Shown one piece after another: positions 1 to 64,000 of a stretch of 64,000 bases of DNA (the stretch's first letter is position 1; every line of letters starts with the position of its first letter). The stretch is from Candidatus Oxydemutator sp. (GTDB taxonomy: Bacteria; Pseudomonadota; Gammaproteobacteria; Poriferisulfidales; Oxydemutatoraceae). Made by a program: the position numbers and the translations under genes. The notes beneath the pieces were generated by a model. The model ran no database searches and was not told the DNA's origin. It saw only the letters and a program-made list of their open reading frames with translations. The DNA lies in the NCBI GenBank assembly GCA_965203445.1, contig OZ241883.1, forward strand, positions 96,001 to 160,000, given 5' to 3'.

Positions 1-1780
1 CGGCGCGCTTCTCGGTGAACGTGCAATGCTCGCCCTGGCGCTTGAGCGTGCGCTCGTCGTAGGAGGCCCCCGCCGGCGAACCGAGCACGTCGTGCAGCGC
101 GCGGTGCACGAGCACATCGGGATAACGGCGGATCGGCGACGTGAAATGCGCGTAGGACTCGAGCGCCAGGCCGAAATGCCCGGTGTTGAGCGGCGCGTAC
201 ACCGCGCGCGCCAGCGAACGCAGGACGACGCCGGTGATCACGCGCCGGCGCTCGTGCCCGCCCGCGTGCGCCAGCACGCGCGCCACGTCCGCGACTTCGC
301 CGGCGCCCAGGTCGAGACCGAAGTCGCGCAAAAAGCAGGCGAGATCGTCGCCGGCGCCGTCCTTCAGCCCCTGGTGGACGCGGTAGAGAAAACGCCGGTC
401 GTGGCGCTTCAGAAAAGCCGCGGCGGCGACGTTGGCGCAGATCATGAACTCCTCGATCAGGCGATGCGCGTCGCCCCGCACGAGCGGCACCACGTCCCGC
501 AGACGCCCACGCGCATCGAGACGCACGCGCGCCTCGCAGGTCTCAAAGTCGAGCGCCGCGCGGCGCGCGCGCGCGGCGCGCAGCGCCTGGTAGATTTCGT
601 GGGCACGGCGCAGCATCTTCCGCACCGGCGCCGTACACGACGCCGGCAGCGGCGCGGCGCGCGAGAAAAACGCGCCGACCTCGCTGTAGCGCAGGCGCGC
701 GCGCGAACGAATCACGGCCGTGCAAAAGTCGTGCTCGAGCAATTCGCCGGCCGCCGAGACGCGCATCCGGCAGACCAGCGCGGCGCGCTCCTCGCGCGGG
801 CGCAGCGAACACAGGTCGTCCGACAGCAGCGGCGGCAGCATCGGCACGACGCGCCCCGGGAAATACACCGAATTGCCGCGCGCCTCGGCTTCGCGGTCGA
901 GCGCGCCACCCGGGCGAACGTAGCTCGCGACGTCGGCGATAGCGACCCACAACGTCGCCGCACCGGCGTCCTCCTCGCAGCAAATGGCGTCGTCGAAGTC
1001 CTTCGAGTCGCTGCCGTCTATCGTAACGAACGGCAACGCGCGCAAATCCCGGCGCCCGGCGCCGGCGAGCGGCGGCGGCTTGCGTTTGATGGCCTCGCTT
1101 TCCCGCAGCGCCTCGCGCGGCCATTCATCCGGCAGGTCGAAAGCCCGGATCGCCAGTTCGATCTCGAGAGCGCCGTGGTCTTGCCGCTCGAGTACCCGCA
1201 CCAACGTGCCCGTAAGCCGCGCCGACGTCGGCGACGGCGGTTGCAGGCGCACGACGACCGCGGCGCCGTCGGCGGGCGCAAGCCCGTCATCGTTCACCGG
1301 AACGCTGCCCAGGCCGCGCTCGCGCAACGGCACGACGCAGCGACCGCGCCGCGAAAACAGGCCGACCAGTTCGTGGCGGCGTTCGAGCACCTCGACCGCC
1401 ACCGGCTTCGCCTCGCGCGGGCCGGCGTCCGCGATCACGCGCAGACGAACGCGGTCGTCGGCGAACAAGCGGCGCGCCAGTTTAGCCGGAAGCGCCACGC
1501 GCGCGCCGCCGTCGTCGCGGCGCAGCGCCAAGCCACCGTCGTCGCGCTCGACGCGGCCGACGACGAACACGGGCTTGCGCCGCGTCGCGTACGCGCCGCC
1601 GGCGTCGCAGCGGATCTCGCCGTCGCGCTCCATCGCCGCGAGGCGCCTTGAAAAAGCGGTTTTTTCGTCGTCGCCGTCCAGATCGAAATGGACGAGCAGT
1701 CTGGGCAGGCGCAGCGGCTTCGCGCTCGCGTCTATCGTCTCGTAGATGGATTGCCTTTCCGGGATAACGGTCTTGGCCAA
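1..1780 (-). CDS. rnr: Ribonuclease R (3' end runs off the window)
   Basis: Manual minus-strand translation gives RNB motifs FVTIDGSDSKDFDDA, RGNSVYFPGRVVPMLP, HFTSPIRRYPD and GEHCTFTEKRA; TTG at 1780 is in frame with them; absent from the ORF track because the stop lies outside the window. Confidence 0.93.
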   Translation of the reverse strand, partial: MAKTVIPERQSIYETIDASAKPLRLPRLLVHFDLDGDDEKTAFSRRLAAMERDGEIRCDAGGAYATRRKPVFVVGRVERDDGGLALRRDDGGARVALPAKLARRLFADDRVRLRVIADAGPREAKPVAVEVLERRHELVGLFSRRGRCVVPLRERGLGSVPVNDDGLAPADGAAVVVRLQPPSPTSARLTGTLVRVLERQDHGALEIELAIRAFDLPDEWPREALRESEAIKRKPPPLAGAGRRDLRALPFVTIDGSDSKDFDDAICCEEDAGAATLWVAIADVASYVRPGGALDREAEARGNSVYFPGRVVPMLPPLLSDDLCSLRPREERAALVCRMRVSAAGELLEHDFCTAVIRSRARLRYSEVGAFFSRAAPLPASCTAPVRKMLRRAHEIYQALRAARARRAALDFETCEARVRLDARGRLRDVVPLVRGDAHRLIEEFMICANVAAAAFLKRHDRRFLYRVHQGLKDGAGDDLACFLRDFGLDLGAGEVADVARVLAHAGGHERRRVITGVVLRSLARAVYAPLNTGHFGLALESYAHFTSPIRRYPDVLVHRALHDVLGSPAGASYDERTLKRQGEHCTFTEKRA

Positions 1781-1858
1781 CGGTGTGCTCCGGGAACGGC
1801 GCCGCGGCGAGGGAGAAATACGCGCCGACTCCTGTATAATCGCGCCATTCTAACACAT

Positions 1859-1942
<84 letters not shown>

Positions 1943-1949
1943 CACGGAT

Positions 1950-2813
1950 TCATCCGTCGCGCTCGAGCATCCGCAGGACTTGCTTATACAGGCGGTTGCG
2001 CGCCAAGCCGCTCAATTCGGAGACGACGCCGGCGGCGACGCCGGGCGGCAGATGCCGCGCCAGGCGCTGCAACAAGTCTTGCGCGGACACCGTAATTTCC
2101 TCCGCGGGCGCGGCGTTCGCGCCCGCGACCAACAACACGAACTCGCCCTTGCCCCGGGCCGCGTCGGCCGCGAGCCACCGGCGCACGCCGGCGGGCGTGC
2201 CGCGCACCACGGCCTCGTGCACCTTGGTCATCTCCTTCGCCAGGCACACCTCGCGCTCCTCGCCGAACACGCCGCCCAGGTCCTCGAGCAACGCCGCGAT
2301 CCGGTGCGGCGCCTCGAAAAAGACCATCGTGCGGCGTTCGCGCGCGAACTCGCGCAGGCGCGCGACGCGCGCCCGCGGCGTCGCCGGCAGAAAGCCCTCG
2401 AACACGAAACGATCGGCGTCGAAACCGGCGCACGACAGCGCCGCCGCCGCGGCGCTGGCACCGGGCAACGGCGCGACGCGCACGCCGCGCGCGTGGGCCG
2501 CGGCCACTAGGCGGCGCCCGGCGTCGCGCACCAACGGCGTGCCGGCGTCGCTCAGCAACGCGGCGTCCTCGCCGCGCGCAAGGCGCGCGATCAGCGCCGC
2601 ACATTTGCGCGCCTCGTTGTGGCGGTGCAGGCTTTCGGTGTGCGCGCCTATGCGGTAGCGCGCGAGCAACACCGCGCTGGTGCGCGTGTCCTCGCACAGG
2701 ATCCAATCCACGCCACGCAAGATCTCGACCGCCCTGAACGTGAAGTCGCCAAGGTTGCCTATCGGCGTCGCCGCGACGTACAAAGTGCCGCGACCATCGG
2801 TGTGTTTCGCCAT
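1950..2813 (-). CDS. rsmI: 16S rRNA (C1402) 2'-O-methyltransferase
   Basis: LYVAATPIGNLGD, CEDTR, LSDAGTP, FEGFLP, FFEAPHRI, KEMTKVHE motifs; divergent from lpoA as in the yraL-yraM arrangement. Confidence 0.96.
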   Translation of the reverse strand: MAKHTDGRGTLYVAATPIGNLGDFTFRAVEILRGVDWILCEDTRTSAVLLARYRIGAHTESLHRHNEARKCAALIARLARGEDAALLSDAGTPLVRDAGRRLVAAAHARGVRVAPLPGASAAAAALSCAGFDADRFVFEGFLPATPRARVARLREFARERRTMVFFEAPHRIAALLEDLGGVFGEEREVCLAKEMTKVHEAVVRGTPAGVRRWLAADAARGKGEFVLLVAGANAAPAEEITVSAQDLLQRLARHLPPGVAAGVVSELSGLARNRLYKQVLRMLERDG

Positions 2814-2849
2814 CTGTAGTAGAATGAATCGTGCCAGCCAGATCTTTCA

Positions 2850-4730
2850 ATGCCAGAAGTAACACGCCCCGCCCGGCAAGGCAACCGCCGCCTCGGTGCA
2901 CGCCTGGGCGCGCGCTGCCTTGCCGCGCTGCTGTGCGCGAACACCGCCGGCTGCGGCGGAGTGCTGCAACTCGACTTCGTGCAGGACATGTGGACGCAAA
3001 AAGCGTACCGCGAGGCGACGCAGCTCACCGAGCAAGGGCGCTACGCGCAAGCCGCGGAAATTCTGTGGAACACCGCGCAGGACCTGCCGCCGCCACACCG
3101 TGAAAAAATGCAGGTCGAAAGCGCACGCGCGCTGCTCGACGGGCAATACCTGCTGCACGCGCGCCAAAGCCTCGCGTTGATCGACGAAAGCGCTCTGGAC
3201 GCGCCCGGCCTGCTCGACAAGCGCGTGCTCGAGGCAGTGTTCTACCGCGAGGCCGAGCAGCCCGCCAGGATCCTGGAACTGCTGCCCGACGCGATCGTCA
3301 CGCGCGGTGCGGCGCCGGTGCGCGCCGCCGCACTCGAACTGCTGGCGGCGGCGCTGTTCGACCGCGGGCGCTATTTCGACAGCGTCACCGCGCGCCTGCG
3401 GCGCCGCGAGTTGTTGGACGCGGACGCCGCGCGCGAGAACACGATGGCATTGTGGAAGGCGCTCACCGCCGCCGACCCCGCCGACATGGCCGCAAGGCTC
3501 GCGACGCTGAACGACGACGGCGGCGGCGACCTCCGGCTGCGCGCGTGGCTCGAACTGGCGGCGCTGGCAACGCCGCGGGAAATAGACCGCACCCGGCTGG
3601 AGCAGGCGTACGCCGGCTGGCGCGCGAAAAACAATTTCCTGTCGGTACCGGAGGCGGTCACCCGGCAGCTGCACGCGCGCTGGGACTATCTCGACTTCCG
3701 CCCGCGCAAGGTCGCGCTGCTGCTACCGCTGACCGGACGCTACGGACGCCACGGCAAGGCCATCCGCGGCGGGTTCCTGCGGGCGCACGCCGCGGCTTTC
3801 ACCGATCTCGAGGTGCGCTTTCACAACACCGACCAGGAGCGAAGCGTCACCGAACTGTACCGGCGGGCGGTGGCGCGTGGCGCCGAAGCCGTCATCGGGC
3901 CGCTGCTCAAGCACGAGGTCGAAGAGCTGCTCGAGGCAGGCGCGGCCGAAGCGCCGACGATCACGCTGAACTACCACAACGACGGCGGTTTCCGAGCGCG
4001 CGGAGAGTTGTTCCAGTTCGGACTGCTGCCCGAGGACGAGGCGGTGCAGGTCGCGGAGAAAATGCACGCCAGGGGTCTCGACCACGCCATCGCGCTGACG
4101 CCCGACGACGCGTGGGGACGGCGGCTCTACCGGCGCTTCGAGGAACGCTACACCGAACTCGGCGGCCAGGTGCAAGAAATCCGCCGCTACGACGTTCACT
4201 TCGAGGACTACGCGACGATCGTGCAGTCGCTGCTGCGACTCGACGACAGCAAAAAACGCCATCGCGCGCTCGAACGGATAGTCGGCGAGGAGTTGCGCTT
4301 CACGCCGCGCATACGCGGCGACGTCAACGCCGCGGTGTTGTTCGCGCCCCCGGAAAAAGCGGCGCTGATCTACCCGCTGCTCAAGTATTACTACGCCGAG
4401 GAACTGCCGGTCTATGCGACGTCGCACGTCTATCAACCGGGCCGCGAGAAGATCCTGCGCGAACTCGACGGCCTGATCTACTGCGACGTGCCGTTGATGA
4501 TAGACGATGCCCCCGAGAACGCGCGCCCGGACGAATATCCGAGGCTGTTCGCACTCGGCGCCGACGCCTATGGCCTGATGGGCGCGATCCGCCGCATGGC
4601 GGTGAGCAACGTGCGCATGCCCGGCGCCACCGGCGTCCTCTCGGTCGGCGCCAACCGCCGCCTGTTTCGGCGGCTGTCGTGGGCGAGGTTTGCCAGAGGC
4701 AAGCCGGTGCCCCTGGGAGAAAGCTGGTGA
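2850..4730 (+). CDS. lpoA: Penicillin-binding protein activator LpoA (LppC family lipoprotein)
   Basis: Lipobox-like TAGC, KVALLLPLTG, IGPLLK, FGLLPEDEA, PRLFALGADAY, GATGVL motifs; synteny rsmI-lpoA-yraN. Confidence 0.9.
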   Translation: MPEVTRPARQGNRRLGARLGARCLAALLCANTAGCGGVLQLDFVQDMWTQKAYREATQLTEQGRYAQAAEILWNTAQDLPPPHREKMQVESARALLDGQYLLHARQSLALIDESALDAPGLLDKRVLEAVFYREAEQPARILELLPDAIVTRGAAPVRAAALELLAAALFDRGRYFDSVTARLRRRELLDADAARENTMALWKALTAADPADMAARLATLNDDGGGDLRLRAWLELAALATPREIDRTRLEQAYAGWRAKNNFLSVPEAVTRQLHARWDYLDFRPRKVALLLPLTGRYGRHGKAIRGGFLRAHAAAFTDLEVRFHNTDQERSVTELYRRAVARGAEAVIGPLLKHEVEELLEAGAAEAPTITLNYHNDGGFRARGELFQFGLLPEDEAVQVAEKMHARGLDHAIALTPDDAWGRRLYRRFEERYTELGGQVQEIRRYDVHFEDYATIVQSLLRLDDSKKRHRALERIVGEELRFTPRIRGDVNAAVLFAPPEKAALIYPLLKYYYAEELPVYATSHVYQPGREKILRELDGLIYCDVPLMIDDAPENARPDEYPRLFALGADAYGLMGAIRRMAVSNVRMPGATGVLSVGANRRLFRRLSWARFARGKPVPLGESW

Positions 4731-5074
4731 CGGACGGGCACGCCGTCGGGCGCGCCGCGGAAGACGCCGCGCTGGCGCGCCTGCGGCAGAGCGGCCTCAG
4801 GCTGCTCGAGCGCAACTACCGGGCGCGACGCGGCGAGATAGACTTGGTGATGCGCGACGGCGACACCCTGGTATTCGTCGAGGTGCGCTACCGCAGAAGC
4901 ACCAGTCACGGCGCCGCCGCCGAGACCGTGGACCGCCGCAAGCGCGCAAGGCTGATCGCCGCGGCGCAATCCTATCTGCAACAAAACCGCCGGAACGACG
5001 CCTGTCGTTTCGACGTCGTCGCACTACAGGACGGACGCCTAGACTGGATGCGCGACGCCTTCCGCTGCGACTGA
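4727..5074 (+). CDS. yraN: YraN family (UPF0102) endonuclease-like protein
   Basis: GRAAEDAA, LLERNYRARRGEIDLVM, LVFVEVRYR, CRFDVV; GTG at 4727 overlaps the lpoA stop (C-terminal part of track ORF 3452..5074). Confidence 0.93.
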   Translation: MTDGHAVGRAAEDAALARLRQSGLRLLERNYRARRGEIDLVMRDGDTLVFVEVRYRRSTSHGAAAETVDRRKRARLIAAAQSYLQQNRRNDACRFDVVALQDGRLDWMRDAFRCD

Positions 5075-5120
5075 AACGGGCCGCGCGCCGACCAGGGAGC
5101 GGCCTGCACTCCCGGTATAA

Positions 5121-5765
<645 letters not shown>

Positions 5766-5769
5766 CACC

Positions 5770-7140
5770 TTGGCGCTGAACGCGCGCTTCCTGGGCCTGC
5801 TGCAAGCCGCCTGTCCCGGGCGCGTGGTGACCGAGGAGGCCGCGTGCTGGACCTACGGTTACGACAACAGCCGCCGCCACGCGCGGCCCGAGGCCGTGGT
5901 GTTTCCGGCGAACCACGACGAGACGCTGGCGCTGGTGCGCGCCTGCCGCGAGCACCGCGTCGCGCTGACGCCGCGCGGGCGCGGCACCAACACGACCGGC
6001 GCGTGCGTGCCGGTGCACGGCGGCGTCGTCGTCTCGTTCGAGCGCATGAACCGCATACTCGCCCTCAGTGCCGCCGACCGTTCGCTGCGCGTGCAACCGG
6101 GAGCCACCAACCAGGAGGTGCAGGATCGCTGCGCCGGCGCCGGCCTGTTCTGGCCGCCGGACCCGGGCAGCGCCGCGTATTGCTCGATCGGCGGCAACCT
6201 CGCGTGCAACGCCGCCGGCCCGCGCGCGCTCAAGTACGGCACCGCGCGCGACAACGTGCTGCAACTGAAGGCGGTGACCGGCGCCGGCGAGACCCTGGTA
6301 ACCGGCGCCCGCACCACGAAGAGCGTCGTCGGCCTCGATCTGACGCGGCTGCTGATCGGTTCCGAGGGCACGCTCGCGCTGATCACCGAGGCGCTGTTGA
6401 AGTTGACGCCGCGCGCGCCGCACAAACGCACGCTGCGCGCCGTCTATGCGGGCGCCGAGGCGGCCGGCGCCGCGGTGTGCTCGATCACGTCGCAACCGGA
6501 GACGCCGTGCGCGCTCGAACTGATGGACGACGTGTGCCTGCGCCTGCTGCGCGAGCACGGCGGCGCCGACGTGCGCGACGACGCGCGCGCGATGTTGATC
6601 ATCGAGGCCGACGGCGGCAAGGCGGCCGTCGCCGAGGCCGCGGCGGCGCTGCGCGAGGCGGCGCGCAATCCGGGGCTGCTCGCGCTCGACGAGGCCGCGC
6701 CCGACGACGGCGAGCGCCTGTGGCGCGCGCGCCGGGAGCTGTCGCCGGTGCTCAGAAACTTCAAGCCGTGCAAGATCAACGAGGACGTCGTCGTGCCGGT
6801 GTCGCGCGTCGCCGATCTGCTGCGGCGGCTCGGCAACGTCGGCGAGCGCCATGACGTCGCCGTCGCCGCCTTCGGTCACGCCGGCAACGGCAACCTGCAC
6901 GTCAATGTACTGTACGAACCATCCGAGGAACGGGCGGCACGGAGCGCGCTTGCCGAAATTTTCGCGGCCGTCCTGGAACTGGAAGGCTCGATCTCGGGCG
7001 AGCACGGCGTCGGCTTGAGCAAACGCGACTTCGTGGCGCTCGAACTCGAGGCGCCGACGCGCGCGGTTATGCGGCGCGTTACGCGCGCGCTCGACCCCGA
7101 CGACGTGCTGAACAGCGGCAAGGGATTGCCGCGGGAGTAG
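5770..7140 (+). CDS. FAD-linked oxidase, GlcD / D-2-hydroxyacid dehydrogenase family
   Basis: PRGRGT, PPDPGS, IGGNLACNAAGP, LLIGSEGTL, GHAGNGNLH, GSISGEHGVG. Confidence 0.9.
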   Translation: MALNARFLGLLQAACPGRVVTEEAACWTYGYDNSRRHARPEAVVFPANHDETLALVRACREHRVALTPRGRGTNTTGACVPVHGGVVVSFERMNRILALSAADRSLRVQPGATNQEVQDRCAGAGLFWPPDPGSAAYCSIGGNLACNAAGPRALKYGTARDNVLQLKAVTGAGETLVTGARTTKSVVGLDLTRLLIGSEGTLALITEALLKLTPRAPHKRTLRAVYAGAEAAGAAVCSITSQPETPCALELMDDVCLRLLREHGGADVRDDARAMLIIEADGGKAAVAEAAAALREAARNPGLLALDEAAPDDGERLWRARRELSPVLRNFKPCKINEDVVVPVSRVADLLRRLGNVGERHDVAVAAFGHAGNGNLHVNVLYEPSEERAARSALAEIFAAVLELEGSISGEHGVGLSKRDFVALELEAPTRAVMRRVTRALDPDDVLNSGKGLPRE

Positions 7141-7161
7141 CACCGGGAAGGGGAGGCGCGG

Positions 7162-8019
7162 CTACCCTCGCCGCACCTCGAACGCCCGGTGTTCGAGGCA
7201 CGGAAAACTGCACCGCAGCCGGCGCTGCTCGGCGCGGTCTATGATCGCCGACACGACGCCGTCGCCGCCGGCGGCGGCGGCGCGGATCACGCCCCAGAAA
7301 TCAACGACGCAACTGTGGCCGTAGCATGATCTGCCGTTGGCGTGCGTGCCGCTCTGATTGGCGGCGATGACCCAGGCCTGGTTTTCGATGGCGCGCGCGC
7401 GCAGCAGCGGCTGCCAATGCGCCGCGCCGGTCGCCGCCGTGAACGCCGACGGCAACGCGATGATCTCGGCGCCGCCCGCGACCAGCAGCCGGAACAATTC
7501 GGGAAAGCGCAGGTCGTAGCAGACGGTCAGCGCGACGCGCCCGAACGGCGTATCGGCGAGCACCGGCTCGGTGCCCGGCTTGTAGGCGGCGGACTCGCGG
7601 TAGCGCTGGTTCTGTTCCGGCAAGTCCACGTCGAACAAATGAATCTTGCGATAGGCGGCGACGGTCTTGCCGTTCGCGGCTATCAACGGCGACACCGCGT
7701 AGGCGCGTTCGTCGTCCGGCGACTCCACCGGCACGGTGCCGCCGATCAGCCACACGCCGCGGCGCACCGCCTGCTCCGCCAGAAAATCCTGGATCGGCCC
7801 GCGGCCCTCCGGCTCGCGCAGCGCGAGCTGATCGCGCTGCTCGCGCCCGATGAAAGCGAAGGTCTCCGGCAGCACGATCAACAACGCGCCGTCGCCGGCG
7901 GCGTCGGCAATGGCCGCGGCCGCGTGGCGCAGGTTCCTGGCGACGTCGTCCGTCGAGTTCATCTGAATCGCGGCGCAACGGAAGCGCTCCATAGCGTCGT
8001 CGTTCATAGCGCCGTCCAC
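7162..8019 (-). CDS. Carbon-nitrogen hydrolase (Nit1 / deaminated glutathione amidase family); start uncertain
   Basis: Catalytic triad motifs LPE, YRKIHLFD, VCYDLRFPELFR; also ARAIENQ. Confidence 0.92.
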   Translation of the reverse strand: MDGAMNDDAMERFRCAAIQMNSTDDVARNLRHAAAAIADAAGDGALLIVLPETFAFIGREQRDQLALREPEGRGPIQDFLAEQAVRRGVWLIGGTVPVESPDDERAYAVSPLIAANGKTVAAYRKIHLFDVDLPEQNQRYRESAAYKPGTEPVLADTPFGRVALTVCYDLRFPELFRLLVAGGAEIIALPSAFTAATGAAHWQPLLRARAIENQAWVIAANQSGTHANGRSCYGHSCVVDFWGVIRAAAAGGDGVVSAIIDRAEQRRLRCSFPCLEHRAFEVRRG

Positions 8020-8074
8020 CGCAGCGGGTCGCGGAAATTGCGCGGCCGCGGCCGCGCGCTCCCGGCGACGACGG

Positions 8075-8905
8075 TCACTCGCGCCATTCGGCCAGGCGGC
8101 GGCTGAACTCGCGCCACGTAGGACCCGGCGCGCCGTCGCCGACGGCTTCGTCGTCTATCGTCGTCACCGGCAGGATTTCGCGCGTCGAACTGGTCAGCCA
8201 CACCTCGGTCGCGGTGAACAGCTCGGCCGCGGCAATCGCGCGCTGCTCGCAGACGACGCCGTGCGCGGCGGCGATCTCGATGACGACGCCGCGCGTGATC
8301 CCGGCCAGCAGGCGCGGCCCGGCCGGAGGCGTCGCGAGGTTGCCGGCGATGACGACGAAGACGTTGCTGGCGGCGCCCTCGGTGATCTTGCCGTCGCGCA
8401 GCAGGATCGCCTCGTGCGCGTCGCGGTCGCGCGCGCGCCGGCGCAGCAGCACGTTGGCGAGCAGGCTGACCGACTTGACGTCGCAACGCCCCCAGCGCGT
8501 GTCCTCGGCCGTGATCGCGCGCACGCCGCGCTCCGTCCGCGGTTCCTCGGGCTGCGCCAGCGTCATCGCAAACACCGTCGGTTCGAGGGCCTCGGAGGCG
8601 ACGTGATCCCTGGGCGCCACGCCGCGCGTAACCTGTACGTAGATTGCGAGATCGGACAAACCCGAACGCTCGATCAACCCGTCGCAGACGCCGCGCCACC
8701 GTTGCGGCGGGTACGGGTTTTTTATCTCGGCCTGGGCCAGGCTGTAGGCCAGGCGCTCGACGTGCGCCTGATAACGAAACATCCGGCCGCGGTACACCGG
8801 CACCACCTCATAGACGCCGTCGCCAAACAAAAAACCGCGGTCCAGCGGATTGATGCAGCACTCCTCGAGCGCCAGGAAGCGGCCGTCGTGATAGGCGGCG
8901 GTCAT
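8075..8905 (-). CDS. dat: D-amino acid aminotransferase (class IV PLP enzyme)
   Basis: LDRGFLFGDGVYEV, YVQVTRG, CDVKSVSLL, TEGAASNVF, LLAGITR; follows dac as commonly seen. Confidence 0.88.
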   Translation of the reverse strand: MTAAYHDGRFLALEECCINPLDRGFLFGDGVYEVVPVYRGRMFRYQAHVERLAYSLAQAEIKNPYPPQRWRGVCDGLIERSGLSDLAIYVQVTRGVAPRDHVASEALEPTVFAMTLAQPEEPRTERGVRAITAEDTRWGRCDVKSVSLLANVLLRRRARDRDAHEAILLRDGKITEGAASNVFVVIAGNLATPPAGPRLLAGITRGVVIEIAAAHGVVCEQRAIAAAELFTATEVWLTSSTREILPVTTIDDEAVGDGAPGPTWREFSRRLAEWRE

Positions 8906-10050
8906 TCAAACAGGCGGATGAAACCGTCTCCGATGCGGGTGAATATGCCTCCCTCGGGCACCGCCCGCGCGGCCACCAGCGGCGCCGCGTGCAACAGGCG
9001 GTCGCCAAAAAACGCGCGCGCGGTACCGAGCGCTTGGTGGCGGGCGACCGGCGCCTCGATATCCTCCCGCACCGACAGCTCGGTCCTGATCCCGGCGCGG
9101 CTGACTTTCGGCCAAGTCGCGTAGAAATCGTTCAGCAACACCAGATCGGCGTAGTCGTCCTCGCCGCCCCAGACGCGCGCGCGCTCCAACGGCTTCCCGT
9201 GCTCGAACAGGCGCGTGGTGCGGTAGAAACGAAAACCATAGCGCAGCAGCTCCGCGGTCTGCCGAAAACGTTGCTTGTCGCCGTCGCTGCCGAGCACGAC
9301 CGCTATCAGGCGCATGTCGTCCTGCCGCGCCGACGCCGCCAGGCAGTAGCCCGCGGCCTCGGTGTGGCCGGTCTTCAGGCCGTCCACGCCGAGGTTGCCG
9401 CCGCGCCACAGCAACTTGTTGCGATTGTGCTGGGTGATGCCGGCGTAGGTGAAACTGCGCTCGGCATACAGCGCGTAGTGGCGCGGGAAGTCGCGGATCA
9501 GCGCCTGCGACAGTCTGGCGACGTCGTAGGCGGTCATGTAGTGGCCGGTCGCGGGCAGGCCGCTGGTGTTCACGAAGTTCGAGCCGTCCATGCCGAGCGC
9601 GTCGGCGGTCTCGTTCATCACGTCCACAAAAGTCTCCTCCGAGCCCGCGACGTGTTCGGCCAGCGCGATGCTGGCGTCGTTGCCGGACTGGATCACGACG
9701 CCGGCGATCAGGTCGGACAACGCGACCGACTGCCCGACCTCGATGAACGTGCGCGAGCCCGGGGCGCGCCACGCCGCTTCGCTGACCACCGCCTCGTCGT
9801 CTATGGACACCCGCCCGTCGGCCAGCGCCTGGTAGGCCACGTAGGCGGTCATCAGCTTGGTGAGGCTGGCCGGCTCGAACGATTCCCCGGCGTTCTTCTC
9901 GGCCAGGATCGCGCCGCTGTGGTAGTCCATCAGCAGGTAGCCGCGCGCCGTCGAATCGGGCGGGCGCGGCGCCCAGTCGTTTGCCGCCGCGCCCGGCGAC
10001 CACGCCGCGCCCGCGACCCAGGCGGCCGCCAGCAGGCGGCGCGCGCTCAC
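8902..10050 (-). CDS. dacA: D-alanyl-D-alanine carboxypeptidase (PBP5/6)
   Basis: PASLTK (SxxK), QSGNDA (SxN), LKTG; GTG at 10050 overlaps the rlpA stop. Confidence 0.92.
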   Translation of the reverse strand: MSARRLLAAAWVAGAAWSPGAAANDWAPRPPDSTARGYLLMDYHSGAILAEKNAGESFEPASLTKLMTAYVAYQALADGRVSIDDEAVVSEAAWRAPGSRTFIEVGQSVALSDLIAGVVIQSGNDASIALAEHVAGSEETFVDVMNETADALGMDGSNFVNTSGLPATGHYMTAYDVARLSQALIRDFPRHYALYAERSFTYAGITQHNRNKLLWRGGNLGVDGLKTGHTEAAGYCLAASARQDDMRLIAVVLGSDGDKQRFRQTAELLRYGFRFYRTTRLFEHGKPLERARVWGGEDDYADLVLLNDFYATWPKVSRAGIRTELSVREDIEAPVARHQALGTARAFFGDRLLHAAPLVAARAVPEGGIFTRIGDGFIRLFE

Positions 10051-10829
10051 CACGGCAACACCAGGTAATCGGCAAAGCCGCGCGAACGCAGCCGTTTCTT
10101 GATCGCCGCCAGTTCGCGCAACGCGTAAGGCCCCAGGCGCACCTGGTTGACGCGGCGCCCGCGCGCGCGCGTCCTGACGACCGACGGCCTTAGATCCTTG
10201 AGTTTTTCGGCAACCACCTCGGCGCTGCGCCGGCTGGAATAGGCGCCGACCTGTATCCATCGGTCGCGGCGCCGCGCCGGGGGCAGCAGCTCGATCTCGA
10301 CCGGCACGACGCCGTCTTGGACCATCCCCAATTTGCGCGCCGCCGCGTACGACAGATCTATGATGCGGCCCTCGACGAAAGGCCCGCGGTCGTTGACGCG
10401 AACGACGACGCTCTTGTCGTTGTTCAGGTTGACGACGCGCACGTAGCTCGGCAGCGGCAGCGTCTTGTGCGCGGCGCTCAGTTCGTGCATGTCGAAAATC
10501 TCGCTATTGGCGGTGGGACGCCCGTCAAACCGTTTGCCGTACCAGGAGGCCTTGCCGGTCTCGCGGTAGCCGATCGGGCGCGGTCTCACGTGGTAGCTGC
10601 GACCCGCGATCTCGTACGAATACCTCGGGCCGCGAGGCCGCCAGGCCGTGGCTTGCGCACCCTGGCGCTTCGCGCCGGGCGCGTGCCCGGCGGCGGCGTT
10701 CTCCGAGACGTGTGCGTAGGCGCCGCCACCCGGCGTCGCGCAGCCGCCCAACGTCCACGCGCCGACCAACGTCGCGCACACGCCGAGCGCGCAGGCGGCG
10801 TTTTTGGTCCTTGCGTTGCGCGTCTGCAC
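10047..10829 (-). CDS. rlpA: Septal ring lytic transglycosylase RlpA
   Basis: Lipobox LGGC, ASWYG, AAHKTLPLPSYVRV, VNDRGPF, IIDLSYAAA, C-terminal SPOR (IQVGAY). Confidence 0.95.
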   Translation of the reverse strand: MQTRNARTKNAACALGVCATLVGAWTLGGCATPGGGAYAHVSENAAAGHAPGAKRQGAQATAWRPRGPRYSYEIAGRSYHVRPRPIGYRETGKASWYGKRFDGRPTANSEIFDMHELSAAHKTLPLPSYVRVVNLNNDKSVVVRVNDRGPFVEGRIIDLSYAAARKLGMVQDGVVPVEIELLPPARRRDRWIQVGAYSSRRSAEVVAEKLKDLRPSVVRTRARGRRVNQVRLGPYALRELAAIKKRLRSRGFADYLVLPW

Positions 10830-10850
10830 GTATCGAAATCGGCGGTTCGT

Positions 10851-11861
10851 CTATTCGGCGTCACGGTACGCCCGGTGGATGAGTTGCCCCAGGCGGTGCA
10901 CCGCCATCGCGTAGCGGCGGCTCGTATTATAGCGGGTAATCACGTAGAAATTGTTGTAGCCGACCCAGATCCGGCGGTCGCCGTTCTCGTGCACGAAGCC
11001 GAACAACGCGAAGCGCGGCTCGCGCGGCGTGAAGCCGTTCACGCGCACGCCGTGCCCGGCCAGGTCCGCGACCGAAAGCCAGGGCTTCAGTTCGCGGTTG
11101 AGCAGCGCCTCGTAGTCGCCGGCGCCGATCTCGACGTATTCGCCGAGCGGCGCGTGCCGGTCCCAGCCGTGGCGCGCCAGGTAATTGGCGACGCTGCCGA
11201 TGGCGTCCGCCGCGCTCCACAGATCGCGCGCGCCGTCGCCGTCGAAGTCGATTGCATAGGCGCGGTAGCTACTCGGAATAAACTGTCCGAAACCCATGGC
11301 CCCGGCGTAGGACCCGGTGAGCGCCCCGCAATCTATGCCGTCGCCGCGGCACAACAGCAGAAACTGGGTCAGCTCGCGGCGGAAAAACGCGGCGCGGCGC
11401 GGATAATCGAAACCCAGGGTCACCAGCGTGTCGAATACCGGAAAACCGCCGGTTCTGGTGCCGTACAGGGTCTCGACGCCGAGGATCGCCAGCACGATCC
11501 GCGGCGGCACCGCGAACCGCGCGGCGGCGCGCTCGAGCAGGCCGCGGTGCTCGCGCCAATAGCGCACGCCGGCCGCAACGCGCGCGTCGGTCAGGAAGAT
11601 CTCGCGGTACTCGTGCCACGGCAGCGCCTCGGCCGGACGATCCATCGCCGCAATCGCGCTCTCCTGCCTGACCGCGCGCCGGAACAGGTCTTCGAGCGCC
11701 GCGCGCTCGAACGAGTGCCGCGAGACGAGCTCGTCCACGTACGCCTTGACGTCGGCGCGCTCGTGGTATGACGCGGGCGCGGCCTGCACGAGCGCGAACG
11801 GCAGGCACAGCGCCGCCGATACCGCGCGCGCGGCCGTTTTCAACGCCGGGTCCAGGATCAT
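10851..11861 (-). CDS. mltB: Membrane-bound lytic murein transglycosylase B
   Basis: ILGVETLYG, GSYAGAMGFGQFIPSSY, DFDGDG, NFYVITRYNTS; true start is ATG 11861 (MILDP...). Confidence 0.94.
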   Translation of the reverse strand: MILDPALKTAARAVSAALCLPFALVQAAPASYHERADVKAYVDELVSRHSFERAALEDLFRRAVRQESAIAAMDRPAEALPWHEYREIFLTDARVAAGVRYWREHRGLLERAAARFAVPPRIVLAILGVETLYGTRTGGFPVFDTLVTLGFDYPRRAAFFRRELTQFLLLCRGDGIDCGALTGSYAGAMGFGQFIPSSYRAYAIDFDGDGARDLWSAADAIGSVANYLARHGWDRHAPLGEYVEIGAGDYEALLNRELKPWLSVADLAGHGVRVNGFTPREPRFALFGFVHENGDRRIWVGYNNFYVITRYNTSRRYAMAVHRLGQLIHRAYRDAE

Positions 11862-12991
11862 GGAATACGCCTTATCATCGGGCGGTACCCCGACACCGCC
11901 ATGAGAATACCGAACGAGGCCAGCAGCGTGACCGCCGAGGTGCCGCCGTAGCTCAACAGCGGCAGCGGCACGCCGACCACCGGAATCAGGCCGCTGACCA
12001 TGGCTACGTTGATCAGGAAGTACACGGCGAACGAAAAAGTCAGGCTGCCCGCCAACAGGCGGCTGAAATCGTCCGGCGCGCGCAGCGCTATCATGGCACC
12101 GCGAACGGTGACGCCGACGTAGACTGCGAGCAGCACGCACGTGCCGATGAAACCGAACTCCTCGGCAAACACCGAGAACACGAAGTCGGTCGAGCGCTCG
12201 GGCACGAAGCCCAGATGCGCCTGGGTGCCGTTCATCCAGCCCTTGCCCCACAGTCCGCCGCCGCCGATCGCGATCTTCGACTGGATGGCGTGGTAGCCGA
12301 CGCCCAGCGGATCGCTCTGCGGATCGAGAAACACCAGCACGCGCTGGCGTTGGTATTCGCGCAGCGCGTCCCACAGGAACGGCGCCGATAGCAGGCCGCC
12401 GGCCAGCAGCAGCAGTATCCAGCGGTAGCGCACGCCGGCGAAGAAGATCACGAACATCCCGGAGACCGCGACCAGGAACGCGGTGCCCAGGTCCGGCTGC
12501 CACAGGATCAGCCCGACCGGCAGCGCCAGCAACGGCAACGCGAGCGCTATCCTGGGCAGCGGCGGGCGCTCTCCGGCGTGCCCGGCGAGCAACGCGCACA
12601 GCAGCATCGGCGTCGCCAGCTTCAGCAACTCCGACGGCTGAAAACGCACCAGCCACACGTCGAGCCAGCGTTGTGCGCCCTTGCTGACGTCGCCTGCAAA
12701 CCACACCACCAGCAGCAGGACGACGGTGCCGACGTAGAGCGTGGGCACCCAGCGGCGGTAGGTTGCAAGCGGCACCGCCGACAGCAGTACCATCAGCGCA
12801 AAACCGAGCGACAGGCGCACCCCCTGGCGCACGATCAAGCGCGCGTCGTCGCCCGCCGAACTGAGCAAGGTGACGACGCCGATGGCGACCAGCGACAGCA
12901 GCAGAAAAAGCAGCGGGTAGTCCAGGCGCACCAGCCGCCACCCGGCGCGCCAGGCGGCGGCCACCGACGGCATTGCAGAAGACGCGACCAT
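11858..12991 (-). CDS. mrdB: Rod shape-determining protein RodA
   Basis: GAQRWL, FQPSELLK, QPDLGT, YQRQR, STDFVFSVFAEEFGF, PLLSYGG; multiple TM segments. Confidence 0.96.
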   Translation of the reverse strand: MVASSAMPSVAAAWRAGWRLVRLDYPLLFLLLSLVAIGVVTLLSSAGDDARLIVRQGVRLSLGFALMVLLSAVPLATYRRWVPTLYVGTVVLLLVVWFAGDVSKGAQRWLDVWLVRFQPSELLKLATPMLLCALLAGHAGERPPLPRIALALPLLALPVGLILWQPDLGTAFLVAVSGMFVIFFAGVRYRWILLLLAGGLLSAPFLWDALREYQRQRVLVFLDPQSDPLGVGYHAIQSKIAIGGGGLWGKGWMNGTQAHLGFVPERSTDFVFSVFAEEFGFIGTCVLLAVYVGVTVRGAMIALRAPDDFSRLLAGSLTFSFAVYFLINVAMVSGLIPVVGVPLPLLSYGGTSAVTLLASFGILMAVSGYRPMIRRIP

Positions 12992-14844
12992 CAGCGCACC
13001 GCGCCAAGCGACAGCCGCACCCGACTCAGGTCGAAATAGGCGTCGAATATCCTGCGCGCGGCCGGGGCCGCGGCGCGCCCGCCGCTGCCGCCGTGCTCGA
13101 TCACGACGGCGACCGCGATCTCCGGCTCCTCGACCGGCGCGAAGGCTACGAACATCGCGTGATCCTCCGGATCATTCTCGCGTTGCTCGGCGCTGCCGGC
13201 CTCGTCGCGCACTATCGTCTTTAATTGCGCGGTGCCGGTCTTGCCGGCGACGAAATAGGACAGGTCGTCGCTGATGCGAAAGGCGGTGCCGTTCGGGCTG
13301 TGCACGACCGCGACCATCGCGCCGATGACGTAATCCCAGTGCTCGGCGGCGCCCCCGAAGACGCGCTTGCGCGCCGCCGGCGGCAGCGCCCGCCACGCCT
13401 GCTCATGCGCACCGCGCACCGCCTTGACCAGTCTGGGCGCGGCCTGCTCGCCGCGCATCGCCAGCACCGCCGTCATCGCCGCCATCTGCAGCGGCGTCGC
13501 CAGCATGTAGCCCTGGCCGATGCCGGCGATGACCGTCTCCGCCGGGAACCACGGCTGGCCCAGCGCGTGGCGCTTCCATTCGGGCGACGGCACCAGGCCG
13601 GGCAACTCGGCGGTGGTGTCTATGCCGGTCGCGCGGCCCAGGCCGAAGCGCCTCAGAAAAGCGGCGAGCCTGACGATACCCAGACGCTGCGCGGCGTCGT
13701 AAAAAAAAACGTCGCACGACTGCGTGATCGCCTTGCCCATGTCCACCCATCCGTGCCCCTCCTCGCGCCAGTCGTAGTAACGGCGCGAATAACCGGGCAA
13801 CTGGTAGTAGGGGCCCGCGAACAGGCGCCGGTGCACGTCGCCGGTACCGTTGTGCAGGGCGGCGAGCGCGACCACCGGCTTGATCGTCGAACCGGGCGGG
13901 TACTGCCCCGACACCGCGCGGTTGAAAAAAGGTTTCGAGGCGCTGTCGCGCAACCAGTTGTACTCCTCGTCGGACAGCCCCCCGGAAAACAGATTCGGGT
14001 TGTACGACGGCCTGCTGACCAACGCCAGCACGTCGCCGTTGCGAGGATCCAGCGCGACGACCGCGCCGTGGTGGCCGTCGAGCGCCGCGTACGCCTGTTC
14101 CTGCAACGCGGCGTCCAGGGTCAGCATCAGATCGTCGCCGGCGCGCGGCTTGCGTCCGCCGACGTCGCGAATCACGTGGCCACCGGCGTTGACCTCGACG
14201 CGGCGAAACCCGGCGGCGCCGTAGAGCACGCGCTCGTAACGCCGCTCGACGCCGGTCTTGCCGATGTAGGGCGCGCCGCGGTACTTGGACGCCTCGAAAT
14301 CGCCCAGGTCATCGCGGCTGATGGCGCCGACGTAACCGATGGCGTGGGCGAACAGTTCGTCGTAGGGATAGTCGCGCGCGAGACGACCGACGATATCAAC
14401 GCCGTCGAGACGGTGGCGCAGGATCGCAAGACGCGCCACTTCCTCCTCGCTCAGATGCGAGCGCAGCAGCACGCCGTGGCGCGGCGGCGCGGCGGCGAGC
14501 ATCCTGCGAAAGCGCCGCACGTCGTCGTCGGTGACGGCCACGACGGCGCGCAGCGCGCGCAGCGTCGCGTCCACGTCGCCGACCAGCGACGGCGTTATCT
14601 CGATACTGTAGGCGGTGCGGTTGCCGGCCAGCAGCAGCCCGTTGCGGTCGTAGATCGAACCACGCGCCGGCGGCGACGGCAGCAGGTTCAGGCGATTCTC
14701 CTCGGACAGCGTGCGGTAATGGTCGTGCTCGCTGACCTGTAGCGTGAACAGGTGGAACAACACCGCGATCACCGCCGCCAGCGTGGCCAGCGCGGCGACC
14801 ACGACGCGCCCGAAAAACAGGCGCCGCCGCGCGCGCGCGCTCAT
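12991..14844 (-). CDS. mrdA: Penicillin-binding protein 2
   Basis: RGSIYDRNG, YPPGSTIK (SxxK), SCD, AGKTGTAQ; N-terminal TM; start about 14844. Confidence 0.96.
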   Translation of the reverse strand: MSARARRRLFFGRVVVAALATLAAVIAVLFHLFTLQVSEHDHYRTLSEENRLNLLPSPPARGSIYDRNGLLLAGNRTAYSIEITPSLVGDVDATLRALRAVVAVTDDDVRRFRRMLAAAPPRHGVLLRSHLSEEEVARLAILRHRLDGVDIVGRLARDYPYDELFAHAIGYVGAISRDDLGDFEASKYRGAPYIGKTGVERRYERVLYGAAGFRRVEVNAGGHVIRDVGGRKPRAGDDLMLTLDAALQEQAYAALDGHHGAVVALDPRNGDVLALVSRPSYNPNLFSGGLSDEEYNWLRDSASKPFFNRAVSGQYPPGSTIKPVVALAALHNGTGDVHRRLFAGPYYQLPGYSRRYYDWREEGHGWVDMGKAITQSCDVFFYDAAQRLGIVRLAAFLRRFGLGRATGIDTTAELPGLVPSPEWKRHALGQPWFPAETVIAGIGQGYMLATPLQMAAMTAVLAMRGEQAAPRLVKAVRGAHEQAWRALPPAARKRVFGGAAEHWDYVIGAMVAVVHSPNGTAFRISDDLSYFVAGKTGTAQLKTIVRDEAGSAEQRENDPEDHAMFVAFAPVEEPEIAVAVVIEHGGSGGRAAAPAARRIFDAYFDLSRVRLSLGAVR

Positions 14845-14875
14845 CGAAACGGGCGCGTTGCGCGCGCCGTGCGCG

Positions 14876-15403
14876 TCATCCCGAATGACGGCGCGCGCTC
14901 GCCGTGATCTCGCGCCGCGCCGCGTCGGCGTCGAGCCAGCCCTCGACCTTGACCCATTTGCCCGGTTCGAGTTTCTTATAGTGTTCGAAGAAATGAACGA
15001 TCTGGTCGCGCAGGTTGGCGGGCAGCTGCTCGAGCGTCTCGACGTCGTCGTAACCGCCATTGGCGCCGCGCACCGGCAGCGCGACGATCTTCAGATCGCG
15101 CCCCGATTCGTCGCTCATGTCGAGCGCCGCCAGCGGGCGGCAGCGCACGACGCAGCCGACGACGAGCGGCGTCGGCGTGATCACCAGCACGTCGAGCGGA
15201 TCGCCGTCCTCGGACAGCGTGTTCGGCACGAAACCGTAGTTCGCCGGATAGTGCATCGGCACGTTGATAAAGCGATCCACCAGCACGGCGCCGCTTCTTT
15301 TGTCCACCTCGTACTTGACCGGCGCGGCGTGCGCCGGAATCTCGATAACGACGTTCAGCACCTCGGGCAACGGATCGCCCGGCGTCAGTTCGGCCAGGTT
15401 CAT
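14876..15403 (-). CDS. ppa: Inorganic pyrophosphatase
   Basis: VKYEVDK, YPANYGF, DGDPLDVLV, HFFEHYK. Confidence 0.97.
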   Translation of the reverse strand: MNLAELTPGDPLPEVLNVVIEIPAHAAPVKYEVDKRSGAVLVDRFINVPMHYPANYGFVPNTLSEDGDPLDVLVITPTPLVVGCVVRCRPLAALDMSDESGRDLKIVALPVRGANGGYDDVETLEQLPANLRDQIVHFFEHYKKLEPGKWVKVEGWLDADAARREITASARRHSG

Positions 15404-15430
15404 CGCGCGCCGCGCGTCGCGCGCCGCGGG

Positions 15431-15751
15431 CTAACCGTCGCCATGCGCCGCGTCCACCATTTTTTGCAATTCGCCGCTGGCGGACAATTCCAGCGTGATG
15501 TCGCAACCGCCGACCAGTTCGCCGCCGATGTACAACTGCGGAAACGTCGGCCAGTTCGCAAACCGCGGCAGGTGCTCGAACACCTCCGGGTCGAGCAGCA
15601 CGTTGACGTAGGCGAACTCGCGCCCGCATTCCTGCAACGCCGCCGAGGCGCGGCTCGAAAACCCGCACTGCGGCATCTGCGGCGTGCCCTTCATGTAGAG
15701 TATGACCGGGTTGTCCGCAACCTGCCCCCTGATTTTGTCCATAACGTCCAT
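15431..15751 (-). CDS. grxD: Monothiol glutaredoxin Grx4
   Basis: YMKGTP, CGFS, WPTFPQLY, GGCDI. Confidence 0.97.
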   Translation of the reverse strand: MDVMDKIRGQVADNPVILYMKGTPQMPQCGFSSRASAALQECGREFAYVNVLLDPEVFEHLPRFANWPTFPQLYIGGELVGGCDITLELSASGELQKMVDAAHGDG

Positions 15752-15790
15752 ATGCGCCTCCAGTAAGGTTGACCGCGGATTATAGCAGCT

Positions 15791-15911
15791 CACTCCCCAC
15801 CCTCTCCTAGGGGGAGAAGGTTACATTATTAGCCTGCGGGCACCTTCTCTCTCTGAATAAAGAATGGCCGAAGCCTCCCCACCAAACCCTCTCCCAGGGG
15901 GAGAGAGAAGG
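15791..15911. repeat. Palindromic CCCTCTCC...GGGGGAGA elements (CIR/RPE-like)
   Basis: Two related hairpins CCTCTCCTAGGGGGAGAAGG and CCCTCTCCCAGGGGGAGAGAGAAGG; CCTTCTCTCTC at ~15843 can pair with GAGAGAGAAGG at ~15901. Confidence 0.5.
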
Positions 15912-15962
15912 ATTTGCTCGGGATCACCGACGTTGAGGACATGTTACAATCCGTTCCTGATC

Positions 15963-16196
15963 ATGAGCACGATAGATCTTTATCAACTGCTCAGACGCAT
16001 TCCCGACGTCACCGACGATGAGGCGAAGGCGGCGGCGGACTTGATTGCCTAAGCCGACGAAGTGGTTACCAAGGCCGATCTGGAGGCTGCGCTTTCCCGG
16101 CTTGAGGCCAGGCTGACCAGATTGATATTCGGCGTCGTTTTCAGCGCCGCCGCCGTTATTATTGCCGCGGTCGGCGCAATAACGAAGCTCACCTGA
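15963..16196 (+). pseudogene. Small coiled-coil protein with C-terminal TM (DUF1640/CCDC90-like), interrupted by in-frame TAA
   Basis: MSTIDLYQLLRRIPDVTDDEAKAAADLIA*ADEVVTKADL...TKLT*; colinear with the intact paralog at 49047-49289; premature stop at 16050-16052. Confidence 0.8.
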
Positions 16197-16279
16197 CACG
16201 CGCCGCCGGCGCCGCCTGGCGTCGTCCCCCTTCGCTTTCTTCCGACCTGCGCCCACCCAGCGTGCGCTATCATGGCCGC

Positions 16280-17395
16280 ATGATGCGGCCACGACCACTA
16301 CGCGCGGCACGCCTGGTGCGGGCGTGGTGCCACGAACTCGGCTTCGACGACGTCGGTTTCTCGCACACGCGCCTCGATCGCTACGAGGCGCGCTTGCACG
16401 ACTGGCTCGCCGCCGGCATGCACGGCGAGATGCGTTACATGGAAGCGCACGGCGACAAGCGCAGCCGCCCGGCGCACCTGGTGGCGGGCACCGTCAGCGT
16501 GATCTCGGTGCGCATGAACTACCTGTCCGCGGCCGCCGCGCCGGCGTGGTCGGTGCTCGGCCAATCGCACAAGGCATACGTCTCGCGCTACGCGCTCGGG
16601 CGCGACTACCACAAGCTGATGCGCAAGAAGCTGCAAAAACTCGCCGACCGCATGACCGAAGCCTTCGGCAGCTTCGGCTACCGCGCCTTCGTGGACAGCG
16701 CGCCGGTTCTCGAGAAACCGTTGGCCGAGCAGGCCGGCCTCGGCTGGATCGGCAAGCATACCTGCCTGATCTCGCGCACTTCCGGATCGTGGTTTTTCTT
16801 AGGTGAGCTATACACCGATCTGCCGCTGCCGGCGGCGACGCCGCAACAAGACCATTGCGGACGCTGCCAACGCTGTATCGACGTCTGCCCGACGCGCGCC
16901 ATCGTGGCACCGTACAAACTCGACGCGAGGCGTTGCATTTCGTACCTGACGATCGAGCTGAAGGGCGCGATCCCGGTCGCGTTGCGGCCGCTGATCGGTA
17001 ACCGTGTCTTCGGCTGCGACGACTGCCAGCTGGTATGCCCGTGGAACCGCTACGCGCGCCACGCCACGGAGGCGGGTTTTGCGCCGCAAGGCGGCATAGA
17101 CGACGCCGAGTTGTTGGAACTGTTCGCCTGGAATGAAGAGCAGTTTGAGCGCAAACTGGCGGGTTCCGCGATCCGCCGCATCGGCCATGAACGCTGGCAA
17201 CGCAACGTCGCCGTCGCTCTCGGCAACGCGGACTATTGCGCCGACGTCGCCGCGGCACTGGCGGCAAAACGCAACCATCCGTCGCCGCTGGTGCGCGAAC
17301 ACGTGCGCTGGGCGCTGCTCGAGCAGCAGCGCAAAAAAAAGGGAATTATGTATCCAAATCTACAAAAACATGAAAATTACTCATCAGGACAATAG
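16280..17395 (+). CDS. queG: Epoxyqueuosine reductase
   Basis: SRYALGRDYH, VDSAPVLEK, GWIGKH, CGRCQRCIDVCPT, DARRCISYLTIE, GCDDCQLVCPWN; last codons derive from a MITE. Confidence 0.96.
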   Translation: MMRPRPLRAARLVRAWCHELGFDDVGFSHTRLDRYEARLHDWLAAGMHGEMRYMEAHGDKRSRPAHLVAGTVSVISVRMNYLSAAAAPAWSVLGQSHKAYVSRYALGRDYHKLMRKKLQKLADRMTEAFGSFGYRAFVDSAPVLEKPLAEQAGLGWIGKHTCLISRTSGSWFFLGELYTDLPLPAATPQQDHCGRCQRCIDVCPTRAIVAPYKLDARRCISYLTIELKGAIPVALRPLIGNRVFGCDDCQLVCPWNRYARHATEAGFAPQGGIDDAELLELFAWNEEQFERKLAGSAIRRIGHERWQRNVAVALGNADYCADVAAALAAKRNHPSPLVREHVRWALLEQQRKKKGIMYPNLQKHENYSSGQ

Positions 17396-17503
17396 CTTGT
17401 ATGTAATCTTCCTCGTTTATTCAGTGTTTATTCAGCATTTTGTATAAATATATGTTATCTCTCATATTTTCTAACACCTTGCAGATTTTGCTACATAATT
17501 CCC
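17341..17503. mobile_element. MITE (163 bp) with 25-bp terminal inverted repeats
   Basis: GGGAATTATGTATCCAAATCTACAA (17341) versus reverse complement of 17479-17503 GGGAATTATGTAGCAAAATCTGCAA, 22/25 identical; very AT-rich interior, no transposase. Confidence 0.8.
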
Positions 17504-17565
17504 TCAGAAAAGACTACTTTGGCCAAGCCGCCAGGATGCCGGCATCAGAATGGACAATATCCTCT

Positions 17566-18831
17566 TCATGCCTGTTCCTGCAAGGATTGTGCCGCAAAGA
17601 TGGTCAGGCACAGCTCATCGCCATACATCCTGTAGACCGGCTTCCTGCCGCTCAGTTTTTCACTTTCGCGCAGAATAATGCCCACACCCTCGCCTCTGCG
17701 TTCCAGGAAATACCTTCTCCCTACGGTACCGCCGAGCCGTTCTTCTACGGCCAGCTCAGACAACAGCCGAGACAGTAGTTCATTACGAGTTGCCTGGTTG
17801 TCCACTAAAGCTTCAACCGTCATGGTATTTGCAAGGGCACCGGGGGAGTAGAGTTCCAGTCTGTCGGCGAACAGGAACAGGCGTATTTTTGAACCGTGTA
17901 TAGAGTAGTCTCTGTGCATGACGGCGTTCACCAGGGCTTCAAAAACGGCGCGCGCGCTGTACTGTGGCCGTTCCCGTCGCCCCACTTCCTTACGCGCGGA
18001 CTTCTGATTATGCTTCTCGACGAACTTACAGGAGTCCATGATCTGCTGGTCCAGCGGCCCCTTGAAATCCTGGGCGTCCAGTTGATAGTTGGCGTCTTTA
18101 TGCAGTCCTCTATAACGGACGGCACATACAAAACTGTTGTACAGATGCTCGTGAGACCGGTCGCTGCACATCAGCAACCCGGCCACGGAAGCCCGATAAA
18201 CACCATTGTCGTCAACCAGCAACCAGCGCTTCAGAAGCTGCTCAGTTTCTTGCTGCTCGGCGTCTTGCTGCTCAGTTTCCGCCCTGGTGATAAATCTTGC
18301 GAATAAATGTTTGCTTAGAGTCGCCTTGTCGGTAGAAGGCACAAACTGTTCATCAAACTTGATAGTCCTGGCTTGTGATCGGGCTTGCGATATCCTGGCC
18401 AGCTGCTCCGGTGTCATTTCGCGCTTGGCGTCTCCCTGCCGCAAATAGTACCCACCGACGCTTCGGTGCAGCCACAGACTCTTCTCGACGTCTATATAGA
18501 CCAGTCGCTTTTCTCGTCCCATTTCATCTGGCATAAGGACGCTGTCGACGAAAAAGTTGGTGATGGACGGCTCTATCGAGTCGTGACATATCTCACTGAT
18601 AAAGTGAATCAATAGCCTGGGGTCATCGCCGATTCCAAGAATATCTTTATCATCGGAAACGCCAAAGATGATCACGCCACCTTGATGATTTGCAAAAGCC
18701 GCAATTTCATCCGCAAGATCGCCTCTGCCCGGATCTTTTACTGTATTACCGGCAATTCGTACTTCCTTGAATTCCATCGCCGAGCTTTCGCCCGCGCCAA
18801 TTTTTTCCAGCAATTGAGCGGCACTAAACAT
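17566..18831 (-). CDS. Schlafen/AlbA_2 domain plus RecG-C-like (HATPase_c_4) protein
   Basis: ESSAMEFKE...IAAFANHQGGVIIFGVSDD (AlbA_2); EALVNAVMHRDY, ELYSPG, RNELL, ERRGEG; start ATG 18831 overlaps the upstream fragment; lower GC than flanks. Confidence 0.85.
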   Translation of the reverse strand: MFSAAQLLEKIGAGESSAMEFKEVRIAGNTVKDPGRGDLADEIAAFANHQGGVIIFGVSDDKDILGIGDDPRLLIHFISEICHDSIEPSITNFFVDSVLMPDEMGREKRLVYIDVEKSLWLHRSVGGYYLRQGDAKREMTPEQLARISQARSQARTIKFDEQFVPSTDKATLSKHLFARFITRAETEQQDAEQQETEQLLKRWLLVDDNGVYRASVAGLLMCSDRSHEHLYNSFVCAVRYRGLHKDANYQLDAQDFKGPLDQQIMDSCKFVEKHNQKSARKEVGRRERPQYSARAVFEALVNAVMHRDYSIHGSKIRLFLFADRLELYSPGALANTMTVEALVDNQATRNELLSRLLSELAVEERLGGTVGRRYFLERRGEGVGIILRESEKLSGRKPVYRMYGDELCLTIFAAQSLQEQA

Positions 18832-19087
18832 TGGAATACTCCAGGTGGATGCGCCTGTAACGCTGCTCGAATGCTTTTTCTCCGCCTTCCAGAATATCGC
18901 ATATCGCTTGTCTGACCTGCTTATTCTGTATGCTGGCGGGTTCTTGTACTCGAGTTTGACCATCTTCTACTTTCAGGGGCAGGACCATCTCTGCATCGCC
19001 ATTTACCACAACGTTGGCGTTGTGTGTGACGACGATGACTTGTCGCTCGCTTTTGACGGCACGCAGCTCGTGGTCGCTCAGGTTCAT
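18824..19087 (-). pseudogene. C-terminal remnant of an ABC/AAA ATPase (TrlF/Ppl-like)
   Basis: RQVIVVTHNANVVVNGDAE (H-loop) and ILEGGEKAFEQR tail typical of PHP-ATPase proteins; Walker motifs missing. Confidence 0.75.
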
Positions 19088-19115
19088 GGATGGGAATTAT
19101 GCCCCATGATCGGGG

Positions 19116-19925
19116 TCATTCTTTGTCGGAAACATTCCCGTCAACCCACCCTTGAACCGACCCGTGGGAAAGGGCGGTTGAACCGCCCGAGAGCGCGCGT
19201 TCGATGGTTTTGGGATCGAGTTCTCGCCAGGCGCCGGCGCACAGCGCGCGCGGCAGCGTGACCGGGCCGAAACGCACTCTGATCAGACGGTTCACCTGCA
19301 GGCCCTGGCTCAGCCACAGGCGGCGTACCAGGCGGTTGCGGCCCTCGCGCAGGCGCACGCGAAACCAGCGGTTGCCGCGGCCCGCGCGGCCGTGTTCCTC
19401 GACGCCGTCGAAACGCGCGCGGCCATCTTCGAGGGGAACGCCTTCGCGCAGACGCTCGAGCGCCGCGGCGGTCACACGGCCGTGCACCCGGGCCAGATAC
19501 TCGCGCACCAGGGCCGAGGATGGGTGCATCAGGCGATGGGCGAGTTCCCCGTCGGTGCAAAACAGCAGCAGGCCGGAGGTGTTGACGTCGAGACGTCCCA
19601 CCGCGATCCAGCGCGCACCGGTGAGCGGTGGCAGATGATCGAACACGGTGGGTCTGCCGCCGGGGTCGTCGCGGCTGGTGATGACGCCGCACGGCTTGTG
19701 GTACGCGAGCACGCGGTTCGTGCCCGCGACGGTCGGCGCGACGCGCCGTCCCGCGACCGAGATCGAATCCCCAGGCGACGCCTTGTCGCCCGGCACCGCG
19801 ACGCGGCCGTTGACGCGCACCCGGCCCTCGGCGATCAGGCGCTCGATGCGTCTGCGCGAACCGACGCCGGCGTCAGCCAGCAGCTTCTGTATCCTGGTCG
19901 GAACTTCGGGGGGAGTGTGCGGCAT
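19116..19925 (-). CDS. rluB: 23S rRNA pseudouridine synthase B
   Basis: RIQKLLADAGVGSRR (S4), VGRLDVNTSGLLLF, EGRNRLVRR; downstream of scpB. Confidence 0.93.
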   Translation of the reverse strand: MPHTPPEVPTRIQKLLADAGVGSRRRIERLIAEGRVRVNGRVAVPGDKASPGDSISVAGRRVAPTVAGTNRVLAYHKPCGVITSRDDPGGRPTVFDHLPPLTGARWIAVGRLDVNTSGLLLFCTDGELAHRLMHPSSALVREYLARVHGRVTAAALERLREGVPLEDGRARFDGVEEHGRAGRGNRWFRVRLREGRNRLVRRLWLSQGLQVNRLIRVRFGPVTLPRALCAGAWRELDPKTIERALSGGSTALSHGSVQGWVDGNVSDKE

Positions 19926-20562
19926 CGTCGGCAAGCGCGGGCGCGGCGGCGCCGTCGTTCGCGGCCTTCGCGGCCGGCGCGCCGGTCGCCCCCGCCGCGC
20001 CGGCCACGGGCGCGGCGGGTGGCACGCCCGTGCCGTCGCCGCCGAGCGCGGCCAGCGCCGGCAGTTCATCTAGCGAGCGCAGGTTGAGGTCGTCCAAAAA
20101 AGCGCGCGTCGTCGCGTAGAGAGCCGGGCGTCCGGGCGTCTCCTTGTGGCCGGCGATCTCGATCCAGCCGCGCTCCTCAAGGATGCGCAGCGTGCCGCTG
20201 CTGACCGAGACGCCGCGTACTTCCTCGATCGCGGCGCGTGTGACCGGCTGGCGGTAGGCGATCAGCGCCAGGATCTCGAGCAGCGCCTTGGAGTAGCGCG
20301 GCGGCTTTTCCTCCCACAATTTCGCAAGCCACGGCGCGTAGTCCTCGCGCGTCTGGTAACGGTAGCCAGACGCCACCTGCGTAAGTTCGATGGCGCGCCC
20401 GGCGCACTCGGCCTCGAGCGCGGTTATGGTCTCGCCGAGCAGCGCGCGGTCGGGCGCCTTGCCGTCGTGCGCCAGCAGCCTCGCCAGCTCGTTGAATTGC
20501 AGCGGGCGCGGCGACGCCATCAGCAGCGCCTCGACCACCCGCTTCATTTCGGCGGCGTCCAC
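19873..20562 (-). CDS. scpB: SMC segregation/condensation protein B
   Basis: VEALL, VASGYR, LEILALIAYRQPVTRAAIEEVRGV, PGRPALYATT. Confidence 0.95.
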   Translation of the reverse strand: MDAAEMKRVVEALLMASPRPLQFNELARLLAHDGKAPDRALLGETITALEAECAGRAIELTQVASGYRYQTREDYAPWLAKLWEEKPPRYSKALLEILALIAYRQPVTRAAIEEVRGVSVSSGTLRILEERGWIEIAGHKETPGRPALYATTRAFLDDLNLRSLDELPALAALGGDGTGVPPAAPVAGAAGATGAPAAKAANDGAAAPALADDAAHSPRSSDQDTEAAG

Positions 20563-21354
20563 TCAGGCGGCACTCAGGTGTATCGGCGCGTATGCCGCGT
20601 TCTGCTCGACGCGGATCATGCCGGCCTTGATCAGTTCGAGCAAAGCCAGAAAAGTGACGATGACGCCGGCGCTGCCTTCGCGCGGCGCAAAGCAGTCGGC
20701 GAACGCGACCGACCCGTCGCGCCCCAGCAGCGCGAGAATGTTCGCGATCCGCTCGCGCACCGGCAGCGGTTCGCGCGCGACCGCGTGGCGCCGGTGAAAC
20801 TCGGCGCGGCGCAGCACCTCCTGAAAGGCGCCGACGAGGTCGTCGAGGGCGACGCGCGGCGGCGGCTTGACGATCTTCAATCCGGCGCACGGCGTCTCGA
20901 ACTCGTGGAAGTCTCGCGCCGCGCGCGGCAGCCGGTCGAGGTCGCGCGCGGCCTTGCGAAAGCGCTCGTATTCGAGCAGGCGGCGCACCAGTTCGGCGCG
21001 CGGGTCTTCCTCCTCGGCGTCGGCGTCAGGCGGGCGCGGCAGCAACGTGCGCGACTTGATCTCGGCCAACGTCGCCGCCATCAGCAGGTACTCGGCGGCA
21101 AGCCCGATTTTCATCTCCTGCATCACGCCGATGTAGCGCATGTACTGCTCGGCGACGCGCGCAACCGGCAGACTCAGTATATCGAGGTTCTGGCGCCGAA
21201 TCAGATAGAGCAGCAGATCGAGCGGGCCCTCGAAAGCCTCGAGAAAAATCCGCAGCGCGTCGGGCGGGACGTACAGATCCTCGGGCGCCGCCTCGAGCGC
21301 GCGCCCTTCCACGACCGCGAACGAGCGCTGCGCGCCACCAACCGCCCCGGCCAC
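20563..21354 (-). CDS. scpA: SMC segregation/condensation protein A
   Basis: DLYVPPDAL, FEGPLDLLLYLI, AAEYLLMAATLAEIKSRTLLP, VTFLALLEL; start approximate. Confidence 0.94.
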   Translation of the reverse strand: MAGAVGGAQRSFAVVEGRALEAAPEDLYVPPDALRIFLEAFEGPLDLLLYLIRRQNLDILSLPVARVAEQYMRYIGVMQEMKIGLAAEYLLMAATLAEIKSRTLLPRPPDADAEEEDPRAELVRRLLEYERFRKAARDLDRLPRAARDFHEFETPCAGLKIVKPPPRVALDDLVGAFQEVLRRAEFHRRHAVAREPLPVRERIANILALLGRDGSVAFADCFAPREGSAGVIVTFLALLELIKAGMIRVEQNAAYAPIHLSAA

Positions 21355-21356
21355 CG

Positions 21357-22568
21357 TCAGCCGCCCCCCAGCTTCATCGCGCGGCACACTTCGTCGAGCG
21401 TGTCGCGCGCGACCTCGCGCGCGGCGTCGTTGCCCTCGGCGATGATCTTCTGCACCGTGCCCTTGTCGTTCTCGTAGTCGCGCGCGCGCGCGCGTATGCC
21501 GGCGATCTCGGCCTGCACGTCGTCTATCAGCGAGCGCTTGCACTCGAGGCAACCGATGCCCGCGGTGCGGCAACCTTCGTCCACCCAGGCGCGACGCTCG
21601 TCGTCGGAATAGATCTTGTGCCACTCCCACACCGGGCACTTCCCGGGATCGCCCGGGTCGGTGCGCCGTTTGCGCGCCGGATCGGTCATCATCGTGCGCA
21701 GTTTCACCTCGATCGCGTCCGGCGACTCGCGCAGCGAGATCGTGTTGCCGTACGATTTCGACATCTTGCGGCCGTCGAGGCCGGGAATGCGCGAGGCCCC
21801 GGTCACCATCGCCTGCGGCTCCGGCAGCAGCAACCGCGCCTCGCCGTCGAGATAGCCGCACAGGCGCTCGCGATCGCCGAGCGAGACGTTCTGCTGCGAT
21901 TCGACCAGGGCCACGGCGACGTCGTGCGCGCGCTCGTCGCCCTGCTCCTGGTGCTTCCTGCGCAGCTCGCGGTAGAGTTTCGCGTTCTTGTGGCCGAGTT
22001 TTTCGATGGCGCCTTTCACCCGTTTTCGGAAGTCCGGCTCGCGCCCGTACAGATAATTAAAGCGGCGCGCGATCTCGCGCGAAAGTTCGACGTGCGCGAC
22101 CTGGTCGTCGCCGACCGGCACGAGGCCGGCCTTGTAGATCAAAACGTCGGCGGCCTGCAACAACGGATAGCCGAGAAAACCGAACGTCGTAAGGTCGCGC
22201 CCCGGCAGCCTTTCCTGCTGCTCCTTGTAGCTCGGCACCCGTTCGAGCCAGCTCTGCGGCGTGATCATCGCCAGCAGCAGATACAGTTCGGCGTGTTCCG
22301 GCACCTCCGACTGCACGAACAAGGTCGCGGTGCCCGGATTGACGCCGCAGGCGAGCCAGTCAATGATCATCTCGATGGTGTTCCCGGCGACGTCGGAGGT
22401 GTCCTCGTAGTGCGTGGTCAGCGCGTGCCAGTCGGCGACGAAGAAAAAGCACTCGTGGCTCAGCTGCAACTCGGCCCAGTTTTTGACGACGCCGTGGTAA
22501 TGGCCGAGATGCAGCCGCCCGGTCGGGCGCATGCCGGAGACGACGCGCTTGCCTTGCGCCTGGGACAA
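21357..22568 (-). CDS. trpS: Tryptophan--tRNA ligase
   Basis: SGMRPTGRLHLGH, YPLLQAAD, VPVGDDQ, KMSKS. Confidence 0.97.
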   Translation of the reverse strand: MSQAQGKRVVSGMRPTGRLHLGHYHGVVKNWAELQLSHECFFFVADWHALTTHYEDTSDVAGNTIEMIIDWLACGVNPGTATLFVQSEVPEHAELYLLLAMITPQSWLERVPSYKEQQERLPGRDLTTFGFLGYPLLQAADVLIYKAGLVPVGDDQVAHVELSREIARRFNYLYGREPDFRKRVKGAIEKLGHKNAKLYRELRRKHQEQGDERAHDVAVALVESQQNVSLGDRERLCGYLDGEARLLLPEPQAMVTGASRIPGLDGRKMSKSYGNTISLRESPDAIEVKLRTMMTDPARKRRTDPGDPGKCPVWEWHKIYSDDERRAWVDEGCRTAGIGCLECKRSLIDDVQAEIAGIRARARDYENDKGTVQKIIAEGNDAAREVARDTLDEVCRAMKLGGG

Positions 22569-22716
22569 GTTCAGCCGGGCAGGCCGCGCCGACCTGGAAA
22601 ATCCGCGAACGCGCGGGGTGAATACATTATGGACTCAATCGGGCCGTGGTAACCAAGCAAGGGTAGCGCACGCGCCAGGGTTGTCAAGACTGGCGCGCGC
22701 TTCTCTTTATTTGAAC

Positions 22717-22836
22717 CCCCCGGGTGCCCCCGAGAGCAAGGAAACGCCCCACGGGCGTTCCCCCCGAGGGGCAAGGAAACACCCCCACGCCCGCCCCCGA
22801 GAGGCAAGGGAACGCCCCCACGGGCGTTCCCGAAGT
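22717..22836. repeat. Three tandem REP-like units (GCAAGGGAACGCCCCCACGGGCGTTCCC family)
   Basis: Three GCAAGG(A/G)AAC units, two with the GGGAACGCCC/GGGCGTTCCC-type stem; same motif recurs at 48331-48374 and 48521-48575. Confidence 0.8.
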
Positions 22837-22847
22837 ATATAATGGAA

Positions 22848-22963
22848 GGCGGCCTTTCGCAGTGGCGCCTTTGCAGCGGAGAATTGCCAATCCCGCCAGG
22901 TTCGGAAGAAAGCAACGGTAACAATTTTGCCGCGTGCCGAAGAACCGCCGCTGCGGGGGGCTT
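22848..22963 (+). ncRNA. ffs: SRP RNA (4.5S)
   Basis: Helix-8 motif CGCCAGGTTCGGAAGAAAGCAACGG, long terminal stem CGCAGTGGCG/CGCCGCTGCG, location upstream of dnaX, TATAAT at 22838-22843; ends approximate. Confidence 0.9.
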
Positions 22964-22974
22964 GGACAACGACG

Positions 22975-24687
22975 ATGAGTTACCAGGTACTGGCGCGCAA
23001 ATGGCGCCCGCGCAACTTCGAGCAGGTCATCGGCCAGCAGCACGTCATCCGCGCGCTCCAAAACGCGCTCAAGCTCGGACGCCTGCACCACGCCTATCTG
23101 TTCACCGGCACGCGCGGCGTCGGCAAGACCACGCTGGCGCGCATCCTCGCCAAGTGCCTCAACTGCGAACGGGAGGTGGGCGCCTCGCCGTGCGGCGAAT
23201 GCACGGTCTGCCGGCAGGTGGACGGCGGCAACTTCCTGGACCTGATGGAGATAGACGCGGCGTCGCGCACCGGCGTGGACGACATGCGCGAGCTGCTGGA
23301 CAACGTGCAATACGCCGCCGGCGCCGGGCGCTACAAGATCTACCTGATAGACGAGGTGCACATGTTGTCGGTCAACAGTTTCAACGCGCTGCTGAAGACC
23401 CTCGAGGAGCCGCCCGAACACGTCAAGTTCTTCTTCGCGACGACGCATCCGCAGAAAATCCCGGTCACGATCCTGTCGCGCTGCCTGCAATTCAACCTGA
23501 CGCGGCTGCCGCACGAGCTGATCCGCGAACATTTGGCCAAGCTGCTTGCAGCCGAGGACGTCGCCTACGAGGAAGCGGCGCTGGGCGAGATCGCGGTCGC
23601 CGCCGAGGGCAGCGTGCGCGACGCGCTGAGCTTGCTCGACCAGGCCATCGCCTACGGCGACGGACGCCTCAAGACCAGCGAGGTCGAGACGATGTTGGGG
23701 CTGGCCGCGCGCCAGCAGGTGATGGCCCTGGGACGCTGCATCGCCGACGGCGACGCGCCCGGACTGTTCGAGATTATCGAGCTTGCGTACCGCAAGGCGG
23801 TGGACTTCGAGAGCCTGCTGAAGGACGTGATCGCGCTGCTGCACCAGGTGGCGCTGCGCCAAGCCCTGCCCGGCGCCGAGATTGCGCCGCAACTGAAGGA
23901 GCAAGAGGTGGATCGGCTGGCCGCCGCCATCAGCGCCGAGGACCTGCAACTGTGCTACCAGATCGCGATCAACGGCAGGCGCGACATGGCGTTCGCCGCG
24001 GACGACAAGGCGGCGTTCGAGATGACGATGCTGCGGATGCTGCACTTCACGCCGCTGCAAGCGCCGGCGCGGACGCGCCGCGACAACGGCGCACAGGCGG
24101 CCGCGGGCGCCACCGCGGACGTGCAAGACGTGCCAGCGGCCACGCCCCCGGGGCGGCGCGCGACACCGCCGCAGGGCGCGCGCGACGCACCCGGTGCAAC
24201 CCGGGGCCCATCGAAAGACACGCCGCAAAACGCACCCGTCGCACCGACCGAGACCGAGACGGACGGCGCGCGCGCGAACTTCCGCCTCACCAACGGCAAC
24301 GACGTACCCGGCTGGATGCGGCTGATCGAAGCCTGCGGCCTGCAGGGCGCGGCAAAGGAAATCTGCCTGCACTCGCTGCTGACGCCGCGCTCCGAGACCG
24401 AAGCGACGCTGGCGGTGGACGAGCGCATCGAGGCGTTGTGCAGCGACGAGCGCAAGCGCGAGATCGGGGGCGCCCTCAGCCGGCTGCTCGGGGTCGAAGT
24501 CTCGCTTGCCTTCGAGACGGCCTCAGCGGCGCAAACACCAGCGCAGATGACAATGCGCGAAAAACTCGAACGCCACCGCAAAGCCGAACTGGCGATAGAC
24601 CAAAACCCGCAGGTGCACTCGCTGAAGGAACGCTTCGGCGCGCGCACCATCCCCGACTCGACGCGCCCGATCGAGCCGGAAAGCTGA
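22975..24687 (+). CDS. dnaX: DNA polymerase III subunit gamma/tau
   Basis: YQVLARKWRP, GTRGVGKTT, EIDAASRTGV, DEVHML, NALLKTLEEPP, SRCLQF. Confidence 0.98.
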   Translation: MSYQVLARKWRPRNFEQVIGQQHVIRALQNALKLGRLHHAYLFTGTRGVGKTTLARILAKCLNCEREVGASPCGECTVCRQVDGGNFLDLMEIDAASRTGVDDMRELLDNVQYAAGAGRYKIYLIDEVHMLSVNSFNALLKTLEEPPEHVKFFFATTHPQKIPVTILSRCLQFNLTRLPHELIREHLAKLLAAEDVAYEEAALGEIAVAAEGSVRDALSLLDQAIAYGDGRLKTSEVETMLGLAARQQVMALGRCIADGDAPGLFEIIELAYRKAVDFESLLKDVIALLHQVALRQALPGAEIAPQLKEQEVDRLAAAISAEDLQLCYQIAINGRRDMAFAADDKAAFEMTMLRMLHFTPLQAPARTRRDNGAQAAAGATADVQDVPAATPPGRRATPPQGARDAPGATRGPSKDTPQNAPVAPTETETDGARANFRLTNGNDVPGWMRLIEACGLQGAAKEICLHSLLTPRSETEATLAVDERIEALCSDERKREIGGALSRLLGVEVSLAFETASAAQTPAQMTMREKLERHRKAELAIDQNPQVHSLKERFGARTIPDSTRPIEPES

Positions 24688-24714
24688 CGCCGCCCCATCC
24701 CCGGCCCCGCCGCA

Positions 24715-25335
24715 ATGGCGCACAAGAACCTGCTGAAACAACTGACGGACACCTTCACCTGCCTGCCGGGAGTCGGCCAGAAGACCGCGCAGCGCTTCGT
24801 CTATCACCTGCTCGAGCGCGACCGCCCCGGCGGCGTGGCGCTCGCCGAACTGCTGGCCGCGGCCATGGAAAAAATCGGCAACTGCGAGCGCTGCCGCATG
24901 TTCACCGAGGACGCGCTGTGCGCAATATGCAGCGACCCCGGGCGCGACCGTTCGCTGCTGTGCGTGGTCGAGAATCCCGCCGATCTGGTGGCGCTCGAAA
25001 GCAACACCGACTACCGCGGCCTCTACTTCGTGCTGCACGGCAGACTGTCCCCGCTGGACGACGTGGGGCCGCAGGAGATCGGTCTCGACCTGCTCGAAGA
25101 CACGCTTAGGAAAAATGCCGTCAGCGAACTGATACTCGCCACCGGCACCACGGTCGAGGGCGACGTCACCGCGCACGTCATCGGCGAGCTGGCGGCGCGC
25201 CGGCACACCAGGACGACCAAGATCGCACAAGGGGTGCCGGTCGGCGGCGAGCTTGAATACGTGGATGCCTCGACGCTGGCGCAGGCCTTCACCACGCGCC
25301 TGCCGGTCGGCAACGACGGCGAGGCGCCCGACTAA
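24715..25335 (+). CDS. recR: Recombination mediator RecR
   Basis: LPGVGQKTAQR, C4 zinc finger, LCVVE, YFVLHGRLSPLD, GVPVGGELEY. Confidence 0.97.
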   Translation: MAHKNLLKQLTDTFTCLPGVGQKTAQRFVYHLLERDRPGGVALAELLAAAMEKIGNCERCRMFTEDALCAICSDPGRDRSLLCVVENPADLVALESNTDYRGLYFVLHGRLSPLDDVGPQEIGLDLLEDTLRKNAVSELILATGTTVEGDVTAHVIGELAARRHTRTTKIAQGVPVGGELEYVDASTLAQAFTTRLPVGNDGEAPD

Positions 25336-25448
25336 GGCGCGCGACCTCGTCCGGCCGCCCGCCTTGCGGCAGGCGCGTGGCGGACGAATCAAGGCCCCGG
25401 TCACGGCGCGCAAACGGCGCGCCGAAGCGGCGCGCCCATGCACGTACG

Positions 25449-26222
25449 TCAGCCGCCGTCGAAACGATAACCGAAGTCATGCGCCATCCGGCGGCACAGC
25501 ACGGCGATGCGCTCCCTGGAATAGTCGGTGTAATAGCCCCGGTAATCATCATTGCGCTCCCTGACTCCGGTCTTCGTGCGCGGCAGCGTCCGGCGGGGCA
25601 ACTGCAACAGCCGGCATACCTCGTCGTAATCCCGCTGCAAGTTCTCGAAACGCAGGTAGCGGTCGGCGTAGCGGCGCCCGCGACTGAAATAAAACTCCGG
25701 AATCTCGGCGACCAGCGGGGCGAACAGCCCCCGGCGCAGCGCGAACTCGACGCTCTCCTTGCGGCGCCCGCACTCAAGATCGCGCCGGGCGCGGCGCAGG
25801 TGCCGGCGACGGCGCACGTTGCCGAGCCAGCCGCGCACAAATCTGCCGCCGTCGTGCTGGATGTTCGGCCAATCCACGAGCAGCTTGTAGCGGTAAAAAG
25901 ACACGAACAAATCCCACGGATTCCTGACCACGGTGAACTTGAAATACCGCTCCCAGACGCCGGCGCCGACCTTGTCCCGAATTACGTCGGGCAGGACGTG
26001 CGGCGACAGCCAGCCGGCCACGGCGGTGTCGGCGAAAGCGTCCGTGTTTTGCGCGGACAAAACCCCGAAATCGTCGGCGTCCAGGTCGCGGCGAAACGTT
26101 TCGTCGCCGATGATGACGTCGTCGGCGCCGCACTGGCTCGACAGCGCGACGCGCACACTGGTGCCGGCGACCTTGCGCGGACACACGAAGATGAACTTGT
26201 GCCGATGCGAGACTATCGTCAC
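25449..26222 (-). CDS. Sulfotransferase (Sulfotransfer_2 / carbohydrate sulfotransferase-like)
   Basis: 5'-PSB FIFVCPRKVAGTS, 3'-PB FTVVRNPWDLFVSFY, RFENL, terminal FGY. Confidence 0.85.
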   Translation of the reverse strand: MTIVSHRHKFIFVCPRKVAGTSVRVALSSQCGADDVIIGDETFRRDLDADDFGVLSAQNTDAFADTAVAGWLSPHVLPDVIRDKVGAGVWERYFKFTVVRNPWDLFVSFYRYKLLVDWPNIQHDGGRFVRGWLGNVRRRRHLRRARRDLECGRRKESVEFALRRGLFAPLVAEIPEFYFSRGRRYADRYLRFENLQRDYDEVCRLLQLPRRTLPRTKTGVRERNDDYRGYYTDYSRERIAVLCRRMAHDFGYRFDGG

Positions 26223-27154
26223 GACCAGCGATCCAGCAGCCGCCCCAACGAGGCCCTGGCGCGGCGCATCGGCGTATAGCCGGGCGACGTCTTGACGAGG
26301 TCGCCGACGTGCAGCGCGGCGATCGCGCGCCGCGACAACAGGCTACGGTACGCCAGGTGCGCGGCGCACGCCGAAACCATGGACGGCGCCCCTTCGCCGC
26401 CGGATTGCAGTTCGACGCGCGCGAATGGATAGGCGCGGTTCAGGCGACGATTGACCTTGACCGCGACCAGCGACATGAACAGATCCTCGCCGTTCCACAG
26501 CGGTTCGCTTTTGTCCCTCACCAGGGTCTCGACCAACGGCGCGTAGTCGAAAAATGCGTTCGCCAAGCGCTTCGGAAACAACGCGGCGCCGGTCAGGGCG
26601 TAGGTGACGTCGCCGAAACGCGCACGGTCGCAGTAACGCAGGTTTTTGTCGGGGTCGCGCCCGTAGAGACTGTGGATGAGGTGCGGGTCGCGTGCAAAAC
26701 CGTCGTACAACGCGGACAAGCTCTCCGCGGGCACGATGACGTCGTCATCGAGCGACAACACGACGTCGTTGCGCGCCTCGGCGGCCGCCAGAAAACGACG
26801 CGCCAAGCCATATTTGCGGGCCGCGTCGTGATCGCGCCGATGGACGACGCGGCAGCGCTCGCCGGCGTAATCGAACGCCGTCTCCGGGCGCCCGTGGGAA
26901 ATAATGATTTCGTCGACGTGCGGACACTGCTCGAGCAGCGGCAAAATGACGTGCTTCAGGTTGTAGGCTCTTTCCCAATTCGGGATAACCGCCGAGACGC
27001 CGCCGGGAGGGGATTCGATATTCACGCCGTGACCATGTTTGCGCGCCCGTTCCAATACACTTTCAATACGCGATTTTGAAAAACCGTTCCGGGTCCCGCT
27101 CGGGTTCGACGCAAGTGTATGCACCGCTTTTGCGATAAGGCGCGTCGCGGGCAA
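26219..27154 (-). CDS. Glycosyltransferase, GT64 (exostosin/EXTL2-like); start uncertain (27154 or 27025)
   Basis: VSAVIPNWER, RF....RNDVVLSLDDDV (DxD), LTGAALF, NGEDLFMS, H...RS; motif order matches the GT64 domain. Confidence 0.72.
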   Translation of the reverse strand: MPATRLIAKAVHTLASNPSGTRNGFSKSRIESVLERARKHGHGVNIESPPGGVSAVIPNWERAYNLKHVILPLLEQCPHVDEIIISHGRPETAFDYAGERCRVVHRRDHDAARKYGLARRFLAAAEARNDVVLSLDDDVIVPAESLSALYDGFARDPHLIHSLYGRDPDKNLRYCDRARFGDVTYALTGAALFPKRLANAFFDYAPLVETLVRDKSEPLWNGEDLFMSLVAVKVNRRLNRAYPFARVELQSGGEGAPSMVSACAAHLAYRSLLSRRAIAALHVGDLVKTSPGYTPMRRARASLGRLLDRWS

Positions 27155-27214
27155 GTATAAGCCAAAACCTGCGCGCCGCGCATTGTAGGGTTATCATGCG
27201 CGCATGGCCCCGCA

Positions 27215-29415
<2,201 letters not shown>

Positions 29416-29441
29416 GCGCCACCCATTCGAGGAGAGGTTCG

Positions 29442-32042
29442 ATGCACAACGAAGCCGACAACAGCGACCACACCGAAAAAAACGCGCGGCAAACGCGCGA
29501 AGCGTGGGGCAAAACAAACAACGAGAAAGGCGAATTTCATCCGCTCGCCCATCACTGCATGGACGTCGCGGCGGTGTTCGCACGAATGATGAAACTGCCG
29601 GTCATCCGCAACCGCATGGAAACGGCGGCGGAGCGCCCGTTGACCGACGTGGACAGCGAGCGATTGTCGGCCCTGGTCTTCCTGCACGACGTCGGAAAGT
29701 TGCATCCCGGTTTTCAGGCCAAGGGTTGGCCGCCCGCACTGTGGCGCAGGGAACGATGCGGGCACTCGAAAGAGGGTTGGGCATTCTTGCAGTTAGCCGC
29801 AAGCCTGCCTGAGCATCCATTCCACAAAACCATGCGGGAGATGATGACATGGGGGCAGGCGGTGGTCGGACTCCTCGGCGCCGCCCTGGCACACCACGGG
29901 CAACCCGTTGGTCAACCGACCGACCCAACACTTGTAGATTGGGACCGACCATCCCTGCCCCACTACCAATGGCGCGAGGAAGCAGGCGTCATGGGAAAAG
30001 CCATGCGCAGATGGTTCGCCCGCGCCTTCGAGACGGGAGGTGCGGACTTGCCGGACAAACCACAATTCCACCACCTGGTCGCCGGACTTATCGCGCTCTC
30101 GGACTGGATTGGTTCGGACACGAGATTCTTCAAGTATCAGGCGCCTTTCACCTTGGACTACGACTCCGAGGCGCATGGAAACGCAGCGACGGCGCTGAAA
30201 GAAATCGGATTGGAACTGGATGAGGCGGCTTTCCAGCCTGCGCCGAGTTTTGCGAAGCTGACGGGACATACCAAACCAAATGCGGCGCAGTGTGTGGTGG
30301 GCAACGTCGAGCCGGAGGCGCGGCTTCTGATTCTCGAAGCCGAGACGGGATCGGGCAAGACCGAAGCCGCCCTGTGGCACTTTACGCAACTGCTCGCCGC
30401 CGGCAAAGTGTCCGGCCTTTACTTTGCAGTGCCGACGCGCGCCGCGGCCAGGCAGCTGCACTTGCGCGTCCATAGGATGCTGTCGCATGCGTTCGATGAA
30501 CAATTGCCTGAAGCCGTGTTGGCTATTCCGGGCATGTTGCGAGCGGGAGATTTCGAAGGCCGACGCCTGCCCGATTGGAAAGTCCTGTGGGATGACGCCG
30601 ACTCGCAATCAGCCCCGCGACGATGGGCCGCCGAGCATGCGACGCGGTTCCTGGCAGCGCCGGTCGCCGTCGGCACGGTGGATCAGGCGATGCTCGCAAG
30701 TCTTCAGATAAAACATGCGCACCTGCGAGGCAGTGCGCTGAACCGCAGTCTTCTGGTCATAGACGAGGTTCACGCGTCCGATGCCTACATGACCGAGATT
30801 CTGAAACGGCTCACGGAGGAACATCTGGCCACCGGGGGATACGCGATGCTGATGTCCGCAACGTTAGGCGCACGGGCGAGGTCGCGCTTAACCGGCGAGG
30901 TTCTGCCAAGCTTTAAGGTTGCCAGTGAAACACCTTACCCGGCTGTCTGGATCCAGGGAGAGCCTGGCCCGCGCGCCGTGGCGAGCGCGGAACACCCCAG
31001 GCAGGTACATCTCGAAACCGTCCCGACGATGGATCCGGCGGAGGCGGCAAAGAAAGCGATTGCGGCGGCGGAACGAGGCGCGCGCGTTCTGGTAATCCGG
31101 AACACGGTGGATAAGGTGGTAGAGACTTGGCGCGCGACGAGGGAGGCGGGCAAGAGTTCTCTGCTGTGGCAAGTGGCGGGAGGTCCGGCGCTGCACCATG
31201 GACGTTTTGCGGTCGAGGATCGCGCTCTGCTCGATGAAGCGGTCGAAAAAACACTCGCCCCATATAGATTACGAAAGACGCAGGGTTGCATCGTGATTGG
31301 CACGCAAACACTGGAACAGTCGCTCGATATTGACGCTGACCTGCTCATCACCGATCTTTGCCCGATAGACGTGCTGCTACAACGGATCGGGCGGCTCCAC
31401 CGCCACGACCTGCCCAGGCCAGACGGTTTTGAAACCGCCCACACTTGGATATTATTGCCAGAGAATGGTTTGGAACCTCTCACGAAACCAGATTTCTGTA
31501 ACGGGTTGGGTAGATGGAAAGACAAAGATGGAATTAACGGTATTTATCAGGATCTTGCAGGACTGGAATTGACCAATCGGCTGATCAAGGAAAGTCCCGT
31601 CTGGAGAATACCGGAGATGAATCGCGCATTGGTGGAGGGCGCCACTCACCCGAACTGCATTGAAGCACTAATAATGGAAATGGGGAGAGAATGGGATAAA
31701 TATAACAAGGACTTACATGGTTCCGAAATGGCGCAGAGGATGATCGCCGAGATCAACGTGTTGGATCGAGGGGAGGAGTATGGCGGTGAAAGCTTTCCCA
31801 GTGCAGATGAAAAAATTATGACTCGCCTGGGCGAGGAAGGAGTAATCCTGTCATTCGAGCCATCGCCCGGCCCCTTCGGCAAACCAGTGACCCGAATCGC
31901 TTTGCCGGCACGACGGTCTCATGGAATAATGGAAGAGGACCTGGTAAAAATTGAAAAAGAGGAAAATGGCCTGATTTTATCGGTCGCCGAGAAGCGATTT
32001 CGATACTCGCGTGAGGGGCTGATATACTTAAAGGGTTTATAA
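29442..32042 (+). CDS. cas3: Cas3 HD nuclease-helicase
   Basis: WGK..HPLAHHCMDVA, LHDVGK, SDWIGS, AETGSGKTE, IDEVH, SAT, QSLDIDAD, QRIGRLHRH; GGAG RBS-like sequence before ATG 29442. Confidence 0.97.
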   Translation: MHNEADNSDHTEKNARQTREAWGKTNNEKGEFHPLAHHCMDVAAVFARMMKLPVIRNRMETAAERPLTDVDSERLSALVFLHDVGKLHPGFQAKGWPPALWRRERCGHSKEGWAFLQLAASLPEHPFHKTMREMMTWGQAVVGLLGAALAHHGQPVGQPTDPTLVDWDRPSLPHYQWREEAGVMGKAMRRWFARAFETGGADLPDKPQFHHLVAGLIALSDWIGSDTRFFKYQAPFTLDYDSEAHGNAATALKEIGLELDEAAFQPAPSFAKLTGHTKPNAAQCVVGNVEPEARLLILEAETGSGKTEAALWHFTQLLAAGKVSGLYFAVPTRAAARQLHLRVHRMLSHAFDEQLPEAVLAIPGMLRAGDFEGRRLPDWKVLWDDADSQSAPRRWAAEHATRFLAAPVAVGTVDQAMLASLQIKHAHLRGSALNRSLLVIDEVHASDAYMTEILKRLTEEHLATGGYAMLMSATLGARARSRLTGEVLPSFKVASETPYPAVWIQGEPGPRAVASAEHPRQVHLETVPTMDPAEAAKKAIAAAERGARVLVIRNTVDKVVETWRATREAGKSSLLWQVAGGPALHHGRFAVEDRALLDEAVEKTLAPYRLRKTQGCIVIGTQTLEQSLDIDADLLITDLCPIDVLLQRIGRLHRHDLPRPDGFETAHTWILLPENGLEPLTKPDFCNGLGRWKDKDGINGIYQDLAGLELTNRLIKESPVWRIPEMNRALVEGATHPNCIEALIMEMGREWDKYNKDLHGSEMAQRMIAEINVLDRGEEYGGESFPSADEKIMTRLGEEGVILSFEPSPGPFGKPVTRIALPARRSHGIMEEDLVKIEKEENGLILSVAEKRFRYSREGLIYLKGL

Positions 32043-32052
32043 GATAGACCTT

Positions 32053-32081
32053 TTGCAATACCCATTACTCGGCGCTATACT
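32053..32081 (+). promoter_or_regulatory. Sigma70-like promoter for the cascade operon
   Basis: TTGCAA-N17-TATACT in the cas3-cas8e intergenic region. Confidence 0.7.
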
Positions 32082-32120
32082 GAAAAGAGAGAAGCCCGCG
32101 GTTGTCGAGCAGTTTATCAA

Positions 32121-33722
32121 GTGAATCTCATCACAGACCCAATTCTGACCCTCACGCTCACCGACGCGTCGGCCCCGACCGCGACTGGAGGCGACAAAGT
32201 GTCGTTGCCCGGCCTTTTTGCGGCGATGGCTCGAGAGGAAGTGCGAGGGTTTCCGGCCCTGCGTCCACACCAGCGCCCGGCGTGGCATATGTTCCTGGTA
32301 CAACTTGGCGCCCTTGCCCTTTGGGCCTCACGACGTGAACAACCATCGGAGGATACAAGCGATTGGGCGGCAATGCTGCGTAAATTGACTCCGGATTATG
32401 CCGACGACGAACCATGGCGATTGGCGGTCGCAGATCCATCCAAACCCGCCTTCCTGCAAGCTCCAGAACCGCAAGAAAAAATAAATTGGAAGGCAGTACC
32501 GACCCCGGATGCCCTCGACATGCTCATTACATCCTGCAATCATGACGTAAAAAAGGCTATCGCCAAACAGGCCGCAGCGGAAGATTGGGTTTATGCATTG
32601 GTATCACTGCAAACATGCGAAGGTTACAGCGGACCCAAAAACTACGGTATCGCCCGTATGAACGGCGGATCATCCAGCCGCCCGATGTTGGGGCTTGTGC
32701 CTTCCCGGAACGGGGACGCTTCTATCAATCCTTCTTCGTGGTGGACACGAGATGTGCGAATATTGATCAAAGATCGCGCGGATCCCGTGACACATACGAA
32801 TAGCGGGATTGGCAAAACAGGTGGGCACGCTCTTCTGTGGTGCTTGGACTGGCCAGAAGGGGAACAACTCGAACTGTCTGAGCTGGATCCATGGTTCATT
32901 GAGATTTGTCGCCGAGTACGACTGCTGGAAAATAACGATTTGATTTCCTCGCAACGCGGTACGTCGAAAACAGAACGAATCAATGCCAAAGACTTTCAGG
33001 GTAATCTGGGCGATCCGTGGGCGCCTGTTGAAAAAAAGGAAGGTAAGAACCTTACCCTAAGCAGCGCAAACTTCGATTATAGGAAAATCAATGATTTACT
33101 TTTCTCCGGAGATTGGAAGGTGCCGTTACTCGCCCAGGCACAAGATGATGAAACCAGCGATATGCTTTTAGTGACCGAAGCTTTTTCGCGCGGAAACGCC
33201 AAAACCGAGGGTTTCAAATCCCGCGTCGTGCCGGTCCCAGGCCATATCGTACCGCTGTTTTCGTCAGATACCATGGCAACGCTTGCCGAGTCCCAGATAA
33301 AGGAAATCAAAGGCTTCGATAAGGCTTTGCGATACGCAATCGCGTTGGTCGCCGCCCACGGCGACCGGGAAAACATACAGCGTTCGCACTATAGCTTCGC
33401 CGATTCTGCAACCGGGCATCTCAATCGCGAGGCGGACAGGCTGTTTTTTCGACACTTGTGGTGGCGAACCGCAGCCCACTCGCAAAGCGACGAGCAACGC
33501 TTTGAAGCCAAATGCCGCTTCCTCAAATCCATGTATGAGGTAGCGAAATCTTCATTAGAGGCCGCACTGCCGACAATTCCCTGTCCGACAATGCACAAAA
33601 TGAAAGCCAGAATCCGGGCGCGGCGTGCGTTCTTTCAAAAGCTGAGAAAAGACGAAGGCTGTCGTGATCTGTTCAACTGCCCTGGTCTGTTTAACAGGGA
33701 GGAATCCGATGTCGCAGTATAA
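32121..33722 (+). CDS. cas8e: Type I-E large subunit Cse1/Cas8e
   Basis: NLITDP, LRPHQRPAWHMFLVQL, PAFLQ, NYGIARMNGG, DPW; position after cas3. Confidence 0.9.
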   Translation: MNLITDPILTLTLTDASAPTATGGDKVSLPGLFAAMAREEVRGFPALRPHQRPAWHMFLVQLGALALWASRREQPSEDTSDWAAMLRKLTPDYADDEPWRLAVADPSKPAFLQAPEPQEKINWKAVPTPDALDMLITSCNHDVKKAIAKQAAAEDWVYALVSLQTCEGYSGPKNYGIARMNGGSSSRPMLGLVPSRNGDASINPSSWWTRDVRILIKDRADPVTHTNSGIGKTGGHALLWCLDWPEGEQLELSELDPWFIEICRRVRLLENNDLISSQRGTSKTERINAKDFQGNLGDPWAPVEKKEGKNLTLSSANFDYRKINDLLFSGDWKVPLLAQAQDDETSDMLLVTEAFSRGNAKTEGFKSRVVPVPGHIVPLFSSDTMATLAESQIKEIKGFDKALRYAIALVAAHGDRENIQRSHYSFADSATGHLNREADRLFFRHLWWRTAAHSQSDEQRFEAKCRFLKSMYEVAKSSLEAALPTIPCPTMHKMKARIRARRAFFQKLRKDEGCRDLFNCPGLFNREESDVAV

Positions 33723-34293
33723 CGATACGATAAGAAAGACGGTTCTCAATGCAACCGAAACGATTCAACACCTCGGGCCCGGCCCGTTGGCCGAGTTACG
33801 ACGGATGAAAGAAGAACGAATCGCAGCGCCTGCCTTCTGGAAGCTGGCCGTTGCCCACCCATACACAATAGGACGCGAGGAAAACGGGCAGACGTGGGTG
33901 GCCATCGTTCGCATCATCGCCATATTGATGCCAAAAGGAGATCCCGGCCGGCGCCCACCTCTGCACGATTCCAAACGGCCATTAGGTGAAGTGCTGTGCG
34001 ACGGCGGTAACCCCGATTGGCGGCCGGACAGCGCCGAAAATCCGAAGCCGGTATTCAGCGAACGACGTCTGATGCAACTTCTTTCGGCACGTGGCCGGCA
34101 GCGAGAAGTTCTACTGACCCGCGCGGCACGAGCCATCGCGCACAGCCGTAGACCAGACAGCGGGGTCAACACTGTGGACGTGGCGTACACTTTGTTGATG
34201 CCCAAAAGCGAAAGACAGTTGGCAGAACCGTACTATCGCCGTCTTGACGGCGGCAAACGGAGCGCCAATGAACCCAAAGGAGAAACTGCCTGA
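33709..34293 (+). CDS. cas11: Type I-E small subunit Cse2/Cas11
   Basis: GPLAELRR, FSERRLMQLL, terminal YY; between cas8e and cas7. Confidence 0.85.
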   Translation: MSQYNDTIRKTVLNATETIQHLGPGPLAELRRMKEERIAAPAFWKLAVAHPYTIGREENGQTWVAIVRIIAILMPKGDPGRRPPLHDSKRPLGEVLCDGGNPDWRPDSAENPKPVFSERRLMQLLSARGRQREVLLTRAARAIAHSRRPDSGVNTVDVAYTLLMPKSERQLAEPYYRRLDGGKRSANEPKGETA

Positions 34294-35450
34294 TGAACCA
34301 ACCACGCTTCCTGCAAATCCACACGCTGACCCCCTACACCGCCGTCCTGCTGAACCGGGATGACAGCGGACTGGCAAAGCGCCTGCCTTACGGAGGCGCG
34401 CTACGCACGAGAATATCGTCTCAATGCCTCAAGCGGCACTGGCGGATCGCCGAGGACCCGTACGCGCTTGGCAACATCGAAGGTGTGAAGGCCGCAACTC
34501 GGTCGCGTGAACTGGTAACCAAAAAAGTTATAGACCCTTTGCGCGAACAATTCTCTAAGGAAATCGTTGATGCAATAGAACCGGCATTCCAGGAGGCCGT
34601 CTATGGCAACAAAGGCAAAACTAAGGATAGCCGTCCAACTCTGCTATTCGGCGAACCTGAGCTGAGGTGGCTCAAGAAAGAAGCAGAACGCTTAGCCAAA
34701 GATGCAAAAGACAATGTGGAGACCGCCAAAAAGAAAGCCGAAGAATGGAAAGGGAAATCCAGCAAAGAGAGCGGCAAGCACGCCTTGAAATTCAAGCAGA
34801 ACATCAAAGCCATGCGTAAAATTACGGCTCTGCCGGCCGGCCTGACGGCAGCGTTGTTCGGACGAATGGTGACATCGGATCCCGATGCCAACATCACGGC
34901 GCCAGTACACGTCGCCCATGCGTTCACCGTCCATGAAGAGGAACCGGAAAGCGATTATTTCACGGCCGTTGACGATCTCTCTTGCGACGAGCCGGGCGCG
35001 GATACGATTCAAGAGACCGAACTGACCTCCGGACTTTTCTATGGTTACGTGGTCGTTGATCTTCCGGGGTTGTCGGGAAACCTCGGAGAGGATGACGAGT
35101 TGGCGGGGCGGGTATTGCACAACTTGATTCACCTGATTGCGGAAATTTCTCCAGGTGCGAAGCTCGGCTCCACGGCTCCCTATGGTCGAGCGTCCTTTAT
35201 GCTGCTGGAAGCCGGGGACAGACAACCGCGCAGCCTGGCGGAAGCCTACCGCAGTCCATGCGAACCTCATCTCGGACGCGCCATCGAGGCATTGTCCGAA
35301 CATCTCGAGACGCTGGACAAAACCTATGCTACCGGAGAGGAGCGACAGGTATTGTCACTGCTCGAGAGCAAAGTACCGCGAGCCGACCGAGGATCGCTGG
35401 CCGAGCTCGCAAAGTGGGCACAAAATCTTCCGAGCAGGATGGCCTCGTGA
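34293..35450 (+). CDS. cas7: Cas7 (Cse4/CasC)
   Basis: FLQIHTL, LNRDDSGLAK, RISSQCLKRHWR, ALFGRM, VAHAFTVH, DYFTAVDD. Confidence 0.96.
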   Translation: MNQPRFLQIHTLTPYTAVLLNRDDSGLAKRLPYGGALRTRISSQCLKRHWRIAEDPYALGNIEGVKAATRSRELVTKKVIDPLREQFSKEIVDAIEPAFQEAVYGNKGKTKDSRPTLLFGEPELRWLKKEAERLAKDAKDNVETAKKKAEEWKGKSSKESGKHALKFKQNIKAMRKITALPAGLTAALFGRMVTSDPDANITAPVHVAHAFTVHEEEPESDYFTAVDDLSCDEPGADTIQETELTSGLFYGYVVVDLPGLSGNLGEDDELAGRVLHNLIHLIAEISPGAKLGSTAPYGRASFMLLEAGDRQPRSLAEAYRSPCEPHLGRAIEALSEHLETLDKTYATGEERQVLSLLESKVPRADRGSLAELAKWAQNLPSRMAS

Positions 35451-36190
35451 CACATCGTTGGCTTGTCTTGCGATTTGAGGCGCCGTTAATGGCTTTCGGG
35501 GGCGTGGCGATAGATCAGGTCGGCCCGACACGGGACTTCCCGGCGACTTCGATGCTGGCCGGGCTTATCGGCAATGCGCTCGGCTGGCACTGGTCGGAAG
35601 GCACAAAACATCAGACGATCCAGGATCGCATAATTTTCGCCGCCCGACGCGAGCGGGAGGGTGAGTTATTGATGGACACCCAAAACGTGAAACTTGAGAA
35701 GAATGACAAAGGTTGGACGACTAGCGGCGAGCGGGAGGTTCGAACTGTGGGCAAGGAAAAGTATAGTGCGCCTCATCGGCGTCGGCGCGACTACCATGCA
35801 GACCTCTCGTTGCGCGTTGTGCTGCGTCTTGAACCGGCGACGGAAACGCCGACGCTCGACGAGCTGGCGGATGCTCTCGAGCGACCGGCACGCCCATTGT
35901 TCCTCGGACGCAAACCCTGCCTTCCTTCGACGCCTCTGCTTGCAGAGGAGGCATCCAGATGGGTGTCAGGTGATACCGCCTACCAGGCACTTCAAGCCGT
36001 ACCTAAGAGGCCCGATTGCCGAGACAATGATCGTCTGCGAGCACTCTGGCCTATTGGCGAAGGACCTGACACCGGCGACGACGTGGACTGCATCACCGAT
36101 TTGCCGGACTTGCGGAATTGGCGCACCGGCCTGCATGGTGGTTCGCGCCAAGTCGTACAAGGTTGGATTGCCTCGCCCACGGACAAATAA
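35447..36190 (+). CDS. cas5: Cas5 (CasD)
   Basis: LVLRFEAPLMAFG, GLIGNALGW, RDYHAD, LFLGRKPCLPS. Confidence 0.95.
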   Translation: MTHRWLVLRFEAPLMAFGGVAIDQVGPTRDFPATSMLAGLIGNALGWHWSEGTKHQTIQDRIIFAARREREGELLMDTQNVKLEKNDKGWTTSGEREVRTVGKEKYSAPHRRRRDYHADLSLRVVLRLEPATETPTLDELADALERPARPLFLGRKPCLPSTPLLAEEASRWVSGDTAYQALQAVPKRPDCRDNDRLRALWPIGEGPDTGDDVDCITDLPDLRNWRTGLHGGSRQVVQGWIASPTDK

Positions 36191-36192
36191 CC

Positions 36193-36963
36193 ATGCTGAA
36201 TCTGGTTCGTGTGCCAATAGATACCAACAAGCTCGCACGTTGGGGGGCGGAGCGCGGTTGGGCACGGCACAGAGGCCGCAACGTCGCCTTTGATGAAGGG
36301 CGCGCATTGCATCACCTAGTGCATGAAGCATTAGGCCCCGGCGTCTTCCGGTCATTTCGATTTTTCGTTCCACCCCGGCGAACCAACGGCAATCTTTACG
36401 CTTATTCGGCGTTGGATTCGGGAGCACTGCGCGCCGCTGCTGAAAATCATGCCTTGCCGGATCACCTCAAGGTTCTGCCTCCTGATCAGATAGAGAGCAA
36501 ACCAATGCCAGAAAGTTGGCGCGCAGGACAACGTTTGGGGTTTGATCTCCGCGTGCGCCCAATCCGGCGGCTTGCAAGCCCGTCAGGAAATTTCAGCAAA
36601 GGCAAAGAAATTGACGTATTTCTTGCGGATGCTTTGCGCAAACGTCCCGCCACCACCGCCAAGGAAGCGGCGACGGAAAGCCGAACGCGTGAAGTCGTAT
36701 ATCTTGACTGGCTGACGGAACGCCTTGCCCCCGCCGCCAAGCTTGCCCCCTCCTCAAGTCGCCTGACTCGTTTCCGCCGCGTCCGCGTCGCTCGCGGAGA
36801 CCGGGCTCCCGAAGGCCCGGATGCGACTATTCACGGAACACTCGTCGTTGCCGATCCGGCTGCCTTTTCCGCTCTGTTGGCACGCGGGGTGGGACGACAT
36901 CGAGCCTACGGCTACGGCATGTTGCTTCTGCGTCCGCCAAACCGTCCCGCGCCAAAGCAATAA
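36193..36963 (+). CDS. cas6e: Cas6e (Cse3/CasE)
   Basis: LGFDLRVRP, WL, G-rich loop GVGRHRAYGYGMLLL. Confidence 0.95.
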   Translation: MLNLVRVPIDTNKLARWGAERGWARHRGRNVAFDEGRALHHLVHEALGPGVFRSFRFFVPPRRTNGNLYAYSALDSGALRAAAENHALPDHLKVLPPDQIESKPMPESWRAGQRLGFDLRVRPIRRLASPSGNFSKGKEIDVFLADALRKRPATTAKEAATESRTREVVYLDWLTERLAPAAKLAPSSSRLTRFRRVRVARGDRAPEGPDATIHGTLVVADPAAFSALLARGVGRHRAYGYGMLLLRPPNRPAPKQ

Positions 36964-37832
36964 TGCTCAAGGGTCGGCTCGGCCTTGATAGCGCAAAGGT
37001 TCCGCACAAGGATCGAGCGGGGCTGCTCTACCTGGCTCGCGGGGCATTAACCGCGAAGGATGGTACGCTCGCTTTCGTCCAGAAAATGACGACAACGGCC
37101 GATGCACTCTCGCCTGGAGATTACGCCATCCCGCTCCAAGGCATTTCAATGATCCTGCTCGGTCCCGGCTCCACCGTCAGCCATGACGCACTAAGGCTCC
37201 TTGCCTATGCCCGCACGGCTCTTGCGGCGGTCGGGGAAGATGGCGTACGGCTTTACACCGCCCCACCCCTGATATCAGACCAATCTGATCTGGCGCGGCG
37301 GCAAGCGCGATTTTGGGCCGACGATAAGCAACGGCTGGAGATTGCACGGCGCATGTACGCCTGGCGCTTAAGAGAGGTTCTTCCACATCGTTCCCTTGAC
37401 GTACTTCGCGGAATTGAAGGTGCACGCATGAAAGAGAGCTATCGCTTGCTTGCCCAAAAGATCGGCGTAGCTTGGCACGGCCGCCGCTATGACCGCGCCA
37501 GGCCATACGCCGCGGACCTGCCTAATCAGGCGATAAACCACGCATCCAGTGCGGTAGAGGCCGCCGCCGCCATTGCCGTCGCCGCAACTGCAACCATCCC
37601 ACAGTTGGGCTTCATACATGAGGACCCGGGACAATCGTTTGTTCTGGATATCGCCGACCTCTACCGCGATGCCATAACGATTCCATACGCCTTTCGCGCC
37701 GCCAGGCATGCCGCCGAAAAGCCTGGCGTGAATATTGAGCGTATTACCCGTCGTTTGACCGGACAAGCACTGGCCCGCAAGCAAATCATTCCTGCGATGA
37801 TTGGCCGCATTAAATCCCTATTCACGGAATAG
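36963..37832 (+). CDS. cas1: Cas1 (type I-E)
   Basis: LLGPGSTVSHDA, LRGIEGARM, LGFIHE, FVLDIADLY. Confidence 0.97.
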   Translation: MLKGRLGLDSAKVPHKDRAGLLYLARGALTAKDGTLAFVQKMTTTADALSPGDYAIPLQGISMILLGPGSTVSHDALRLLAYARTALAAVGEDGVRLYTAPPLISDQSDLARRQARFWADDKQRLEIARRMYAWRLREVLPHRSLDVLRGIEGARMKESYRLLAQKIGVAWHGRRYDRARPYAADLPNQAINHASSAVEAAAAIAVAATATIPQLGFIHEDPGQSFVLDIADLYRDAITIPYAFRAARHAAEKPGVNIERITRRLTGQALARKQIIPAMIGRIKSLFTE

Positions 37833-37854
37833 ACAGAAAGAGGATAAACGTTCG

Positions 37855-38142
37855 ATGCCGATGGCTATAGTCATCACTCGCAATGTCGAAGCCCGCTATC
37901 GTGGGTTCCTTACTTCTGTAATGTTAGAGGCTGCACCTGGCGTCTATGTAGGGCCAAATATATCCTCAGGTGTCCGAACACGAGTTTGGAACGTACTTTC
38001 AGATTGGTGGGCGACGCTTGGCACGGGATCAATAATTATGATTTGGCGCGACCCGAAAGCCGTAGGAAATCTCCGTATAGAGACCCTTGGAGAACCTCCG
38101 AAAGAGATCGTAGATGCCGACGGTGTTTTGCTCGTAAAATAA
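37855..38142 (+). CDS. cas2: Cas2 (type I-E)
   Basis: IVITRNVEARYRGFL, PGVYVG, DADGVLLVK. Confidence 0.95.
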   Translation: MPMAIVITRNVEARYRGFLTSVMLEAAPGVYVGPNISSGVRTRVWNVLSDWWATLGTGSIIMIWRDPKAVGNLRIETLGEPPKEIVDADGVLLVK

Positions 38143-38211
38143 ACATGGAGGCGATACAATTCGCCTCTCGTTCTTTAACAATATAGTAAAATCAAGCACA
38201 TATGGGATAGG
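38143..38211 (+). promoter_or_regulatory. CRISPR leader
   Basis: AT-rich; hairpin GAGGCGA/TCGCCTC (38148-38167), TCTTTAACAAT, IHF-like AATCAAGCACATA (38190-38202) ending 9 bp before repeat 1. Confidence 0.8.
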
Positions 38212-41200
38212 GGTTCCCCCGCACGCGCGGGGATAGACCCTTCGACAAGGGCGTCGTCGCCGACACGGTCGGGGTTCCCCCGCACGCGCGGGGATAGACC
38301 CAATGACCAGTGGGCATCAATACCCGATCTATTGGTTCCCCCGCACGCGCGGGGATAGACCGCAGCCCTCGCCGGCGCACCACGTATCGTCGAAGGTTCC
38401 CCCGCACGCGCGGGGATAGACCCTTCTTAAGATAGTTGTAAGTTCTCCGGCGGCAGGTTCCCCCGCACGCGCGGGGATAGACCCGTAGGCCCTGCCGTAG
38501 GCCGCTTCCGCGGCGCGGTTCCCCCGCACGCGCGGGGATAGACCTGGCTTGAAGGGCATCAGGTGAATTAAAGTACGGGTTCCCCCGCACGCGCGGGGAT
38601 AGACCGTAGTCGTATCTTCAGAATTCAACAACCATGTCGGTTCCCCCGCACGCGCGGGGATAGACCCGCGCGCGCCGCAATGAGCGGCAACGGGAGCGAG
38701 GTTCCCCCGCACGCGCGGGGATAGACCCAACGGGAATATCGCCGACGCCGACTGCTGTTGGGTTCCCCCGCACGCGCGGGGATAGACCGTCGCCCCACGC
38801 GTTGGCCGCGGCCTTGAGGATGGTTCCCCCGCACGCGCGGGGATAGACCCTTGAGGAACTTTTGCGTTTTGACGAGACCGAAGGTTCCCCCGCACGCGCG
38901 GGGATAGACCTTTGGCGAGTGATGATCCGGCAGGCATTCGGTCGGTTCCCCCGCACGCGCGGGGATAGACCCAAAGCAGATACTGCAAGATGATGTAATG
39001 TCCAGGTTCCCCCGCACGCGCGGGGATAGACCCGATTAAAGAACAGGCAATACGTGATATGCGGCGGTTCCCCCGCACGCGCGGGGATAGACCTTTATTC
39101 TGTAGTGTATTTATGGATGATTGGCAGGTTCCCCCGCACGCGCGGGGATAGACCCTTACAAAGACAGAAACTTTTGATCTATCCGATGGTTCCCCCGCAC
39201 GCGCGGGGATAGACCTGTTGGAGCTGTTGGGGTTATACGCAGACTGTAGGTTCCCCCGCACGCGCGGGGATAGACCCTATAGATGAGTTTGTTGCTGACA
39301 GGCAATACGGGTTCCCCCGCACGCGCGGGGATAGACCCTCGATGACGATCAAGATGCGGAGTTTTGGAGTGGTTCCCCCGCACGCGCGGGGATAGACCCA
39401 GCTGCTCAGCAGTGGCAGGCTCCACAACTGAGGTTCCCCCGCACGCGCGGGGATAGACCCGCGCCGCAGCTTCGGCGCAGGCCTAACTTTAGGGTTCCCC
39501 CGCGGGGATAGACCCTGACGAGTCTATTAAAAGACTTGTCGGACATACGCGCGGGGATAGACCGCGAGCGCAAGAGGCTGCTGCTTGCCGGCGACGGGTT
39601 CCCCCGCACGCGCGGGGATAGACCTTTCCCCCCTCGTCTGCTCAGGGGAAGTATGGCGGTTCCCCCGCACGCGCGGGGATAGACCGTCGTCGAGCGTGCC
39701 GTCGCGCACCGTGCGCCCGGTTCCCCCGCACGCGCGGGGATAGACCTTTATCGTATCGCCCGACGTCACATTGCCGTCGGGTTCCCCCGCACGCGCGGGG
39801 ATAGACCCGAGTCGGTGATCAACCTGAACGCTGCGGGTGTGGTTCCCCCGCACGCGCGGGGATAGACCCTGACGAGTCTATTAAAAGACTTGTCGGACAT
39901 AGGTTCCCCCGCACGCGCGGGGATAGACCCTACGCGGCCAACGGCGCCAAGACGAACGGCCCGGTTCCCCCGCACGCGCGGGGATAGACCCGATGTCGCC
40001 GCTGCTGGATTGCGCCAGCGAGTGGTTCCCCCGCACGCGCGGGGATAGACCCTTTGTGCGCAACCAGTACATCGAGATGCTGAAGGTTCCCCCGCACGCG
40101 CGGGGATAGACCTGAGGACGGGATACGACGAGCCCGCGACCCTGGGGTTCCCCCGCACGCGCGGGGATAGACCCTGCTGCACCGCGGCGTATATCACGCT
40201 GGTGCCGGTTCCCCCGCACGCGCGGGGATAGACCCCGCTCGGTGGCGCGCTGGCTGAGGGATTGGAAGGTTCCCCCGCACGCGCGGGGATAGACCCCACT
40301 TCAGCATCGCATGCGTGTCATCGATCCCGGTTCCCCCGCACGCGCGGGGATAGACCCGGTGTAAGCCCCACAGTCTCGAAATCAAAAGCGGTTCCCCCGC
40401 ACGCGCGGGGATAGACCCAATGCGCGCCAGAGTCGTCTTGCCGACGCCCGGGTTCCCCCGCACGCGCGGGGATAGACCTAAATAGGTTGTTGAAAGATAC
40501 GGACGCCGTTCGGTTCCCCCGCACGCGCGGGGATAGACCTTGATATGGCATCTCTTTCTTTGTGGCAATTTAGGTTCCCCCGCACGCGCGGGGATAGACC
40601 TTGATATGGCATCTCTTTCTTTGTGGCAATTTAGGTTCCCCCGCACGCGCGGGGATAGACCCCATCCGCGCGCATCCTCTATCCGCGGCGCAAGGGTTCC
40701 CCCGCACGCGCGGGGATAGACCCCTCGCAAAGGCCGATCAGCGCAGCTATCGAATGGTTCCCCCGCACGCGCGGGGATAGACCCCGTACACCGCTTTCAG
40801 CGCGGCGCGCACTTCGGGTTCCCCCGCACGCGCGGGGATAGACCCATGCCCACCCGAACGCCCGGACGCCGGCCCACGGTTCCCCCGCACGCGCGGGGAT
40901 AGACCCTGCTCCGCGACCAGTTCTTTGAAGTGATCTTCGGTTCCCCCGCACGCGCGGGGATAGACCGCAAGGTCGGCTGGTCGCAGCTGCTCCGCGGGCG
41001 GTTCCCCCGCACGCGCGGGGATAGACCCTTGTAATCCGCGCCCGCGATCGCGACGCGCGGGGTTCCCCCGCACGCGCGGGGATAGACCCCGTCAACGGGT
41101 TCTGCGCGTCGGCCACCAACTGGTTCCCCCGCACGCGCGGGGATAGACCCCAGGTCGGGACTGGCGGCAGTACTACAACCCGGGTTCCCCCGCACGCGCG

Positions 41201-44200
41201 GGGATAGACCCCACCTGATGCGCGGGATCGGTATCCGACAACCGGTTCCCCCGCACGCGCGGGGATAGACCCTGAAGGTAAGAACCTGCCGCGCCGTGCT
41301 CGAGGGTTCCCCCGCACGCGCGGGGATAGACCCGAATGCCTTCGGCGTATTGATCAGGCGCCGTGGGTTCCCCCGCACGCGCGGGGATAGACCCACAAAC
41401 CCCGCCCTCACAATCGAAAACGACGCGGTTCCCCCGCACGCGCGGGGATAGACCCACAAACCCCGCCCTCACAATCGAAAACGACGCGGTTCCCCCGCAC
41501 GCGCGGGGATAGACCCCAGGTCGGGACTGGCGGCAGTACTACAACCCGGGTTCCCCCGCACGCGCGGGGATAGACCATCCGATCCCTGCGCGCCGTCGGC
41601 CTTGAAGTAGGTTCCCCCGCACGCGCGGGGATAGACCCGCCAATACGCCCCCCACGCGCGCGCGCCCAAGGGTTCCCCCGCACGCGCGGGGATAGACCCA
41701 TTATCCTGACAACATCGGCAGCAAATACGCCGGTTCCCCCGCACGCGCGGGGATAGACCTCACCGCCTGTTTTCTTCTCCGGGGCGCGCACAGGTTCCCC
41801 CGCACGCGCGGGGATAGACCCCTCCTCTTTCAGCGTCGCGACGCGCCAGGAGAGGTTCCCCCGCACGCGCGGGGATAGACCCTATTGACCATGGTGCCGG
41901 AGGGCACCCCTATAGGTTCCCCCGCACGCGCGGGGATAGACCCTCCTCGAGATACTCCATGCCCTTATCCCCCGGGGTTCCCCCGCACGCGCGGGGATAG
42001 ACCCAAATCAGGGCCTGCTTCTCGCTGTTCGCGCCGGGTTCCCCCGCACGCGCGGGGATAGACCCAAATCAGGGCCTGCTTCTCGCTGTTCGCGCCGGGT
42101 TCCCCCGCACGCGCGGGGATAGACCCGACGCAGGCCGGCGCGGCGGGCACCCAGGCGGGGTTCCCCCGCACGCGCGGGGATAGACCCTTGTGAGTATCCT
42201 GTGGATAAGCTGTTAGTCGGGTTCCCCCGCACGCGCGGGGATAGACCGCTATGAGATGCCGGATTCTTGGGCGTGTTCGGGGTTCCCCCGCACGCGCGGG
42301 GATAGACCCCGGCGCCCGACGGCAGCCGCTATCGCTACTTTGGTTCCCCCGCACGCGCGGGGATAGACCCGCCGTGCAGCTGCACTTCTTCCAGCGCGGC
42401 GCGGTTCCCCCGCACGCGCGGGGATAGACCTGTTGCAGGGCGTCGAGCAAAAGCGCGGCCTGAGGTTCCCCCGCACGCGCGGGGATAGACCCCGGTCGAG
42501 CGCCTGGCGGCCTTCGGTGGCATGGGTTCCCCCGCACGCGCGGGGATAGACCTGAAATATTCGGCGGCTGGATCAGGCCGCGCTTGGTTCCCCCGCACGC
42601 GCGGGGATAGACCCTACAGCGGCAAGTCTTTTATGCCCTTTCAGTGGGTTCCCCCGCACGTGCGGGGATAGACCGGACTGGTCCCGTCTTACCGGCAATG
42701 TGCCGTGGGTTCCCCCGCACGCGCGGGGATAGACCCTGACGCGCAGTAGCAAGCTCCACCACAGCCTGGGTTCCCCCGCACGCGCGGGGATAGACCTCTG
42801 CGTCACGAGGAGCCTGGACACTTTACCTCGGTTCCCCCGCACGCGCGGGGATAGACCCCACGGCTGAAGCCAAGTCAGCCTCATCGAGAAGGTTCCCCCG
42901 CACGCGCGGGGATAGACCTTTTACCCTCAGAAAACAAAAGCACAGCACGAGGGTTCCCCCGCACGCGCGGGGATAGACCAGATCCAGCTTGTTCGAGGCA
43001 ATAGCCACCTGGGGTTCCCCCGCACGCGCGGGGATAGACCTAGAGGGCCGTTGAGTCTTTCCCCCCGGAAACGGGTTCCCCCGCACGCGCGGGGATAGAC
43101 CTCTTGCCTTCAGAAAACAAAAGCACAGCACGAGGGTTCCCCCGCACGCGCGGGGATAGACCGTGATCGACTTGATAGACGCCGCCGCGGCTAAGGGTTC
43201 CCCCGCACGCGCGGGGATAGACCTCCGTCCTACAGCCTGGCCACCCTCGAGCAGGCGGTTCCCCCGCACGCGCGGGGATAGACCCTTGGGCAGAGCCGGT
43301 ATAGAGAGTATCTATGCGGTTCCCCCGCACGCGCGGGGATAGACCGGTAGCTACGCTGGTTGTTGCCGCGCTTGTGGCGGTTCCCCCGCACGCGCGGGGA
43401 TAGACCCGAGGCCGGCCCCGGAAAGCTCGGGCCGCAAGTGGTTCCCCCGCACGCGCGGGGATAGACCCGTGTACGACCTGCCGCCCAAGCGCACCGTCAG
43501 GGTTCCCCCGCACGCGCGGGGATAGACCCCGAAGCCGCGGTAGGGCACCAGCGCGCCCGCGGGTTCCCCCGCACGCGCGGGGATAGACCCTTGCACGAGC
43601 CCCGCGACGGCGCGGTCGTGAGGGTTCCCCCGCACGCGCGGGGATAGACCCTTGTGCAGGGGCCGCCGGCCGGCGACGGATACGGTTCCCCCGCACGCGC
43701 GGGGATAGACCCCTGAAGCGCATGACCGCGGATTATCACGACCTGGTTCCCCCGCACGCGCGGGGATAGACCCCACCCTTCCCTTCCATCATCACCAGAC
43801 AGACGGGTTCCCCCGCACGCGCGGGGATAGACCCCTGAAAAGGAGAAAAAGGATGACAAACAACGAGGTTCCCCCGCACGCGCGGGGATAGACCTCGAGA
43901 AGCCGGCCCGGAATCCGACGCCCTCAGGGTTCCCCCGCACGCGCGGGGATAGACCCTTTCCGCGCACAGCGCGCCCGTACGCGTGCACGGTTCCCCCGCA
44001 CGCGCGGGGATAGACCCGCGAGCTGGTCTTCGATCCGCACGAGGATCTGGGTTCCCCCGCACGCGCGGGGATAGACCTATCACCGGCAGCGCCGGCGATC
44101 AGCAAACGCAGGTTCCCCCGCACGCGCGGGGATAGACCCTCCAAGTCGCACGCGCGCGCAACTCTGCGTGAGGTTCCCCCGCACGCGCGGGGATAGACCC

Positions 44201-47200
44201 TCCAAGTCGCACGCGCGCGCAACTCTGCGTGAGGTTCCCCCGCACGCGCGGGGATAGACCCTTTCGCCGCTGCGCCCGGACGCGGTGCTGACCGGTTCCC
44301 CCGCACGCGCGGGGATAGACCCGCGGACAGAGTTGACGGCCTCGAGCGCGAGACGGTTCCCCCGCACGCGCGGGGATAGACCCGAGGGCGCGATCGCGCG
44401 CGCGCTGCCCGGCGAGGTTCCCCCGCACGCGCGGGGATAGACCGTATGACGCGCTCAGCGGCTTTCCGATGGGTGCGGTTCCCCCGCACGCGCGGGGATA
44501 GACCTTGACGAGGCCGCGCTGCGGCGCTGGGCGGTCTGGTTCCCCCGCACGCGCGGGGATAGACCTTTCCTGAAAGAACGGAAGCCAGCAAGGCCAAGGG
44601 TTCCCCCGCACGCGCGGGGATAGACCCCCTGCTAAGCAGTTTATTTTTGATCTTGAGCTGGTTCCCCCGCACGCGCGGGGATAGACCGGCTGCGGGCGAT
44701 TTTCTTTTCCGCAAGCGTGGGGTTCCCCCGCACGCGCGGGGATAGACCCGTGAGCTGACGACGGAGCGGCGAAAGCCGAAAGGTTCCCCCGCACGCGCGG
44801 GGATAGACCCGCAGCACGCACTCAACCCGGCGCGCCGGCGGTGGTTCCCCCGCACGCGCGGGGATAGACCCGTCTGCGGCTCGCGCTCGCCGGGCCAGCG
44901 CACGGTTCCCCCGCACGCGCGGGGATAGACCGTGGTCGGGACCGACGACGGCGCGCGGTTCGCGCGGTTCCCCCGCACGCGCGGGGATAGACCCGGGTGG
45001 GCGCCGGCGGCGCTCAGGCGCTACGTGGTTCCCCCGCACGCGCGGGGATAGACCCCAGGCGTTCGGCCAGGCGCACACGCCGTTTTAGGTTCCCCCGCAC
45101 GCGCGGGGATAGACCCCAGCTCTTTGAAGTGATCCTCCGGATAGTCCGGGTTCCCCCGCACGCGCGGGGATAGACCCTGATGATCCGCCCGACCGCCGAG
45201 CAGGCGCGGGGTTCCCCCGCACGCGCGGGGATAGACCTCGCGCGCCTTGTATCCCATGCCCTCTATAATCGGTTCCCCCGCACGCGCGGGGATAGACCCT
45301 TTCTCCCAAAACCTTGTGCGCCGCGAAGCCCGGTTCCCCCGCACGCGCGGGGATAGACCTCTTCCGAGCGGTTGTGGGGCCGGGGCGGCAAGGGTTCCCC
45401 CGCACGCGCGGGGATAGACCCAGGCGCCGTGGGCGCCCCATCATCGGCGACGCGGTTCCCCCGCACGCGCGGGGATAGACCCTCGTTCAGGTCATCCGAA
45501 AAAGCATAGCAACAGGTTCCCCCGCACGCGCGGGGATAGACCTGCCCGCCGGCACGTTGCGGGGCACGTCGCGGGGGTTCCCCCGCACGCGCGGGGATAG
45601 ACCATAAACATTGAAAAACTCACGCATGGTTGGATTGGTTCCCCCGCACGCGCGGGGATAGACCTTAAAAATTTCATCGAATACTCCATAAATCAACGGT
45701 TCCCCCGCACGCGCGGGGATAGACCATAATGGCAGATTTTAATTCTGCTTCTGCATCAGGTTCCCCCGCACGCGCGGGGATAGACCCTGCCCCGCCGAAA
45801 CGACGCCGTATTTCCATTTGGTTCCCCCGCACGCGCGGGGATAGACCTTATTATAGCCGCCCTGGAGGAAGGGTGCTTAGGGTTCCCCCGCACGCGCGGG
45901 GATAGACCCTTTCTTAGCTCTCCCGGACGGACTTTCTAATTGGTTCCCCCGCACGCGCGGGGATAGACCTCAATCGAAAAGGCCTTTTGCGATTGGAAAT
46001 TCGGTTCCCCCGCACGCGCGGGGATAGACCCGAAATCTTGCAGCAACCCGGCACACTTCTACCGGTTCCCCCGCACGCGCGGGGATAGACCCAGGGGCGA
46101 GTCGTAGCAGCTCACCCTGCCTGGGGTTCCCCCGCACGCGCGGGGATAGACCCTTGCCGCTGAATCTCTCCGGGATCTCCCCGGCGGTTCCCCCGCACGC
46201 GCGGGGATAGACCCGCGCCCGCTGAGCTTCAAAAAATCCTGGCTGGGGTTCCCCCGCACGCGCGGGGATAGACCTTTGGCAGGCAACGAGAGCGCCGGCT
46301 ACGCGCGGGTTCCCCCGCACGCGCGGGGATAGACCGTGAAACGGACGGCGACAATCAAAGAGTCCTCGGGTTCCCCCGCACGCGCGGGGATAGACCATTG
46401 AAACTGATAAAACAGTAGCGGGCTTAGTTGGTTCCCCCGCACGCGCGGGGATAGACCCGCGGTTTTGATAAACCGGGTTAGCGCTATCATGGTTCCCCCG
46501 CACGCGCGGGGATAGACCCGGCGGCTATCACTAACTAAAAGGTGAAAAAATGGTTCCCCCGCACGCGCGGGGATAGACCTCGGTTTTCCTGCATTTCTGC
46601 CAGCGCGTATAGGGTTCCCCCGCACGCGCGGGGATAGACCCGAGCTGGAATACTTGTGGTGGGAAATAGACACGGTTCCCCCGCACGCGCGGGGATAGAC
46701 CTTGAATAATAGTTTGGAAGTGTTGAAAGATATTGGTTCCCCCGCACGCGCGGGGATAGACCGTCATATGCCAATAACGGATGCCACGCGATACCGGTTC
46801 CCCCGCACGCGCGGGGATAGACCCGAAAGAAATATCTCGTGCGTGCCGCCGGGCGAGGTTCCCCCGCACGCGCGGGGATAGACCCGTAACGCTGGCGGGG
46901 CGCCCCACGATCGTCGCGGTTCCCCCGCACGCGCGGGGATAGACCCGGGCGGTGCGCTTCAAGCACGGCGGCGCTTGGGGTTCCCCCGCACGCGCGGGGA
47001 TAGACCGAAATATCTCTCGATCCAGGTCTGCGCGCGCGAGGTTCCCCCGCACGCGCGGGGATAGACCCTTTGGCCAATGAGCAGCGCCACCCAACCGCAA
47101 GGTTCCCCCGCACGCGCGGGGATAGACCCAATAATCACAGTACCGATCCCGATAAGTAACTGGTTCCCCCGCACGCGCGGGGATAGACCCTTCGCAAATC

Positions 47201-47311
47201 CCGATATTCTCGTTCTGTAAAAGGTTCCCCCGCACGCGCGGGGATAGACCCACGACAAGGGCATGATCGAGCACATCAGTGGCGGTTCCCCCGCACGCGC
47301 GGGGATAGACC
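38212..47311 (+). CRISPR. Type I-E array, 150 repeats / 149 spacers
   Basis: 28-nt repeat GGTTCCCCCGCACGCGCGGGGATAGACC with 61-nt period; 33-nt spacers (one 34-nt, 44932-44965); two truncated repeats (39493, 39548) and one loop variant (42661). Confidence 0.99.
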
Positions 47312-47526
47312 TGATGCGTAGCATCGTCTTGTGGTTTGTCAGACGCGGGGTGGTGTTCTGGATTCTATTCTTTCCTTGCCTCTTCTCTCGTGGGCTGGAT
47401 CATCGTTGCCACACCAGCGATGCTCGATTTCACCAGTATAGCCAACTCCTTAGCAACTGAAACCGTAAAACGAAGTGTAGAAAGCCCATCCGAAAGAAGT
47501 CTCACCAGTATAGCCAACTCCCTAAA

Positions 47527-47823
47527 TCATTGAAAGACCTTCAGCGCAATGGCGATGAGCACCGCGGATTGAATGCCCGACACCCAGAATATGTACCTGA
47601 CCTGCGCCTTCAACACGGCGATGTCCGACCGCATGGCCGCCATCTCATCGCGCACGGCTGCAATTTCGTCGCGCACGGCTGCAATCTCCGTGGTGAACTT
47701 GCCGCTATCGCGGCTGCGGTCAACGACTAGGCTTATGGCTTTGGCTTGGTCATGCGTGAGGCCGACGGCCTCGAGCTCCTCGGCCGCGCCCAGGGTGTCG
47801 AAATGTCGGGCAGTCGCTTCCAT
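47527..47823 (-). CDS. DUF1640/CCDC90-like coiled-coil protein with C-terminal membrane anchor
   Basis: FDTL....L.AVGL...QAKAI head, EIAAVRD heptad repeats, hydrophobic tail; TGCTATAAT 7 nt before ATG. Confidence 0.75.
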   Translation of the reverse strand: MEATARHFDTLGAAEELEAVGLTHDQAKAISLVVDRSRDSGKFTTEIAAVRDEIAAVRDEMAAMRSDIAVLKAQVRYIFWVSGIQSAVLIAIALKVFQ

Positions 47824-47924
47824 GGGGCAGATTATAGCAGATTGGCGGCGGCCGGGAAAAACGGTGTACGGGGCCACCACATTCTGGACAAATGGGGTAG
47901 TTGTTTTTGGATGGCTAGTCACGG

Positions 47925-48944
47925 GGTGATATTCCCCAGGCTCCGGTGCGGGCGCTCGCCGTTGTAGCGTTCCAGATACCTGAACAACGCATCGTTGAAA
48001 GCATACAGATCATCAAATAATCTGTCTTCCCGGTAGTCCACGAACTCCTCCTGCACGGTTCTGTTGAAGCGCTCGCCCAGTGTTCATCTTTGGGCGTTCC
48101 TCTTCGGACAACGCGGGTAAGTGTAACAGTGTTCTATACCCGCACGCTTCAGGTATTCGTCGAACTCTCCCTGATACTCGCTGCCGTTGTCCGTCAGCAC
48201 TTTCTCGATGCGCCCCGGAAACAAGGGTTCCCTTCGCAAGCCTTAGGCTTGCTTGCCTCTTCGCAACCCCGGATGAGGAGCGTTCAATGGCTGCGTCGCG
48301 ACTGCTGGCGCGGCGACTGGCCAACGCCAACGCAGGACGACACTTCGGGAACGCCCGTGGGGGCGTTCCCTTGCTTTTGTTCTGGGCGAAGCGCACTATC
48401 GTATCAACCGCCACGCAATGGCCCGCATGCCCGGCATGGAAGTCTTTGCCCAAGCGCTGGCGCTGCTGGCGCTTGAACTCCTTGCGCCGACCGCGACTGT
48501 CCAGGCGAACCGCCACCTTGCGCAGTACGACACTTCGGGAACGCCCGTAGGGGCATTCCCTTGCCTTGGGGCACCATCAGGCGAGAGAGCAATCCCGCGC
48601 CGCACTCGAAGCGCATCCTACCTAAATTCGGATGGCGCTCACGCAAGCGTCTGATCTCTTGGACCACCGCCACCGGCCACCGCCGCACCCGCCTGTTCTT
48701 GGGCGCCTTGCTGACGTCGTGCAACCCACTGAGACCGCCTTCGCGGTGGCGCTTGCGCCATGCATACAGGGTGCTGCGCGAAACCCCGAAGGCGTCTTGG
48801 GTTGCAGGCAAGCCATGATTATCCCAGAATATGAGGGCGTCGTATTTGCGTTCGGCACTCGTTGCCATGAGCCTCCATTTTGAAAGCGTAGGAAGCTATT
48901 TTACGCAACCCTGGGACGCGGTAGCCGACGTGCTTTATTTGCAT
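47925..48944 (-). pseudogene. IS481-family DDE transposase, frameshifted
   Basis: HTH AFGVSRSTLYAW, VAVDT, VLTDNGSEY, ERFNRTVQEEF, YNGERPHRSLG spread over different frames. Confidence 0.85.
48331..48575. repeat. Two REP-like hairpin copies inside the transposase (48331-48374, 48521-48575)
   Basis: CGCAG(G/T)ACGACACTTCGGGAACGCCCGT(G/A)GGGGC(G/A)TTCCCTTGC twice; reverse complement of the units at 22717-22836. Confidence 0.85.
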
Positions 48945-49046
48945 GTCGGCTACCTTTCTGCGGCTAAGATATTGTCCAGAATGTTTCTGGCCCTATACAG
49001 GTCCGCTGCCGGATATGCCGGGGGATGCTATAATCCCTCCCCGATC

Positions 49047-49289
49047 ATGAGCACAATAGCCCTCTACCAACTGCTCAGGCGCATACCCGACGTCACCGAA
49101 GACGAGGCGCAGGCCGCGGCAGACTCGATTGCCCATGTCGACGAGGTGGCGACCAAAACCGATTTGCTCAAATTAAAAACTGAGCTCAAAGACGAGATGC
49201 ACATCCTTGAGACGAAGCTGATCAAGCTGATACTCGGCTCTGCCGGCTTTGTTGTCATCGCGGTCAGCACAATAGTGAAGCCCACCTGA
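49047..49289 (+). CDS. Small coiled-coil protein with C-terminal TM (DUF1640/CCDC90-like)
   Basis: MSTIALYQLLRRIPDVTEDEAQAAADSI...VATKTDL, hydrophobic tail; paralog of 15963-16196. Confidence 0.78.
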   Translation: MSTIALYQLLRRIPDVTEDEAQAAADSIAHVDEVATKTDLLKLKTELKDEMHILETKLIKLILGSAGFVVIAVSTIVKPT

Positions 49290-49567
49290 TATGCGCCGCC
49301 GGTGGCGCCCGGCGCAGGCCTTCCATCCTCTCGGCCGCCCGAACCGTCGAACTCCGACGACCTGTAGCATTCCCGAAAATGCTTGTTTTGCGCGACATCC
49401 TCAATTCCGGGGATAGGTATCTGTGCTTGTACTTCCACCGGTATAGCCCCATTGAACGCAGTAGTTGTAGCCGGGCAGCCGTCTTTTACAGTACTGGGTT
49501 CCCGAAGGGACTCATATACAACAATGCACCAAAACCAGGGGAATAAGTTTGCGGCAAGTGCGACGTT

Positions 49568-50197
49568 TTAATAGTCATATGAGAAGGCTTCGATATCCCT
49601 TGCAAAACAGCGGCGCACGACGTCTATGCCGGCGTCGTCGTAATAGTCCCGGTAGTGGCCGCGTTGCGACGCGTTGACGTGGGGTAGGACGGGCGCGGTC
49701 ATCCGTCTATTAAAAACATGACCGCATATCGTCGCAAAGTCGTCGTTCAAATTCTCGAAACGGGCGACAAACGTGACCAGGACCTTGCCGTCTTCGTCGC
49801 TGATCCAATCCATGCAGGGCATGAACATCTTGGGATTGTCGTAGTAGCGGGAATCGCGCCTGCCGTAGGCCAACTCGACCCAGCGGTTGAAGGGCACGGG
49901 CTTGGTCTCGAGCAGCGTCGCGTCCTTGCCGAGACGGTAATGATAATGGGAAACCACCCTGTCGAACGGATTGCGCACCACCGCAAACGTATATTTCCGG
50001 CACCACCGTCGCAGGCCGATCCTGGCAATCTTCTCGCGCGCGGTGACGTGCTCAAACGGTATTTTCAGAGCCGACTCGATACTGCGTCCGGCGGTCTTGT
50101 TGATGTGGATGAAGGCAAAATCGTCGAAGCGCTCGTGGCGCCACCTGCTCGCGGCGTCCTGCCAACGGCGGATTCTTTGCGCGCGAAATAACTTCAT
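49568..50197 (-). CDS. Sulfotransferase (Sulfotransfer_2 family)
   Basis: FIHINKTAGRSI, FAVVRNPFDRVVSHY, RFENL, DIEAFSY. Confidence 0.87.
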   Translation of the reverse strand: MKLFRAQRIRRWQDAASRWRHERFDDFAFIHINKTAGRSIESALKIPFEHVTAREKIARIGLRRWCRKYTFAVVRNPFDRVVSHYHYRLGKDATLLETKPVPFNRWVELAYGRRDSRYYDNPKMFMPCMDWISDEDGKVLVTFVARFENLNDDFATICGHVFNRRMTAPVLPHVNASQRGHYRDYYDDAGIDVVRRCFARDIEAFSYDY

Positions 50198-50323
50198 CGG
50201 CTGGCGTGTCCGCGTCCATCGCGGATACTCGCGCCATTATCGCACGCATCCACCCATTCGCTGCCCGTCGCCGTCGCCCTCCCGTGCGCGCGACGGCGCG
50301 AAATTGTGCGATAATGGCGCGCC

Positions 50324-50728
50324 ATGTATCCCCTGATAAACGACGCGCACGCACAGGCCGGCGCGACCGGTTCGGCCGGCATGGAGTTGCTGATCATGGT
50401 CGGCATCTTCTTCCTGATCATGTATTTCATGATCATCCGCCCGCAGAACAAGCGCAACCGCGAGCACAAGCAGCTGCTGGCGTCGCTGTCGCGCGGCGAC
50501 GAAATCGTCACCTCCGGCGGTCTGTTCGGGAAAATATCGCAGGTCGAGGAAAGCTTCGTGCGCCTCGAGGTACAAAAAGGCATCGAGGTGAAGGTGCAGA
50601 AACAGGCGATCAACTCGGTCATGCCGAAAGGAACGTTCGGCGAAGAAACCGGCAAGGAAGCCGCCGCCGGCAAGAAGACGTCCGCCAGGCCCTCCGCCAA
50701 AAATACCCCCGCGAAAGACGGGCGCTGA
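50324..50728 (+). CDS. yajC: Preprotein translocase subunit YajC
   Basis: YFMIIRPQNKR, GDEIVTSGGLFGKI; upstream of secD. Confidence 0.96.
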   Translation: MYPLINDAHAQAGATGSAGMELLIMVGIFFLIMYFMIIRPQNKRNREHKQLLASLSRGDEIVTSGGLFGKISQVEESFVRLEVQKGIEVKVQKQAINSVMPKGTFGEETGKEAAAGKKTSARPSAKNTPAKDGR

Positions 50729-50759
50729 CGGCGCCGCCCCGAAAGCGTCGGGACGAACC

Positions 50760-52634
50760 ATGCCAAACCGTTACCCGCTTTGGAAATACCTGTTGATCGT
50801 CGCGGTGCTGGGCGGCGGCGCGATCTACGCGCTGCCGAACGTCTATCCGGAGGAACCGGCGGTGCAGGTGTCACATTCCAGCGGCCAGGTCGGGCGCGAA
50901 GCCGTAACGCGCATCCGCAAACTCATCGGCGACGGCCGCGTCAAGGCCAAGGCGATGGAGCGCACCGCCACCGGCCAACTGCTGATTCGCTTCGACCGCC
51001 CCGAGGATCAACTCACCGCCGCCGAGCGCATCAAGGAGGCGCTGGGCAACCGTTACATCACCGCGCTGAACCTGGCACCGGCGACGCCGCGCTGGCTGCG
51101 CAATCTGAATGCGACGCCTATGAACCTCGGCCTCGACCTGCAGGGCGGCGTGTATTTTCTGCTCGAGGTGGACAACGACGCGGCTCTGCGCAAGGCGATG
51201 CAGCGCTACCGCGACGACGTGCGCGCGCTGCTGCGCGAGGAACGCATCCGCTACCAAGGCGTGACCGAGCAGGCCGGCAAACTGTCGCTGTCGGTGCCGT
51301 TCGCCGATCCGAACCAGCGCGACCAAGCGCTCGACCTGATACAAAGGCAAATGGTGTCGGCCCTGGACGTCGAGGAGCGGGAGCGCGACGGACAGTACAT
51401 CCTCGATTTGACGCTCGCGCGCGACGAGATCCGCGCGGTGCAGGATTTCGCGGTGCAACAGAACGTGCTGACGCTCAGAAAGCGCGTCAACGAGCTCGGC
51501 GTGGCCGAACCGGTGATCACGCGCCAGGGCAAAAACCGCATCGCGGTGCAACTGCCCGGGGTGCAGGACACGGCCAAGGCCAAGGAGATATTAGGCGCGA
51601 CCGCGACCCTCGAGTTTCGCATGGTCGCCGAACAACACGATCCGGCGCGCGCCGCCGCCACCGGGCGCGCACCGCCCGGCGCGCGGCTGTTCCGCCAGCG
51701 CGACGGCGAGCCGGTGCTGCTGAAGAGACAGGTGATGATCACCGGCGAATACATCATAGACGCCGCCTCCGGCCTCGACGGCGAGACCGGACAACCGGCG
51801 GTGCACATCACGCTCGACGGCAAAGGCGCGAGCCTGTTCAGCCGCATCACCGGCGAGAACGTCAAACGCCTGATGGCGGTCGTGTTCATCGAAAACAAGA
51901 GCGAGACCTACCGCGACGACGACGGCCGGCTGCAACGGCGCACCAGAACCATCCAGGAAGTCATCAGCGTCGCGCGCATTCAGGAGCAGCTCGGCAAGCG
52001 CTTCCAGATCACCGGCCTCGACTCGCCGCAGGAAGCGCGCAAACTGGCGCTGCTGCTGCGCGCCGGAGCGCTGGCCGCGCCGATAGAGATCGTCGAGGAG
52101 CGCACCGTCGGCCCCAGCCTCGGCCAGGAAAACATAGACAAAGGCAGGCGCTCGATCATCCTGGGTTTTCTGCTGGTCATCGTGTTCATGGCCATCTATT
52201 ACCGCCTGTTCGGCCTGATCGCCGACCTGGCGCTGGCCGCGAACCTGGTGCTGATCATCGCGGTGATGTCGCTGATCCCGGGGGCGACGCTGACGCTGCC
52301 CGGCATCGTCGGCATCGTGCTGACCGTCGGCATGGCGGTGGACGCCAACGTCCTGATATTCGAGCGCATCCGCGAGGAACTGGCCGCCGGCGGCAGCTTG
52401 CAGGCGAGCATAGACAACGGCTACCGCCAGGCGTTGTCGACCATCGCCGACGCCAACGTGACGACGCTGATCGCGGCGCTGGTACTGTTCGTGTTCGGCA
52501 CCGGCCCGATCAAGGGCTTCTCGGTGACCCTGTCCATCGGCATCGTGTGCTCGATGTTCACCGCGATCATGGGCACGCGCGCCGTCGTCAATCTGATCTA
52601 CGGCGGGCGCAAGACCAAGACGCTGGCGATATAG
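50760..52634 (+). CDS. secD: Protein translocase subunit SecD
   Basis: NRYPLWKY, LGLDLQGG, RVNELGVAEP, GPSLG, GMAVDANVLIFERIREE. Confidence 0.98.
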   Translation: MPNRYPLWKYLLIVAVLGGGAIYALPNVYPEEPAVQVSHSSGQVGREAVTRIRKLIGDGRVKAKAMERTATGQLLIRFDRPEDQLTAAERIKEALGNRYITALNLAPATPRWLRNLNATPMNLGLDLQGGVYFLLEVDNDAALRKAMQRYRDDVRALLREERIRYQGVTEQAGKLSLSVPFADPNQRDQALDLIQRQMVSALDVEERERDGQYILDLTLARDEIRAVQDFAVQQNVLTLRKRVNELGVAEPVITRQGKNRIAVQLPGVQDTAKAKEILGATATLEFRMVAEQHDPARAAATGRAPPGARLFRQRDGEPVLLKRQVMITGEYIIDAASGLDGETGQPAVHITLDGKGASLFSRITGENVKRLMAVVFIENKSETYRDDDGRLQRRTRTIQEVISVARIQEQLGKRFQITGLDSPQEARKLALLLRAGALAAPIEIVEERTVGPSLGQENIDKGRRSIILGFLLVIVFMAIYYRLFGLIADLALAANLVLIIAVMSLIPGATLTLPGIVGIVLTVGMAVDANVLIFERIREELAAGGSLQASIDNGYRQALSTIADANVTTLIAALVLFVFGTGPIKGFSVTLSIGIVCSMFTAIMGTRAVVNLIYGGRKTKTLAI

Positions 52635-52638
52635 CGCG

Positions 52639-53565
52639 ATGCGCATCCTGGGCAAGACCAGCTTCGAGTTCATGCGCTACCGCCGCGCCGCGCTGGCCGC
52701 GTCGGCGCTGCTGATCGTGGTCTCGGGCGCGTCGCTGGCGCTGCGCGGGCTTTCGTTCGGCGTGGACTTCACCGGCGGCACCATCATCGAGGTCGGCTAC
52801 CCCGAGGCGGTGGAACTGGAACCGCTGCGCGAGCGGCTGGCGCAGGCCGGCTTCGGCGACGCCCAGATACAGCACTTCGGCGCCGCCAGGGACGTGCTGA
52901 TCCGGGTGGCGCCGGACGAGAGCGTAGCGCAGTCCGAGCTGAGCAACCGCATCATAGGCGCGTTGCGCGCCCACGATACGGTCACGTTGCGCCGCGTCGA
53001 GTTCGTCGGCCCGCAGGTCGGCGAGGAACTGCGCGAGAGCGGCGGCTTCGCGATGCTCTACGCGCTGCTCGGCATCCTGATCTACGTCGCCTTTCGCTTC
53101 GAGCACCGTTTCGCCCTGGGTTCGATCATCGCGCTCGCGCACGACGTGCTGATAACCATCGGCTTCTTCTCGGTCACCGGCATCGAGTTCGATCTGGCGG
53201 TGCTGGCGGCGATACTCGCGGTCATCGGCTACTCGCTGAACGACACCATCGTCGTCTTCGACCGCATCCGCGAGAACTTCCTGAAGATGAAGAGCGAGGC
53301 CGTCGTCACCATCAACAAGTCCATCAACCATACGCTGGCGCGCACCTTGATGACGTCGCTGACGACGATGTTGGTGCTGCTCGCGTTGCTGGCGTTCGGC
53401 GGCGAGGTCATCCGCGGCTTCACCGTGGCCCTGATGGTCGGCGTCGTCGTCGGCACCTATTCCTCGATCTACGTCGCCAGCGCCTCGGTGCTGGCGTTCG
53501 GCGTCAAGCGCGAGCACGTGGTGCCGGCGAAGAAGGAAGGCGCCAACCTGGGCGGCCCGCTGTGA
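52639..53565 (+). CDS. secF: Protein translocase subunit SecF
   Basis: GVDFTGG, VGPQVG, HDV, GYSLNDTIVVFDRIREN, GTYSSIYVA. Confidence 0.98.
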   Translation: MRILGKTSFEFMRYRRAALAASALLIVVSGASLALRGLSFGVDFTGGTIIEVGYPEAVELEPLRERLAQAGFGDAQIQHFGAARDVLIRVAPDESVAQSELSNRIIGALRAHDTVTLRRVEFVGPQVGEELRESGGFAMLYALLGILIYVAFRFEHRFALGSIIALAHDVLITIGFFSVTGIEFDLAVLAAILAVIGYSLNDTIVVFDRIRENFLKMKSEAVVTINKSINHTLARTLMTSLTTMLVLLALLAFGGEVIRGFTVALMVGVVVGTYSSIYVASASVLAFGVKREHVVPAKKEGANLGGPL

Positions 53566-53996
53566 CCGCGACGTCGGCGGCGGACGACGTGGCCTACACC
53601 AGCGGCGTCGCGGCCTTCGAGTCCAAGCAGTTCGCGCGCGCGATGCAGCTGCTGTCGCCGCTGGCCGAGGGCGGCAACGTCGAGGCGATGTACCGTTGCG
53701 CGATCATGCACCAGAACGGCCTCGGCGTGATCGTCAACCGCGAAACCGCGGCGCGCATGATGCGCGCCGCCGCCGAACAAGGCCACGCGCTGGCGCAACA
53801 CGGATTGGGCTTTATGTACATGGAGGGGGACTGCGTTGAGCAAGACGGCGCGCGGGCCGTGCACTGGTTCACAAAGGCCGCCGAACAGGGCCTGGCCGGT
53901 TCACGGACGACGCTGGCGATGATCTACGAGGAAGGCACCCTGGTGGAAGCCGACCCCGAAAAGGCCAGGCACTGGATGAAAAAAGCCGGCTTTTGA
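53562..53996 (+). CDS. Sel1-like repeat protein
   Basis: AAEQGHALAQHGLGFMY, WFTKAAEQG; about three SLR repeats. Confidence 0.9.
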   Translation: MTATSAADDVAYTSGVAAFESKQFARAMQLLSPLAEGGNVEAMYRCAIMHQNGLGVIVNRETAARMMRAAAEQGHALAQHGLGFMYMEGDCVEQDGARAVHWFTKAAEQGLAGSRTTLAMIYEEGTLVEADPEKARHWMKKAGF

Positions 53997-54047
53997 CGGC
54001 GCCTCGGGCCGGGCGCGCGACGACGGGCGGCGCGACGCTGCCAGCCG

Positions 54048-54518
54048 CTACAAACGCGTCGGGTTCGGGCGCCCCTTGTAGACCACTTCCGGATCGAAGA
54101 CCTTGGCGTCGTGCGTGAAACGCAGGCGCCCCGCGGCCGCGATCGGGACTTCGCGGTAGAAACACGAACGGTAGCCGACGTGGCAGCTGGCGCCACCCTC
54201 GACCTCGACGCGCAACCACACTGCGTCCTGGTCGTCGTCTATCAGAATCCGACGGACTCTTTGCACCAGACCGCTGGTCTCGCCCTTGCGCCACAGGCAG
54301 TTGCGGCTGCGGCTCCAGTAGTGCGCCTCGCCGGTTTTCATCGTGCGCGCCAGCGCCTCGCGGTTCATGTAGCCGTGCATCAGCACCTCGCCGTCGGCGT
54401 CGTCGGTGACTATCACCGGCAACAAACCGTCGGCGTCAAATTTCGGGGCGAGAACGTCGCCCTCCTCGACCTGCTCGACGCTCACGCGCGCGCCAAATGG
54501 AAAATCACTGCTGCTCAT
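54048..54518 (-). CDS. hisI: Phosphoribosyl-AMP cyclohydrolase
   Basis: [30 protein letters not shown]. Confidence 0.95.
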
Positions 54519-54813
54519 CACCGCTCTCACTACCGCTCATTGCCGCCCGCGGGGCGTGCTTCATTGTAGCACGCGGCGCCCGCGGCGGCGGCACCGGATC
54601 ATAGCCGCCGGGCGAGAACGGATGACAGCGCAGCAGCCGGCGCAGCGCAAACCAGCCGCCCTTGCAGGCGCCGTGCACGGACAGCGCCTGCAAGGCATAG
54701 TCGGAGCAGGTCGGATGGAAGCGGCAGCACGGGCCGAACAACGGGCTCAGCAACAGACGGTAGCCCTTGATCATCGCGCCCAGCACGCGCGCGGGCAGGC
54801 GCGCCGCGTTCAC
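54505..54813 (-). CDS. yidD: Membrane protein insertion efficiency factor
   Basis: [35 protein letters not shown]; GTG start overlaps the cysS stop. Confidence 0.92.
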
Positions 54814-56192
54814 TGCCTGAGCCAGCGCGTGCCGTTGGCGCGATCCTCGAGCACGACGCCGGCTTCGAGCAAGTCGCGGCGTATGCGGTCGGCCTCGGCG
54901 TAGTCGCGGGCGGCGCGCGCGCGGTCGCGCGCGGCGATCAGCACCTCGACCTGGGCCGCCGGCAGGGCCGCGGCCGCGGGCGGCTGCCAGTGCAACCACT
55001 CCCGCGGCTCGCTTTCGAGCAGGCCCATCATCGCCGCCGACGCGCGCAACGACGCCAAGTATCGCGCTCGCCCCGGCGCGGCCGCCGCCGACGCCTTGTG
55101 CGCGATCTCGTGCAGGCGCGCGCTCGCAAGCGGCGTGTTCAGGTCGTCACACAAGGCCTCGACGACGCCCGCGTCCGGGGTTGCGTCCGCCGCTTGCGCG
55201 CGCTGCGGCGCCTCGAGCAGCAGGCGGTACCATCTTTCGAGCGTGCGGCGCGCGCGTTCGAGCAAATCGGACGACCAATCGAGCGGCTTCTTATAATGCG
55301 CGCTCAGCAACGCGAAACGCACGCACTCGCCGTGAAACTTTTGCAGCACGTCGCGCAACGTGCGGAAATTGCCGAGCGACTTCGACATCTTCTCGCCCTC
55401 GACCGTGATGTAGCCGTTGTGCACCCAGTAGCGCGCGAGGGGCTTGCCGCCATGGGCGCACGTGCTCTGCGCGATCTCGTTCTCGTGGTGCGGAAACACC
55501 AGATCGCAGCCACCGCCGTGTATGTCTATCGTCTCGCCCAGATGGGCCGCGGCCATCACCGAGCACTCCAGGTGCCAGCCCGGACGTCCGCGCCCCCACG
55601 GGCTGTCCCAACCGACGTCGCGCGCGCCCGCGGCCGGCTTCCACAGCACGAAATCGGAAGGGTGCTTTTTGTACGACTCGACCGTAACGCGCGCACCATG
55701 CAGCTGCCCGTCCACGGTGCGACGCGACAGGCGCCCGTAGTCGGGCATCGCCGGCACGTGAAACAACACGTGGCCGGCGGCGGCGTAGGCGTGGCCGCTC
55801 TCGAGCAGACGCTCGATCATCGCGATCATCGGCCCGACGTGCTCGGTGGCGCGCGGCTCGACGTCGGGAGGCAGCACTCCGAGAGGCACGACGTCCTCAT
55901 AGAAGGCGGCGGTGTAGCGGCGCGTCAGCTCGCCCATCGGGACGCCCTCGGCGCGCGCCGCGGCGATGATCTTGTCGTCCACGTCGGTGACGTTGCGCAC
56001 ATAGACGACCTCGCGGTAGCGCCCGCGCAACAGACGGTAGAGCACGTCGAACACGACTATCGGACGGGCGTTGCCGACGTGAACGTAGTGATAGACGGTC
56101 GGCCCGCACACGTACATCGTGACGCGGTCGTCGCGCAGGGGCGTGAACTCCTCCTTGTCGCCGCTCAGCGTGTTCGACAGGAGGATTTTCAT
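54810..56192 (-). CDS. cysS: Cysteine--tRNA ligase
   Basis: [40 protein letters not shown]. Confidence 0.98.
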
Positions 56193-58513
56193 TCCACCGG
56201 CGCGCGATCCTTCTCGCTGGTCTCGACCTGGGTCATGCCGGACGGCGCGACGGGCAGGCGCTCGTCCCGGGCCGGCGCCTTGGCGAGCGCGCTCTCGGGC
56301 ACGTCCGACCAGTCGGACGTCGCGGAAGACCGTTGCCGAGACCGCTCCGGTGACGGCGCGGCGGCGGGCGCGTCTTGCGCCGCGCCCGGCGGCGGCGCGG
56401 GCGGCGCCTGCTCCGCGGCCGCACGCGGCTCCTCGGCAACCGGCGCAGGTGCGGATTGCTCCCGGTTTTCGACGCGCACGGCGGCGGAGCTCCCGTCACG
56501 CTGATGCGACTTGTCCTCGCGCCGCCGCCCGCGTTCAGCCGGCACCCGGCGCCCGCCACGCTGCGGCCGTTGCCTGGTGCGCTGACCGCGCTCATCGCTA
56601 CGGCGATTGTCGGCCGCTTCGTCGCGCTGACCGCGCTGTTCGTCGTGCGCGCCACGCTGTTCGCCGCGTTGGCCGCGCTGTTCATCGCGCCCGCCGCGCT
56701 GTTCGCCGCGGCGGGCGCGCTCATCGTCACGACGGCCTCTGTGGCCGCCGCGTCGTCCACGCGCCGCCTCGCCGGAGCGCCGACGCCGCCCGCGCCTCGA
56801 CGAGGCGTCCCGCGCACCGCCTTTCGCCGCCTCGTCATCGCGTCGCGCGTCCGCCTTCGGTTCGGACTTCTTCTTGAACAGACGCGACAACGACGACAAA
56901 AAGCCGATGGCGAACGGCTTTTCGTCCGCCACCTTGGCCGAGACCGCGGCCTCCTCGGGCAACTCCCGGCGGTGCGGACGCGGCATCTTATGCAGCGACT
57001 TCGGTTCCCTCGCGGCCACCAGTTCGTAGCTGCTCTTGTCCTTGTTCGTCGGGTCGCCCTCGCGGTAGCAGTTCACCCGGTAGTGCGGCGTCTCCATCTG
57101 GATGTCCGCGACGATGATCAACTTCACACCGTGGCGGTTCTCGATTTCGTTGATCGCGGCGCGCTTTTCGTTCAACAGAAAACTATCGATCTCGACCGGC
57201 ACCTGCGCGACGACGCAGCGCACCTTTTGTTTCAGTGCCTCCTCTTCCATCAGGCGCAACACCGCGAGCGCGCTCGACTCGACCGTGCGGATGTGGCCGT
57301 GGCCGTTGCAACGCGGGCACGTCTGCCGGCTCGAATCGTCGAGCGACGGGCGCAGGCGCTGGCGCGACATCTCGAGCAGGCCGAAGCGCGAGATGCCGCC
57401 CAGGCGAATGCGCGCGCGATCCTCCTTCAGCGCCTCGCCCAGCCGGTTCTCGACGCGCCGCTGGTTGGCCGGCGGCGTCATGTCTATGAAGTCGATCACG
57501 ATCAGGCCGCCCAGGTCGCGCAGACGCAGCTGGCGCGCGATCTCGTCTATCGCCTCCAGGTTGGTGTGCAGGGCGGTTTCCTCGATGTTGCGGCGCCGCG
57601 TCGCGCGCGCCGAATTGATGTCTATCGTCGTCAGCGCCTCGGTGCGGTCAATGACGATGGCGCCGCCGGAGGACAGCGAGATCTCGCGCTCGAACACTTT
57701 CTCGATCTGGCTTTCGACCTGCATGCGGCTGAACAACGGCACCGCGTCCTGGTAATGCGTCAGCTTGCCCGCGTCGCGCGGCGCGGTCATCTTGAAGAAC
57801 TCCTTCGCCTCGTTGTACATCTCGAGATCGTCTATCAGGATCTCGCCGACGTCGGCGTGCGCGTAGTCGCGCAGCATCTGCATCACGATGTTGCCTTCCT
57901 GGTAGAGGAGAAACGGCGCCGGACGGTCGGCGGCGTCGCGGATCGTCCGCCACAAATCGCGCAGGTATTCGAGGTCGCCCTGCAACAGGCGCGCGTCGCG
58001 CCCCATGCCGGCGGTGCGCACGATGACGCCTTCGTCGTCGCGGCGGTCGAGTTGTTGCAGCGCGTCGCGCACCAGGTCGCGTTCCTCGCCCTCGATGCGC
58101 TGCGACACGCCGCGCGCGCGCGGATTGTTGGGCATCAGCACGAGATAGCGGCTGACGAGGCTCACGAACGTGGTCAGCAGCGCGCCTTTGTCGCCGCGCT
58201 CCTCGCGCGCAATCTGGACTATCAGTTCCTGGCCTTCGCGCACCAGATCGCGCACCGAACCGCCGCCGTTGTGTTTGCCGAGGCAGGCGAAGGAAATCTC
58301 CTTGAACGGCAGGAAGCCGTGACGCGCGGCGCCGTAGTTGACAAAGACCGCGTTGAGGCTGTGCGCAATGGAGGTGACGACGCCCTTATAGATACTGCCT
58401 TTTTTCCGCCTTAGTGCGGGCGTCTCTATATCCAGGTTGCAAAGCTTCTGGCCGTCGACGACGGCCACGCGCAACTCTTCCTGCTGAGTCGCGTTGACTA
58501 AAATTCTTTTCAT
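56189..58513 (-). CDS. rne: Ribonuclease E
   Basis: MKRILVNATQQEELRVA, HGFLP, IDINSARAT, LRDLGGLIVIDFIDM, CPRC; Arg-rich disordered C-terminus. Confidence 0.97.
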   Translation of the reverse strand: MKRILVNATQQEELRVAVVDGQKLCNLDIETPALRRKKGSIYKGVVTSIAHSLNAVFVNYGAARHGFLPFKEISFACLGKHNGGGSVRDLVREGQELIVQIAREERGDKGALLTTFVSLVSRYLVLMPNNPRARGVSQRIEGEERDLVRDALQQLDRRDDEGVIVRTAGMGRDARLLQGDLEYLRDLWRTIRDAADRPAPFLLYQEGNIVMQMLRDYAHADVGEILIDDLEMYNEAKEFFKMTAPRDAGKLTHYQDAVPLFSRMQVESQIEKVFEREISLSSGGAIVIDRTEALTTIDINSARATRRRNIEETALHTNLEAIDEIARQLRLRDLGGLIVIDFIDMTPPANQRRVENRLGEALKEDRARIRLGGISRFGLLEMSRQRLRPSLDDSSRQTCPRCNGHGHIRTVESSALAVLRLMEEEALKQKVRCVVAQVPVEIDSFLLNEKRAAINEIENRHGVKLIIVADIQMETPHYRVNCYREGDPTNKDKSSYELVAAREPKSLHKMPRPHRRELPEEAAVSAKVADEKPFAIGFLSSLSRLFKKKSEPKADARRDDEAAKGGARDASSRRGRRRRSGEAARGRRGGHRGRRDDERARRGEQRGGRDEQRGQRGEQRGAHDEQRGQRDEAADNRRSDERGQRTRQRPQRGGRRVPAERGRRREDKSHQRDGSSAAVRVENREQSAPAPVAEEPRAAAEQAPPAPPPGAAQDAPAAAPSPERSRQRSSATSDWSDVPESALAKAPARDERLPVAPSGMTQVETSEKDRAPVE

Positions 58514-58846
58514 TGATTTTTTGTATTCTCATATTGAACCGAACAAACGCCGGGCCGCGCGCGTCGTGACTGGCCGCCGCGGGGCGATGCGACGTAATGA
58601 AAGCGGTACGTGGGGAAAAGCCCGTGGCGCTGATTATCCGGTTGGTCATTATTCTGCTCACTGCGAGGCCCCTAATACGACGCCGGGCGACGCCGACGCA
58701 CAATCCGCGGCGGGTCGACGAGCTGCCGGCGGTGTCGCGCGCGATCTTCCTGCCGGTCATTGTTCCAGTTCGGCGTCCGGAGCATACTATCGCCTTTCGA
58801 ACCGCCGGACACCCAGGTATCCGGCGGGTTTTCTCATTGTAGCACA
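58514..58846 (-). promoter_or_regulatory. Long rne 5' leader and promoter
   Basis: TGCTACAAT extended -10 on the minus strand at ~58837-58845, about 320 nt above the rne start; analogous to the long autoregulatory rne leader of enterobacteria. Confidence 0.5.
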
Positions 58847-58915
58847 GTATCAGGGGCAACATGCGATTGCGCGCCGCCCCGCGGCAACGCCGCCCCGTTC
58901 TGATACAGTGGCGCC

Positions 58916-59857
58916 ATGCACACCGGCAAAACGACGCGAACGCACGCCGACGAGCGCGTCGTGCGCCACCTCGAGATCGGCGAGAGAAACAGCGGCCAGC
59001 GGCTCGACAACTTCCTGCTGGGGTTGTTCCGGCACGTCCCGAAGAGCCGTCTCTACCGCACGATCCGCAGCGGCGAGGTGCGCGTCAACAGCCGCCGCGC
59101 GAAACCGTACCAACGCCTCGGCGCCGGCGACCGCGTGCGCCTGCCGCCGCTGGAAACCAGGGCGCGGCGCGCGCCGCGCGTCGGCGACGACGCCGTGGCC
59201 GCGGCCGAGCGGCTGGTGCTGCACGAGGACCTCGACCTGATCGTCGTCGACAAACCGGCGAACACGGCGACGCACGCCGGCAGCGGCCATAGCTACGGCA
59301 TGATAGACGTGCTGCGCCGGATGCGCCCCGACGACGACGTGCAACTCGCCCACCGCCTCGACAAGGGCACCAGCGGCTGCCTCGCGTTCGCCAAATCGCG
59401 CGACGCGCTGCTGGCGCTGCACCGCGCCTTCCGCGCGGGGCAGGTGGAAAAGGAATACCGGGCGCTGGTCGTCGGACGCTGGCACGCTCCCGCGGAAGTA
59501 TCGCAACCGCTGGCGCGCGGCGCGCGCGGACAACGAACCGACGAAGACGGCAAACCCGCCGTCAGCCACTTCCGGGTGCTGCGTCGCTACGGGCGCCACA
59601 CACTGATGGCGGTGCGCCTGGCGACCGGGCGCACCCACCAGATTCGCGTGCACGCCGCGCGTTGCGGCCATCCGGTCGCCGGCGACCGGCGCTACGGCGA
59701 TTTCGCGGCCAACCGGGCGCTCGCAAAACGCGGGCTGAAACGCACGTTCCTCCACGCCCGCCGGCTGTCGTTCGAGTGGAACGGGCAAAGACTCGAATGT
59801 GAGGCGCCGCTGCCGAAAGAACTGCGGCACTTGCTGGAGCACCTCGAGCGGGAGTAA
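58916..59857 (+). CDS. rluC: 23S rRNA pseudouridine synthase C
   Basis: GQRLDNFL, VPKSRLYR, HRLDKGTSG, TGRTHQIRVH; divergent from rne. Confidence 0.95.
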   Translation: MHTGKTTRTHADERVVRHLEIGERNSGQRLDNFLLGLFRHVPKSRLYRTIRSGEVRVNSRRAKPYQRLGAGDRVRLPPLETRARRAPRVGDDAVAAAERLVLHEDLDLIVVDKPANTATHAGSGHSYGMIDVLRRMRPDDDVQLAHRLDKGTSGCLAFAKSRDALLALHRAFRAGQVEKEYRALVVGRWHAPAEVSQPLARGARGQRTDEDGKPAVSHFRVLRRYGRHTLMAVRLATGRTHQIRVHAARCGHPVAGDRRYGDFAANRALAKRGLKRTFLHARRLSFEWNGQRLECEAPLPKELRHLLEHLERE

Positions 59858-59887
59858 ACTGCACCGACGCAACGAGGAACACCGCGA

Positions 59888-60847
59888 ATGAACGACAAAG
59901 ACAACGCCGGCGACCGCTGGGAACGCGACGCGCTGCGCCAACTGGCGCGGGCGGCGCTGGACGAGCAGCGCCGCGCCAGGCGCTGGAAAATTTTTCTGCG
60001 GCTGCTGACGCTGGCGCTGATCGCCGCGCTGGTGGTGATCGCCGTCACCGACCAACCACGGCTGCCCGCGATCGCCGACGACGGCGCCGCCGAACACGTC
60101 GCACTGGTCAAGCTCGAAGGCGTGATCTTCGAGGACACGCCGGCGTCCGCCGACAGCATCACCGAGACGCTGGAGGCCGCGTTTGAAAACGAGCACTCGA
60201 GAGCCATCGTGCTGCGCGTCAACAGCGTCGGCGGCAGCCCGGTGCAGTCGGCGCAAATCAACGACGCGATCCGACGTCTGCGCAAGCAGTATCCGGACAA
60301 GCCGGTATACGCGGTGATCACCGACGTCTGCGCGTCGGGCGCCTACTACGCGGCGGTCGCGGCCGACGCGATCTACGCCGACGCCTCGAGCCTGGTCGGG
60401 TCCATCGGCGTCATCGCCAGCGGCTTCGGCTTCGTCGAGGCCATCGCAGAACTCGGTATCGAGCGCCGCGTGTTGAAGGCCGGGCGCCTGAAGGACATGC
60501 TCGACCCGTTTCTGCCGCAGGACGAAGAGGCGCGCGCCCACCTGCAAGCGGCGCTGGACGAGGTGCACCGGCACTTTATCGAGCGCGTGCGCGCGGGCCG
60601 CGGCGACCGCCTGAGCGACGACCCCGACCTGTTCTCAGGCCTGGTGTGGAGCGGCGAGCGAGCGCTCAAACTGGGGCTGACCGACGGCCTAGGCGACGTC
60701 AGCTACGTCGCGCGCGAGATCGTCGGCATCGAGGAAATCGTCGCCTACGAACCGCCGGAGACGCTGCTCATCACCTTCACCCGCGAGTTCGGCGCGCGCG
60801 TCGCACACGTGCTGCTACACCATCTGGCGCCGCCGACGTTGCGCTGA
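59888..60847 (+). CDS. sppA: S49 family signal peptide peptidase
   Basis: RVNSVGGS, CASGAYY, VGSIGV, FSGLVWSG; N-terminal TM. Confidence 0.9.
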   Translation: MNDKDNAGDRWERDALRQLARAALDEQRRARRWKIFLRLLTLALIAALVVIAVTDQPRLPAIADDGAAEHVALVKLEGVIFEDTPASADSITETLEAAFENEHSRAIVLRVNSVGGSPVQSAQINDAIRRLRKQYPDKPVYAVITDVCASGAYYAAVAADAIYADASSLVGSIGVIASGFGFVEAIAELGIERRVLKAGRLKDMLDPFLPQDEEARAHLQAALDEVHRHFIERVRAGRGDRLSDDPDLFSGLVWSGERALKLGLTDGLGDVSYVAREIVGIEEIVAYEPPETLLITFTREFGARVAHVLLHHLAPPTLR

Positions 60848-60891
60848 CGACGACGCCGCGACCAGAACCCACGGTTTCGACGGTTGCTTCT

Positions 60892-63800
60892 CTACGGAGA
60901 ACAAACGCCGCAAGCCGTGGCGGCGTCATTGACGATAATGAAAATCCCGTCGGCGGCGAGAACGTCGCCGTCAAAATCCAAGTCGACGTCCACGACGTAA
61001 CGGCCGGCGGCGGCGGGGCTACCGTAGTGATCGCCACCGATGGCCGCCAGGTTGTTGGCCCGAATAATACCCCAATCATCGGAATCAATAATACCGTTTC
61101 GGTCTATATCACCGACCACCATCGCAAATACACCGTTGGCCACTTCCCGCTGACCGCCTTCATGAGACTGCTCGCGCGTGAAATCAACACAGTATAGAGC
61201 GTCACAACCGACACTGGCGTTGGTCAACGAACTCGACGACATGATGGACAGATGATTACGATGGTGTATCAACAGGTACAGGTCCCGCCCGTCGTGAACT
61301 TCCACGCCAAAACGCACGCCCGCGGTTTCAGCGGCATCCGCCGCCGTGGCGGCGCTTTCTCTAACGCCCACGACGTCGCCGTTGTTCAATAATAATGCCG
61401 CTCGCCTGCCGTTGGTAATGGAACGGGCGGTTGCGGCACTGGCGCCTTGCGTGGTGGCTCTCAGCTCTAACAACACCCAATCCACGATGGCGGGATGAAC
61501 GTCCGACAGGCCGTTCACAACGTGCGGGACGGTGGTTGCCGGCGGATGGTTCCACGGTCTTACATGGTACGGTTGACTCGCCGGCAGGTAGTCTATCAAG
61601 GTGGTCTTCATCGTGCCGCGGCCCCGATCATAGGCGCCCTGTAGCCAGGCCCGGGCCTTCACCGTCACCGTCCGCGGCGCCACGCGGAAGCCGCGCGCGG
61701 CACCATAGGAGCCGCCACCGGGGATCTCGCCCGGGTCGAGCGCGGACAGTGACACGGTGAAGTGTTCCACGTCTTCGTCCCTCCCGTCTTCGACGATACC
61801 GAAGCTACAGTCGGCCATCGCTGCTCCGACGGTGAAGACGGCGACGGCGGTGGTGAAGGTAAAGTCGTCGGCTTCGGCGGTGGTGCCGCGGATACCGTCG
61901 TGCCCGATCGTGCACAGAACGCTTGCACCGGCGGCAGGAACGGGGTCAACGGTCACGACGACGGTCAAAGTGGTGTTTTCCGCCACCGCGTAGCCGGCGG
62001 CGGGAGCCGCGATCGAGAATACGGGACGGCCGTGGGCCGGGATGGTGGTGACGGTGGCGGAACCGACGCTTGGCACCGTCAGCCTTACGCCGCCGCTCAA
62101 CGACTCATGCAACGTCACCCGGAAGCTTTCCGCGTCTTCTGCCTCGTCATCGCGATAAATCGGCAACCCGAAGCTCGCCGAGGTCGCCCCGGGCGCGATG
62201 GTCACGGTGCCGCGCGGGAACGTCATACGTCGCAGGCCGCCGGCTTCGGCAAAGTCATCCTCCTGAACGCCGTTGTCGCCGGCGGCAGCGATGCTCCAGG
62301 TTACCGTCACCGCCTCCGAAACGGCGTCGCTCAGGTGTATCGTATAAATCGCCGTCGTGCCCTCCGAGGCTGTTTCCGGCCCCATTATCGTCGCCGTCGC
62401 CGTCGCCACCACTACCGGCACGAACAGCGTGAGCGGTGCGCCAACGCGAACGTTGTAGCGATACGGCAAAACGTCGCCCAGACTGACCATGACCGGCTCG
62501 TCTCCGTTCCGGGTAACCGTAATATCCGTGCTCGCGGTGGTGCCCAGCGTTATCACGGCCGCGTCGGTGGACAACGTGCCTGCCGACGCCGACAGGTTAA
62601 CCGCCACGTCGAACGGCGCGCCGGAGGCGAGGATCACCCTGACGGCCGCGGTGTTCGACGATGCTGCCACGGTATCGCCCACGCGCTCCAGCTCCAACGT
62701 GAATCGAATCCCACTGTATAACAGACTTGCATTCTTAAGGTCAAAGAGACCGGCGAACAAGCCCGCCGGCAACGGCTTGGTGTCGGGCTCGAAGGCGTTG
62801 AATCTCAAGTCCAACGACTCCAGCTGCGAGAGGCCGGCAAAAAACCCCGCCGGCAATCCGGCCAGAGAGTTATTGGCCAAGATCAGATTTCTCAAGTTGG
62901 GAAGGCCGGTGAACAGACCCGCCGGCAATTCGGTCAGATGGTTGTATGATAAAGACAGCGTTTTCAGGCTCGAAAGACCGGAAAAAACGCCCGCCGGCAA
63001 GCCACCGTATCCCAACAAGTTGGCGGACAGACGCAGCTCCGGCAAACTGGAGAGATCCGAAAATACGCCCGCCGGCAATGTCTCTAACTGGTTGACGATC
63101 AGCCCCAGGCTTGTCAGGCCCGAAAGACCGGAAAAAACGCCCGCCGGCAGCGTCTTAAGACGGTTTTCCTGCAAGTGCAGGAATCGTAAACTGACGGAAT
63201 TGGGGAACACGGTCGCAGACAACGTGGTCAGCTGGTTTTTCCGCAAATCCAAAAACACCAAACTGGTCAGGCTGGAGAACGCGTACTCCGGCAGCGTCTT
63301 AAGGTCGTTTTCATAGAGATATAACAAATTCATCCTGGTAGTATCGGCGAATATGCCCGCCGGCAGCGTGGTCAACCGGTTGTTTATCAAGGACAAGGTG
63401 TTCAACCTGGTGAGGCCGGAGAACACGCCCGCCGGCAACGCCTTCAGTCCATTAGAGCCCAGATCCAGGTACCCCAAGTTATCTAGGCCAAAAAACACCC
63501 TTGCCGGGATCGTCCTCAGGCCGTTGGAATCCAATATCAGGCTACGCAAGCCGGTAAGGCCCGCGAAATCACCCTCTCTCAAGGCGGTAATACTGTTCGC
63601 TCGAAGATCCAAAAACTGAACCTCAGCCAATTGCCCGTCGGTCACACTCGCGCAAGCCGCGGCCGCGTTTGCAGTCGGAGTGACGGCCCTCGTGATCGCG
63701 TCGCTCACCAGGGAGCTGCGTCCACAGACGCCCGCATCCGCAACTTGGCGTACCGCGACCGGCCGTCCGGCCACCGTAAGCGTGCTGGTGCGGACCGCGA

Positions 63801-64000
63801 CGCCGCTGGTGGCGCCTACCTCGACCGTGACGAAACCGGGGCCGCTGCCGGGCAGATTGGACACGAACGCAAGAGATTCCGCGTCGCTCTCCGCCTCCCA
63901 CAAACAACCGGGGGTCGTATGCACCGTGAATTGGACGAGGCCGCCGTCCAACGAAGTGAACCGCACCTGCGGCGACACGGAGAAGTTCGTACACGAGCGC
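60892..64000 (-). CDS. Large surface/secreted protein: BACON-like + 12-13 LRRs + Calx-beta-like + dockerin-like C-terminus (5' end outside window)
   Basis: 24-aa LxxLxLxxNxLxxLPAGxFxGL repeats, DDEAEDAESFRVTL and EDGRDEDVEHFTVSL, WLQGAYD...HRNHL...GDIDRNGIID; frame appears open to the window edge. Confidence 0.88.
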   Translation of the reverse strand, partial: RSCTNFSVSPQVRFTSLDGGLVQFTVHTTPGCLWEAESDAESLAFVSNLPGSGPGFVTVEVGATSGVAVRTSTLTVAGRPVAVRQVADAGVCGRSSLVSDAITRAVTPTANAAAACASVTDGQLAEVQFLDLRANSITALREGDFAGLTGLRSLILDSNGLRTIPARVFFGLDNLGYLDLGSNGLKALPAGVFSGLTRLNTLSLINNRLTTLPAGIFADTTRMNLLYLYENDLKTLPEYAFSSLTSLVFLDLRKNQLTTLSATVFPNSVSLRFLHLQENRLKTLPAGVFSGLSGLTSLGLIVNQLETLPAGVFSDLSSLPELRLSANLLGYGGLPAGVFSGLSSLKTLSLSYNHLTELPAGLFTGLPNLRNLILANNSLAGLPAGFFAGLSQLESLDLRFNAFEPDTKPLPAGLFAGLFDLKNASLLYSGIRFTLELERVGDTVAASSNTAAVRVILASGAPFDVAVNLSASAGTLSTDAAVITLGTTASTDITVTRNGDEPVMVSLGDVLPYRYNVRVGAPLTLFVPVVVATATATIMGPETASEGTTAIYTIHLSDAVSEAVTVTWSIAAAGDNGVQEDDFAEAGGLRRMTFPRGTVTIAPGATSASFGLPIYRDDEAEDAESFRVTLHESLSGGVRLTVPSVGSATVTTIPAHGRPVFSIAAPAAGYAVAENTTLTVVVTVDPVPAAGASVLCTIGHDGIRGTTAEADDFTFTTAVAVFTVGAAMADCSFGIVEDGRDEDVEHFTVSLSALDPGEIPGGGSYGAARGFRVAPRTVTVKARAWLQGAYDRGRGTMKTTLIDYLPASQPYHVRPWNHPPATTVPHVVNGLSDVHPAIVDWVLLELRATTQGASAATARSITNGRRAALLLNNGDVVGVRESAATAADAAETAGVRFGVEVHDGRDLYLLIHHRNHLSIMSSSSLTNASVGCDALYCVDFTREQSHEGGQREVANGVFAMVVGDIDRNGIIDSDDWGIIRANNLAAIGGDHYGSPAAAGRYVVDVDLDFDGDVLAADGIFIIVNDAATACGVCSP

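Follow-up and report, generated by a model that had tools for sequence, protein, structure and literature searches.

Structure of the tgt-yajC locus

The window (the whole 64,000-nt stretch of Candidatus Oxydemutator sp. DNA analysed here) carries queA, tgt, yajC, secD and secF in the same orientation, with tgt and yajC separated by a CRISPR-Cas island lying between two copies of an 11-bp direct repeat. Host genes and boundary features are as follows.

27215–28285, + strand: queA (PF02547, 396 bits)
28282–29415, + strand: tgt, queuine tRNA-ribosyltransferase (PF01702, 503.8 bits), TGA at 29413–29415
29419–29429, + strand: left copy of the 11-bp direct repeat, CCACCCATTCG, starting on a codon boundary of the tgt frame
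50250–50260, + strand: right copy of CCACCCATTCG, an exact match to the left copy
50261–50323, + strand: native tgt-yajC spacer, open in the tgt frame, its end resembling the C-terminal tail of Tgt in congener G001
50306–50321, + strand: yajC promoter-like 16-mer GTGCGATAATGGCGCG, with TG-extended -10 GATAAT, 8 nt 5′ of the ATG
50324–50728, + strand: yajC (PF02699, 99.6 bits)
50760–53565, + strand: secD (50760–52634) and secF (52639–53565)

The cas operon and CRISPR array

The left part of the island consists of a cas gene set followed by a long array.

29430–29437, + strand: SD of cas3, AGGAGAGG
29442–32042, + strand: cas3, HD nuclease plus helicase (PF18019 111.8 bits, PF22590 101.3 bits, TIGR01587 174.4 bits; NF007248)
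32053–32081, + strand: sigma-70-like promoter candidate TTGCAA-17-TATACT in the cas3-cse1 spacer (consensus scan only)
32121–33722, + strand: cas8e/cse1 (PADLOC Cas8e 516.9 bits; TIGR02547)
33664–34293, + strand: cas11e/cse2 (ORF limits; true start probably near 33720; PADLOC Cas11e 144.8 bits)
34293–35450, + strand: cas7e (PF09344 314.8 bits; TIGR01869 308.7 bits)
35258–36190, + strand: cas5e (ORF limits; domain from residue 67; TIGR01868 195.4 bits)
36118–36963, + strand: cas6e (ORF limits; PF08798 and PADLOC Cas6e, each 99.9 bits)
36963–37832, + strand: cas1e (TIGR03638, 281.1 bits)
37801–38142, + strand: cas2e (TIGR01873, 95 bits)
38143–38211, + strand: AT-rich leader, 69 nt, with a terminator-like hairpin at 38147–38168
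38212–47311, + strand: type I-E CRISPR array, 148 repeats of 28 nt with a 61-nt period

Cas3 with HD and SF2 helicase domains, ordered Cascade genes, Cas1e/Cas2e and an adjacent array identify this as a type I-E system, complete by gene content and with ~150 repeats, for which interference and adaptation are putative functions. The genes, their order and the position of the array 3′ of cas2 match the type I-E system of E. coli. The nearest Cas3 is 79% identical and the next ~70%. A casposon or CAST was rejected, as Cas1 is Cas1e and no PolB or Tns family was found among the island ORFs.

All but one of the array repeats are identical (147, plus one with a single mismatch), and two defective repeats lie inside 39460–39596. 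The units between repeats are 33 nt long in 145 of 147 cases and include five duplicated spacers; two spacers are identical over 33/33 nt to sites in the chromosome of the organism itself.

A mosaic tail between the array and yajC

The remaining 2.9 kb of the island is a mosaic.

47430–47536, + strand: orphan mini-array of two ~35-nt repeats 72 nt apart, related to the second CRISPR array of the genome
47527–47922, - strand: small coiled-coil/TM protein ('DUF1640-like', sub-threshold), likely true start 47823
47865–48999, - strand: decayed IS481-family IS with terminal inverted repeats, a broken transposase and two inserted 47-nt hairpin repeats
49047–49289, + strand: second small coiled-coil/TM ORF (the 5′ part of the 48831–49289 ORF is IS-derived)
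49568–50197, - strand: sulfotransferase (Sulfotransfer_2; PF03567, 38.4 bits vs cut-off 22)
50230–50245, - strand: inverted copy of the yajC promoter 16-mer (CGCGCCATTATCGCAC on the + strand), before the sulfotransferase

The second CRISPR array, to which the orphan repeats are related, lies at 2.2788–2.2827 Mb of the genome. The first-pass annotation had labelled small tail ORFs as DUF1640 genes and another as a sulfotransferase. Only the latter label holds at the score given above, its best relative having 31–37% identity. The 47527–47922 ORF, the first ~19 codons of which lie within the IS end, reaches 17.4–18.8 bits with PF07798 (cut-off 33.5) over 24 residues, and 49047–49289 has no match to this family.

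That annotation had also missed the IS481-family DDE transposase copy at 47865–48999. Its fragments score 46.5 and 41.2 bits with NF033577, below the cut-off of 224 because the gene is broken. Copies of the family are present elsewhere in the genome, and the three intact ones examined are all flanked by 5-bp duplications (TTGCA, TTCGC and GAACT). The island copy lacks a target duplication, suggesting IS-mediated deletion or recombination.

At the right tip, the 16-nt inverted repeat formed with the yajC promoter-like sequence is perfect and unique in the genome, and a gapped extension towards the sulfotransferase ATG is only weakly significant (p=0.02 and 0.08).

Island boundaries

The left 11-mer begins 3 nt 3′ of the tgt stop and the right one lies inside the native tgt-yajC spacer, confirming the exact repeat proposed for both ends. 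Between the tgt stop TGA (29413–29415) and the ATG of cas3 at 29442 lie GCG, the 11-mer and AGGAGAGGTTCG, giving the 26-nt spacer previously noted. By arithmetic, deletion of 29430–50260 would leave a tgt-yajC spacer of 77 nt, in line with the short spacer noted earlier for deletion between the copies. The 11-mer occurs three times in the whole 2,378,814-bp genome (expected ~1.7); two of these copies bound the island, the third (genome position 569162, minus strand) has no island beside it, and the window has one site with a single mismatch, at 13743. When the 26-nt tgt-cas3 and 126-nt sulfotransferase-yajC spacers were compared, an exact direct run of at least 11 nt had a probability of 0.0008 (20,000 shuffles) or 0.0028 (20,000 random genome segment pairs). 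Read in the tgt frame, the right flank has no stop over 28 codons and ends in DGAKLCDNGAP, resembling the G001 Tgt tail NDGELCNNAPP*. This argument carries little statistical weight, as open frames are frequent at 68% GC. Composition is foreign between the repeats, with 52–62% GC in the cas operon and 56–59% in the tail, against 65–70% in the flanks and 63.6% for the genome.

The island is probably not a self-mobile element. Scans of its ORFs (Pfam and NCBIfam) found no tyrosine or serine recombinase, as expected from the first-pass annotation, and no replication or transfer genes were found in it. The tRNA gene nearest to it is at 1859–1943. These features bear on whether the 11-mer could be the att core of a site-specific integrative island that has lost its integrase and mobility genes, e.g. 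when two IS481 copies in the tail recombined. The presence of an exact direct repeat at each end, improbable by the above test, would be accounted for, and an IS lacking its 5-bp duplication fits deletion of adjoining DNA. We nevertheless consider such an origin distinctly unlikely, given that no integrase remnant was seen in any ORF scanned, the target is not a tRNA or tmRNA gene, a third genomic 11-mer adjoins no island, and searches of other genomes found this island in none. Furthermore, the distances from the left repeat to the cas3 start (12 nt) and from the right repeat to the sulfotransferase start (52 nt) leave no space for arm-type sites.

Involvement of a transposase, with the 11 bp as its target-site duplication, or with cryptic ends used by the host IS481-family enzyme, appears less probable still. 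The 11-mer does resemble the core of the IS481-family left terminal repeat (CCACC-CATTC vs CCACCACATTC), at a score equalled by only 0.26% of random genomic 11-mers in a post hoc test. However, the 11-mers are direct rather than inverted, all three intact IS copies examined made 5-bp duplications, and the sole copy in the island is internal and decayed. The tips also lack terminal inverted repeats, in line with the first-pass annotation (best tip-to-tip alignment p=0.2, 12/30 tip bases identical). A DNA or composite transposon was rejected on the same alignment, the only transposase being that internal copy.

Relatives and sequencing runs

In two of the three congeners tgt directly adjoins yajC, overlapping it (ATGA) in G001 and separated by a 25-nt spacer in G003; the third, G002, is uninformative owing to contig breaks. 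Homologues of cas3 are missing from all three congeners and were found in 2/18 family members, as distant relatives (31–32% identity). The core of the yajC promoter-like 16-mer is conserved in G001 and G003. Their empty sites lack the 11-mer, which at face value counts against the single copy that the first-pass annotation expected there, although outside the promoter-like motif the spacers are too diverged to align (Tgt identity 76–78%) and hence to judge the 11-mer. Searches for a closer strain with an empty site returned none.

The suggestion that the island arrived as one unit by an unknown route is upheld only in part: the repeat-bounded DNA breaks up what in congeners is an unbroken tgt-yajC junction, but the tail is a mosaic. 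Under stepwise accretion in a plastic junction, the components of the island (cas operon plus array, small ORFs, IS and sulfotransferase) would instead be separate acquisitions. The 11-bp repeat would then date from only one of them, or from some local rearrangement that followed, and would mark the limits of no unit. Among 36 relatives from the order with both genes on one contig, the tgt-yajC gap is indeed highly variable (<200 nt in 14, 600–1000 nt in nine, ~2–6 kb in five, 12–19 kb in three and >0.5 Mb in five) and what it contains varies among lineages. The host-type repeats that make up the tail, the IS without target duplication and the inverted host promoter copy at the right tip are also as accretion would have them. 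Against it, the 11-mers sit exactly at the outermost transitions between native and non-native sequence, no relative with partial cargo was found, and tail GC is similarly low to that of the cas operon. We regard accretion as somewhat improbable.

Incorrect joining of tgt to a CRISPR-Cas contig during assembly is hardly credible. The assembly consists of one 2.38-Mb contig and is 100% complete, and an 8,581-nt short-read contig from run X1, which is probably the source sample and hence not independent, spans the left junction (28356–36936) with 0 differences. In an independent sponge-metagenome run (X3), cas-operon contigs have 92.7–97.7% identity and queA/tgt contigs ~95%, and this similarity argues that the island has been resident since before these strains diverged. 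Among the matches listed, contigs over the left part of the island have no joint at the 11-mer.

Proposed origin

The repeat, the abutment of tgt and yajC in congeners and the lack of a congener cas3 together point to insertion of a type I-E system at the 3′ end of tgt. Simple entry of foreign DNA in a single step is insufficient, because the right tip copies host sequence and host repeats lie inside. The mechanism and order of events we infer begin with a single non-site-specific recombination (illegitimate or microhomology-type) at the extreme 3′ end of tgt, in which 11 bp of host DNA would have been duplicated or would have served as the crossover site. The tail would then have been assembled or remodelled in the host lineage, with addition of the IS481-family copy, hairpin repeats and orphan repeats, and with an inverted duplicate of the yajC promoter of the host placed in front of the sulfotransferase. 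Taken as a whole (one illegitimate recombination, a host-remodelled tail and the wiring predicted below), we give this account about an even chance of being right.

A more specific version seems unlikely to us, namely that a promoterless cassette entered the last tgt codons through an 11-nt staggered break or microhomology, together with a templated inverted copy of the yajC promoter (MMBIR/templated insertion). If so, the insertion itself would have put both terminal genes under host signals: cas3 would depend on the queA-tgt operon, and the sulfotransferase on a second copy of the yajC promoter, which may be leaderless. The locus would then be a natural, junction-resolved case of an integrase-less defence island entering a core-gene junction and gaining expression.

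Predicted transcription

Under the broader account of illegitimate entry and a remodelled tail, the queA-tgt transcript would read through into cas3. This is plausible from the sequence, as 28800–29445, i.e. ~640 nt before cas3, contains no -10-like hexamer and no + strand terminator was identified before 30399. Genes cas8e to cas2e may be transcribed from the sigma-70-like candidate in the cas3-cas8e spacer and the array from its leader, while yajC-secDF probably retain their own promoter, abutting the yajC ATG. All of these assignments are predictions.

Comparison with known systems

Chromosomal type I-E loci without an integrase are already known, and apart from its junctions and the possible coupling of cas3 this is an ordinary type I-E locus. 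It differs from that of E. coli in that cas3 follows a housekeeping gene, tgt, at 26 nt with no recognisable promoter of its own, and in being bracketed by an exact 11-bp repeat and absent from all three congeners. As in core-genome hotspot defence islands of E. coli and Pseudomonas aeruginosa, a defence system without an integrase lies between core genes, in an interval that is likewise variable (here across the order), but here the exact junctions are visible, with their 11-bp repeat.

Related I-E operons were found on alphaproteobacterial plasmids, the repABC plasmid of Pontibrevibacter nitratireducens (NZ_CP049816.1) and p5 of Azospirillum argentinense (NZ_CP032326.1), in the same order and with DNA similarity of 68–70% over 24–34% of the 8-kb query. 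In the former, cas3 also closely follows an unrelated gene read in the same direction (repC, at a distance of 17 nt), whereas in p5 it has an upstream spacer of ~780 nt, unlike the island cas3. Both plasmids are replicons with rep/par genes, and the island has no such replication functions.

In Vibrio, CRISPR-Cas is reported on horizontally transferred, integrase-bearing genomic islands with direct repeats at their flanks (PMC6360697). The Oxydemutator island shares with these a CRISPR-Cas block between direct repeats, but lacks an integrase and a tRNA target.

The entry of CRISPR-Cas or defence islands without mobility genes into chromosomes can seldom be followed base by base. In this island the two junctions are intact and show the 11-bp repeat and, at one tip, the 16-nt host promoter sequence in inverted form, and the ancestral junction can be deduced from congeners. 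Given close empty-site strains, the locus could become a model case for illegitimate integration and the capture of a promoter.

That cas3 may be tied to a housekeeping operon, and that two spacers match the genome perfectly, raises the question of how interference stays harmless in a small-genome symbiont. The 33/33 matches fit poorly with constitutive expression of cas3 and Cascade unless the PAMs are non-permissive.

An insertion between tgt and yajC

queA, tgt, yajC and secD are contiguous in the congeners G001 and G003, with the tgt stop overlapping the yajC start in G001 (ATGA) and a tgt-yajC spacer of 25 nt in G003. The third congener, G002, gives no information on the junction because its contigs break at simple repeats: a poly-G run terminates the contig with tgt, and the one with yajC runs into a different gene within a GGC repeat. 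cas3 homologues are missing from all three congeners, and distant ones (31–32% identity) were found in only two of 18 family members. G+C content is 52–62% in the cas operon, 65–70% in the flanks and 63.6% in the genome. Congener synteny, the absence of cas3 and this G+C contrast identify the CRISPR-Cas block as an insertion in a once-continuous junction, in line with the first-pass annotation, which had the island interrupting queA-tgt-yajC. A literature search for a tgt-yajC island returned no relevant paper, as judged by title.

Across the wider order the tgt-yajC junction is plastic, as seen in the 36 of 40 relatives with both genes on one contig. Gap contents differ by lineage (DUF192; DHOR/imelysin; HTHP; Memo/AMMECR1-QueG-RmuC-AmiC with DUF4411/M78 modules). 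Stepwise accretion in this plastic junction is a possible but rather unlikely origin of the insert.

Distance from tgt to yajC in 36 relatives
Under 200 nt: 14 relatives
600–1000 nt: 9 relatives
About 2–6 kb: 5 relatives
12–19 kb: 3 relatives
More than 0.5 Mb apart: 5 relatives

The 12–19 kb intervals of genus g5 (G014, G011, G007) contain Memo/AMMECR1, CesT-like, QueG, RmuC, AmiC, TsaE and YjeF genes and a pair made up of DUF4411 and HTH/Peptidase_M78; this pair is triplicated in G011, and the G014 interval carries an additional 1035-aa N6-methylase-like protein.

The 11-bp repeat and the two junctions

An exact direct repeat of 11 bp (CCACCCATTCG; 29419–29429 and 50250–50260) bounds the island. 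On the left, tgt (stop at 29413–29415) and cas3 (ATG at 29442) are separated by 26 nt, which read GCG, then the 11-mer, then AGGAGAGGTTCG, and include a good Shine-Dalgarno sequence. On the right, the distance from the 11-mer is 52 nt to the start codon of the sulfotransferase gene (50197, minus strand) and 63 nt to the yajC ATG (50324). The 11-mer occurs three times in the genome (2,378,814 bp; ~1.7 expected). The two junction spacers, of 26 and 126 nt, had an exact run of at least 11 nt in common in 0.08% of 20,000 shuffles and in 0.28% of 20,000 segment pairs drawn at random from the genome, so the repeat is real and unlikely to have arisen by chance. Both the bounding repeat and the 26-bp distance from tgt to cas3, already claimed from first inspection, are thus upheld. 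A comparison of the two island tips showed no terminal inverted repeats.

The first base of the 11-mer is also the first base of a codon in the tgt frame. In this frame no stop occurs for 28 codons from 50250 onwards (PPIRCPSPSPSRARDGAKLCDNGAPCIP, then two stops). The end of this right flank can be aligned with the Tgt C-terminal tail of G001 (..NDGELCNNAPP, then a stop), and its DNA with both congeners around GTGC(G/A)ATAAT, 8–9 nt ahead of the yajC ATG. The right flank would fit a former tgt 3′ end plus spacer; the frame and tail argument carries small statistical weight, since open frames are common at this G+C content.

That the insert is an assembly artefact is scarcely credible: an 8,581-nt contig from run X1 (probably the source sample) covers 28356–36936 with no differences. 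Among the matches listed for contigs of four sequencing runs over 26000–38200 (left junction and cas operon), no joint or loose end falls at the left 11-mer, and no contig of runs X3, X4 or X5 bridges 29398–30123. Contigs carrying the 3′ part of tgt in two independent runs stop ~20 nt before the repeat (29398 in X3, 29397 in X4); these ends near 29397–29399 may reflect differences between strains, either in the Tgt tail or at the junction itself. A 23-nt exact pattern of right repeat plus native flank had no match in the metagenome contig collection. A scan of metagenome contigs by Tgt reached at best 64% identity among the best 80 loci of 598 relatives, and therefore yielded neither a close strain nor an empty site.

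Type I-E system and related loci

The insert contains the following features, those from the orphan repeats onwards lying in a 2.9-kb tail between the array and the right 11-mer.

29442–38142: complete type I-E set, cas3, cas8e, cas11e, cas7e, cas5e, cas6e, cas1e, cas2e
Between cas2e and array: AT-rich leader, 69 nt
38212–47311: I-E array, 148 repeats of 28 nt, 147 identical
47430–47536: two orphan repeats of ~35 nt, 72 nt apart, just past the array
Tail, after the orphan repeats, minus strand: small coiled-coil/TM ORF
47865–48999: decayed IS481-family element
Tail, after the IS481 element: second small coiled-coil/TM ORF
49568–50197, minus strand: Sulfotransfer_2 gene

In itself the system is a type I-E locus of the ordinary kind; the genes that define a casposon, CAST, prophage or integrative element were not found among the island ORFs scanned, and these readings were therefore rejected. 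Two more repeats, both defective, lie within a 137-nt unit (39460–39596), and five spacers are present twice through tandem duplication (e.g. 40512–40661). Spacer G+C is 0.55–0.57 at the leader end, 0.63–0.67 in the middle and 0.50–0.54 distally. In 146 units, the 28-nt repeat is followed by C (95), T (31), G (15) or A (5). Two spacers (44810–44842 and 45543–45575) match the genome itself over 33/33 positions: spacer 107 at genome 789534 and 799239, within a large repetitive region (~760–808 kb), and spacer 119 at genome 941823. Upstream flanks of the matched sites read ..GTA+C and ..CGG+T, and the matches may be tolerated self-targets.

In X3, an independent sponge metagenome, contigs over cas3, cas8e, cas7e, cas5e/6e and cas1-2 have 92.7–97.7% identity to the window and those over queA and tgt ~95%, which suggests that the locus is older than the split of these strains; such an age fits its ~149 spacers. 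The nearest Cas3 among 5.8 billion proteins has 79% identity, followed by many at ~60–70%. A scan of genome contigs by Cas3 gave one locus, in Rhodomicrobium (49% identity), which says nothing about the donor. I-E operons resembling this one are found on alphaproteobacterial plasmids. Of three related loci examined, two likewise have cas3 close behind a gene of the same direction. In Pontibrevibacter nitratireducens (repABC plasmid NZ_CP049816.1 of 33.9 kb, 19187–19205) it starts 17 nt after repC, as here with no room for its own promoter, and in Rhodomicrobium L042 19 nt after an ORF (ORF level only), but in Azospirillum, unlike here, it is not tightly behind the upstream gene.

Mosaic tail of the insert

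The orphan repeats match the repeats of a second CRISPR array at ~29–30 of 35 positions; a third, partial copy of this family lies at 49433–49448. The second array (at least 46 repeats of ~36 nt, period ~72; genome 2.2788–2.2827 Mb), between RNase III/Era and ArgJ/SecA, adjoins Cas4 and a 1361-aa RRXRR/HNH protein (Cas9-like), the latter suggesting a type II-B locus. Both small tail ORFs have several paralogues elsewhere in the genome; the DUF1640 label first given to them is backed only by sub-threshold scores. A PADLOC profile scan of four tail ORFs gave no matches.

At least five other genomic copies of the island IS481 family were identified (85–98% identity), and three intact copies are flanked by 5-bp target duplications (TTGCA, TTCGC, GAACT). 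The island copy has no such duplication (AACGG vs GGTCC), and therefore adjoining DNA has probably been lost or recombined. A site-specific island that lost its integrase, possibly through this IS, is a doubtful explanation. The left 11-mer (29419–29429) resembles the core of the IS481 left terminal repeat (47874–47884; CCACC-CATTC vs CCACCACATTC), a likeness equalled by 0.26% of random genomic 11-mers (p = 0.0026, post hoc); however, this IS makes 5-bp duplications and the two 11-mers are direct, and a transposase-mediated event is very improbable. Two insertions of a 47-nt element with a GGGAACGCCCGTGGGGGCGTTCCC hairpin (48331–48377 and 48521–48567) interrupt the IS481 copy; the element recurs at ~25 further genomic places and is possibly a repeat of the REP or MITE type.

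The island sulfotransferase has no orthologue in the relatives (best match 31–37% identity), some sulfotransferase family member being present in 14 of 40 (15 of 41 with the source genome): 14 of 18 genomes of the host's own taxonomic family versus none of 22 from the other families searched. A second Sulfotransfer_2 gene (25449–26222, minus strand; 26% identity to that of the island) lies just upstream of queA, with a weak homologue at the equivalent place in G001. Ahead of the island gene, CGCGCCATTATCGCAC (50230–50245) repeats, in inverted orientation and without mismatch, the promoter-like 16-mer of yajC (50306–50321). The genome has no further copy of this 16-mer, and a GTATCC follows in both. 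A gapped extension of the inverted repeat beyond 16 nt, over ~52 nt towards the sulfotransferase ATG, is weakly significant (p = 0.02 in shuffles, 0.08 in random segments). The last ~20–50 nt inside the right repeat are therefore host-derived.

The recurrence of the IS family and hairpins in the genome, the paralogues of the small ORFs and the 16-mer copy speak against a plain block of foreign DNA. The earlier proposal that Cas genes, array, small ORFs and sulfotransferase arrived as one unit is thus supported only in part. We favour, with moderate confidence, one illegitimate insertion event at the 3′ end of tgt, which would have either duplicated 11 bp of host DNA or crossed over within them, the tail being remodelled locally afterwards or at the same time; the locus would be fixed at present. 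Passages of PMC10121019 describe chromosomal I-E loci that lack an integrase, and defence hotspots in which no means of mobilisation can be identified. Unusual here is a junction resolved to the base pair, as an 11-bp duplication plus an inverted promoter copy, with cas3 abutting tgt.

Predicted expression of cas3 and yajC

No hexamer matching TATAAT at four or more of six positions (with A2 and T6) occurs in 28800–29445, and consensus scans of the plus strand found no promoter-like site before 31902 and no terminator before 30399. With neither ahead of it, read-through from queA-tgt would be the simplest reading for cas3. The same scan placed TTGCAA-17-TATACT at 32053–32081, ahead of cas8e. 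A TG-extended GATAAT stands 8 nt ahead of the yajC ATG. This −10-like motif (GTGC(G/A)ATAAT, at 8–9 nt) is conserved across the three species compared, no Shine-Dalgarno sequence precedes the start codon, and a leaderless yajC mRNA is possible; the G001 copy of the motif falls within the coding tail of tgt.
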